A DNA stretch of 64,000 nucleotides from Thalia democratica (Eukaryota): positions 620,001-684,000 of the forward strand of contig OZ241834.1 in assembly GCA_965202585.1 (NCBI GenBank), in the 5' to 3' direction. The position numbers were made by a program, and so were the translations under genes. This document shows positions 1 to 64,000 of the stretch, piece after piece. The notes beneath the pieces were generated by a model. That model saw only the letters and a program-made list of their open reading frames with translations. It made no database searches and was not told the origin of the DNA. Each line of letters opens with the position of its first letter. The stretch's first letter is position 1.

Positions 1-805
1 TTTTTACTGCTCCAAACAAATTTATCGGTTTATTTATTACATATGCCACTAGTTATTTTACCACTTGGTTTTTTGTGGTTTTCTTTGAGGATTTGTATGA
101 GAAAACTGAGGCTGTAACAGCGGGTTTTGACATTGCATCACGTGCCATCTCTTTTCCTTCAATAAAACCGATTGTCTCATTGACATTATTAATCTATATC
201 TTCCCATTCTAGCACCTCTTTACGAATACCCCCATCGGCTAAACCTGTTACCATGACATCTTAAAGGATTATGTCTGTAAAATCTACCATTTAATTAAAG
301 ACATCCTTTGGGTATTTACATGTGTATGAGTATGTACTGGCTTTTCCCTTTAAACGTGTGGCAAATGATCTAGTGTTTTCAGTCAAATCCTGTCTTGCAC
401 TAAGAAAGTCTGATCGTCGTACAACAACTGAAACAGGAATAACTGCAAGCTGCTTGATCAACCTTAAAAGCTCTTGCTCACTTAAATTTACTACATCATC
501 ATGTCCCTTCAGAATAGCATCGCCTAGGCCTTCCTCACATCACTAGTACAGTTGACGATGCTTTTCTACCTATGTCATTTCCATGCTGTCTTAAAAATAG
601 TCAACTTTTGCACAAATATGTTCCAACCATCTTCATTGCAGTCTCTCCCTATTTGAGGACGGTCCATCTTTGAAGGCTTTGGTTTTGAAGAATATGCATT
701 AATGTGAACGTGGTTGTGAATGATAAGTAAAGAGGCAGCTACAGTAGCATCGACGTCTGGTGTTACATATGTGCAACTCTCAAGAGGGTATTTAATTACA
801 GGTAT
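1..805 (-). pseudogene. Degraded gag of an LTR retrotransposon (Ty3/Gypsy-like), running off the window start
   Basis: Minus-strand translation across stops and frameshifts gives (I)PVIKYPLESCTYVTPDVDATVAASLLIIH...KPSKMDRPQIGRDCNEDGWNIFVQK...EEGLGDAILKG...LIKQLAVIPVSVVVRRSDFLSARQD..ENTRSFATRLKGKA...DFTDII.KDVMVTGLAD. This resembles the gag pattern of invertebrate Gypsy-like elements (recognised from memory). Multiple in-frame stops; no LTR or PBS identified. Confidence 0.7.
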
Positions 806-3559
806 TGTAGATTCAATTCAGCTAGACTTTATCATAAATAAATATATCTTTCTTGGTTAATTTATTCACAAACTAATTACAAGAATGATAAAGTCTGTAA
901 TACAAAGCATAGTTAAACTAGGTAAATACTTATACAATTGTGAGCTGATTATCTGATCTCCACTATATCGATTTATATACTTATAATGTTTTAAGTTTTT
1001 TAACATAGCTTGTTGTCTATGTTAGAGAACTTTTTTATATTAAATAAAATGGTATAATTTTTTTGACGAGGTGATTTTTCAGCGTTTAAAATTAGCTATT
1101 TTTATTGACATTTGAAGCTTATAGGTAGCTAGTGCCTTCTAAAGCACCCAACTAATTTTCAAAAATAAAAGTATCTATTATGTCTCCATGTAATATTTTT
1201 GTTTACAATAAACATTTAGGAAGATAACAAAATATTTTAGTGATGTTGAATGACAAATAAAAGTTGGTTCGCTTTTCTATTTTTTAAATAAAGTAATTTA
1301 TACTCTAATAACTTAAAAATTACTTAAACACCTGTGAAATTGAAAAAGTATAAGTCAACTTTATAATTAAAACTAGGTAAATACAAACTTATACAAAGGT
1401 TATATGTAAAAAATATATTTATACGAATAATATAAAAAAACCAATTCAAGTAAACAACAAGGTAGTGCTTTAAGCACAAAATATTAAAGCTTTTTTATTT
1501 AGTTTTGTATATTTCTTCGGCAAAAAAAAAAACGAACCTAATTAGTTATGTTTATATAATTAATTGTCTGTTTGTTTGCTTAACTAACTTAGTTTAAAGT
1601 TTAAGTTAAAAAACTAACTGTATTTTTTGTTTAAACAGAACATTTTTGTTTTTAAAAACAAAGTTTGCATAAGTATTTAGAAAAAGTTTTAAGTTCAGTT
1701 TGGAATATTTTTTAATGATAATAGTAACCATTAGGTCTTTACGAATAAAAAAACAATACGTTTCTTAAACTGAAGAAACAACCGATCATACTCATAAAAA
1801 AAGTATTTTTTCAATTAAAAGTTAGTCGAGATTTTATATAACAAAATATGCTAAAATTTAACTAACTAAAACGAACAACTTTATAAAATTAAGCTGTCTC
1901 ATAAATGCTTTACTGTTTTACTAGTTCTTTGAAAAACAACATTTTTTTTATAATTTTGAATAAGTGCGTAGTATTTAGTAAAACCTGATAATATTTTTCA
2001 AAATTAAACAAAATTGTGTTAAATTTTATGGAATAAAACGAACAAAACGCAACTAATAATAAAGCAATACATCTTTGATTTTCAAAGAAATCTATAAACA
2101 AAGTATATGAAAAATAGTACTTAAATTCCTACTAAAATCATTTAAAATTTTTTGTTTGTTTACAAAAAAAGCTTGAATTTACAAATAAAAGTCATAAAAG
2201 ACACTAATTATTTTAATTTTAGTTATTTATACTAAGTTTTCTCTGTTTTAAAAATAATTTTAAATGTAATTTTAATACATTAGTTTTTAACTAAGAAACA
2301 TATAATTAACTAGTTAAAATATATAAATTTAGTTAAACTTCAAACAGCTAGACATGAAAATGTTGTACAACTCCGTTACTTTTAAAGTTTTAAGGTTAAA
2401 AAGAACAAACAAAATACCTCTAATGGATAAAATAATAAGCTGAAGTTGTAATGAAAAGTTACAAATATCTTTAAATTTATACTTGAAATGCTTAAACTCT
2501 GAAAAAGTTGTTTAAATTTATTTCTTTTCAATTTTAATGCCGTTATAAAAACGGTTTGAATATAAAACATAAAACTGTTAAATCATTATAAAAAGTACTT
2601 AAGCTTGTAACTATTTTAGCATTAAAACATTTTAACTTTCCTGTAGTTTTAAAAAATTTTTTAGTTTTAATCTTGTAATTTATAATTTATATATATTTTT
2701 CTTTTTTTATAAATAAATTAAAGTAAGATAATTTACATTATTAAAACCTGAATTATGGTTTTGAAGCTTTAAATAAATACATATAAAAATTAAAGTAAAC
2801 AAGATTATTTACAAAAGTTAAATCTAGGGCTGAGCGTTTTTTACAACTAGTATTCTCAAATTGAAATTTCAAAGTTAATTCGAAAAATACATTGTTATAT
2901 AAGCAAGTCTATTTTTGAAGAACTCCTAATTGAACTAATTTTTCTTTTATTGATGTTTGTATAGACTTTTTTTTAAACAATATTATTTGTATTTTATTAT
3001 TTAACCAATTACAAACTATTACAAGTTTTTTTTTTACAAGTTGTTCTTAATGTCACTATAAATTATTAAAGTTTGTATTAAAACACTTAAAAAACGTAGG
3101 AATAAAAATATTTTAGTTTTAATTTTTACTTTAAGATATCAGCGAGTTTTATATCTTTTTTAAGTTTGTATTAGAATATTTTTTAATTTTATAACCTTAA
3201 AACTTTCATAAAAAACTAGACTTAAAAAATTTTTATTAAAACTGTTTTGTTGTTTAAAATGTATCTTATAGCATAACACATATTAATTAAGCTTTCAAAA
3301 AAATTTTTTTTGTTAAAAAAAAAAACACTGAACCATCGCTGCCTTTCGACATTATATCATATTTTCGACATTTACTAAATTGAGTTTATTTAGCTGATTG
3401 TTTTTTATGCTCAATTGAAAGAACTTAAAAATGTTTTAAAGGTAACTGTATTAGACTTTTATTGCGTCATAACTGTAAAAAAGATATTTTAACTTTAAAA
3501 TACAATATTTAATCCTGCTACAATTTTGTTTAATACAATTCGTTAACGTCTGAACTGTA

Positions 3560-3660
3560 AGTTTTTAGTACAAAAACTTTTCTTGTACTGTTAATAAAAA
3601 AGAAAATTGTATTAAAAGCCGCATACTTTTTACTTGCGGGTAGCAGATTTTCGACCCCTC
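3560..3660 (-). mobile_element. Terminal fragment of a hAT-type MITE related to the 16984-17295 element
   Basis: The reverse complement GAGGGGTCGAAAATCTGC...AAAGTATGCGGC...TAAAAACTTACA resembles the left end of 16984 (CAGTGGTCGGCAAAGTGC...AAAGTATGCGGC...TAAAAACTTACA). The opposite end was not located. Confidence 0.35.
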
Positions 3661-4046
3661 AACTTAAACTGAGTTAATTTGATTAGAAATCAATATACCA
3701 AAAGCTATATATCAATTTTTATTAAACGTAAAAAGCGCTTAAAATAATTAGTCCTTAACTTGGTGAAAAACAAATCTTTTGGTTATCAAGTCGTTCACCG
3801 CTTGGAAACAGTTTAATATTTTGTTTAGAACGTGTTGTTATTATAATCCATTTAAATTAATTCAAATTTTAACTGTAACATTTACTAAGTTTATTGATAA
3901 ATTTTGATTGCGTTTGAATTTCATTAAATTTAAGAAACTATTTTCATATAAAGCGAAAAAATAGTCGTTATTTAATTATGCACATAAATATACTAATAAA
4001 TAAGAATTATATATATATTCAGGGAATAAATCCACATAGTTTAAAA

Positions 4047-4727
4047 TAGGGGTGGGCAACGTACGGTCCGCGGGTAGAATCCGGCCCCCGACCGTTTTTT
4101 AAACTTTAATGGGATCCGGCTCGCGAGCGAAGTGACAGGCCCGCAAAGGATCAATATTTCAAAATAGTAATAAAACTTTGTATCATATTTTTACAAAACA
4201 AACCTGTAAGAATTTGACTTTAAAACATGCTAAAAAACTTCTTTATAAATAAATGTGTACTTATAAATACACCATTTTGTCCTAATATTTTGTGGTGTTG
4301 TAACTTAGTTGGAATATCTTTTTGTCAAATTACCCCAAACAAAGTACTCTTTTAAGTACGATATTTTACATACGTACATTTGTCAATTACAATGTCAATT
4401 CTACTATAGACATTATTTAAACATCTGACATGTCTCAATCTAAATCTTAAGTAGTCAGATATGAGAAAGTTTTGTGAAATTGAAGGGTTCAAAAAAGTGA
4501 TTAACTGTATCCGTAAAATTAGACTTCGGCCGGATCCGAAACTTATATTTAAATTAGAATCCAACCGTATCCGGTTCTTGACTTAAAATTAGCATCCAGT
4601 CGGATTCGGATCAATATGTCATTGTTCAGCTGGATCCGGTAAATCACTAATTTGAAACGCCCCGGCCCGCAAAAAACTATATTTTTCCGGATCCGGCCCG
4701 TTAATTTAAAAACGTTGCCCACCCCTA
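4047..4727. mobile_element. hAT-superfamily MITE (~680 bp)
   Basis: TIRs TAGGGGTGGGCAACGT / ACGTTGCCCACCCCTA, subterminal CCGGCCC/GGCCCGC motifs, and 8-bp flanks GTTTAAAA (4039-4046) vs GTTTAGAA (4728-4735), 7/8 identical. This is the TSD length expected for hAT. Confidence 0.8.
4495..4649. mobile_element. Small MITE nested inside the 4047-4727 element
   Basis: Imperfect TIR AGTGATTAACTGTATCCG (4496) vs reverse complement of TGGATCCGGTAAATCACT (4631-4648), 14/18. The interior is rich in (A/G)TCCG(G/A) motifs. The putative TSD is degenerate (5/8). Confidence 0.5.
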
Positions 4728-7700
4728 GTTTAGAACGTAAGTTAAAGCATAGCCTGTATGTTTAAGCAACAATTTCGAACAATAAAATAGTATTTCTTAT
4801 TAACTTTGTTAGTAGTTTGTCTGTTCATCATTTATTTTGGTTAATTTCCGAATTGTTTTTGATAAAAGATAACTTTGAAATTTTCAAAAACATGTAGTGT
4901 TTGAATCTAAAACAAAAATAAACTGCATTCAAAGTTATTATTAGTTTATTTATCACACATTCAAATATATATTTTTTAAGCAAAACATAGGTAAAAATTG
5001 TTTTATTAGTTTTATACGTTTTATCATTTCTTATAAAAAAGTTAAATTTTTTTTGATCAAAGAAATAATAAAAGTAAAACGAAAACAAAATTTACTGTAT
5101 GAAACTATTTGTTTAAGTAATATGAGCTTTAAGAAAACTAATCAAAACAAAACGGTCATCAAATAAATCTTTCTCAAATATGAAAAAACAAACCATTTAC
5201 TTTAACAAAGCTAAAAGAAAATTATTTATTTAAGCTTTTTAGTTTACTTGTTTTTAAAGTTAAAACATTTTTTTAAGGTATTAGATACAAAAAAAAAACA
5301 AGTTTATTACATAATTTGTTATATATATTTTTTTTAATCAAAAAGCGTTTTTTACGATTAACAGTTTAAAAAAAAGAATATTTATTCTTAATGTTGAAAT
5401 TATAATGTTGTTTTGAAGCTAAAATTTGTTTTCAACAGAAAAAGTTATACTTTGGACTTAAATCGTTTGAGTAAACTATTAAATATTACATAAACTTAAA
5501 ACTTATCTAATTAGGTTCAAGCTGTTGCAAAACTAATAAACATAACTAAATCCAAAAGTAAAATTTTATTTATACTCTAAAAGTCTGAACAATACTTTTT
5601 TGACACACAAAATATTTTTGGCACACTGAACTTAAATTTGTGCATATTTGGTGTACTAACATATCAAATTTTTTACAACAAGTTTAGCATTTAGATGTAA
5701 AAATTAGCTTTTAGTAAAAATTTCTTTTACGGTTTATGATTAATGTTACCACCTTGTTATACCTTATTGAATTTTTAGTTCTATTTTAATAATTTTATAC
5801 AACCAACACAGATCATAAATATTATATTATTTTATTTCACTAAAAAAAAAATTTTCTTATAAATATAAACCTCTATACGTATATAAAACAATTAAGGTTA
5901 TAAAAATAGTTAATAGTCATAGTTGTATACAAAGTAAAATAAAAGGTTAATATAAAAACATGTTTAAATAAACTAATAACTTTTAAGCGATTAAACGAAT
6001 CTAATTTGTTATAATTCTGCTTTTAAGTTCAGTAAACCGTTTAAATAACAGCGTAAATTTTTATTTAGTCTGAATTTAATATAACCAAGCTGGTTTGAAT
6101 AATTTCATTTAGTATAAAATTTGTAAAAATCTAAAAGTTTTTTTTTAATTTTAACTTGTTATTTTGTACATTAGAGGTTTTTTGTTTTGTTTATTTGTTT
6201 AACATTGGTTTTTGAGTGCAAATCCTATTTTTCTTTGCTTAAATGTTTTTTTGTTCTATCTTGAGTTTTCTATTTGAACTGAAGATTTTTAGAAAACAAT
6301 ATTACTTTGAATTGTTTAGAATTTATTTATGCAAAGCATAAACTAATGAGTATGATTGTCTCTATCCGAAACTGACTGTCAATTTGTTCGTACTGATTGA
6401 AAGTTAGAAAGAAAATTTTTAGTAAAAATATAAAACTTGTTGAGTTTTTAGCTCGATTTAATACTTTTTCTGTTTGTTTCTTAAATTCATTCAAAATTAA
6501 ATTAAAAATAATTTGTTTCTACTTATTTCATGTAAATTAAAAGTATAATTTACTTTAAATTTTACGTTAATTTTACTTTTTTTTAGTAACATTTATCAAA
6601 CTTTGTAAAGTTTCAACATATTTCTTAATTACAAATTTATTAAAGTAAATGTTAGACTCAAATTTTCTGAATATTGTTGTTTTAAAACAACTTCTGAAGA
6701 ATACGTTATAACGGTATCCGTTGTGTGTGACTCGATTACAAAAAGGTCATTCGTTTACCAGATCCTAGGACCAAATGTTCTGAGCGTTTTTTTTTTTTTT
6801 GTTCAATAACCTATAAACCACAACAACACTACAGCTAATAGAGGTTTAATAAATTATGTTTATAGTTTTATAATATTTTAGTTAAACTATGATTTTTTTC
6901 TACAAACTCTACAAGCTTCTACAAGCTCTACAAGTTCTTTATTATATTCAATTTTCTCTAGTGGCAATTAGATATTATATTTTTTTATTTATTTAATTGT
7001 TAACTAATTACACGAACGGAACTATTTTTAAAGATAATGTGTTGAAGTATTTTTTTAAAAACTACAATCTTAATCTAAAATGGGTTAAAATTGCCCGTGT
7101 TTTGAAATCGTTTTAATTCGTTTGTCAAAATAACAAGGGTTATAAGCTTTAAAGCTTAGAAATAGATATTTGTTTTTATATTAATAAGGATGAAACTATC
7201 TGCTTAACAAGAAATATAAGCAGTATATTGAAAACTTTTTTTTGAATGTTTATTTGATGACTTGTTGTATTTAAATTATAAGCAGCTAAAATTTCAAACC
7301 GTTTAGTAAAACCTTAATACTAATCAAATCTTATAATTATTTGCTTGAAATATTAAGTTTTAAAAGTTTGTTAAATATTTTCTATTTTTTCAATGCAAGC
7401 AACACTAAAATATTCATGAATGATAAACTACTTAAACTCAACTTTCAAATTATAACAATGTACTAAGTAAGTTTAAACTAGCATTTTATCAATTATTGAG
7501 AAAATATATAGACTATTATAAATACTTCTAATGATTAAAAAAATTAGCCTACATAAAGAATGAAGATTTAAGTTCCCCAGAATTATTTGCAACTAAAATA
7601 AATATAAGTAAAAATTCTTAAAAAATCTTAAATCGAAGTATTAATTTAAGATTATTATGTACTAGTTTTATTTAATTTGTTTTATTGAGCAAACAGGCTA

Positions 7701-8000
7701 TGGTTAGTTTAAAAAATCATTTGTTTGTGACTTTATGTTTGTATATAAAGTGTAACTAACTGTAAGAATTCTAGGTAAGAATGCTTTTAAATTTATATAA
7801 AAAAAACTTCTGTCTAAAGCTAAGTTATATTAGCTAAGTTTTATACAAACTATGAAACCTTCATTATCAACGCTAGTAAAATAAAACTATACTACCAATT
7901 TGAACTATAAAAGTTTTAATTAAGTATTAAAGGACCAACCAAAAACTAAATTGCATTTACAATTTATAAAACAATAGTAATATTAGTTAGCAGTTTGTTA

Positions 8001-9065
8001 CGGGAACGGGTCACTTTTGCACGAGCGTCACTTTTGCACGAAGAGTCACTTTTGCACGAGGGGATACTTTTACACGGCGACTCTTTTGCACGAGCGTCAC
8101 TTTAGCACGAGGGGACACTTTTGCACGGCGTCACTTTTGCACGAAGGGTCACTTTTGCACGAGCGTCACTTTAGCAGAGGGGACACTTTTGCACGCAGGG
8201 TCATTTTTGAACGGCGTCATTGCTGTCAAGGAGAAACTTTTGCACGGCGACATTTTTTCACGATGACAATTTCTTACAGCAGCATTGTTGCACAGCAATA
8301 ATTTTGCACGGAGGGTCACTTTTGCACGAAGGGTCACTTTTACAGGACGTCTCTTTTGCATGGAGAGTCATTTTTGCACAAGGGAATTCTTTTGCACGGT
8401 GTCACTTTTGCACGAGAAGACACTTTTGCAAGGCAATATTTTTTCACGATGACAATTTTTTACGGCAGCATTGTTGCACAACGTCACTTTTTTACGATTA
8501 AATTTTTGCACAGCGACATTTTGGCACTATGACTTTTTCGCACAGAACATAAATTTTGCATGCAGGTCGATTAAAAGTTTTTTTAGCTAGTACCAAATCG
8601 GTAAAACATAAGAACATAAAACATACTGAAAACTAAAATTTTATAACATTCCTCTATTAAAGGCAAAAGTCTTTAAAAATCTTAAACAATGAAGTTGATT
8701 TAAAAACAAACTAACAAAAAGATAAGACAAAATTATTTATAAAAGATTTATAGCAGTGACAACAAATTTAATCTATTAATGAACTAGGATAAAAAATAAC
8801 TCTTAGCCCAAATAAATTGTTTATAGTTCATTTTGAATTATAAAAAATTAATAAACAACTTTGCCGTTTTATATATTTTACTAAGCGATTACAGGTTTAT
8901 TGTCCATATGATTGACCTAGGCATCAAAACTTAGCCCAATTAAACTGAAAGACACATAGAGAAAAATAAAATTAACACAAAAAATTTATTTAAGAAAATA
9001 AAGATGAAAACTTAATTTGATATAAAATTTATAGATTAACATAAAAATCAAAATTTTAACCACAA
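8001..9065 (+). repeat. Left arm of a foldback-like inverted structure, beginning with a 17-18-bp minisatellite (GCGTCACTTTTGCACGA; ~8008-8560)
   Basis: Tandem TCACTTTTGCACG units decay inward. The following AT-rich ~500 bp aligns to the reverse complement of 10960-11430 (e.g. TTTATTGTCCATATG...GGCATCAAAAC at 8896 vs 11103). Confidence 0.8.
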
Positions 9066-10959
9066 ACTTATTTATGCTTTGATGTAGAACGATCAACATA
9101 CATCAAATATTTAAATGCATTGACTAACAACAAAAATAAAAACTTAATGCTCCAAAGACATTAACAATAGACTGGTCAGATGAATAATCATTAAATATGT
9201 GCCAGGTAATTGTCTCTTACTTACTTTCTTCTTTTCTCTTAAGCGCAGTATAAATTAAAAAAATCGCACGTAAAAGGGGCTTTTTAGTTGTTGCTGCGTA
9301 GCAGCAACTTAAGTCATGGCGGCTTTTCGCTGCATTTCGTTGTTAATGGTTTCAATCTTGTTTGTCGACTTTGTTTCCATTTTAGAACACTTTTTGAGTT
9401 TGGTTTAAACGTTTAATTTTTAGCTTCTTTGATTTAAGTATTTTCATCTTTTAAAATAATTGATAATTCGATTTATTAGTTTTATGTTGTGCAGTAATTT
9501 ATTATCTTTTCGTTTCGCAATTTCATTGTAAATATAATCATTATCACAGATTCGAGTTACGTTTAAATTAGTACAAGTAGCTTATTTATTAAACCTTTAG
9601 TAAACAGTAAGTAATTCACATTAGTCTTTTTATCAACTATAATTTAAGCGTTATCTTGGGGTATCTATTATACAAGTTTAAGCGCACGTTGTGTTTTAAA
9701 CCAGACCCATAACATTGTATAAGTAGAATCCCTGGATAGCGACAAATACATTGAAAAATGACTTACCATTAATAGAGTAAAAGTGCTGCTAATAAAATTG
9801 AACTATAAACTAAGTTCTTTAAATCTTTAAATTCGTTAAATTAAATCTTAAAATTAAATCAACGGTTGATAAAAGTTACTTATTAATTTTACAACCAATA
9901 ATATAATTTATACAAAACTTTTTTAACTTTAAACGAAATTCTTTAAAATTTTTGCCAAAAACTATAACATTAGGAAGTTTGTTCTCTATTTCAACTGACC
10001 CATAAAAAAATGAATTCTGCCAGGTCTCATTATTAAAATATTGCAGCGGTTAAAGACTAATATGGTATAATTTCCTTGAACACATTCTATATGGCTAGTG
10101 TCTTTATTTAATTATGTAAAACAGATTGTTGTTTTATATTTTAACTTAAGAAGAATTTAAATGAGAAAAAACCTTATTAAGGTTGTTTATACCTGGAGAC
10201 TGTTTGATTAAAATGTGGTTGTTTTTTAATGAAGTTTTAATATAATATTTTTATTTGAAGTTTTACGTAGAACAATATGTTAACGTACCACAATTAAATA
10301 ATTATTATCTATAGTCTAAATTTAAATAAACTAGATGAACACACATTTTTCTAGTTTTAAATAAAAACAATTTTGAATACTTAAAATAAAAATAATTTGC
10401 ATTTCGTTAATTTTTAACAGAAAGATGAACTTAATTATGTAAGGCTTTAAAACACGAACCCTCAGTATTATGTTTTACTTATATTCTCCTGATGTTAAAA
10501 CTAGCATTATATAGTTCTTAAACAAATATCTAAATTTTAAAAAGTAGTTAAATTAAAAAATAATTAGTTTATAAAGTGTAAAGGTATTTCAGATTTTACT
10601 TGATGTTTATTTTTAATTTTTTTATAATTTAGCGTGAGAATAAAAAGAGCAGTAAAAATCTCATTTTTCATGGTTTAAATTTGGATTATTTTAATATTAT
10701 AATGTTGCATTATCATGGTAAGCCAATGAGAGAGTAACATTTGGAAATTTTAACTTATGTTCATTCAAAATATCAAGAGATACTAACACCAGCATTGCAT
10801 GATTATAAAATGAACCAATGAGAAGTTAAATTTGATAGTTGAACTCAACTTCATCTGCAAAAGAAAAATTAATAGAGATATTGATAATACACCAGACAAA
10901 ATGGTTAAAGTTAAAATGGAGCTAAGCCTTTTCCCTTATTCTTGTCCTTATCCCTTGGT

Positions 10960-11773
10960 TAAAATTTTGATTTTAATTCAACCTATAAATTTTATATCAA
11001 TTATGGTTTTGTCTTTGTTAATTAATGTTTTTTTTTTCTTTATGTGCATTTCAGTTTAAGTGGTCTAGGTTTTGATGCCTTGGTTTGTCATATGGACAAT
11101 AAACTTGTAACCGTATAGTAAAATACATAAAAAGGCATAGTTGTTGATAAATATATTAAAATTTGAAATAAACTATAAGCAATTTATTTACACTTAACGT
11201 ATTTTTTATCGTAATTTCTAAATAAATTAAATTTGTTGTCACTGGTGTGATTTTTTTATAAATCATTTTATCTTATCTTTTTGTTAGTTTGTTTCTAACA
11301 ATAACTTTTACTGTTTAAGATTTTAAACCTTTCATTTTTTGCCCTTAATATAGGTATGTTATAAAATTTTAGTTTTTAGTTTCTTTTTATGTTACAGATT
11401 TTATACTAGCTAAAAAAAATTTTAATTGGCCTGCATGCAAAATTGATGTTCCGTGCGAAAAAGTCGTAGTGACAAAATGTCGATGTGCAAAAATTTCATC
11501 CTTAAAATGTGACATTGCGCAAAAGTATCGTTGTGCATCAATGCTGCCGTAAAAAATTGTCATCGTGAAAAAATGTCGCCGTGCAAAAGTGTTCCCTCGT
11601 GCAAAATTGACCCTCCGTACAAAAGTATCGTTGTGCAACAATGTCACCGTAAAAAAAATGTCATTGTGAAAAAATGACGCCGTGCAAAAATTACCCTGCG
11701 TGCAAAAATGTGTCCTTGTGCAAAAGTAAAGTTGGGCAAAAGTGACGCTCGTGCAAAAGTGACACCCGAACAC
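10960..11773 (-). repeat. Right arm of the foldback-like inverted structure (minisatellite ~11430-11765)
   Basis: Reverse-complement units CGTGCAAAAGTGAC end at GTGACACCCGAAC (11759-11771). Collinear inverted similarity to 8001-9065, roughly 75-80% by eye. Confidence 0.8.
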
Positions 11774-13483
11774 TATGGTCATTGGAGACTATAAGGAACT
11801 TTTCGTCATCGAGCCTCACACCATATATTTTCTAAACAACTGTGATCAGTTTTAATCAAAACAGTATTAAAAGTGTAACTTTAAAATCACTAAAAATATT
11901 TCTGTTTTTATCATTACTTAAACTATTTCACAAAAACTAATTCTTGAAAAAAAAGACATTTTTAATACGTTATGTTCCTTTTCAAGTGAAAGGAAAATAG
12001 TTTAAATGAAATAAAAAAAGATTTCACGTATTATATTTTACAATAATTAAAATAGGTTCATTATAAAATATCAGTATTTGCCTTTATACTTGTTATAATT
12101 TTGGCTTAAATTGAAAAAATGTTTTTTTTAGACAGTTCTTAATTTAACTTAGATAAATTTTCAGAATATTTTTTAGATATTTCTTAAATCCGTTTAAATT
12201 TTGACTGTTATGTTAACTTAACACAAATTAGATTTTGAAATCTTCAGCAACTTTGAGTTTTATAAATGTTTTGTTAACTCTTGGCTTAAAACCACGATTT
12301 TAGACAATTCTTAATTTCATTTAGATAAATTTCAAGTTATAAATATGTTTTTATTATTATTATTTCTTTATAAAAAGCACTGAATTCAGTTTTTTATTCT
12401 ACTCATTATATTAATATTAGTTCAATCCGTTTTTGTTTTAAACTAGTACCAATTTTACCTAAATATACTCTGATATGCTAGAATTTTCGAATATGAAACA
12501 TTTTTGTTTTTGTTTATATTCTTCACGCATGAATAAGTTTTTAAACAACAGTATAATTAACTAACATTGTTATATGCAGTTTCATATTTTATTTTTGCTT
12601 GAAAAGGTCGCAATCTCTTGCCACCGAAAGCGGTCGCGAATGAAATATACAATTTGCATAAATCTATTTAAATAAGCTCTTTATATCCCAGTAAATTGAG
12701 CATTCTTTTTTAGTTAAGGCAAATAACTATAGAATAGTTTTTTTATGAAATATATACTTGTAACTTAGAACATTTGTAAGAAAATGTATTGTCTTTTGAC
12801 TAAAAAGTATAATAAATTTTAAATTACGGGCGTTTTTCTCCTTTTAAATTCAGTGGCGTCATAAAATCGTGTCTCAAGCTAATTGAAAAAAAAAATCCAT
12901 TTTGAAGCAATTTAATGTAATTAACAATAAATAAAAAATAAGCTCATATTTCATTACAGAGGCGATTCAATAATTGATAATAAAATATTATTTTACATTT
13001 ATTTGCCCACCTAACATTTACTAAACATATTTTTAATCGGTTTGTTATAAATGTATAAAATGCTTAGTAATATATATATATTAAATCAGTAAATGGTATT
13101 TTATTTAAAATAAGTTGTGATAATATCTTATAAGTTTGTTTCACTTTAAATAGATATATTTTATAAGCATATTAAAATCATTTTTATAAAAAAATATGTT
13201 AAAATATTTGTTCAAATAGTTATGATTTTAAATTAAGAGTTAAGTTTTCGGTTTAACTTTGTTTAAGCAAGTTAGAAATAGAAATCAATTAAATAGTAAA
13301 TTGTATTTTTCTATGTATGTAAAATGTTCAATAATATAAAAACTATTGCTTAATTTGAATTGTCACTGAATGCATTTTGAAAAAACTTTATAATTTATTG
13401 GTGTTTAAAAGTAAAATTTTTAAAGAAGGGATATTAAAATAAAACCTAAATACAGAATACTAAAAAAAAAGTATACACTAGAC

Positions 13484-13833
13484 CAGGGTTTCCCAAACTT
13501 TTTTGCAAATGGCCCCCTTTAAAGAAATTCAAAAATACCACGGCTCCTTTCAACAAGATTACTCAAAAACTACCATAAAAAACACCTAAGACCTTTTTGT
13601 TTTGCTTTTCATCTGCAACTCAAGAATATCTAGTAAATATCTAAACTACCATAAAAATCACCGTAGACCTTTTTATATTTTTTTTTTCATGTAAATTTCA
13701 AATTATAACCTCATGGCCCGTGTGGCTTCTTTACTGCTCATGACCTCCCCTCTTACCCCTTTGCTGCTCAAGGCCCCCTGAGTATCTGTCATGTCGCTTG
13801 AGGGGGCCACTTTCCCCAATTTGGGAAACTCTC
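13484..13833. mobile_element. hAT-type MITE (~350 bp)
   Basis: Left end CAGGGTTTCCCAAACT, right end AATTTGGGAAACTCTC; subterminal GGCCCCC/GGGGGCC; flanks CACTAGAC vs ACTTGGAC (degenerate TSD). Confidence 0.7.
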
Positions 13834-13908
13834 ACTTGGACTATATTTAAAGATTAAGGAAAAATTAACTGAAGTCAGTCTTAAGAAAATATCGTTAATA
13901 TATTTGCA

Positions 13909-16796
13909 AAAAAATAAACATTTACTGGTGGTAGTTTCGATATACGTGAAACGTAAATTAAAAATATATTGTTTTGTGAAATTAAATTAAGCAAAAGAAA
14001 AAGATTAAAAAAACAACAATAAAATTTTCATGCTTCACTGAAACAACTAGTTGCTTTTATTAAAGACAGCAATTGCTCATAAGAATATCAAAGAAACAGA
14101 TTGTCAAAATGCAGTACACGTAACAATAGTTTCTAAATCTTCGATCAATTTAAATGTCAAATCATCTGCTTCTAAAAGTTCTATTGAAAAAGTTTAAAAA
14201 CGAAAGCGTCTAGCTTTGTTGCTTGAACTTTTATTTTTCCTAAAGCTTCTTATAAGTACTTGCTACACGATTTAATTTCTCCGTATCATAACTACAATTT
14301 TTTGTTTTCTGTTTACGGCTATTTACAATACAGTTTAGCAAAGGTAACAAACTAGTGATTTGATGAAACATTTAAAGTGCACATCCTCATTTTTGATTTT
14401 ATTTTACAGTTAGAAAGTGTAACGTTCGCCGTCAACTTTTCGTCACGAACTGAAAAGTTGTTGGAAAAACTCGCTGAAGCCATTTAGTCATCCCACAGAA
14501 CAGGTCAAAAGAATTTAAACAAATACTAAATCTATAAGGGATCAAAGAGCACGAAGGAATTAATTAGTTTGTTTTAACTATTTTTTCTATTGATTAAACT
14601 TGTTTTCATTTATTAGAATGTTTTGAATTGTTGAAAAATCTATCTAGTAAGTAGTATTTGTAATACTTTACACTTTATAGATTAACAGAAATGTGTTTTT
14701 CTAAAACTGAGCACATTTGTGCTTTTCTGTAAATATGTTGTTCATTTACAAGTATGTCAATAAAAAAGTCTAGTTTTGAAAAAACATAACATGACTTTGA
14801 TAGACTATGACTTCTTACTTTATCAAAAAAATTAAAAAATTACAAAGAAACAAAATTATTCAAAAGTTTATCTAAAGGTACGTCACCTTATATATTAGTA
14901 TCATATCATTTAAACTATGAAAAAATTACTACAAGGATTGAATGGAAAAAGAAAGTTATCTGTTAGACGTAGCTTGGTACGTTTCTGAAAATCTGCAGAA
15001 AAGTATACCTATGCGCGAAAAAATGCTTTTATTTGCTCTCATAGCTGTCCTAGAAATAATTTTGATATAACGTACGTACTTTCTAGCATTTCTAGTGTCT
15101 TATAAATTACACGAGTTAAATACATCCAAATTGTAACATTTAGCGCGTTAATGCTTTAGTATCTTTAGCCTCTATATTAATATTAATATTTTTAAGTAAA
15201 ATTGTAATTTTCCTTTTCCTATACCTATTTTCAATTAAGATGAAAGTTTTATTAGGTTCACAAGTGGCAATACATAAAGAGTCATAGGGGGTGTGTGGAG
15301 CAAAATAAATTGCTTTGTATTCAATTATCACCAATACTCCAACATTCCGTTTAAAAAATAAACATTTACTGGTGGTAGTTTCGATATACGTGAAACGTAA
15401 ATTAAAAATATATTGTTTTGTGAAATTAAATTAAGCAAAAGAAAAAGATTAAAAAAACAACAATAAAATTTTCATGCTTCACTGAAACAACTAGTTGCTT
15501 TTATTAAAGACAGCAATTGCTCATAAGAATATCAAAGAAACAGATTGTCAAAATGCAGTACACGTAACAATAGTTTCTAAATCTTCGATCAATTTAAATG
15601 TCAAATCATCTGCTTCTAAAAGTTCTATTGAAAAAGTTTAAAAACGAAAGCGTCTAGCTTTGTTGCTTGAACTTTTATTTTTCCTAAAGCTTCTTATAAG
15701 TACTTGCTACACGATTTAATTTCTCCGTATCATAACTACAATTTTTTGTTTTCTGTTTACGGCTATTTACAATACAGTTTAGCAAAGGTAACAAACTAGT
15801 GATTTGATGAAACATTTAAAGTGCACATCCTCATTTTTGATTTTATTTTACAGTTAGAAAGTGTAACGTTCGCCGTCAACTTTTCGTCACGAACTGAAAA
15901 GTTGTTGGAAAAACTCGCTGAAGCCATTTAGTCATCCCACAGAACAGGTCAAAAGAATTTAAACAAATACTAAATCTATAAGGGATCAAAGAGCACGAAG
16001 GAATTAATTAGTTTGTTTTAACTATTTTTTCTATTGATTAAACTTGTTTTCATTTATTAGAATGTTTTGAATTGTTGAAAAATCTATCTAGTAAGTAGTA
16101 TTTGTAATACTTTACACTTTATAGATTAACAGAAATGTGTTTTTCTAAAACTGAGCACATTTGTGCTTTTCTGTAAATATGTTGTTCATTTACAAGTATG
16201 TCAATAAAAAAGTCTAGTTTTGAAAAAACATAACATGACTTTGATAGACTATGACTTCTTACTTTATCAAAAAAATTAAAAAATTACAAAGAAACAAAAT
16301 TATTCAAAAGTTTATCTAAAGGTACGTCACCTTATATATTAGTATCATATCATTTAAACTATGAAAAAATTACTACAAGGATTGAATGGAAAAAGAAAGT
16401 TATCTGTTAGACGTAGCTTGGTACGTTTCTGAAAATCTGCAGAAAAGTATACCTATGCGCGAAAAAATGCTTTTATTTGCTCTCATAGCTGTCCTAGAAA
16501 TAATTTTGATATAACGTACGTACTTTCTAGCATTTCTAGTGTCTTATAAATTACACGAGTTAAATACATCCAAATTGTAACATTTAGCGCGTTAATGCTT
16601 TAGTATCTTTAGCCTCTATATTAATATTAATATTTTTAAGTAAAATTGTAATTTTCCTTTTCCTATACCTATTTTCAATTAAGATGAAAGTTTTATTAGG
16701 TTCACAAGTGGCAATACATAAAGAGTCATAGGGGGTGTGTGGAGCAAAATAAATTGCTTTGTATTCAATTATCACCAATACTCCAACATTCCGTTT
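13909..16796 (+). repeat. Tandem duplication of a 1444-bp unit (13909-15352, 15353-16796), apparently identical
   Basis: Both units start AAAAAATAAACATTTACTGGTGG and end CCAACATTCCGTTT. Identical ORFs at 15140 and 16584 are 1444 bp apart. No differences were noticed in the segments compared. Confidence 0.95.
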
Positions 16797-16983
16797 TTAA
16801 AGTATTAATAAATTATTTTCATATTAAACTCAATAACATGAGAGGTAGTTTAAATTGTTGTGTTCCCACTAAGACGTTATCACGCGTCATTTCAGGTGTT
16901 TTAATATTTGTAGATTCGTAACTTTTTTGAGCTAGCTACGTCCCTGTCTGTTAGTATTCATTAGCTATACAATAACTTAAACA

Positions 16984-17295
16984 CAGTGGTCGGCAAAGTG
17001 CGGCCCTAAAATTCAAAGTATGCGGCTTGCGGGGTACATTAAATCTATAAAAATTACTTTTTTCGAACAAAAGTATAACAAAATTAAGGTAAAAACTTAC
17101 AATCGTGCTCTAACTTTAGTAGTTCCACATTAAAAGTGATCTTTTGTAGCTTATATGATAATATTTTAGCTTAATATAGTATTTTAGTATTGTTTATTAC
17201 ATTTACTTTATAAAAACTGAGAGCTGCGATATTTTTTTACATAGTGCGGATAGCGAGTAAACCTTTTGAAGCAAAATAGCCTCTGACAACCCCTG
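16984..17295. mobile_element. hAT-type MITE (~310 bp)
   Basis: Ends CAGTGGTCGGCAAAGTGCGGCCC ... CTGACAACCCCTG; 8-bp flanks CTTAAACA / CTTTAAAA (6/8). Confidence 0.7.
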
Positions 17296-18372
17296 CTTTA
17301 AAATTAACTTTAATTTAATAGAATTTACATTAAACTTACAACTTCGTCAGCAGAAAACCAACAGGAAAAAAATTAAGTAACTTAAAACTTTAGTCTTTCT
17401 CACACTCTAAGAACGCTGTTAATAAATATACGATGATCAGATTAAACTTGTAATTTTTATATTATAACTAACAAAATGTTTTTTTTATTGTAAGTTTTTC
17501 AAATAGTAACTGAAATATTGTTCAACATCTCTTTTTTTTTGGTTAAAAATTATAAATTTAAGCAGCATGTTATGGTAGTTAGACTAAAATTGTAACTATA
17601 TATTATTTAAGGTAGGTGAAAGCGTTTTTAATACGTTTGTAATCTTTTAATTTTATCAGATAGTATTTTAAGTTATTATAAGAATCATTTTATTTTCACA
17701 TTAGACATGATATTTAACAATTAACAATTTTTTTTTTAACTTACAAAATAAGTATCATTAAAACTGCATTATAAAATATTTTTTTTGCCAGCCATATCTG
17801 TATTTGACTATATTTTTAAAAAAATAATAGATTTTTAAATTATATAATGGAAATTATATAATGGCATGTACTATTTACCAGCCAAAATAAATAAACTCAG
17901 ACTAAGCTCTAAAAGATTATCTTAATCGTATCATTATTCTACATTGTAAAAATAAAAAAGCTCGATTACCACAGTAGTGTAAATATATCAAAGTTTAGTT
18001 TAACATAAGTTAAGGAAATAACATAGTTTTTATTTTTATTGTAAGTTTATTGTGCATGTGATGGACCTAGACATCAAAACCTAACCAACTTAAACAGAAA
18101 GACACAAAACGAAATAAAAAAAAAAGTTTATAAAAAACAAAGTAGGAAGCATAATTTTCTATATGGATATAAAATTTATATATTAACATAAAAAGCAAAA
18201 TTTTAAACTAAAAATTTATACTTATTACTACTCATTGATTCTGAACGATCAACATGAAATAATTAAATGCATTATTTTCGAATGTAAATTATTTATTATA
18301 ATGTTGTCCTATTGCTTACCATTTCTTACTATCCTCATAGCTTAGTTGATCGGACCTGTTCTTGTCTGGATT

Positions 18373-19236
18373 CTAGGGTTTTCCCAAACCTGATGCTTCC
18401 TCCGACGTATTTTCAGTAGTTTCCTGCGTTCCACTGAATCCGTAGTTTAGAGTACCATGATTTATGATTGTCGAAGGTGGCATTTGGTAACTTCCATGAA
18501 CTGCATAACTTTTTTTCGTTTGCAATTCATCAAATCTTATCTGCAAGTCTTTGATATCCTCAAAGTTTTGTTTGGTATCTAGAATTTGATGCCAGTTTTC
18601 CGATGATTTAAGATCTTGAAGCTGTTTCTCCTTCTCGTAGCTTTCCTCTCTCGTATCTTGAACCTGTTTCAGAATTTTCTGCATCTCGGAGTTTGCGCGG
18701 CTTTGAAATGAAACGAACCGGTTCTTTAGAGATCTGATTTCTCGCGCGTATCGTTCATTGGCGTGGCTCAGCTCATTTGCGAGCGACTTTAACGTGCTCT
18801 CTATAACCGCGTGGTTGCTCTTCACATTTTCGACATCGCGTATCAACATACTAACTTCATTCAGAAGCCTGGATATTTCAGGCTGCGCAGGTGCATCACG
18901 CTGGGATCGAACTGGTAGATTGGTAAGTGCGCTAGCTTCAGCGTTTCTGTGCAGGGGTTGTCTATTGGCAATTTCTGACGAAACAGCTGGTTGAAGAGGG
19001 AGATCTTTTTGCAGCCTGGCTGTTTTTCTCTCAGAAGATTGTGCTGTATACAATGGGATAAGAACAGTTTTGAAAAATTGAGCCGTCTTGGTTGGTATGG
19101 TACGAATATCGTTCTGAGTCCCGACGAAAACATTTAGTTTAGTTTCGGTGTTGATAGTTTGACCCTCAGTAATCTTTGGTACGTCACTTTTAGGTATGGC
19201 TTCGAACACTGAAGCTTCAGGAGTTGTTGGCATCAT
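18373..19236 (-). CDS. Orphan 287-aa protein with a central predicted coiled coil (approx. residues 120-240)
   Basis: Longest ORF in the window; ~42-47% GC in sampled lines vs ~15-25% in the flanks. Heptad-like segment ISRLLNEVSMLIRDVENVKSNHAVIESTLKSLANELSHANERYAREIRSLKN. A ~91% identical paralog lies in the other arm. No family recognised. Confidence 0.65.
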   Translation of the reverse strand: MMPTTPEASVFEAIPKSDVPKITEGQTINTETKLNVFVGTQNDIRTIPTKTAQFFKTVLIPLYTAQSSERKTARLQKDLPLQPAVSSEIANRQPLHRNAEASALTNLPVRSQRDAPAQPEISRLLNEVSMLIRDVENVKSNHAVIESTLKSLANELSHANERYAREIRSLKNRFVSFQSRANSEMQKILKQVQDTREESYEKEKQLQDLKSSENWHQILDTKQNFEDIKDLQIRFDELQTKKSYAVHGSYQMPPSTIINHGTLNYGFSGTQETTENTSEEASGLGKP

Positions 19237-19255
19237 ATCAAAAATTTATAAAATT

Positions 19256-19270
19256 CTGTAATACAATATT
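19256..19270 (-). promoter_or_regulatory. Putative 3' splice acceptor 19 nt upstream of the ATG, conserved in both copies (second copy 22150-22159, +)
   Basis: TATTACAG|AATTTTATAAATTTTTGATATG in copy 1 and AACTTACAG|AATTTTATAAATTTTTGATATG in copy 2. An in-frame TAA between the AG and the ATG makes these 19 nt 5' UTR. Confidence 0.45.
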
Positions 19271-20246
19271 AGTTAAATAATTCTATCATTTGCTTAAAAA
19301 AAAATTAAATAGAAAATATATATATTCTGTTAACATATACATGTGGCATTTTAAAAAGTAAAAACATTATGATTAATAGTTTATTTTATTTCACCAATTT
19401 AAATATTTTTCTAAAATTACAAAAAAATTACAAAATTAAGTAACTATACTTTTTTTAACAATGCATTTTTATTTTTGTGGATATTATAAGCAAAATTTAG
19501 TATTCTCTAAGTTTCCAAATAATTTGGAAAATTTTCTCCGGGATTTTAAATTACACGTTTTAGGATCTATTTTTAGTTAAAATATAAGTTGAAGTTAAAT
19601 AACTGTGTTAAACAGTATAAAAACATTCAAAGGATATATTAAAGCTTCTTTAAATTTGTTTTTTGTAACAAAATTTGATGATGACGATACTTTTTATTCA
19701 AACAAATTTAGAGTCAAGTTAAGTTTACACTACTGCTATGTAAAACTAATTTAAAACTTTATGTTTTTTTGTAGTTATTTATCAAATTTCCAGGTTTTTT
19801 AGTGAATATTGTTTAAAATTTCAAGTTTTATTTTTATTTCTTAAATTCCAGGTTTTTAACGGTAATTTTAGTTAAAATTGTCAAATCCCAGGTTTTTCCA
19901 GAGTTACATTTTTTTATGGCAACATTGTATTTTCTTTCTTTTGTAAAATAATAAAATCTTGTAAATTGCTTTATAGTTGACCAACATTTCATAGCATTAT
20001 GTTTAGTTGGTTTCAGTAGCAATTTAAAAAGTTTGCATATTAAAAGCATTTGTTTTTTAATCGCATTGATCTTTTAATTAAAATAGTAAATAAAATAAAC
20101 TAATTAAAACATGTAAGTAGAATTTACATATATTAGTAAATTATTTAGATTTTTCCTACATAAAAACAAAAATTAGAAAAGTTTATAGACCTTAGTGATT
20201 ACTGTAAAGAAGCTTACACTGTCAAAATTACTGAAATAATTTAGAA

Positions 20247-20614
20247 CAGGCTTTCAAAAAGTGAGCCATATGGTTCTCTCGTTAGCTAGTACAGAAATTT
20301 ACGGGGCCATAAGTAGCAAAGGGGCACGAGTAGTTAAGGGGACATGAGGACATAATTTGGAACTTACAGTAGATACTCTGGAGTTGGTGGTGAAGATCAA
20401 CAATAATGATAGTTGGTAAAGATCTTACGCGTATTAAAGGGTTGCTTTGAAACTTATACTAGATATTAGTGGAAAAATAAATAGGTTTATGGGGCCATGA
20501 TGCCACAATTTTTACACAAGATATTTTTGAGTTGGTGATGAAGATCATAAAAAAAAGTTAAATTCAAGGTAGTCTTTTGATAATCTTGTCAGATAGTTTT
20601 TTTTGAAAAGCCAG
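20247..20614. mobile_element. hAT-type MITE, same family as 13484-13833 in opposite orientation, near the palindrome centre
   Basis: Ends CAGGCTTTCAAAAA / TTTTTGAAAAGCCAG; flanks ATTTAGAA / GTTTAAAA (6/8). Internal GGGCCATAAGTAGCAAAGGGG and GATATTTTTGAGTTGGTGATGAAG match the reverse complement of 13600-13790. Confidence 0.65.
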
Positions 20615-22178
20615 GTTTAAAACCATTTTTGATACTAATTTGTTTTTTGCATTATTTAATATTATTAGTTAGTATCTAACCATAAACTGGCTAAGTTCAA
20701 CTTAAAAATGACTTTTATAACATCTTAAATTAAATAAGCTTTTTGGTTTTTTATTAAATTTTTGATTCTTAATTAGTTGTCTAGTTTGTTATGTAAGTAA
20801 CCTATTGTAAGTAAAAAATATTTTTAGTCGGTTTATTTAAAGTTTCATGGTTCATATCTCAAAACGAAGCTTATAAAAACTAATCTAATTTTAAATACTA
20901 TTATTTTTGTTTGAGTAAAAGTTTATTGTTTGCGGACACCTTTTGTAATAAAAGATATAATTTATTGTACTATTCTCAAAAAGAACAAAATCAAAAATTT
21001 TTAGAACACTTTTAAAAGTAAAAATGTATTAAATAAAACTTCTTATTTCTAGTTATTCGTTTCTACAAATAGTGTAAGATTTGTTAGCTAAATGCTTTGA
21101 AAATATTCTTCAATTTTCAAAACATTACTTAGACAATTTCAAACTAAGAGAAATTTTCTACACATTGTTTCATGTGTAATGCAATGAGCACGATCTAAAA
21201 TATATATAAAACAAAAACGACGAAGCTATTTATACTATTGTTAAGTGCTAACAATTAGTACTAATTAGATTCTTATTTAAAACTGATTAAATCAATCAAG
21301 TCTGTTAAGTTAAAAAAATTCCAAAGTGCTTAATTACTAATTAAATAGTTATTGTATATCTACCATCCAAATTATTATGAGGGTTAGATGAAAGTTATAT
21401 ATAAAAAAATTAGTAGATATGGTATACATTAAAATAAACACAGAAAATACAATAAAAATCAATTTTTAAAGGAAGTTAAATTTTAAAAGTTTTTATCCAC
21501 CTCAAAGAGTCTTGTTGCAATGTGACAGTGTTTTCCTAAATACTTGATTTAAATGATAGTTATATATCTTAATTTATTGTAGTAATTAGTTAAATCAAAT
21601 ACTCAATCCACTTAATACACTATCATCTGATGTTAACAACAATTGAAGTAAATAATGAAAGCCCAGTTATTAAAAATATACACTTTTAATGTATATACAC
21701 ATTTTAATTTGTACATAAAAATGAATTTTTTTAATCAAAATTGAAAAAAATAATTGTATTTTAAAGAAAGAATTAAACTAAATGTATATAGGTTTCAAAA
21801 CATAGAAACTACTATATTTAAACAACTGTGTTCTTGTTGCTAACGTGATGTTGGCATTTCCTAATAGTTAGGTGTATAAACAAAATATCGACAAAAATTA
21901 AAATGCATTAAAACTTTTAAATATACTTATTGTTAACATCATTGTTGAAAAAGGTGAAGTTACTTAACTTTATAATTTTGTGGTAATTTTAATTTTTATA
22001 AAAAGTGTTTTAACTAGTGAAGTAAAATAGAAAAATATCCTAATGCATTACTTTACAAAATGCCACACATTAATGTTAACAGTATAATTTTTTTTTCTTT
22101 TTTATTGTTTATTAAAGAAAATGATAGAGTTATTTAACTAATACTGTATTAACTTACAGAATTTTATAAATTTTTGAT

Positions 22179-23067
22179 ATGATGCCAACAACTCCTGAAG
22201 CTTCAGTGTTCGAAGCCATACCTAAAAGGTGACGTACCAAAGAATACTGAGGGTCAAACTATCAACACTCCAACTAAACAAAATGTTTTCGTCGGGACTC
22301 GGAACGATATTCGTAGCATACCAACCAAGACGGCTCAATTTTTCAAATCTGTTCTTATCCCATTGTATACAGCACAATCTTCTGAGAGGAACACAGCCAG
22401 GCTGCAAAAAGATCTCCCTCTACAACAAGCTGTTTCGTCAGAAATCGCCAATAGAAAACTCCTGCAGAGAAACGCTGAAGCTAGCGCACTTACCAATCTA
22501 CCAGTTCGATACAAGCGTGATGTACCTGCGCAGTCTGAAATATCCAGACTACGGAATGAAGTTAGTATGTTGATACGCGAGGTCGAAAATGTGAAGAGCA
22601 ACCACGCGGTTATAGAGAGCACGTTAAAGTCGCTCGCAAATGAGCTGAGCCACGCCAATGAACGATACGCGCGAGAAATCAGATCTCTAAAGAACCGGTT
22701 CGCTTCATTTCAAAGCCGCGCAAACTCCGAGATGCAGAAAATTCTGAAACAGGTTCAAGATACGAGAGAGGAAAGCTACGAGAAGGAGAAACAGCTTCAA
22801 GATCTTAAATCATCGGAAAACTGGCATCAAATTATAGATACCAAACAAAACTGTCAGGACATCAAGGACTTGCAGATAAGATTTGATGAATTGCAAATGA
22901 ATAAAAGTTCTGCAGTTCATGGAAGTTACCAAATGCCACCTTCGACAATCATAAATCATGGTACTCTAAACTACGGATTCAGTGGAACGCAGGAAACTAC
23001 TGAAAAGACGTCGGAGGAAGTAGCCTATGAGGATATTGTGTGGGAGAAAAGAAGTAGTGGAAAATAG
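22179..23067 (+). pseudogene. Inverted paralog of the 18373-19236 gene with a +1 frameshift at ~22227
   Basis: Starts ATGATGCCAACAACTCCTGAAGCT like copy 1, but has CCTAAAAGGTGAC vs CCTAAAAGTGAC (one extra G). The downstream frame (ORF 22363-23067) has 20 aa differences in ~221 and a different C-terminus. Confidence 0.75.
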
Positions 23068-25208
23068 ATTAAAAATATGACAGTTAGTTATTATTTGTTG
23101 GTTAAGAATGCTTTAAATTATTTTTTGTTGATCGTTTTACATTAATGAGTAATTAAAAGTATAATTTTGTGGTTGAAAATTTTGCTTTTTCTGTTAATAT
23201 ATAAATTATATATACATTATATAAAAGTATGCTTTCTTCTTTGTTTTATATGAACTTTTTGTGTTACTTTTATGTTTTTCTTTATACTTTATTTGTTTAT
23301 GTGTCTTTCTGTTATAGTGGGCCATATTTTGATAAGTCCATTTTATGAATAATAAGCTTTTAATAGTAATAAAAACTATGTTATTTCCTTAATTTATGTT
23401 AAACTAAATTTTGATATATTCAAACTGTTGTGAAAATCGAGCATTTGTATTTTTACAAAGTAATATGTTGATACAATCAAGATGCTCATTTATTGCTTAG
23501 TCTGAGTTTATCTATTTTGGCTACTAAAAAGTACATATCATGTTATAACTTCTATTATATGTTTAATAATTCTATTATTTTATAAGCAATATTGAAATAC
23601 AGATATGATTGGCAAAACACATTAAAAAGTCGTACAAATACAAACTAAACTTTATAATGCGGTTTTAATGATACTTATTTTGTTAGGTCTAAAAAAATGC
23701 TAATTGTCATATATTATGTCCAATGCGGAAACAAAATAATTCTTAAGCTGAATAATAATTTTAAGTACTAACTGATAAAATAAATATATTTAAAACAAAA
23801 TAATCGAAGATTTTCTTTACATTTATGTAAGTGGTTTATATTATTATTTCGTTATTCATTGTGTATTTTAGTTTATTTTACTTAAATTAGACTTAATAGT
23901 TACAAATATTATATTATTTTATAACAGTCGGATATTTTATTACGTATTTTACATATTATTAACTATAAAGTTCTGTAAAACTATTTTATTTTAATGAACC
24001 CATTTTTACACCTACTTAAATTCTATTCTTTCATTACAGTATTATTTTTACAGAACCCAGTTGAAGTGTGTTAATCCGCTAACAAACAAACATATTTTGG
24101 TACAATAAATGGAAGATTACCGTATAATTTGTTTTTATGATTTAAATAGTATTAACACCAGTAAAATACAGTGATTATCGATTAAAATTTCAATATAATG
24201 ATGTTTTGAAATAGATTTTATATACGTATTTTAAAGTATTAGTATCACTAAGAATAGTTTTTCTTCCCTACGCCTTCCCCCTATAGATTAAAAAATGTTA
24301 AATATAATTTTTGTAAATGTATAATCTTTTATAGTCAATACATAAATTTATATATGGAAATTTATTATGATTTGTTTTTTGTACAAACTAAGTTATATTT
24401 GATCACACAGAACTATTTGCATGCAGTTTTTCTTTACTATGTTTAGTTTTTTAATTTACATTGAATGTAATTTGGTTGTTTATTTTTTTTTTGTGTATTA
24501 TTCAAGCGGCTCAGGTTTTAATTTCCAAGTTGAATTTAACTTGCAATTGAATTAAACTATCATTATATTGATTTTAGTTTATTTGTATTGAAACTAGTGA
24601 GCCTGAAAAAAACGACTCATGATAGCTTTTATACGGGAAAGTACGTAATATAAACATATTGAGAAGAATTTCCAGCACAAGTTCAACTGGTCATTATAAA
24701 CGTCCTTATGACCAACATCATTATTTTGACACTTTTAAAATGAGAAAGACTTTATTCTTAAAACTGGTCTAATACCTCAAAATACTTTTTTTAAGTATTA
24801 ACTTGATCAATATACTTTTACAACATTAACTTCAAAAAAACTTGGTTATAGGAAAAAAAATGCAATGTATTAATAAAGTAAAAAATAATCTGTAATTACT
24901 TTACATGAATTATAAATGATGTTTAACTAAAACTTTTAAATATTAAATTATATCTTAGATAAACATTTCTAAAACTGTCAAGCAAATTATCTAAATGATA
25001 CAGTAGCTTTTCAAAATACTTTTTTTTAAGTGCATAATTTAAGCTGGTATTTTTTAAAATAAAATCTAGATTAAGAAAAATTAAGATACATCACTTTTAT
25101 AACTTCTTTACAACATATACTTAAAGTGCTACTAATTTTTTTTTTCTGGTAACTAAATATTAAAATTTTTAATGTAAAATTTTGGTCATACCATTTGGAC
25201 GTTCAAAC

Positions 25209-25277
25209 CACAAGCTTTCGGTAGTTAGAACTTTAAATAAAAACAAAATCGGGGTCTCATTCTACCGAAAGCTTGTG
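25209..25277. repeat. Perfect 16-bp inverted repeat with a 37-bp spacer
   Basis: CACAAGCTTTCGGTAG (25209-25224) and CTACCGAAAGCTTGTG (25262-25277). Confidence 0.9.
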
Positions 25278-25879
25278 ACGATCTAACATGATCAACCCTT
25301 TTGTTAAACTTGATGTGTCTCACGGCTCGAAACTTGAAGTTGTCCTTCAGCTCTGTTCGACTTTTGTCGGTGTTTTTTAATAAAGTTTACAGATTTAGTA
25401 AAGTAAGACATTTAAGTAAACTTTTCCAAATCTATTTTAAACGTTATTTTTATGAATTTAAAACTGTTTAAGTTTAAACTGTTCGTTTATATATAAATAG
25501 GTTACAAGTTAGAGAAAAAAGTCTAAATGCTATAACGCTTTAAGCTAAATCAACGATTGATAATTAAATTATATCAGTTTAAATGTTTAATCTTGCCTTA
25601 AAGTTTCCTTAATTTATAGGTGTAATATTTGCACTAAAAAACACTTTAGATATTTATGGAAACAAAACAGGAAAACTGTTCCAACTTTATTTTGCATTAA
25701 TTTAAAACATTCATTCTGTAAAAAACATGACATGAATTTTTTAATATTAAACAACTAAATCTTACTGTAATACTAAATAAGTAGTTGAGAGCATAAACTA
25801 TCTTAGGATAATAAGGTAAGTAAGCATTTTATCTATTATATATCTTTTAATTTATTGTTTGATAGAAACAATTTTCCAA

Positions 25880-27700
25880 TAGTATCTGAATTTGATAATG
25901 CTTCTTTTTTTAACAAGTCCTCTCAAAAAGTATTTGATGAAGATGATAAAGACGAAAATTTGAAATATTTTTAGAAAAACTGTCTATAAATGCAAAGTTT
26001 ATTTAAAAGCAATGATGAAAAAATTAATTCTTTTAACTTTTTGAAAGATGAAATAATAAGGACACCGAAAATGTTTCTTCATATTTATTAAGCGCACAAT
26101 TTATTCTTTCAAGTAATTTTAAATTGTTCTTTGGCTACATACTTTGCGCCAAAACAATGGAAAATATCACTGAAGTAAGATCACTAAGGTAACAAAAAGG
26201 TAGCAAGTACAACCTTTGAAATTTCGAACCAATCTTTTTGATGAGTAGTATTTGCATTATCTTTGAACATGTAAGTTTTATAAGTCACGTGGTAATTTTT
26301 TAAACCTTATTTTACCTAAACAATTTGGTTTTCTCTCTAATAAGTGTACTGAAGTAATTTATACAGAAATCCAAAAGATTTCGACTCTGTATTCATTTCA
26401 AATTAACAAAAACATTTTTTCAGTGCAAAATTTGTATTAGTCTAGTTAGTTTAAAGGGTTTCTTCATATTATAACCCAAAAAGTAGTAATTAATAACACA
26501 ATTTAAACCTTTACCGGTCTTCAATGGAGTGCCTCAAGGAAGGTATGTTAATTGAAGCTTCTGAAGTCGATGTAAGCAGCAATACTAATCTCTACTAACG
26601 ACACAAAAAAGTTTTAACGATACTAATATAGCCTTAAAAAAATTCTTAGATAAAGTTTACCTTTGGCTAAAAGAAGAAAATTTAGCTTAAACTTCTAGTG
26701 ACGTAGTAGATGTCATGTTTTCAAAAAATACCTTTATCTCTACTTTTGACTTTAAAAAAAAATATCTTTAAAATAAGTGTTTAAAGATTTTTGAATTTTT
26801 TTGCTGAAAAATTAAAATGGAACCATTATACTAATAAGCTTTACCGATTCATATCGGCTATATGTATTAAAGTTTTAAATACACGGATATAACATCTTAA
26901 AAAAGTTGTACTTCTTATAAACTCGTCCTAAGTTGGAATACAACACACCAATCTGGTCTCCATACTTTAAAAAAAATAAAAAATAAAAGATATTAATCAT
27001 ATAAAAATTTTTAAAATTTTTGTACCAGAATAATCTTCAACCGCTGCAATGTTTCTTATACGCCAGGGGTCGGCAGCCTTATGTAACTCGCCGGCCAACT
27101 TTATTAAAAAAAATTTCTCACGGGCCGCATTACTTGGAAAAAGACCTTTGAGGGCCGCATTTATCATTTATTAAAAAAGAATCTAGTAATCAGAAAAATA
27201 CATAAATTAAGATCAAAAATATAATAATTTAAGCAATATTAGAGGACTAATAAAGAGTATTTATTGAAATAAGAGCCTAACTGTAAGTTTTTATTACAAA
27301 ATATTTAATTTCTTATGTTTTAAAAATGTATGTTTCATGCTAACTAGGAGCCGCAGATTTTGACTTTGAAGTCCGCAGTTTACCGACCTCTGTTATACGC
27401 TTTACCTTGATAGACTACAAACACATAATTTGAATTTTAAGAACATAGAAAACTTAACCTCATTACTTTTTTTTAATTTGGTTAAGGTTAAACTACAACT
27501 AATTTACCATCCACTTCTGAATCTTATAAAATAATTTATATTCTCAAGTGTAAAAACAAGAACATTATATTTATATATCATTTCAATAATGATGTTTGGC
27601 ATAATTCTTTGTTTTATCGTTCAGTTAAAACTTGGAACAAACTTTAAAATAATTTAGTGTCTTGCAAAAAAAGTTAAACATTTTCGATTAAAGTTAAAAA
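25880..27700 (+). mobile_element. Decayed CR1/L2-group LINE, reverse-transcriptase region to ORF2 end
   Basis: Ordered remnants with stops and frameshifts: NFEPIFLMSSICIIFEH (~26220, cf. NYRPISL), V.YT...K.FDSV (~26350-26390), NGVPQG (26523-26540), LEYNTPIWSPY (26933), FYRSVKTWNKL (27612). Interrupted by the 27064 MITE. Confidence 0.8.
27064..27392. mobile_element. hAT MITE with a perfect 8-bp TSD, inserted in the CR1 remnant
   Basis: TIR CAGGGGTCGGCA / TACCGACCTCTG; identical flanks TTATACGC at 27056-27063 and 27393-27400; internal GGGCCGCA motifs. Confidence 0.9.
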
Positions 27701-28602
27701 TTTAGGTTTGCTGTTTTTTTACCAACAATTGATTAAACTTGTAAGATTTGATTTAATCCATAGTTCGATTTTATTAGCAGCGCTTTTCCTCTATGATTAA
27801 TGAAATCCTTTACAATGTTCGTTAAAATTTACTAGGCCTGTCTATTCTTAATGTGCTTGGGGCTTATAATTTCATTGCTAGTCAATGCATTTAAACTTTT
27901 AATGTTTTATGAAATAGTCTGTATATCTTGATATTGTACGTTTGTAATTGTATCGATTATGCCTTGGCATTGCAATAAATGATAAAAAGATCTTAATTCA
28001 ACATATTTCATAGAATTGCAAACATTAAACTTAAATGCAGACATTATTAATGATGACAAATAATTGTATTATAACCGGACTAAAGCATTATATATTTTTT
28101 GTAAACAATTAAATATTTTGAAGGTTGATATCAAAAATTAATAAGTAGGTTGATGCCAAAGTCTTTGTTTGTTTTCACTTAATTAGATTTTAAAATGATT
28201 GAAGGCTGGTAAGAAGTTGATGCTAATAGAGGAAAAAGTAATACTTTAACGAATGATGAAAAGTCCTCCATAAGAATCTTCTTTACAACGTTGTTTCAAC
28301 TACTTTAGTAAAACTCTAATATGCGACACACTTGGTAATTTTTACTCAAGTGGCGCTTCTGCTAATAATCCTAATCAATCAAATTGACAACAAACATTTT
28401 AGATTTCGCTAATTTTCGAATATTCTAAATGCTTAAATATATTGCTATGAACCTAAAATTCTTAAACTACACGCGTACTGATCAGTATGTATTAGTACTT
28501 AAATTAAAGTGTACAACTCTAACAACAAATCGTATTCTCAATTAATAATAATATCTAGTTTAACCACTATTCTTTCTTTGTACATAAAGTATACTGTTTA
28601 TA

Positions 28603-31600
28603 TTTATTATTATTATATACTCCAGTGAACTTGTATCGCAATGATCTGTATTAGTCAACGCTTAAATTTATATTTTGAATAGTGTTTCCTAAATATGCTT
28701 TTAATTATATTTTAGACAACCCGCTTATTAAAACAGTCGCTTGATAAACTATTTTCAATAATTATTTATATATAAAAAAAAGTCCTGTTTCCATATTATT
28801 CTGCCAACATAAAGTCTGCAAAAAATATTTCGTGTCCGCTACAATTCTGCAACTCGATGACCGAGTATCCTCGTTTTGCGTATCTAGGTCCTTGAACCAC
28901 AAATTTTTGAGCGATTTTTTGATTTTGTTCAATAAACCACTTACTTAGTTTAAAGAAAACTTGGAGCTGTGCATATGACCATGGGACTAAAAAGTATTTT
29001 TGAAGATCTTTGTTTAAGTAATCCATGAAGTTAAGGGAATAATTAAAAAAAGGTTTAATTTAATTTACCACTTCGAAACATTTAGACAAACTATATAGGT
29101 GGTAACAAACAATTTGTAATACTTTTAAAACTCTAGGTACATGGAGAAAATATATGCATTGGTATCAAATGTTGGCAAGTTTTATATTTTTGATAGTTTC
29201 GCCCGCTGACCTATAATTTGCTTTTTTTATACTACTGTTGAGCTAATATTTTTCAGTGTAGCGGTTTGTAAATTTTTTTCTTGAAAATTTATAGAAATAC
29301 CAAGACTTTAAAAACAAAGTTTATACTAGATAGCAATTTTAGTCTGATAACTAAATATTTATGTAAAGTACAAAATTTACATAACGCTTTGAACGACAAT
29401 CTATTCTAAATTAGCTGTAGTACAGTTGCAATATTTACAGAGGAATTTGTAAATAATAATTTCAGGATAATTTTAGGTACAAGATTATTTAAATAATATC
29501 AATTACATATATGTTAAATATAATTATTCATTAGGTCAAGCTTGTTGCATGAGCTGCTTGACAAATTATTTTCAAATAAACATTTATAATTATATAAAAT
29601 TGTCTCATCTTCAGATTATTCTACCTACAGACTTCATAACTCTTCTTTATAAAAAGATGGTTGATTATCAACCCGCAAGGAAATTTGCATTATGAAATTA
29701 ATTTATTTTAATCTAGCTTACACTCCTAAAAAAGAATATTTTTATGTCCTAACTTAGAAATAAAACAATCATGTGATTAAACAAGCACAGAATAAAACGA
29801 AAAAAAAAAGCAAGAAGCATTTGACACATTTTTAATGAATCTAAATAGTTGTACAACATTTTTATCGCAAATTTTTATTGCTGTTGATTAAAAACATAAA
29901 ATAAATTATAGATTAACACATTAAGTCTTAAATTTCTCAAGTTAGTTAATACACTAACACTTTTTTAGTATGTCATATAAATTTTACACTTACTTATATT
30001 TTTGTACATTATTTGAATTTATTTATCTAGACTGTAAAATAGAATTTTTTAGAATTTACACCAATCAATATTATTTAATTTAGGATTACTTCTTTTACAA
30101 ATAAGTAACTATTTTATTATTCTAAATTAATAAAAAGAAATCAAATGCCGTAGAATCAAGATTTGACCTCCTTGGTTATAATTTATAATAATAAGTTTAC
30201 TTAAATTTATATTTTTCAAGTACTAATTTCAAGTTAAATTTTCTCTAATAAGTTTTATTCAAGTTGCAATTGATAACTACCAAAATATTCAGCAAAATTT
30301 TAGTATTTAACACTTACTTATAAGTCTATATTCAGTTATATTTGTTAATTCTTAATAGAGGTTTGTCAAAGCATTGATAAAAAATAGCTATTGAATTTTT
30401 ATTTGAGCTATAATTTGAAGTATAAAAAAGCTGTAGAAATTGTAAATACTTATTTTCAAAAGAGCATTAGGTATTAAAATCTGACAAAAGGGTATACTGG
30501 TTAAGTTAAAAACTACTAAATGTTTAAAATAAAACAACATATTTTTAAACAATATACATAAATAACTGTTTTTAAATAATATTATTAACATTTTGTAAAT
30601 TTCATAAACTGCTACACTACTTATTTTTTTTTAATATTTAAAAAATATTTTAACCATTTTAATGCAGTTTTTTCACTAAGCAAATAAGCAACCCATAAAT
30701 TAAGAAATTAATAATTTGTTACAAAACCTGAAACTTTGAGCATAATCAATTGCAACTTGAATACATTTTGTTCAATAAAACCTATGTTTAAATTAATTGT
30801 TATGAGTCAATTAAACATTATATTTTGGCTTTTATGTATAAATAAATTATTCAACTTTCCGGACTAATTGAAAATATGCGGTTAATCAACTAACTTGATA
30901 TATTATATGTGGGCTAGGTTGTCAAAATTTATATTAAAAATAGAAATTCAATCAATGTACAAAATTTTAATAATATTGTGGAATTTTTTTTTAATAAGTA
31001 CTTTGAGGTTAAGGGTTTTCAATTTTATACACAAACTTAGCAATATGTTTTTTTTATTATATTCCTACAAAATTCCATCAACAGTTTTGAGAACTAGAAC
31101 TAAAATCTTAGATTTCTTCAAATGGAATATTTCTAATAGTTTATTAACTAGAACTATTTTATTTTACATGGAGTCTCCCAATAAATTCAACTAGCTACAT
31201 TTTTAACAAATATATCAAAAATGTACAGAAAGTATGAAAAGATTTAAGTATTAGTAATTAACTACATGTAAATTGTCTTAAGAAAGTTGGTTGAAAATTA
31301 GATTTGTTTATTTGTAATAATTTTATTAACATCTTAGTTAGCATCTTAGTTAGCATCTTTCGTTAGGAAATCTATTGAATTCACCAACTTTGATATTATT
31401 TACATGAAAAAATTCTTTGTATTTTTAAAATGTCTGATAAAGGTAAAAATTTACAAAACAAGATCGATTGTAGAAAATTAAATGGTTGACAAATAAGTTT
31501 TGCAAATTTCATCCAGGATTTCTGAATTTCTTCCAGGTTTTCAAAGAACACGATTTTGAGTCTACTTTTGGTTTAAAATTAAGTTTAAGGTAAAAACTGT

Positions 31601-34600
31601 GTCAAAGATATAAAGTGAATTTACCAAGAATAATTTTCTACATAAAACTTTATAAATTTTCAATCTTTCAACTTCAATTTTTTAATTAGAATTATACATA
31701 AAATTTCGGCAATAACCATTGTATATAGTAACAATACAAATAATTTAAATAGAATATAATACTATACTTTAACAAATTTTTAGTTTTAAAAAACTTAAAA
31801 ATTTGTCAAGATGATCTTTGCAGCACATTAAACAAATAAATTATACCAAATAATATTCACATTCATCTGCTCCAACAGGTAATTGAACTTTACAACATGT
31901 GTGCCAACCTTTTGCTTATATCGATGTGAAAAGAATAAAGATTGTTGAACTAAATAACAATCATCATATGAAATTTATGTTTTTAAAATTAATAACTTTG
32001 TAATGCAAGAAGTAGTTTAAACTTTTATTAAAGTTATTAATTGCTGAATATTTTAGAAATTATATCAATAAAGGCAATCTATAATCACAGTATTATGAAT
32101 ACAGTCTAAGTTTATTATTATTCTATACTCCAGTGAACTTGTATCGCAATGATCTGTATTAGTCAACGCTTTAATTTATATTTTGAATAGTTTATTCTTA
32201 AATATGCTTTTAATTATATTTTAGACAACCCGCTTATTAAAACAGTCGCTTGATAAACTATTTTCAATAATTATTTATATATAAAAAATTGTTCTCATTC
32301 CATATTATCCTGCCTACATAAGGTCTGCATAAAATATTTCGTGTCCGCTACAATTCTGCAACTCGATGACCGAGTATCCTCGTTTTGCGTATTTAGGTCC
32401 TTGAACCACAAATTTTTGAGCAATTTTTTGATTTTGATCAATAAACCACTTACTTAGTTTAAAGAAAACTAGGAGCTGTACATATGACCATGGGACTAAA
32501 AAGTATTTTTGAAGATCTTCATTTAAGTAATCCATGAAGTTAAGGGAATAATTAAAAAAATTATTTAATTTACCACTTCGAAACATTTAGACAAATTATT
32601 TAGGTGGTAACAAACAATTTGTAATACTTTTAAAACTCTAGGTACATGGAGAAAATATATGCATTGGTATCAAATGTTGGCAAGTTTTTTTTTTTAATAG
32701 TTTCGCCCCGCTGACCTATAATTTGCTTTTACTATACTACTGTTGAGATAATATGTTTAAGTGTAGCGGTTTGTAAATTTTTTTCTTGAAAATTTATAGA
32801 AATACCAAGACTTTAAAAACAAAGTTTATAAATACTAATTTGCTTGTACGGTTAAGCTAGTATGTTTCAGTTTAGCGGTTTGTAAATTTTTTTCTTGAAA
32901 ATTTATAGAAATACCAAGACTTTAAAAACAAAGTTTATATTAGATAGCAATTTTAGTCTGCTAACTAAATATTTATGTAAAGTACAAAATTTACATAACG
33001 CTTTGAACGACAATCTATTCTAAATTAGCTGTAGTACAGTTGCAATATTTACAGAGGAAGTTGTAAAAAATAATTTCAGGATAATTTTAGGTACAAGATT
33101 ATTTAATCAATATCATTTAGCTAAAATACATTAGGTCTAACTTGTTGCATGAGCTGCTTGACAAATTATTTTCAAATAAACATTTATAAATATATAAAAT
33201 TGTCTCATCTTCAGATTATTCTACCTACAGACTTCATAAATCTTCTTTATAAAAAGATGGTTGATTATCAACCCGCAAGGAAATTTGCATTATGAAATTA
33301 ATTTTACTTCAATCTAGCTTACACTCCTAAAATATTTTTATGTCCTAACTTAGAAATAGAAATAAAACACTCATGTGATTAAACAAGCACAGAAAATGAA
33401 AACAAAAGCAAGAAGCATTTGACACATTTTTAATGAATCTAAATAGTTGTACAACATTTTTATCGCAAATTTTTATTGCTGTTGATTAAAAACATAAAAT
33501 AAATTATAGATTAACACATTAAGTCTTAAATTTCTCAAGTTAGTTAATACACTAACACTTTGTTAGTATGTCATATAAACTTTACACTTACTTATATTTT
33601 TGTACATTATTTGAAATTATCTATCTAGACTGTAAAATAGAATTTTTTAGAATTTACACCAATCAATATTATTTAATTTAGGATTACTTCTTTTACAAAT
33701 AAGTAACTATTTTATTATTCTAAATTAATAAAAAGAAATCAAATGCCGTAGAATCAAGATTTGACCTCCTTGGTTATAATTTATAATAATAAGTTTACTT
33801 AAATTTATATTTTTCAAGTACTAATTTCAAGTTAAATTTTCTCTAATAAGTTTTATTCAAGTTGCAATTGATAACTACCAAAATATTCAGCTAAATTTTA
33901 GTATTTAAAACTTACTTATAAGTCTATATTCAGTTATATTTGTTTTTTTGTTAATTCTTGATAGAGATTTGTCAAAGCATTGATAAAAAATAACTATTGA
34001 ATTTTTATTTGAGCTATAATTAGAAGTATAAAAAAGCTGTAGAAATTGTAAATACTTATTTTCAAAAGAGCATTAGGTATTAAACTCTGACAAAAGGGTA
34101 TACTGGTTAAGTTAAAAACTAATAAATGTTTAAAATAAAACAACATATTTTTGAACAATATTTAACATAAATAACGGTTTTTAAATAATATTATAAACAT
34201 TTTGTAAATTTCATAAACTGCTACACTATTTATTTTTTTTTTATATTTAAGAAATATTTTAACCATTATAATGCAGTTTTTTAACTAAGCAAATAAGCAA
34301 CCCATAACTTAAGAAATTAATAGTTTGTTACAAAACCTGAAACTTTGAGCATAATCAATTGCAACTTGAATACATTTTGTTCAATAAAACCTATGTTTAA
34401 ATTAATTGTTATTAGTAAATTAAACATTATATTTTGGCTTTTATGTATAAATAAATTATTCAACTTTCCGGACTAATTGAAAATATGCGGTTAATCAACT
34501 AACTTGATATATTATATGTGGGCTAGGTTGTCAAAATTTATATTAAAAATAGAAATTCAATCAATGTACAAAATTTTAATAATATTGTGGAATTTTTTTT

Positions 34601-37600
34601 TAATAAGTACTTTGAGGTTAAGGGTTTTCAATTTTATACACAAACTTAGCAATATGTTTTTTTTATTATATTCCTACAAAATTCCATCAACAGTTTTGAG
34701 AACTAGAACTAAAATCTTAGATTTCTTCAAATGGAATATTTCTAATAGTTTATTAACTAGAACTATTTTATTTTACATGGAGTCTCCCAATAAATTCAAC
34801 TAGCTACATTTTTAACAAATATATCAAAAATGTACAGAAAGTATGAAAAGATTTAAGTATTAGTAATTAACTACATGTAAATTGTCTTAAGAAAGTTGGT
34901 TGAAAATTAGATTTGTTTATTTGTAATAATTTTATTAACATCTTAGTTAGCATCTTAGTTAGCATCTTTCGTTAGGAAATCTATTGAATTCACCAACTTT
35001 GATATTATTTACATGAAAAAATTCTTTGTATTTTTAAAATGTCTGATAAAGGTAAAAATTTACAAAACAAGATCGATTGTAGAAAATTAAATGGTTGACA
35101 AATAAGTTTTGCAAATTTCATCCAGGATTTCTGAATTTCTTCCAGGTTTTCAAAGAACACGATTTTGAGTCTACTTTTGGTTTAAAATTAAGTTTAAGGT
35201 AAAAACTGTGTCAAAGATATAAAGTGAATTTACCAAGAATAATTTTCTACATAAAACTTTATAAATTTTCAATCTTTCAACTTCAATTTTTTAATTAGAA
35301 TTATACATAAAATTTCGGCAATAACCATTGTATATAGTAACAATACAAATAATTTAAATAGAATATAATACTATACTTTAACAAATTTTTAGTTTTAAAA
35401 AACTTAAAAATTTGTCAAGATGATCTTTGCAGCACATTAAACAAATAAATTATACCAAATAATATTCACATTCATCTGCTCCAACAGGTAATTGAACTTT
35501 ACAACATGTGTGCCAACCTTTTGCTTATATCGATGTGAAAAGAATAAAGATTGTTGAACTAAATAACAATCATCATATGAAATTTATGTTTTTAAAATTA
35601 ATAACTTTGTAATGCAAGAAGTAGTTTAAACTTTTATTAAAGTTATTAATTGCTGAATATTTTAGAAATTATATCAATAAAGGCAATCTATAATCACAGT
35701 ATTATGAATACAGTCTAAGTTTATTATTATTCTATACTCCAGTGAACTTGTATCGCAATGATCTGTATTAGTCAACGCTTTAATTTATATTTTGAATAGT
35801 TTATTCTTAAATATGCTTTTAATTATATTTTAGACAACCCGCTTATTAAAACAGTCGCTTGATAAACTATTTTCAATAATTATTTATATATAAAAAATTG
35901 TTCTCATTCCATATTATCCTGCCTACATAAGGTCTGCATAAAATATTTCGTGTCCGCTACAATTCTGCAACTCGATGACCGAGTATCCTCGTTTTGCGTA
36001 TTTAGGTCCTTGAACCACAAATTTTTGAGCAATTTTTTGATTTTGATCAATAAACCACTTACTTAGTTTAAAGAAAACTAGGAGCTGTACATATGACCAT
36101 GGGACTAAAAAGTATTTTTGAAGATCTTCATTTAAGTAATCCATGAAGTTAAGGGAATAATTAAAAAAATTATTTAATTTACCACTTCGAAACATTTAGA
36201 CAAATTATTTAGGTGGTAACAAACAATTTGTAATACTTTTAAAACTCTAGGTACATGGAGAAAATATATGCATTGGTATCAAATGTTGGCAAGTTTTTTT
36301 TTTTAATAGTTTCGCCCCGCTGACCTATAATTTGCTTTTACTATACTACTGTTGAGATAATATGTTTAAGTGTAGCGGTTTGTAAATTTTTTTCTTGAAA
36401 ATTTATAGAAATACCAAGACTTTAAAAACAAAGTTTATAAATACTAATTTGCTTGTACGGTTAAGCTAGTATGTTTCAGTTTAGCGGTTTGTAAATTTTT
36501 TTCTTGAAAATTTATAGAAATACCAAGACTTTAAAAACAAAGTTTATATTAGATAGCAATTTTAGTCTGCTAACTAAATATTTATGTAAAGTACAAAATT
36601 TACATAACGCTTTGAACGACAATCTATTCTAAATTAGCTGTAGTACAGTTGCAATATTTACAGAGGAAGTTGTAAAAAATAATTTCAGGATAATTTTAGG
36701 TACAAGATTATTTAATCAATATCATTTAGCTAAAATACATTAGGTCTAACTTGTTGCATGAGCTGCTTGACAAATTATTTTCAAATAAACATTTATAAAT
36801 ATATAAAATTGTCTCATCTTCAGATTATTCTACCTACAGACTTCATAAATCTTCTTTATAAAAAGATGGTTGATTATCAACCCGCAAGGAAATTTGCATT
36901 ATGAAATTAATTTTACTTCAATCTAGCTTACACTCCTAAAATATTTTTATGTCCTAACTTAGAAATAGAAATAAAACACTCATGTGATTAAACAAGCACA
37001 GAAAATGAAAACAAAAGCAAGAAGCATTTGACACATTTTTAATGAATCTAAATAGTTGTACAACATTTTTATCGCAAATTTTTATTGCTGTTGATTAAAA
37101 ACATAAAATAAATTATAGATTAACACATTAAGTCTTAAATTTCTCAAGTTAGTTAATACACTAACACTTTGTTAGTATGTCATATAAACTTTACACTTAC
37201 TTATATTTTTGTACATTATTTGAAATTATCTATCTAGACTGTAAAATAGAATTTTTTAGAATTTACACCAATCAATATTATTTAATTTAGGATTACTTCT
37301 TTTACAAATAAGTAACTATTTTATTATTCTAAATTAATAAAAAGAAATCAAATGCCGTAGAATCAAGATTTGACCTCCTTGGTTATAATTTATAATAATA
37401 AGTTTACTTAAATTTATATTTTTCAAGTACTAATTTCAAGTTAAATTTTCTCTAATAAGTTTTATTCAAGTTGCAATTGATAACTACCAAAATATTCAGC
37501 TAAATTTTAGTATTTAAAACTTACTTATAAGTCTATATTCAGTTATATTTGTTTTTTTGTTAATTCTTGATAGAGATTTGTCAAAGCATTGATAAAAAAT

Positions 37601-39290
37601 AACTATTGAATTTTTATTTGAGCTATAATTAGAAGTATAAAAAAGCTGTAGAAATTGTAAATACTTATTTTCAAAAGAGCATTAGGTATTAAACTCTGAC
37701 AAAAGGGTATACTGGTTAAGTTAAAAACTAATAAATGTTTAAAATAAAACAACATATTTTTGAACAATATTTAACATAAATAACGGTTTTTAAATAATAT
37801 TATAAACATTTTGTAAATTTCATAAACTGCTACACTATTTATTTTTTTTTTATATTTAAGAAATATTTTAACCATTATAATGCAGTTTTTTAACTAAGCA
37901 AATAAGCAACCCATAACTTAAGAAATTAATAGTTTGTTACAAAACCTGAAACTTTGAGCATAATCAATTGCAACTTGAATACATTTTGTTCAATAAAACC
38001 TATGTTTAAATTAATTGTTATTAGTAAATTAAACATTATATTTTGGCTTTTATGTATAAATAAATTATTCAACTTTCCGGACTAATTGAAAATATGCGGT
38101 TAATCAACTAACTTGATATATTATATGTGGGCTAGGTTGTCAAAATTTATATTAAAAATAGAAATTCAATCAATGTACAAAATTTTAATAATATTGTGGA
38201 ATTTTTTTTTAATAAGTACTTTGAGGTTAAGGGTTTTCAATTTTATACACAAACTTAGCAATATGTTTTTTTTATTATATTCCTACAAAATTCCATCAAC
38301 AGTTTTGAGAACTAGAACTAAAATCTTAGATTTCTTCAAATGGAATATTTCTAATAGTTTATTAACTAGAACTATTTTATTTTACATGGAGTCTCCCAAT
38401 AAAATCAACTAGCTACATTTTTAACAAATATATCAAAAATGTACAGAAAGTATGAAAAGATTTAAGTATTAGTAATTAATTACATGTAAATTGTCTTAAG
38501 AAAGTTGGTTGAAAACTAGATTAAATTATTTGTAATAATTTTATTAACATCTTAGTTAGCATCTTTCATTGGGAAATCTATTAAAATCACCAACTTTGAT
38601 ATTATTTACATGGAAAAGTTCTTTGTATTTTTAACATTTTAAATTGTCTGATAAAGGTAAAACTTTACAAAATAAGATCGACTTGTAGAAAATTAAATGG
38701 TTGACAAATGAGTTTTGCAAATTTCCTCCGAATTTCTGAATTTCTTCCAGGTTTTCAAAGAACACGATTTTGAGTCTACTTTTGGTTTAAAATTAAGTTT
38801 AAGGTAAAAACTGTGTCAAAGATATAAAGTGAATTTACCAAGAATAATTTTGTACATAAAACTTTATAAATTTTCAATCTTTCAACTTCAATTTTTTAAT
38901 TAGAATTATACATAAAATTTCGGCAATAACCATTTTATATAGTAATCATACCAATAATTTAAATAGAATATAATATTATACTTTAACAAATTTATAGTTT
39001 TAGAAAACTTATAAATTTGTCAAAATGCTCATTGCAGCAAAACAAATAAATTATCCCAAATAATATTCACATTCATCTGCTCCAACAGGTAATTGAACTT
39101 TACAACATGTGTGCCAACCTTTTGCTTATATGTGAAAAGAATAAAGATTGTTGAACTTAGTAACAATCATCATATGAAATTTATGTTTTTAAAAGTAATA
39201 ACTTTGTAATGCAAGAAGTAGTTTATACTTTATCAAAATTATTAATTGCTGAATATTTTAGAAATTATGTCAATAAAGCATAATAATCTC
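28603..39290 (+). repeat. Three tandem copies of a ~3.5-3.6-kb unit (A 28603-32110, B 32111-35719, C 35720-~39290)
   Basis: Each unit starts TTTATTATTATT(A/C)TATACTCCAGTGAACTTG. ORFs recur at a 3609-bp period (30895/34504/38113; 32314/35923). Confidence 0.95.
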
Positions 39291-39803
39291 ACTAAGGGCT
39301 TAAAAGGCAAACTATTAATTACACAAGTATTACCAGATTGTTAAATAATAAAGTAATAAGTAACGCTTGATTGTCTCCTTTATTATTTAATCAAGAAACT
39401 TTTATCTAAAAAGTATGTACGTATGAAATAAACAAATTTAAAGACACATCAATGGTATATTTATAATATTCAAAAATAAACGATTTTTTATAGAAAAACA
39501 GCTGAACTATTTTTAAAACAGTACTAAGCTTTAACACCATAAGTCTCTAACAAACGTCAAAAACGTTTATTTGAACTTTTTTAAAAAGAACTTTAAAACT
39601 TAGGATACAAAGAACTATTAACATTGAAAGTAATAATTGCTTTAGATCATATAAAAGGAGAGATTTTTCAGTAAACATTTCCTTTTTTTCAAAATTCGAA
39701 ACTATTAATAATAATTTATGATATTAAAGTAAATTTATTCTAAAGTTACTTTAAAAACATAAATTATTTTTTAATTAAAAAATCACGTAACTTAATTTTA
39801 ATA

Positions 39804-40643
39804 TCATAAAATGTGACTAAAGTATTTAGAAATATTGTTTGTGATTTATAAATGATCTCCATCGAGATAGTTTTCAAAAATGATTCGTCAAAGTTTAAAC
39901 ATCATTTCATGATTCTTTAAAGAGACCAAGCACCTGCCCAGTCTAGCGCGACTCCCATGAATTCTACATCCGTCGGTATGATGTAGTGTTTGCTTATCCA
40001 CTTGTTTACAAGTGGGATGTCGTATTTTCCACTTTGCCGTCGTTGAGGTTTTTGATAATTGAAATTATTGTCCATGGCTATTACTTGGAAATAATGTTGA
40101 TGATCCCAGTGTTGGGAAGCTGAAACACGAAATCAGGTTTTTTTTTTGTTGTGCACATGTTTTTACCTCAAGGTCGTCGTTTTTCCTATTTTTTCTTGCA
40201 GGGGTTTCTAGTAGGTTCCCTCGTGTTCTTAGTAGGGTTTGGTAGTGAAATGGTTTCATCCACCTTTGTGGGTTAAGGACCCATTTGCATATAGAAGATT
40301 TCCAATTGTGTCCATCGATCTATTCGAGGAACTCTTTTTTTTTGTCAAGCTACGTGGGCTTTTACGTGTGAGAATTTTATATTTAAGTTTTGTTTTATCT
40401 GATTGATTCGCATTAATAAATATATATAATTGATATAGTTCGGATGTTTCATCATATTTTTCGGCTCTTCACTTGAGCGCTCCGTCGTACGAGTTGTCAT
40501 CCTCGTCTTTGAATCGGAAGTACCTGTCCAATCTGCGACCAATATGTCATTCATGTTTGGAATGTCCAAATCTCCTTTTGCGACATAACTATTGATTAGG
40601 ATGTTGAAACAGTCGTGTGGTAGGCAAAGCCATTTCCGCACAT
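39804..40643 (-). mobile_element. 3' coding remnant of an R2-clade (restriction-like endonuclease) non-LTR retrotransposon
   Basis: Minus-strand translation across frameshifts, in R2 order: VRKWLCLPHDC...KGDLDIPNM; IGRRL; (W)QKKEFLE.IDG; CKWVLN...YQTLLRTRGNLLETPARKNR...KTC; KPDFV (40140); II..QVIAM...GKYD; ALDWAGAWSL; ISMEII...KYFSHIL* (stop at 39804). These parallel the R2Bm motifs WLRLPADVP, GGLAIP, W...SVDG, KPDII, IVDVQV, K..KY and SWRGVWSL (recalled, not aligned computationally). Confidence 0.85.
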
Positions 40644-43600
40644 ACTTGTTTGTAAATGCCCAAACCTCATTTTTCGACGGATACGTTGATTAGGATGTTG
40701 GGACAATCATGCGGTAGGCGAAGCTATTTCCGCACATACATGTTTGGAATGCCCAAACCTCCTTTTTCGACGGACCCGTTGATTAGGATGTTGGGACAAT
40801 CATGGGTAGGCGAAGCTATTTCCGCACATACTTGTTTGGAATGCCCAAACCTCCTTTTTCGACGGATACGTTGATTAGGATGTTGGGACAATCATGCGGT
40901 AGGCGAAGCTATTTCCGCACATACATGTTTGGAATGCCCAAACCTCCTTTTTCGACGAATACGTTGATTAGGATGTTGGGACAATCATGGGTAGGCGAAG
41001 CTATTTCCGCACATACTTGTTTGGAATGCCCAAACCTCCTTTTTCGACGGATACGTTGATTAGGATGTTGGGACAATCATGGGTAGGCGAAGCTATTTCC
41101 GCACATACTGGTTTGAAATTCCCAAACCTCCTTCTTCGACGAATACGTTGATTAGGATGTTGGGACAATCATGGGTAGGCGAAGCTATTTCCGCACATAC
41201 TTGTTTGGAATGCCAAAACCTCCTTTTTCGACGGATACGTTGATTAGGATGTTGGGACAATCATGGGTAGGCGAAGCTATTTCCGCACATACTTGTTTGG
41301 AATGCCCAAACCTCCTTTTTCGACGGACCCGTTGATTAGGATGTTGGGACAATCATGGGTAGGCGAAGCTATTTCCGCACATACTGGTTTGAAATTCCCA
41401 AACCTCCTTCTTCGACGAATACGTTGATTAGGATGTTGGGACAATCATGGGTAGGCGAAGCTATTTCCGCACATACTTGTTTGGAATGCCCAAACCTCCT
41501 TTTTCGACGGATACGTTGATTAGGATGTTGGGACAATCATGGGTAGGCGAAGCTATTTCCATACATACTGGTTTGAAATTCCCAAACCTCCTTCTTCGAC
41601 GAATACGTTGATTAGGATGTTGGGACAATCATGGGTAGGCGAAGCTATTTCCGCACATACTTGTTTGGAATGCCCAAACCTCCTTTTTCGACGGATACGT
41701 TGATTAGGATGTTGGGACAATCATGGGTAGACGAAGCTATTTCCGCACATACTGGTTTGGAATGCCGAAACCTCATTTTTCGACGGATACGTTGATTAGG
41801 ATGTTGGGACAATCATGCGGTAGGCGAAGCTATTTCCGCACATACTTGTTTGGAATGCCCAAACCTCCTTTTTCGACGGATACGTTGATTAGGATGTTGG
41901 GACAATCATGGGTAGGCGAAGCTATTTCCGCACATACTTGTTTGGAATGCCCAAACCTCCTTTTTCGACGGACCCGTTGATTAGAATGTTGGGACAATCA
42001 TGCGGTAGGCGAAGCTATTTCCGCACATACTTGTTTGGAATGCCCAAACCTCCTTTTTCGACGGACCCGTTGATTAGGATGTTGGGACAATCATGCGGTA
42101 GGCGAAGCTATTTCCGCACATACTTGTTTGGAATGCCCAACATCCTTTTTCGACGGACCCGTTGATTAGGATGTTGGGACAATCATGGGTAGGCAAAGCT
42201 ATTTCCGCACATACTTGTTTGGAATGCCCAAACCTCATTTTTCGACGGATACGTTGATTAGGATGTTGGGACAATCATGAGGTAGGCGAAGCTATTTCCG
42301 CACATACTTGTTTGGAATGCCCAAACCTCATTTTTCGACGGATACGTTGATTAGGATGTTGGGACAATCATGGGTAGGCGAAGCTATTTCCGCACATACT
42401 TGTTTGGAATGCCCAAACCTCATTTTTCGACGGATACGTTGATTAGGATGTTGGGACAATCATGGGTAGGCGAAGCTATTTCCGCACATACTTGTTTGGA
42501 ATGCCCAAACCTCCTTCTTCGACGAATACGTTGATTAGGATGTTGGGACAATCATGGGTAGGCGAAGCTATTTCCGCACATACTTGTTTGGAATGCCCAA
42601 ACCTCCTTTTTCGACGGACCCGTTGATTAGGATGTTGGGACAATCATGGGTAGGCAAAGCTATTTCCGCACATACTTGTTTGGAATGCCCAAACCTCATT
42701 TTTCGACGGATACGTTGATTAGGATGTTGGGACAATCATGAGGTAGGCGAAGCTATTTCCGCACATACTTGTTTGGAATGCCCAAACCTCATTTTTCGAC
42801 GGATACGTTGATTAGGATGTTGGGACAATCATGGGTAGGCGAAGCTATTTCCGCACATACTTGTTTGGAATGCCCAAACCTCATTTTTCGACGGATACGT
42901 TGATTAGGATGTTGGGACAATCATGGGTAGGCAAAGCTATTTCCGCACATACTGGTTTGAAATTCCCAAACCTCCTTCTTCGACGAATACGTTGATTAGG
43001 ATGTTGGGACAATCATGGGTAGGCGAAGCTATTTCCGCACATACTTGTTTGGAATGCCCAAACCTCAATTTTCGACGGATACGTTGATTAGGATGTTGGG
43101 ACAATCATGGGTAGGCGAAGCTATTTCCGCACATACTGGTTTGGAATGCCCAAACCTCCTTTTTCGACGAATACGTTGATTAGGATGTTGGGACAATCAT
43201 GGGTAGGCGAAGCTATTTCCGCACATACTTGTTTGGAATGCCCAAAACTCATTTTTCGACGGATACGTTGATTAGGATGTTGGGACAATCATGCGGTAGG
43301 CGAAGCTATTTCCGCACATACTGGTTTGAAATTCCCAAACCTCCTTCTTCGACGAATACGTTGATTAGGATGTTGGGACAATCATGGGTAGGCGAAGCTA
43401 TTTCCGCACATACTGGTTTGGAATGCCCAAACCTCCTTCTTCGACGAATACGTTGATTAGGATGTTTGGACAATCATGGGTAGGCGAAGCTATTTCCGCA
43501 CATACTGGTTTGGAATGCCCAAACCTCCTTTTTCGACGGACCCGTTGATTAGGATGTTGGGACAATCATGGGTAGGCGAAGCTATTTCCGCACATACTTG

Positions 43601-46600
43601 TTTGAAATTCCCAAAACTCATTTTTCGACGGATACGTTGATTAGGATGTTGGGACAATCATGCGGTAGGCGAAGCTATTTCCGCACATACTTGTTTGGAA
43701 TGCCCAAAACTCATTTTTCGACGGATACGTTGATTAGGATGTTCGGACAATCATGCGGTAGGCGAAGCTATTTCCGCACATACTGGTTTGAAATTCCCAA
43801 ACCTCCTTCTTCGACGAATACGTTGATTAGGATGTTGGGACAATCATGGGTAGGCGAAGCTATTTCCGCACATACTGGTTTGGAATGCCCAAACCTCCTT
43901 CTTCGACGAATACGTTGATTAGGATGTTTGGACAATCATGGGTAGGCGAAGCTATTTCCGCACATACTGGTTTGGAATGCCCAAACCTCCTTTTTCGACG
44001 GACCCGTTGATTAGGATGTTGGGACAATCATGGGTAGGCGAAGCTATTTCCGCACATACTTGTTTGGAATGCCCAAACCTCAATTTTCGACGGATACGTT
44101 GATTAGGATGTTGGGACAATCATGGGTAGGCGAAGCTATTTCCGCACATACTGGTTTGGAATGCCCAAACCTCCTTTTTCGACGAATACGTTGATTAGGA
44201 TGTTGGGACAATCATGGGTAGGCGAAGCTATTTCCGCACATACTTGTTTGGAATGCCCAAAACTCATTTTTCGACGGATACGTTGATTAGGATGTTGGGA
44301 CAATCATGCGGTAGGCGAAGCTATTTCCGCACATACTGGTTTGAAATTCCCAAACCTCCTTCTTCGACGAATACGTTGATTAGGATGTTGGGACAATCAT
44401 GGGTAGGCGAAGCTATTTCCGCACATACTGGTTTGGAATGCCCAAACCTCCTTCTTCGACGAATACGTTGATTAGGATGTTTGGACAATCATGGGTAGGC
44501 GAAGCTATTTCCGCACATACTGGTTTGGAATGCCCAAACCTCCTTTTTCGACGGACCCGTTGATTAGGATGTTGGGACAATCATGGGTAGGCGAAGCTAT
44601 TTCCGCACATACTTGTTTGGAATGCCCAAAACTCATTTTTCGACGGATACGTTGATTAGGATGTTGGGACAATCATGCGGTAGGCGAAGCTATTTCCGCA
44701 CATACTGGTTTGAAATTCCCAAACCTCCTTCTTCGACGAATACGTTGATTAGGATGTTGGGACAATCATGGGTAGGCGAAGCTATTTCCGCACATACTGG
44801 TTTGGAATGCCCAAACCTCCTTCTTCGACGAATACGTTGATTAGGATGTTTGGACAATCATGGGTAGGCGAAGCTATTTCCGCACATACTGGTTTGAAAT
44901 TCCCAAACCTCCTTCTTCGACGAATACGTTGATTAGGATGTTGGGACAATCATGGGTAGGCGAAGCTATTTCCGCACATACTTGTTTGGAATGCCCAAAA
45001 CTCATTTTTCGACGGATACGTTGATTAGGATGTTGGGACAATCATGCGGTAGGCGAAGCTATTTCCGCACATACTGGTTTGAAATTCCCAAACCTCCTTC
45101 TTCGACGAATACGTTGATTAGGATGTTGGGACAATCATGGGTAGGCGAAGCTATTTCCGCACATACTGGTTTGGAATGCCCAAACCTCCTTCTTCGACGA
45201 ATACGTTGATTAGGATGTTTGGACAATCATGGGTAGGCGAAGCTATTTCCGCACATACTGGTTTGGAATGCCCAAACCTCCTTTTTCGACGGACCCGTTG
45301 ATTAGGATGTTGGGACAATCATGGGTAGGCGAAGCTATTTCCGCACATACTGGTTTGAAATTCCCAAACCTCCTTCTTCGACGAATACGTTGATTAGGAT
45401 GTTTGGACAATCATGGGTAGGCGAAGCTATTTCCGCACATACTGGTTTGGAATGCCCAAACCTCCTTTTTCGACGGACCCGTTGATTAGGATGTTGGGAC
45501 AATCATGGGTAGGCGAAGCTATTTCCGCACATACTTGTTTGAAATTCCCAAACCTCCTTTTTCGACGAATACGTTGATTAGGATGTTGGGACAATCATGG
45601 GTAGGCGAAGCTATTTCCGCACATACTTGTTTGGAATGCCCAAACCACATTTTTCGACGGATACGTTGATTAGGATGTTGGGACAATCATGGGTAGGCGA
45701 AGCTATTTCCGCACATACTTGTTTGGAATGCCCAAACCTCATTTTTCGACGGATACGTTGATTAGGATGTTGGGACAATCATGGGTAGGCGAAGCTATTT
45801 CCGCACATACTTGTTTGGAATGCCCAAACCTCATTTTTCGACGGATACGTTGATTAGGATGTTGGGACAATCATGCGGTAGGCGAAGCTATTTCCGCACA
45901 TACTGGTTTGAAATTCCCAAACCTCCTTTTTCGACGAATACGTTGATTAGGATGTTGGGACAATCATGGGTAGGCGAAGCTATTTCCGCACATACTTGTT
46001 TGGAATGCCCAAACCTCCTTTTTCGACGGACACGTTGATTAGGATGTTGGGACAATCATGGGTAGGCGAAGCTATTTCCGCACATACTAGTTTGGAATGC
46101 CGAAACCTCATTTTTCGACGGACCCGTTGATTAGGATGTTGGGACAATCATGGGTAGGCGAAGCTATTTCCGCACATACTAGTTTGGAATGCCCAAACCT
46201 CATTTTTCGACGGACCCGTTGATTAGGATGTTGGGACAATCATGGGTAGGCGAAGCTATTTCCGCACATACTTGTTTGGAATGCCCAAACCTCCTTTTTC
46301 GACGGATACGTTGATTAGGATGTTGGGACAATCATGCGGTAGGCGAAGCTATTTCCGCACATACATGTTTGGAATTCCCAAACCTCCTTTTTCGACGGAT
46401 ACGTTGATTAGGATGTTGGGACAATCATGCGGTAGGCGAAGCTATTTCCGCACATACTGGTTTGAAATTCCCAAACCTCCTTCTTCGACGAATACGTTGA
46501 TTAGGATGTTGGGACAATCATGGGTAGGCGAAGCTATTTCCGCACATACTTGTTTGGAATGCCCAAACCTCCTTTTTCGACGGACCCGTTGATTAGGATG

Positions 46601-49600
46601 TTGGGACAATCATGGGTAGGCGAAGCTATTTCCGCACATACTTGTTTGGAATGCCCAAACCTCCTTTTTCGACGGACCCGTTGATTAGGATGTTGGGACA
46701 ATCATGCGGTAGGCGAAGCTATTTCCGCACATACATGTTTGGAATGCCCAAACCTCCTTTTTCGACGGACCCGTTGATTAGGATGTTGGGACAATCATGG
46801 GTAGGCAAAGCTATTTCCGCACATACTTGTTTGGAATACCCAAACCTCATTTTTCGACGAATACGTTGATTAGGATGTTGGGACAATCATGGGTAGGCGA
46901 AGCTATTTCCGCACATACATGTTTGGAATGCCCAAACCTCATTTTTCGACGAATACGTTGATTAGGATGTTGGGACAATCATGGGTAGGCGAAGCTATTT
47001 CTGCACATACTTGTTTGGAATGCCAAAACCTCCTTTTTCGACGGATACGTTGATTAGGATGTTGGGACAATCATGCGGTAGGCGAAGCTATTTCCGCACA
47101 TACTGGTTTGAAATTCCCAAACCTCCTTCTTCGACGAATACGTTGATTAGGATGTTGGGACAATCATGGGTAGGCGAAGCTATTTCCGCACATACTGGTT
47201 TGGAATGCCCAAACCTCCTTCTTCGACGAATACGTTGATTAGGATGTTTGGACAATCATGGGTAGGCGAAGCTATTTCCGCACATACTGGTTTGGAATGC
47301 CCAAACCTCCTTTTTCGACGGACCCGTTGATTAGGATGTTGGGACAATCATGGGTAGGCGAAGCTATTTCCGCACATACTTGTTTGGAATGCCCAAAACT
47401 CATTTTTCGACGGATACGTTGATTAGGATGTTGGGACAATCATGCGGTAGGCGAAGCTATTTCCGCACATACTGGTTTGAAATTCCCAAACCTCCTTCTT
47501 CGACGAATACGTTGATTAGGATGTTGGGACAATCATGGGTAGGCGAAGCTATTTCCGCACATACTGGTTTGGAATGCCCAAACCTCCTTCTTCGACGAAT
47601 ACGTTGATTAGGATGTTTGGACAATCATGGGTAGGCGAAGCTATTTCCGCACATACTGGTTTGAAATTCCCAAACCTCCTTCTTCGACGAATACGTTGAT
47701 TAGGATGTTGGGACAATCATGGGTAGGCGAAGCTATTTCCGCACATACTTGTTTGGAATGCCCAAAACTCATTTTTCGACGGATACGTTGATTAGGATGT
47801 TGGGACAATCATGCGGTAGGCGAAGCTATTTCCGCACATACTGGTTTGAAATTCCCAAACCTCCTTCTTCGACGAATACGTTGATTAGGATGTTGGGACA
47901 ATCATGGGTAGGCGAAGCTATTTCCGCACATACTGGTTTGGAATGCCCAAACCTCCTTCTTCGACGAATACGTTGATTAGGATGTTTGGACAATCATGGG
48001 TAGGCGAAGCTATTTCCGCACATACTGGTTTGGAATGCCCAAACCTCCTTTTTCGACGGACCCGTTGATTAGGATGTTGGGACAATCATGGGTAGGCGAA
48101 GCTATTTCCGCACATACTGGTTTGAAATTCCCAAACCTCCTTCTTCGACGAATACGTTGATTAGGATGTTTGGACAATCATGGGTAGGCGAAGCTATTTC
48201 CGCACATACTGGTTTGGAATGCCCAAACCTCCTTTTTCGACGGACCCGTTGATTAGGATGTTGGGACAATCATGGGTAGGCGAAGCTATTTCCGCACATA
48301 CTTGTTTGAAATTCCCAAACCTCCTTTTTCGACGAATACGTTGATTAGGATGTTGGGACAATCATGGGTAGGCGAAGCTATTTCCGCACATACTTGTTTG
48401 GAATGCCCAAACCACATTTTTCGACGGATACGTTGATTAGGATGTTGGGACAATCATGGGTAGGCGAAGCTATTTCCGCACATACTTGTTTGGAATGCCC
48501 AAACCTCATTTTTCGACGGATACGTTGATTAGGATGTTGGGACAATCATGGGTAGGCGAAGCTATTTCCGCACATACTTGTTTGGAATGCCCAAACCTCA
48601 TTTTTCGACGGATACGTTGATTAGGATGTTGGGACAATCATGCGGTAGGCGAAGCTATTTCCGCACATACTGGTTTGAAATTCCCAAACCTCCTTTTTCG
48701 ACGAATACGTTGATTAGGATGTTGGGACAATCATGGGTAGGCGAAGCTATTTCCGCACATACTTGTTTGGAATGCCCAAACCTCCTTTTTCGACGGACAC
48801 GTTGATTAGGATGTTGGGACAATCATGGGTAGGCGAAGCTATTTCCGCACATACTAGTTTGGAATGCCGAAACCTCATTTTTCGACGGACCCGTTGATTA
48901 GGATGTTGGGACAATCATGGGTAGGCGAAGCTATTTCCGCACATACTAGTTTGGAATGCCCAAACCTCATTTTTCGACGGACCCGTTGATTAGGATGTTG
49001 GGACAATCATGGGTAGGCGAAGCTATTTCCGCACATACTTGTTTGGAATGCCCAAACCTCCTTTTTCGACGGATACGTTGATTAGGATGTTGGGACAATC
49101 ATGCGGTAGGCGAAGCTATTTCCGCACATACATGTTTGGAATTCCCAAACCTCCTTTTTCGACGGATACGTTGATTAGGATGTTGGGACAATCATGCGGT
49201 AGGCGAAGCTATTTCCGCACATACTGGTTTGAAATTCCCAAACCTCCTTCTTCGACGAATACGTTGATTAGGATGTTGGGACAATCATGGGTAGGCGAAG
49301 CTATTTCCGCACATACTTGTTTGGAATGCCCAAACCTCCTTTTTCGACGGACCCGTTGATTAGGATGTTGGGACAATCATGGGTAGGCGAAGCTATTTCC
49401 GCACATACTTGTTTGGAATGCCCAAACCTCCTTTTTCGACGGACCCGTTGATTAGGATGTTGGGACAATCATGCGGTAGGCGAAGCTATTTCCGCACATA
49501 CATGTTTGGAATGCCCAAACCTCCTTTTTCGACGGACCCGTTGATTAGGATGTTGGGACAATCATGGGTAGGCAAAGCTATTTCCGCACATACTTGTTTG

Positions 49601-52600
49601 GAATACCCAAACCTCATTTTTCGACGAATACGTTGATTAGGATGTTGGGACAATCATGGGTAGGCGAAGCTATTTCCGCACATACATGTTTGGAATGCCC
49701 AAACCTCATTTTTCGACGAATACGTTGATTAGGATGTTGGGACAATCATGGGTAGGCGAAGCTATTTCTGCACATACTTGTTTGGAATGCCAAAACCTCC
49801 TTTTTCGACGGATACGTTGATTAGGATGTTGGGACAATCATGGGTAGGCGAAGCTATTTCCGCACATACTGGTTTGAAATTCCCAAACCTCATTTTTCGA
49901 CGGATACGTTGATTAGGATGTTGGGACAATCATGGGTAGGCGAAGCTATTTCCGCACATGCTTGTTTGGAATGCCCAAACCTCATTTTTCGACGGATACG
50001 TTGATTAGGATGTTGGGACAATCATGGGTAGGCGAAGCTATTTCCGCACATACATGTTTGGAATGCCCAAACCTCCTTTTTCGACGGATACGTTGATTAG
50101 GATGTTGGGACAATCATGGGTAGGCGAAGCTATTTCCGCACATACATGTTTGGAATGCCCAAACCTCCTTTTTCGACGGACCCGTTGATTAGGATGTTGG
50201 GACAATCATGCGGTAGGCAAAGCTATTTCCGCACATACTTGTTTGAAATTCCCAAACCTCCTTTTTCGACGAATACGTTGATTAGGATGTTGGGACAATC
50301 ATGGGTAGGCGAAGCTATTTCCGCACATACTTGTTTGGAATGCCGAAACCTCATTTTTCGACGGACCCGTTGATTAAAATGCTGAGACAATCATGCGGTA
50401 GGCGAAGCTATTTCCGCACATACTTGTTTGGAATGCCCAAACCTCGTTTTTCGACGGATACGTTGATTAGGATGTTGGGACAATCATGGGTAGGCGAAGC
50501 TATTTCCGCACATACTGGTTTGGAATGCCCAAACCTCCTTTTTCGACGGACCCGTTGATTAGGATGTTGAGACAATCATGGGTAGGCGAAGTTATTTCCG
50601 CACATACTTGTTTGGAATGCCCAAACCTCATTTTTCGACGGATACGTTGATTAGGATGTTGGGACAATCATGCGGTAGGCAAAGCTATTTCCGCACATAC
50701 TTGTTTGGAATGCCCAAACCTCGTTTTTCGACGGATACGTTGATTAGGATGTTGGGACAATCATGGGTAGGCGAAGCTATTTCCGCACATACTTGTTTGG
50801 AATGCCGAAACCTCATTTTTCGACGGACCCGTTGATTAGGATGTTGGGACAACCATGGGTAGGCGAAGCTATTTCCGCACATACTTGTTTGGAATGCCGA
50901 AACCTCATTTTTCGACGGACCCGTTGATTAGGATGTTGGGACTATCATGGGTAGGCGAAGCTATTTCCGCACATACTTGTTTGGAATGCCCAAACCTCGT
51001 TTTTCGACGGATACGTTGATTAGGATGTTGGGACAATCATGGGTAGACGAAGCTCTTTCCGCACATACTGGTTTGGAATGCCCAAACCTCCTTTTTCGAC
51101 GGACCCCTTGATTAGGATGTTGGGACAATCATGGGTAGGCGAAGCTATTTCCGCACATACTTGTTTGGAATGCCCAAACCTCATTTTTCGACGAACCCGT
51201 TGATTAGGATGTTGGGACAATCATGCGGTAGGCGAAGCTATTTCCGCACATACTTGTTTGGAATGCCGAAACCTCATTTTTCGACGGATACGTTGATTAG
51301 GATGTTGAGACAATCATGGGTAGGCGAAGCTATTTCCGCACATACTTGTTTGGAATGCCCAAACCTCATTTTTCGACGGATACGTTGATTAGGATGTTGG
51401 GACAATCATGCGGTAGGCAAAGCTATTTCCGCACATACTTGTTTGGAATGCCGAAACCTCATTTTTCGACGGACCCGTTGATTAGGATGTTGGGACAAAC
51501 ATGGGTAGGCGAAGCTATTTCCGCAAATACTTGTTTGGAATGCCGAAACCTCATTTTTCGACGAATACGTTGATTAGGATGTTGGGACAATCATGAGGTA
51601 GGCAAAGCTATTTCCGCACAAACTTGTTTGGAATGCCCAAACCTCATTTTTCGACGGATACGTTGATTAGGATGTTGAGACAATCATGGGTAGGCGAAGC
51701 TATTTCCGAACATACTTGTTTGGAATGCCGAAACCTCATTTTTCGACGGACCCGTTGATTAGGATGTTGGGACAATCATGGGTAGGCGAAGCTATTTCCG
51801 CACATACTGGTTTGGAATGCCCAAACCTCATTTTTCGACGGATACGTTGATTAGGATGTTGGGACAATCATGCGGTAGGCGAAGCTATTTCCGCACATAC
51901 ATGTTAGGAATGCCCAAACCTCCTTCTTCGACGAATACGTTGATTAGGATGTTGGGACAATCATGGGTAGGCAAAGCTATTTCCGCACATACTTGTTTGG
52001 AATGCCTAAACCTCATTTTTCGACGGACACGTTGATTAAAATGTTGGGACAATCATGCGGTAGGCAAAGCTATTTCCGCACATACTTGTTTGGAATGCCC
52101 AAACCTCATTTTTCGACGAATACGTTGATTAGGATGTTGGGACAATCATGGGTAGGCGAAGCTATTTCCGCACATACTTGTTTGGAATGCCGAAACCTCA
52201 TTTTTCGACGGATACGTTGATTAGGATGTTGGGACAATCATGGGTAGGCGAAGCTATTTCCGCACATACTTGTTTGGAATGCCCAAACCTCATTTTTCGA
52301 CGGATACGTTGATTAGGATGTTGGGACAATCATGGGTAGGCGAAGCTATTTCCGCACATACTTGTTTGGAATGCCCAAACCTCCTTTTTCGACGGATACG
52401 TTGATTAGGATGTTGGGACAATCATGCGGTAGGCGAAGCTATTTCCGCACATACTTGTTTGGAATGCCGAAACCTCATTTTTCGACGGATACGTTGATTA
52501 GGATGTTGGGACAATCATGCGGTAGGCGAAGCTATTTCCGCACATACTTGTTTGTAAATGCCCAAACCTCATTTTTCGACGGATACGTTGATTAGGATGT

Positions 52601-55600
52601 TGGGACAATCATGCGGTAGGCGAAGCTATTTCCGCACATACATGTTAGGAATGCCCAAACCTCCTTCTTCGACGAATACGTTGATTAGGATGTTGGGACA
52701 ATCATGGGTAGGCGAAGCTATTTCCGCACATACTTGTTTGGAATGCCCAAACCTCCTTTTTCGACGGATACGTTGATTAGGATGTTGGGACAATCATGGG
52801 TAGGCGAAGCTATTTCCGCACATACTGGTTTGAAATTCCCAAACCTCCTTCTTCGACGAATACGTTGATTAGGATGTTGGGACAATCATGGGTAGGCGAA
52901 GCTATTTCCGCACATACTTGTTTGGAATGCCAAAACCTCCTTTTTCGACGGATACGTTGATTAGGATGTTGGGACAATCATGGGTAGGCGAAGCTATTTC
53001 CGCACATACTTGTTTGGAATGCCCAAACCTCCTTTTTCGACGGACCCGTTGATTAGGATGTTGGGACAATCATGGGTAGGCGAAGCTATTTCCGCACATA
53101 CTGGTTTGAAATTCCCAAACCTCCTTCTTCGACGAATACGTTGATTAGGATGTTGGGACAATCATGGGTAGGCGAAGCTATTTCCGCACATACTTGTTTG
53201 GAATGCCCAAACCTCCTTTTTCGACGGATACGTTGATTAGGATGTTGGGACAATCATGGGTAGGCGAAGCTATTTCCATACATACTGGTTTGAAATTCCC
53301 AAACCTCCTTCTTCGACGAATACGTTGATTAGGATGTTGGGACAATCATGGGTAGGCGAAGCTATTTCCGCACATACTTGTTTGGAATGCCCAAACCTCC
53401 TTTTTCGACGGATACGTTGATTAGGATGTTGGGACAATCATGGGTAGACGAAGCTATTTCCGCACATACTGGTTTGGAATGCCGAAACCTCATTTTTCGA
53501 CGGATACGTTGATTAGGATGTTGGGACAATCATGCGGTAGGCGAAGCTATTTCCGCACATACTTGTTTGGAATGCCCAAACCTCCTTTTTCGACGGATAC
53601 GTTGATTAGGATGTTGGGACAATCATGGGTAGGCGAAGCTATTTCCGCACATACTTGTTTGGAATGCCCAAACCTCCTTTTTCGACGGACCCGTTGATTA
53701 GGATGTTGGGACAATCATGCGGTAGGCGAAGCTATTTCCGCACATACTTGTTTGGAATGCCCAAACCTCCTTTTTCGACGGATACGTTGATTAGGATGTT
53801 GAGACAATCATGAGGTAGGCGAAGCTATTTCCGCACATACTTGTTTGGAATGCCCAAACCTCATTTTTCGACGGATACGTTGATTAGGATGTTGGGACAA
53901 TCATGAGGTAGGCGAAGCTATTTCCGCACATACTTGTTTGGAATGCCCAAACCTCATTTTTCGACGGATACGTTGATTAGGATGTTGGGACAATCATGGG
54001 TAGGCGAAGCTATTTCCGCACATACTTGTTTGGAATGCCCAAACCTCATTTTTCGACGGATACGTTGATTAGGATGTTGGGACAATCATGGGTAGGCGAA
54101 GCTATTTCCGCACATACTTGTTTGGAATGCCCAAACCTCCTTCTTCGACGAATACGTTGATTAGGATGTTGGGACAATCATGGGTAGGCGAAGCTATTTC
54201 CGCACATACTTGTTTGGAATGCCCAAACCTCCTTTTTCGACGGACCCGTTGATTAGGATGTTGGGACAATCATGGGTAGGCGAAGCTATTTCCGCACATA
54301 CTGGTTTGGAATGCCCAAACCTCCTTTTTCGACGGACCCGTTGATTAGGATGTTGGGACAATCATGAGGTAGGCGAAGCTATTTCCGCACATACTTGTTT
54401 GGAATGCCCAAACCTCATTTTTCGACGGATACGTTGATTAGGATGTTGGGACAATCATGGGTAGGCGAAGCTATTTCCGCACATACTTGTTTGGAATGCC
54501 CAAACCTCATTTTTCGACGGATACGTTGATTAGGATGTTGGGACAATCATGGGTAGGCAAAGCTATTTCCGCACATACTGGTTTGAAATTCCCAAACCTC
54601 CTTCTTCGACGAATACGTTGATTAGGATGTTGGGACAATCATGGGTAGGCGAAGCTATTTCCGCACATACTTGTTTGGAATGCCCAAACCTCAATTTTCG
54701 ACGGATACGTTGATTAGGATGTTGGGACAATCATGGGTAGGCGAAGCTATTTCCGCACATACTGGTTTGGAATGCCCAAACCTCCTTTTTCGACGAATAC
54801 GTTGATTAGGATGTTGGGACAATCATGGGTAGGCGAAGCTATTTCCGCACATACTTGTTTGGAATGCCCAAAACTCATTTTTCGACGGATACGTTGATTA
54901 GGATGTTGGGACAATCATGCGGTAGGCGAAGCTATTTCCGCACATACTGGTTTGAAATTCCCAAACCTCCTTCTTCGACGAATACGTTGATTAGGATGTT
55001 GGGACAATCATGGGTAGGCGAAGCTATTTCCGCACATACTGGTTTGGAATGCCCAAACCTCCTTCTTCGACGAATACGTTGATTAGGATGTTTGGACAAT
55101 CATGGGTAGGCGAAGCTATTTCCGCACATACTGGTTTGGAATGCCCAAACCTCCTTTTTCGACGGACCCGTTGATTAGGATGTTGGGACAATCATGGGTA
55201 GGCGAAGCTATTTCCGCACATACTTGTTTGAAATTCCCAAACCTCCTTCTTCGACGAATACGTTGATTAGGATGTTGGGACAATCATGGGTAGGCGAAGC
55301 TATTTCCGCACATACTGGTTTGGAATGCCCAAACCTCCTTCTTCGACGAATACGTTGATTAGGATGTTGGGACAATCATGGGTAGGCGAAGCTATTTCCG
55401 CACATACTGGTTTGGAATGCCCAAACCTCCTTTTTCGACGGACCCGTTGATTAGGATGTTGGGACAATCATGGGTAGGCGAAGCTATTTCCGCACATACT
55501 GGTTTGAAATTCCCAAACCTCCTTCTTCGACGAATACGTTGATTAGGATGTTTGGACATTCATGGGTAGGCGAAGCTATTTCCGCACATACTGGTTTGGA

Positions 55601-58600
55601 ATGCCCAAACCTCCTTTTTCGACGGACCCGTTGATTAGGATGTTGGGACAATCATGGGTAGGCGAAGCTATTTCCGCACATACTTGTTTGAAATTCCCAA
55701 ACCTCCTTTTTCGACGAATACGTTGATTAGGATGTTGGGACAATCATGGGTAGGCGAAGCTATTTCCGCACATACTTGTTTGGAATGCCCAAACCACATT
55801 TTTCGACGGATACGTTGATTAGGATGTTGGGACAATCATGGGTAGGCGAAGCTATTTCCGCACATACTTGTTTGGAATGCCCAAACCTCATTTTTCGACG
55901 GATACGTTGATTAGGATGTTGGGACAATCATGGGTAGGCGAAGCTATTTCCGCACATACTTGTTTGGAATGCCCAAACCTCATTTTTCGACGGATACGTT
56001 GATTAGGATGTTGGGACAATCATGCGGTAGGCGAAGCTATTTCCGCACATACTGGTTTGAAATTCCCAAACCTCCTTTTTCGACGAATACGTTGATTAGG
56101 ATGTTGGGACAATCATGGGTAGGCGAAGCTATTTCCGCACATACTTGTTTGGAATGCCCAAACCTCCTTTTTCGACGGACACGTTGATTAGGATGTTGGG
56201 ACAATCATGGGTAGGCGAAGCTATTTCCGCACATACTAGTTTGGAATGCCGAAACCTCATTTTTCGACGGACCCGTTGATTAGGATGTTGGGACAATCAT
56301 GGGTAGGCGAAGCTATTTCCGCACATACTAGTTTGGAATGCCCAAACCTCATTTTTCGACGGACCCGTTGATTAGGATGTTGGGACAATCATGGGTAGGC
56401 GAAGCTATTTCCGCACATACTTGTTTGGAATGCCCAAACCTCCTTTTTCGACGGATACGTTGATTAGGATGTTGGGACAATCATGCGGTAGGCGAAGCTA
56501 TTTCCGCACATACATGTTTGGAATTCCCAAACCTCCTTTTTCGACGGATACGTTGATTAGGATGTTGAGACAATCATGCGGTAGGCGAAGCTATTTCCGC
56601 ACATACTGGTTTGAAATTCCCAAACCTCCTTCTTCGACGAATACGTTGATTAGGATGTTGGGACAATCATGGGTAGGCGAAGCTATTTCCGCACATACTT
56701 GTTTGGAATGCCCAAACCTCCTTTTTCGACGGACCCGTTGATTAGGATGTTGGGACAATCATGGGTAGGCGAAGCTATTTCCGCACATCCTTGTTTGGAA
56801 TGCCCAAACCTCCTTTTTCGACGGATCCGTTGATTAGGATGTTGGGACAATCATGCGGTAGGCGAAGCTATTTCCGCACATACTTGTTTGGAATGCCCAA
56901 ACCTCCTTTTTCGACGGACCCGTTGATTAGGATGTTGGGACAATCATGGGTAGGCAAAGCTATTTCCGCACATACTTGTTTGGAATACCCAAACCTCATT
57001 TTTCGACGAATACGTTGATTAGGATGTTGGGACAATCATGGGTAGGCGAAGCTATTTCCGCACATACATGTTTGGAATGCCCAAACCTCATTTTTCGACG
57101 AATACGTTGATTAGGATGTTGGGACAATCATGGGTAGGCGAAGCTATTTCCGCACATACTTGTTTGGAATGCCAAAACCTCCTTTTTCGACGGATACGTT
57201 GATTAGGATGTTGGGACAATCATGGGTAGGCGAAGCTATTTCCGCACATACTGGTTTGAAATTCCCAAACCTCATTTTTCGACGGATACGTTGATTAGGA
57301 TGTTGGGACAATCATGGGTAGGCGAAGCTATTTCCGCACATGCTTGTTTGGAATGCCCAAACCTCATTTTTCGACGGATACGTTGATTAGGATGTTGGGA
57401 CAATCATGGGTAGGCGAAGCTATTTCCGCACATACATGTTTGGAATGCCCAAACCTCCTTTTTCGACGGATACGTTGATTAGGATGTTGGGACAATCATG
57501 GGTAGGCGAAGCTATTTCCGCACATACATGTTTGGAATGCCCAAACCTCCTTTTTCGACGGACCCGTTGATTAGGATGTTGGGACAATCATGCGGTAGGC
57601 AAAGCTATTTCCGCACATACTTGTTTGAAATTCCCAAACCTCCTTTTTCGACGAATACGTTGATTAGGATGTTGGGACAATCATGGGTAGGCGAAGCTAT
57701 TTCCGCACATACTTGTTTGGAATGCCCAAACCTCATTTTTCGACGGACCCGTTGATTAAAATGCTGAGACAATCATGCGGTAGGCGAAGCTATTTCCGCA
57801 CATACTTGTTTGGAATGCCCAAACCTCGTTTTTCGACGGATACGTTGATTAGGATGTTGGGACAATCATGGGTAGGCGAAGCTATTTCCGCACATACTGG
57901 TTTGGAATGCCCAAACCTCCTTTTTCGACGGACCCGTTGATTAGGATGTTGAGACAATCATGGGTAGGCGAAGTTATTTCCGCACATACTTGTTTGGAAT
58001 GCCCAAACCTCATTTTTCGACGGATACGTTGATTAGGATGTTGGGACAATCATGCGGTAGGCAAAGCTATTTCCGCACATACTTGTTTGGAATGCCCAAA
58101 CCTCGTTTTTCGACGGATACGTTGATTAGGATGTTGGGACAATCATGGGTAGGCGAAGCTATTTCCGCACATACTTGTTTGGAATGCCGAAACCTCATTT
58201 TTCGACGGACCCGTTGATTAGGATGTTGGGACAACCATGGGTAGGCGAAGCTATTTCCGCACATACTTGTTTGGAATGCCGAAACCTCATTTTTCGACGG
58301 ACCCGTTGATTAGGATGTTGGGACTATCATGGGTAGGCAAAGCTATTTCCGCACATACTTGTTTGGAATGCCCAAACCTCGTTTTTCGACGGATACGTTG
58401 ATTAGGATGTTGGGACAATCATGGGTAGACGAAGCTCTTTCCGCACATACTGGTTTGGAATGCCCAAACCTCCTTTTTCGACGGACCCCTTGATTAGGAT
58501 GTTGGGACAATCATGGGTAGGCGAAGCTATTTCCGCACATACTTGTTTGGAATGCCCAAACCTCATTTTTCGACGAACCCGTTGATTAGGATGTTGGGAC

Positions 58601-61600
58601 AATCATGCGGTAGGCGAAGCTATTTCCGCACATACATGTTTGGAATGCCCAAACCTCCTTCTTCGACGGATACGTTGATTAGGATGTTGGGACAATCATG
58701 GGTAGGCGAAGCTATTTCCGCACATACTTGTTTGGAATGCCCAAACCTCATTTTTCGACGGATACGTTGATTAGGATGTTGGGACAATCATGGGTAGGCG
58801 AAGCTATTTCCGCACATACTTGTTTGGAATGCCGAAACCTCATTTTTCGACGGATACGTTGATTAGGATGTTGAGACAATCATGGGTAGGCGAAGCTATT
58901 TCCGCACATACTTGTTTGGAATGCCCAAACCTCATTTTTCGACGGATACGTTGATTAGGATGTTGGGACAATCATGCGGTAGGCAAAGCTATTTCCGCAC
59001 ATACTTGTTTGGAATGCCGAAACCTCATTTTTCGACGGACCCGTTGATTAGGATGTTGGGACAAACATGGGTAGGCGAAGCTATTTCCGCAAATACTTGT
59101 TTGGAATGCCGAAACCTCATTTTTCGACGAATACGTTGATTAGGATGTTGGGACAATCATGAGGTAGGCAAAGCTATTTCCGCACAAACTTGTTTGGAAT
59201 GCCCAAACCTCATTTTTCGACGGATACGTTGATTAGGATGTTGAGACAATCATGGGTAGGCGAAGCTATTTCCGAACATACTTGTTTGGAATGCCGAAAC
59301 CTCATTTTTCGACGGACCCGTTGATTAGGATGTTGGGACAATCATGGGTAGGCGAAGCTATTTCCGCACATACTGGTTTGGAATGCCCAAACCTCATTTT
59401 TCGACGGATACGTTGATTAGGATGTTGGGACAATCATGCGGTAGGCGAAGCTATTTCCGCACATACATGTTAGGAATGCCCAAACCTCCTTCTTCGACGA
59501 ATACGTTGATTAGGATGTTGGGACAATCATGGGTAGGCAAAGCTATTTCCGCACATACTTGTTTGGAATGCTTAAACCTCATTTTTCGACGGACACGTTG
59601 ATTAAAATGTTGGGACAATCATGCGGTAGGCAAAGCTATTTCCGCACATACTTGTTTGGAATGCCCAAACCTCATTTTTCGACGAATACGTTGATTAGGA
59701 TGTTGGGACAATCATGGGTAGGCGAAGCTATTTCCGCACATACTTGTTTGGAATGCCGAAACCTCATTTTTCGACGGATACGTTGATTAGGATGTTGGGA
59801 CAATCATGGGTAGGCGAAGCTATTTCCGCACATACTTGTTTGGAATGCCCAAACCTCATTTTTCGACGGATACGTTGATTAGGATGTTGGGACAATCATG
59901 GGTAGGCGAAGCTATTTCCGCACATACTTGTTTGGAATGCCCAAACCTCCTTTTTCGACGGATACGTTGATTAGGATGTTGGGACAATCATGCGGTAGGC
60001 GAAGCTATTTCCGCACATACTTGTTTGGAATGCCGAAACCTCATTTTTCGACGGATACGTTGATTAGGATGTTGGGACAATCATGGGTAGGCGAAGCTAT
60101 TTCCGCACATACTTGTTTGGAATGCCCAAACCTCATTTTTCGACGGATACGTTGATTAGGATGTTGGGACAATCATGCGGTAGGCGAAGCTATTTCCGCA
60201 CATACTTGTTTGTAAATGCCCAAACCTCATTTTTCGACGGATACGTTGATTAGGATGTTGGGACAATCATGCGGTAGGCGAAGCTATTTCCGCACATACA
60301 TGTTAGGAATGCCCAAACCTCCTTCTTCGACGAATACGTTGATTAGGATGTTGGGACAATCATGGGTAGGCGAAGCTATTTCCGCACATACTTGTTTGGA
60401 ATGCCCAAACCTCCTTTTTCGACGAATACGTTGATTAGGATGTTGGGACAATCATGGGTAGGCGAAGCTATTTCCGCACATACTTGTTTGGAATGCCCAA
60501 ACCTCCTTTTTCGACGAATACGTTGATTAAAATGTTGAGACAATCATGGGTAGGCGAAGCTATTTCCGCACATACTGGTTTGGAATGCCCAAACCTCATT
60601 TTTCGACGGATACGTTGATTAGGATGTTGGGACAATCATGCGGTAGGCGAAGCTATTTCCGCACATACATGTTTGGAATGCCCAAACCTCATTTTTCGAC
60701 GAATACGTTGATTAGGATGTTGGGACAATCATGGGTAGGCGAAGCTATTTCCGCACATACATGTTTGGAATGCCCAAACCTCATTTTTCGACGGACCCGT
60801 TGATTAGGATGTTGGGACAATCATGGGTAGGCGAAGCTATTTCCATACATACTGGTTTGGAATGCCCAAACCTCCTTTTTCGACGGATACGTTGATTAGG
60901 ATGTTGGGACAATCATGGGTAGGCGAAGCTATTTCCGCACATACTGGTTAGGAATGCCCAAACCTCCTTCTTCGACGAATACGTTGATTAGGATGTTGGG
61001 ACAATCATGGGTAGGCAAAGCTATTTCCGCACATACTTGTTTGGAATGCCGAAACCTCATTTTTCGACGAATACGTTGATTAGGATGTTGAGACAATCAT
61101 GCGGTAGGCAAAGCTATTTCCGCACATACTTGTTTGGAATGCCCAAACCTCCTTTTTCGACGGATACGTTGATTAGGATGTTGGGACAATCATGGGTAGG
61201 CGAAGCTATTTCCGCACATACTTGTTTGGAATGCCGAAACCTCATTTTTCGACGGACCCGTTGATTAGGATGTTGGGACAATCATGGGTAGGCGAAGCTA
61301 TTTACGCACATACTTGTTTGGAATGCCCAAACCTCCTTTTTCGACGAATACGTTGATTAGGATGTTGGGACAATCATGGGTAGGCGAAGCTATTTCCGCA
61401 CATACTTGTTTGGAATTCCCAAACCTCCTTTTTCGACGAACCCGTTGATTAGGATGTTGAGACAATCATGCGGTAGGCGAAGCTATTTCCGCACATACTT
61501 GTTTGGAATGCCCAAACCTCATTTTTCGACGGACCCGTTGATTAGGATGTTGAGACAATCATGGGTAGGCGAAGCTATTTCCGCACATACTTGTTTGGAA

Positions 61601-64000
61601 TGCCCAAACCTCCTTTTTCGACGAATACGTTGATTAGGATGTTGGGACAATCATGGGTAGGCGAAGCTATTTCCGCACATACTTGTTTGGAATGCCCAAA
61701 CCTCATTTTTCGACGGATACGTTGATTAGGATGTTGGGACAATCATGCGGTAGGCAAAGCTATTTCCGCACATACTTGTTTGGAATGCCCAAACCTCCTT
61801 TTTCGACGAATACGTTGATTAGGATGTTGGGACAATCATGGGTAGGCGAAGCTATTTCCGCACATACTGGTTTGGAATGCCGAAACCTCCTTTTTCGACG
61901 AATACGTTGATTAGGATGTTGGGACAATCATGGGTAGGCGAAGCTATTTCCGCACATACTGGTTTGAAATTCCCAAACCTCCTTCTTCGACGAATACGTT
62001 GATTAGGATGTTGGGACAATCATGGGTAGGCGAAGCTATTTCCGCACATACTTGTTTGGAATGCCGAAACCTCATTTTTCGACGGACCCGTTGATTAGGA
62101 TGTTGGGACAATCATGGGTAGGCGAAGCTATTTCCGCACATACTTGTTTGGAATGCCGAAACCTCATTTTTCGACGGACCCGTTGATTAGGATGTTGGGA
62201 CAATCATGGGTAGGCGAAGCTATTTCCGCACATACTTGTTTGGAATGCCCAAACCTCCTTCTTCGACGAATACGTTGATTAGGATGTTGGGACAATCATG
62301 CGGTAGGCGAAGCTATTTCCGCACATACTTGTTTGAAATTCCCAAACCTCCTTTTTCGACGAATACGTTGATTAGGATGTTGGGACAATCATGGGTAGGC
62401 GAAGCTATTTCCGCACATACTTGTTTGGAATGCCCAAACCTCATTTTTCGACGGACCCGTTGATTAAAATGCTGAGACAATCATGCGGTAGGCGAAGCTA
62501 TTTCCGCACATACTGGTTTGGAATGCCCAAACCTCCTTTTTCGACGAACCTGTTGATTAGGATGTTGGGACAATCATGGGTAGGCGAAGCTATTTCCGTA
62601 CATACTTGTTTGGAATGCCCAAACCTCATTTTTCGACGGATACGTTGATTAGGATGTTGGGACAATCATGGGTAGGCGAAGCTATTTCCGCACATACTTG
62701 TTTGGAATGCCCAAACCTCCTTTTTCGACGAATACGTTGATTAGGATGTTGAGACAATCATGCGGTAGGCGAAGCTATTTCCGCACATACTTGTTTGGAA
62801 TGCCCAAACCTCCTTTTTCGACGGATACGTTGATTAGGATGTTGGGACAATCATGGGTAGGCGAAGCTATTTCCGCACATACTTGTTTGGAATACCGAAA
62901 CCTCATTTTTCGACGGACCCGTTGATTAGGATGTTGGGACAATCATGGGTAGGCGAAGCTATTTCCGCACATACTTGTTTGGAATGCCCAAACCTCATTT
63001 TTCGACGGACCCGTTGATTAGGATGTTGGGACAATCATGGGTAGGCGAAGCTATTTCCGCACATACTTGTTTGGAATGCCCAAACCTCCTTTTTCGACGA
63101 ATACGTTGATTAGGATGTTGGGACAATCATGCGGTAGGCGAAGCTATTTCCGCACATACTTGTTTGGAATGCCCAAACCTCCTTTTTCGACGAATACGTT
63201 GATTAGGATGTTTGGACAATCATGGGTAGGCGAAGCTATTTCCGCACATACTGGTTTGGAATGCCCAAACCTCCTTTTTCGACGGACCCGTTGATTAGGA
63301 TGTTGGGACAATCATGGGTAGGCGAAGCTATTTCCGCACATACTGGTTTGGAATGCCCAAAACTCCTTTTTCGACGGATACGTTGATTAGGATGTTGGGA
63401 CAATCATGCGGTAGGCGAAGCTATTTCCGCACATACTTGTTTGGAATGCCCAAACCTCCTTTTTCGACGAACCCGTTGATTAGGATGTTGAGACAATCAT
63501 GGGTAGGCGAAGCTATTTCCGCACATACTTGTTTGGAATGCCGAAACCTCATTTTTCGACGGACCCGTTGATTAGGATGTTGGGACAATCATGGGTAGGC
63601 GAAGCTATTTCCGAACATACTTGTTTGGAATGCCCAAACCTCATTTTTCGACGGATACGTTGATTAGGATGTTGAGACAATCATGCGGTAGGCGAAGCTA
63701 TTTCCGCACATACTTGTTTGGAATGCCGAAACCTCCTTTTTCGACGAATACGTTGATTAGGATGTTGGGACAATCATGCGGTAGGCGAAGCTATTTCCGC
63801 ACATACTTGTTTGGAATGCCGAAACCTCATTTTTCAACGGACCCGTTGATTAGGATGTTGGGACAATCATGGGTAGGCGAAGCTATTTCCGAACATACTT
63901 GTTTGGAATGCCCAAACCTCATTTTTCGACGGATACGTTGATTAGGATGTTGAGACAATCATGCGGTAGGCGAAGCTATTTCCGCACATACTTGTTTGGA
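40551..64000. repeat. Satellite array of 92/93-bp monomers, ~250 copies, continuing past the window end
   Basis: Consensus CTTGTTTGGAATGCCCAAACCTC(C/A)TTTTTCGACGGATACGTTGATTAGGATGTTGGGACAATCATG(C)GGTAGGCGAAGCTATTTCCGCACATA, head to tail with only point variants and a 1-bp indel. The first monomer (40551-40643) is diverged (15/93 mismatches by hand count). Confidence 0.98.

Follow-up and report, generated by a model that had tools for sequence, protein, structure and literature searches.

At least 23.4 kb of the window (the whole 64-kb stretch of DNA analysed here) consists of a satellite array that is attached, in phase, to the decayed remnant of a retrotransposon open reading frame (ORF). 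Monomer and remnant (hereafter the stub) are homologous to one and the same element family, and that family has an affinity to R2. Sequence comparison supports the reading that the monomer represents the coding block behind the reverse transcriptase (RT) domain, the thumb, of an R2-type element bearing a restriction-like endonuclease (RLE), with the remaining ORF following it.

The array, together with the copy at its junction with the stub, spans positions 40554–64000 and consists of 254 copies with 94% matches and no indels. It is cut by the window edge; its far end lies beyond 64000, and both its length and its copy number (at least 254) are lower bounds. A preliminary description of this DNA had proposed an array of more than 23 kb, amplified at least 250-fold, and these figures are borne out. 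Besides a partial monomer at the window edge there are 253 full units, with lengths of 92 bp (184 units), 93 bp (65), 94 bp (three) and 91 bp (one). All monomer spacings fall between 91 and 94 bp, so the array is without interruption, and no N letters occur anywhere in the window. The 93-bp, 31-codon monomer of the preliminary description is accordingly found in about a quarter of the units, most of the others being 92 bp long.

Monomers differ from each other by 5.3% in the mean of pairwise comparisons, and no gradient towards the array edge is seen. The 99 distinct monomer variants lie in ordered higher-order patterns. Short higher-order repeats comprise three or four monomers (277 and 369 bp), and blocks have been duplicated recently: one stretch of 29 monomers recurs unchanged 30 monomers away. 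The blocks were compared by monomer labels, since phase drift between 92 and 93 bp made gapless autocorrelation and BLAST self-comparison uninformative. At 45%, the GC content of the array exceeds that of the background (21–31%) and equals that of the coding regions of the marine relatives described below, which likewise lie in AT-rich hosts.

The array is non-coding satellite DNA: in 249 of 253 units an in-frame TAG has taken the place of a Trp codon, and the dominant period of 92 bp breaks the frame, so that the array as a whole keeps no reading frame. The monomer peptide given in the preliminary description was recovered exactly from six monomers; a second stop (TGA) is present in 39 of the 65 units of 93 bp. 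Relatives are lacking for the ORFs of the satellite, which reach 116 aa, an 85-aa ORF among those searched, and no record was found of a 54-aa ORF encoded by the satellite; by way of the 85-aa and 54-aa ORFs, the satellite is thus untraceable to other assemblies. A 24-nt monomer core has no match in JGI metagenome contigs. The idea that the monomer forms a special hairpin or dyad was rejected, since a dimer folded as DNA gave z = -0.23.

Compared directly with PDB and Pfam, the stop-free pieces of the window returned noise only, and the endonuclease piece of the window has no word-sharing homologue. Among 1.84 billion representative proteins, a single relative was obtained: P0001, a protein from a marine metagenome (window positions 40644–40348, E = 9e-7). 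Its small element family, L001–L006, is found in Tara Oceans marine metagenome contigs; a thumb profile found no match in JGI metagenome contigs and a scan of IMG/VR found none either. P0001 and the more complete copies L005 and L006 are colinear with the stub over its full extent, thumb to C-terminal tail. The 93-bp segment is single-copy in all six of L001–L006, with no tandem repeat of the unit in L005, and the RVT_1 domain lies directly upstream of it in L002–L006. Monomer DNA is 75–79% identical to L001/L005, and the monomer translation matches a relative's thumb with 76–79% identity over 34 aa (E = 1e-14). All of these relatives are 5'-truncated or decayed.

The relatives, in turn, lead to R2. 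Their RT matches R2 best in the PDB (E = 9e-20; best non-R2 match, a LINE-1-type RT, 7e-13). The P0001 thumb has no PDB matches other than R2 proteins (E = 2e-9 to 4e-8; the WL-LP-D-P...GGLGIP motif is aligned), and the region with the CCHC, RH and KPD motifs likewise matches R2 only (E = 6e-10), aligned with KPDLIF of R2. The relatives contain the CCHC (CPSCKDKVANLNHIIAEC), which aligns to that of R2; the C-terminal half of a relative, taken alone, has no PDB match. By the domain order of the R2 protein (PMC10499050) and the relative's alignment, the monomer falls in the alpha-helical thumb, at R2Bm residues ~773–803. The assignment of the window sequences to R2 is thus transitive, through the marine relatives: the alignment of monomer and stub to RLE proteins expected in the preliminary description, and with it the identification of the monomer as the R2/RLE post-RT block, is obtained by this bridge (E = 2e-9 for the thumb) rather than directly. 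These matches support an R2-superfamily parent, R2 being the only or best match in the PDB, a database that holds no NeSL, R4, HERO or Utopia.

Followed along the minus strand, the array passes in phase into a single diverged 93-bp copy, the junction copy, and then into ~0.8 kb of decayed ORF (Table 1). The unbroken run from array to junction copy that had been noted earlier is confirmed; in codon register (40644–40552, minus strand) this copy reads YVRKWLCLPHDCFNILINSYVAKGDLDIPNM. Against the array consensus the junction copy shows 16 differences in 93 positions, and its average distance from the monomers is 18.7%. The step in divergence is abrupt, with one copy at 18.7% and the next monomers at ~5%. 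Where the array carries TAG, the junction copy has kept TGG (Trp). With a marine relative as outgroup, 16 sites show a state common to junction copy and array, 10 are specific to the junction copy and 7 to the array, a pattern that fits two lineages from one functional sequence. Indeed, each has kept ancestral residues that the other has altered: Pro, Gly, Gly and Arg are retained in the array, and Trp, Ala and Met in the junction copy.

Table 1. Features of the satellite, the junction copy, the stub and the 3' flank, in window coordinates.
Feature	Positions	Strand	Evidence
AT-rich unique spacer, from stub to 3.6-kb triplication	39279..39829		no homology to relatives
Endonuclease, second half, and C-terminal tail, with stops	39830..40057	minus	tblastn
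Restriction-like endonuclease, first half (KKPDFVFQLPN...), two stops	40015..40143	minus	tblastn
Deletion point, ~53 codons of the relative's ORF missing	40134..40143	minus	abutting tblastn HSPs
Linker/pre-CCHC remnant (...HYQTLLRTRGNLLETPARKNRK...C), two in-frame stops	40134..40355	minus	tblastn
End of thumb and start of linker, remnant	40429..40553	minus	tblastn/BLASTP to relatives
Junction copy, one 93-bp parental-type unit, not homogenised	40554..40646	minus	in phase with array
Homogenised satellite array	40647..64000	minus	monomer spacing, labels, pairwise differences

The stub can be followed against the relatives over most of its length. Positions 40668–40429 match L006:629–904 (tblastn, 41% identity, E = 2e-14), and the thumb/linker remnant matches P0001 (BLASTP, E = 3e-15 and 2e-8) and is 71–74% identical to L001/L005 at the DNA level. 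One part of this remnant (GRRLDRYFRF...) lies in one frame and the next (...KNMMKHPNY) in another, which indicates at least two frameshifts. The linker/pre-CCHC remnant follows, with 41% identity over 83 aa to residues 3–85 of the ORF in L006:871–1446 (E = 1e-14). At the deletion point, the matches to residues 3–85 and 139–186 of the relative's 192-aa ORF abut or overlap in different frames. The part deleted, residues 86–138 of the relative, includes the His and last Cys of the CCHC, the RH motif and the beta-1 Glu. The CCHC zinc knuckle is not intact in the stub: a single Cys is left.

Beyond the deletion, the first endonuclease half aligns with the relative's KKPDIIFQIPN... (48% over 48 aa, E = 5e-6). 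The second half, with (Q)SGKY for K..KY and DWAGAWS for RG.W, followed by FDESFLKTISMEIIYKS, aligns with L005:4355–4726 (55% over 78 aa, E = 7e-26). Degenerate forms of the endonuclease motifs thus occur in order (KKPD, VIAMD, Q..KY, AG.W) and with R2-like spacing, the distance from KPD to KY being ~38 aa in the stub and 35 in R2Bm; the PD-(D/E)-K..KY-RG.W motifs and the R2Bm numbering are those of PMC4838377. A colinear [KR]PD..KY..G.W set was obtained in one of 5000 shuffles and in none of 280 background segments. Of the CCHC and endonuclease that, by the preliminary description, follow this block in R2/RLE elements, the endonuclease is found, in degenerate form, while the CCHC is mostly deleted; the IDG, KPD, KY and WAGAWSL motifs that it listed are present, but in three different frames with stops between them.

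Homology to the relatives stops near 39830, close to the element end proposed earlier (39804), and GC drops from 45% to 11–23% below ~39880. The stub ends ~46 codons short of the relative's stop codon; by this 3' truncation the original insertion junction has been lost. No recognisable 3' UTR or target site was found in the spacer at 39279–39829, and in the 550 bp that separate the triplication from the stub nothing is homologous to the relatives. The 3.6-kb repeat that ends at 39278 was rejected as a target site of the element: it is an exact triplication with both ends in the same phase, and 39278 is merely the triplication end. Window positions 1–41000 hold no Rfam families or tRNAs, and hence no rDNA target beside the stub, and no RT-like sequence was found there. 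The proposal that the parent was site-specific is not upheld, given the truncated 3' end and the lack of rRNA or other RNA genes in 1–41000.

The arrangement is probably explained as follows: an R2-type element lay at this locus, its thumb segment was tandemly duplicated, expanded and homogenised, and the outer copy decayed with the 3' ORF. We infer the order of events, the part played by microhomology and the origin at the same locus from the comparisons above. The copy would have been an RLE-bearing, non-LTR retrotransposon (LINE) of the R2 superfamily, on the minus strand, and the duplicated segment of its ORF would have been the thumb block YVRKWL-LPHDCPNILIN...KGGLGIPN. The ends of the unit carry a short direct repeat (ATTCAA-ACA-like) seen in the nearest marine relatives; the upstream microhomology is read from these relatives, with a DNA identity of only 71–79%, and not from the host genome. 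Given this repeat, slippage or unequal exchange at microhomology is the simplest founding duplication. Repeated unequal exchange and conversion would then have enlarged the array to at least 254 copies and homogenised them, fixing the Trp-to-stop change and carrying a 1-bp deletion (93 to 92 bp) into most monomers. The outermost copy would have escaped homogenisation, decaying alongside the 3' ORF, which acquired frameshifts and stops and lost ~53 codons (CCHC/RH region).

Amplification in place, as the preliminary description had it, is consistent with the in-phase junction; so is later capture by homologous recombination. The satellite could have arisen from another copy of the same family, elsewhere or earlier, and been joined to the stub later, either by homologous recombination or by a circular array fragment reintegrating at the stub's homologous 93-bp segment, and we regard this as unlikely. 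Such capture would account for the sharp divergence step without a gradient, and for the absence from all 253 monomers of 12 of 16 junction-specific states, TGG included. It also fits the array consensus being nearer than the junction copy to the marine relative, in nucleotides (69 versus 66 of 93) and in amino acid identity (76–79% over 34 aa for the monomers, ~74% by hand count over the 31-aa unit for the junction copy). However, an in-phase join at the homologous unit, with a colinear ORF behind it, is predicted by origin in place without an extra event; the 16 states common to junction copy and array against the outgroup indicate that both come from the genome's own lineage; and no hybrid monomer is visible at the array boundary. 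That the assembly is at fault, at the ~40.6-kb junction or in the length of the array, seems very improbable. Long satellite arrays are hard to assemble, and the identical multi-kilobase blocks (29 monomers) could be assembly stutter as well as real duplications; but a chance mis-join would hardly set a thumb-derived satellite in phase beside homologous stub codons, and the array holds its many monomer variants in an ordered arrangement.

A further alternative concerns how the first tandem copies arose. They could have been made by the element's own RT, jumping back between AACA-containing microhomologies during target-primed reverse transcription; the satellite seed would then have been born at insertion, with expansion by recombination afterwards. 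The unit borders do fall in short direct repeats. In L005, moreover, a different R2-like element runs to just past its own GGLGI codons and is there fused, at AAC-A, to mid-RT sequence of the relative family. This pattern is typical of template switching and lies within a few codons of the satellite unit border. Were this so, a conserved R2-type coding motif would be a recurrent breakpoint able to spawn tandem repeats. The argument nevertheless rests on a single coincidence, and DNA-level slippage accounts for the same border. The L005 junction could equally have come from nested insertion followed by deletion, or from chimeric assembly, and the 5' continuation of L006 differs. We consider RT jumping an improbable source of the first copies, and retain slippage or unequal exchange at the microhomology as part of the preferred account.

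Set beside R2 itself (R2Bm, R2Tg and the other solved proteins), the parent family is colinear in RT, thumb, CCHC and the first half of the RLE. The window copy, in contrast, shows neither RT nor N-terminal domains, lacks the RH motif and most of the CCHC, contains many stops, reads Q..KY for K..KY and AG.W for RG.W, and does not adjoin rDNA. Tandem arrays of R1/R2-type elements exist in Drosophila heterochromatin, where LINEs of the rDNA type add to tandem repeats outside the rDNA; their repeat unit consists of whole elements or large parts of them, not of a 93-bp internal coding fragment. A limited literature search found no R2-derived satellite and no 92-bp satellite.

Satellites from transposon ORFs are known, although they are fewer than those derived from UTRs, LTRs or TIRs: chicken HinfI comes from CR1 ORF2, Phodopus PROsat and harbour-seal Pvc20 from LINE-1 ORF2, and Chenopodium CficCl-61-40 from a CACTA transposase (PMC9659126). 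The preliminary description called a satellite from a conserved coding motif with its parent still attached unusual; satellites from coding regions are a less common kind that has already been described. In these cases, as here, the monomer is a piece of a transposon coding region (PMC9659126). The present case differs in its R2-type (RLE) source, in a unit made of just one short, conserved motif of the thumb, and in the continued in-phase attachment of the array to the decayed ORF of its parent. In Lathyrus and pea, the satellites of Ogre LTR retrotransposons go back to a hypervariable 3' untranslated region already given to tandem repetition, and they are dispersed along with the element (PMC7004042). 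They resemble the present array in that a short retroelement repeat gave long homogenised arrays and few-copy parents can still be found; the source here, in contrast, is a conserved piece of coding sequence, present once in each of the six relatives.

The array is a clear, though not unprecedented, case of a transposon gene fragment turned satellite. It reveals neither a new kind of element nor a new mechanism; with it, an R2-type element joins the few transposons known to have given rise to satellites from their coding regions. Most satellites are untraceable to any source. Here, a single locus displays the source segment, its reading frame, the likely breakpoints and a parental copy that was not homogenised, which permits direct tests of how a satellite starts, by microhomology slippage or by template jumping. 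The changes fixed in homogenisation are visible as well: the stop codon and the 1-bp deletion have spread to most monomers.

The satellite, read on the minus strand, forms a single array, for which Tandem Repeats Finder gives a period of 92, 254 copies, 94% matches and 0 indels; periods of 277 and 369 score equally, which points to higher-order repeats three and four monomers long. With a conserved 17-mer as anchor, 254 units were counted, spaced by 92 bp (184 cases), 93 bp (65), 94 bp (3) or 91 bp (1). Since all spacings lie between 91 and 94 bp, the array is uninterrupted over 23.4 kb; the window contains no N bases. GC content is 45% in the array versus 21–31% in the remaining window. Monomers differ pairwise by 5.3% on average and comprise 99 distinct sequences in ordered patterns (e.g., C-D-A-E); 29 consecutive monomers are identical to a run 30 monomers (2767 bp) further along, and shorter identical runs recur 80 and 110 monomers apart. 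Unequal exchange and block duplication of this kind are usual for a satellite.

Features of the window (stub matches are from tblastn of the marine relatives' ORFs)
Feature	Position	Strand	Details
Satellite array, including junction copy	40554–64000	minus	runs off window end
Last array unit	40740–40647	minus	
Junction copy	40646–40554	minus	93 bp
Stub: thumb and linker	40668–40429	minus	41% identity, E 2e-14
Stub: linker to first Cys	40355–40134	minus	41% identity, E 1e-14
Stub: KKPD...	40143–40015	minus	48% identity, E 5e-6
Stub: K..KY to C-terminal tail	40057–39830	minus	55% identity, E 7e-26
Exact tandem triplication	28566–39278		3.6-kb AT-rich unit; borders ~28566, 32074, 35683, 39279
Inverted duplication	17810–19191, 22225–23592		796-nt core at 96%
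Inverted arms	8023–9056, 10961–11766		~1 kb, 73–89% complementary

The preliminary description read the 93-bp monomer variant as a YVRK* peptide of exactly 31 codons. In that register the 93-bp units do translate as YVRK*LRLPHDCPNILINVSVEKGGLGIPNK and close variants, but the exact peptide occurs in only six units, and the majority of monomers are of the 92-bp form. TAG occupies the fifth codon in 249/253 units, and a second stop is found in 39 of the 65 93-bp units. The 92-bp form is one base short (CCTACC-CATG versus CCTACCGCATG); because the junction copy (a diverged unit at the array's edge) has a base at this position, 93 bp is the ancestral length, with the deletion having spread through most of the array. 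Owing to this spread, the array has no maintained frame and cannot encode anything; no relatives were found for mechanical ORFs of 54–116 aa on either array strand. The deletion is present across large parts of the array (40647–64000), as is a TGA at a GGA (Gly) codon (106/253 units), and both are possible markers for ordering homogenisation events.

As initially described, the array passes unbroken into an ORF: the last array unit is followed in phase by the junction copy, which reads YVRKWLCLPHDCFNILINSYVAKGDLDIPNM with Trp at the array's stop position, and then by a colinear stub, the decayed remnant of an R2-type retrotransposon ORF. The junction copy differs from the array consensus at 16/93 positions, 12 of these 16 private states being absent from every monomer. 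Its divergence from the monomers is 18.7%; the adjacent unit is already array-typical, and no divergence gradient was seen across monomers at the array edge.

Beyond the junction, the three minus-strand frames contain stop-free pieces of 25–114 aa, none of which individually matched PDB or Pfam, and no word-sharing homologue was found for the endonuclease-like piece. A full HMMER pass of a 99-aa piece (40644–40348) against 1.84 billion representative proteins returned a sole match, the 172-aa marine-metagenome protein P0001 (44% identity, E 9e-7), whose cluster, together with a follow-up search, led to six Tara Oceans/marine metagenome contigs carrying related elements (L001–L006). In these, an element of 40–49% GC lies within flanks of 18–34% GC, a contrast that the window shows as well. 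The gene order is (i) an RVT_1 (reverse transcriptase) ORF, (ii) a thumb ORF containing the 93-bp unit once (...FNKYVRKWLRLPHDCPNILINGPIAKGGLGIQNMHEN...), (iii) a 192-aa ORF with CPSCKDKVANLNHIIAEC, RTIRHD, KLEPQ, KKPDIIFQ and VVIMD, and (iv) after one frameshift, ...RRKDKKYNIP...MGVALDWTGAWS...FDESFLEVISMETIYKS....

The relatives' ORFs gave four colinear tblastn matches to the stub, with concordant pairwise BLASTP and 71–79% DNA identity. The stub has nothing that corresponds to residues 86–138 of the 192-aa ORF, and hence ~53 codons, with the CCHC His and last Cys, RH and the beta-1 Glu among them, have been lost from the window copy. The stub can be read only across several stops and with four or more changes of frame; it ends ~46 codons short of the relative's stop codon, with no recognisable 3' UTR. 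Its GC content is 32–47% to ~39900, with a dip to 26% near 40400, and then drops to 11–23%. In window positions 1–41000, neither rRNA nor tRNA nor any further Rfam family was found.

The host of the marine contigs is an AT-rich (18–34% GC) planktonic eukaryote. All six elements are decayed by frameshifts and stops, and L001–L004 end directly after ...RHENNFTVL, with AT-rich DNA beyond. L005 shows no tandem repeat of the 93-bp unit; it carries two or more additional family fragments in a 7-kb stretch, and a second, different R2-like element (1328–3110 of ERZ907857 k127_1208258; a 461-aa RVT_1 ORF plus a thumb ORF). Directly past its own GGLGI codons, at AAC-A, this second element is joined to mid-RT of the stub-related family, either as a template-switching chimera or by nested insertion with deletion. 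The join is no more than a few codons from the border of the satellite unit.

In PDB, the best matches of the relatives' RT ORF are solved R2 proteins (E 9e-20 to 2e-17); a LINE-1-type RT (7e-13) and LINE-1 ORF2p (~1e-12) come next, ahead of group II intron RTs. Only R2 proteins are matched by P0001 (E 2e-9 to 4e-8) and by the 192-aa ORF (E 6e-10 to 4e-7; CCHC, RH and KPDLIF aligned); the L001 CCHC piece aligns to that of R2Tg (E 0.025–0.04), and a relative's C-terminal half alone has no PDB match. By sequence comparison, the parent element can thus be placed in the R2 superfamily; the strict R2 clade initially proposed is narrower than this comparison supports, since PDB holds no NeSL, R4, HERO or Utopia proteins. 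R2Bm runs from RT through an alpha-helical thumb (including L732/K733), a linker (R901/D902) and a CCHC zinc finger to the restriction-like endonuclease (RLE; D996, D1009, K1026) (PMC10499050). Through P0001, the 93-bp unit aligns to ...VGQWLRLPADVPKAYYHAAVQDGGLAIPSV of R2Bm, residues 773–803 (hand count on the printed alignment), in agreement with the earlier identification of the monomer as the post-RT block. The CCHC and PD-(D/E)xK endonuclease expected after that block survive in part: KKPD, VIAMD, Q..KY and AG.W occur in order, but the CCHC His and last Cys are gone. R2 endonucleases have the series RH, E, PD, D/E, K..KY, RG.W, with domain numbering D39, D/E52 and K69..K72Y73 (PMC4838377); KPD and KY are ~38 aa apart in the window, versus 35. 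A colinear [KR]PD..KY..G.W arrangement arose in 1/5000 dinucleotide shuffles and 0/280 window background segments, in a test designed post hoc and supportive only.

The history of the unit was examined by classifying its 93 sites with L001 as outgroup: 59 are invariant, 16 agree between junction copy and array against the outgroup, 10 are junction-private, 7 array-fixed, and at 1 all three differ. At four ancestral residues retained by the array, namely Arg, Pro, Gly and Gly (WLRLP, DCPNIL, GGLG), the junction copy has Cys, Phe, Asp and Asp; conversely, Trp, Ala and Met survive in the junction copy and are replaced by a stop, Glu and Lys in the array. Because each retains different ancestral residues, both derive from one intact sequence of the genome's own family and then diverged. 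The relatives show a short direct repeat common to the pre-unit sequence (CTATTCAACAAA/TACGTG) and the unit end (GGCATTCAAAACATG/CAC), and the monomer–monomer joint (CATTCCAAACAAG/TATGTG) resembles the unit end fused to the pre-unit sequence, including the upstream Asn-Lys-Tyr codons. A microhomology-mediated first duplication would leave such a joint, the upstream flank here being read from the relatives.

Given the in-phase junction followed by a colinear ORF, the simplest reading is that the array originated at this locus. Alternatively, the stub could have acquired, by later homologous recombination, an older satellite that had come from a sister copy, and the sharp divergence step at the junction is compatible with this. 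Mis-assembly of the junction is unlikely, since two sequences joined by chance would not meet in phase on homologous codons.

A 2022 review with a table of transposon-derived tandem repeats names repetitive and non-coding parts (TIR, LTR, UTR) as the predominant sources, as the preliminary description had supposed (PMC9659126). ORF-derived tandem repeats on record include chicken HinfI (CR1 ORF2), PROsat and Pvc20 (LINE-1 ORF2), rye E3900 and an Aegilops microsatellite (gag), and a Chenopodium satellite (CACTA transposase) (PMC9659126). Satellites from transposon ORFs are therefore already known, and the present array is a further example; no R2-derived satellite was found in the part of the literature covered. 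Array and stub together make a well-preserved, instructive case.

Elsewhere in the window, the copies of the 3.6-kb triplication are 95–98% identical and contain no RNA gene or convincing ORF; the triplication ends 550 bp from the stub. Each arm of the inverted duplication carries one ORF (287 aa minus, 234 aa plus) of coiled-coil-like look, with no above-threshold Pfam match and no exact protein-collection record. The inverted arms consist partly of 17–18-bp subrepeats (GTCACTTTTGCACGAAGC) and enclose ~2 kb without a long ORF; the whole resembles a non-autonomous element of the foldback or long-TIR type.
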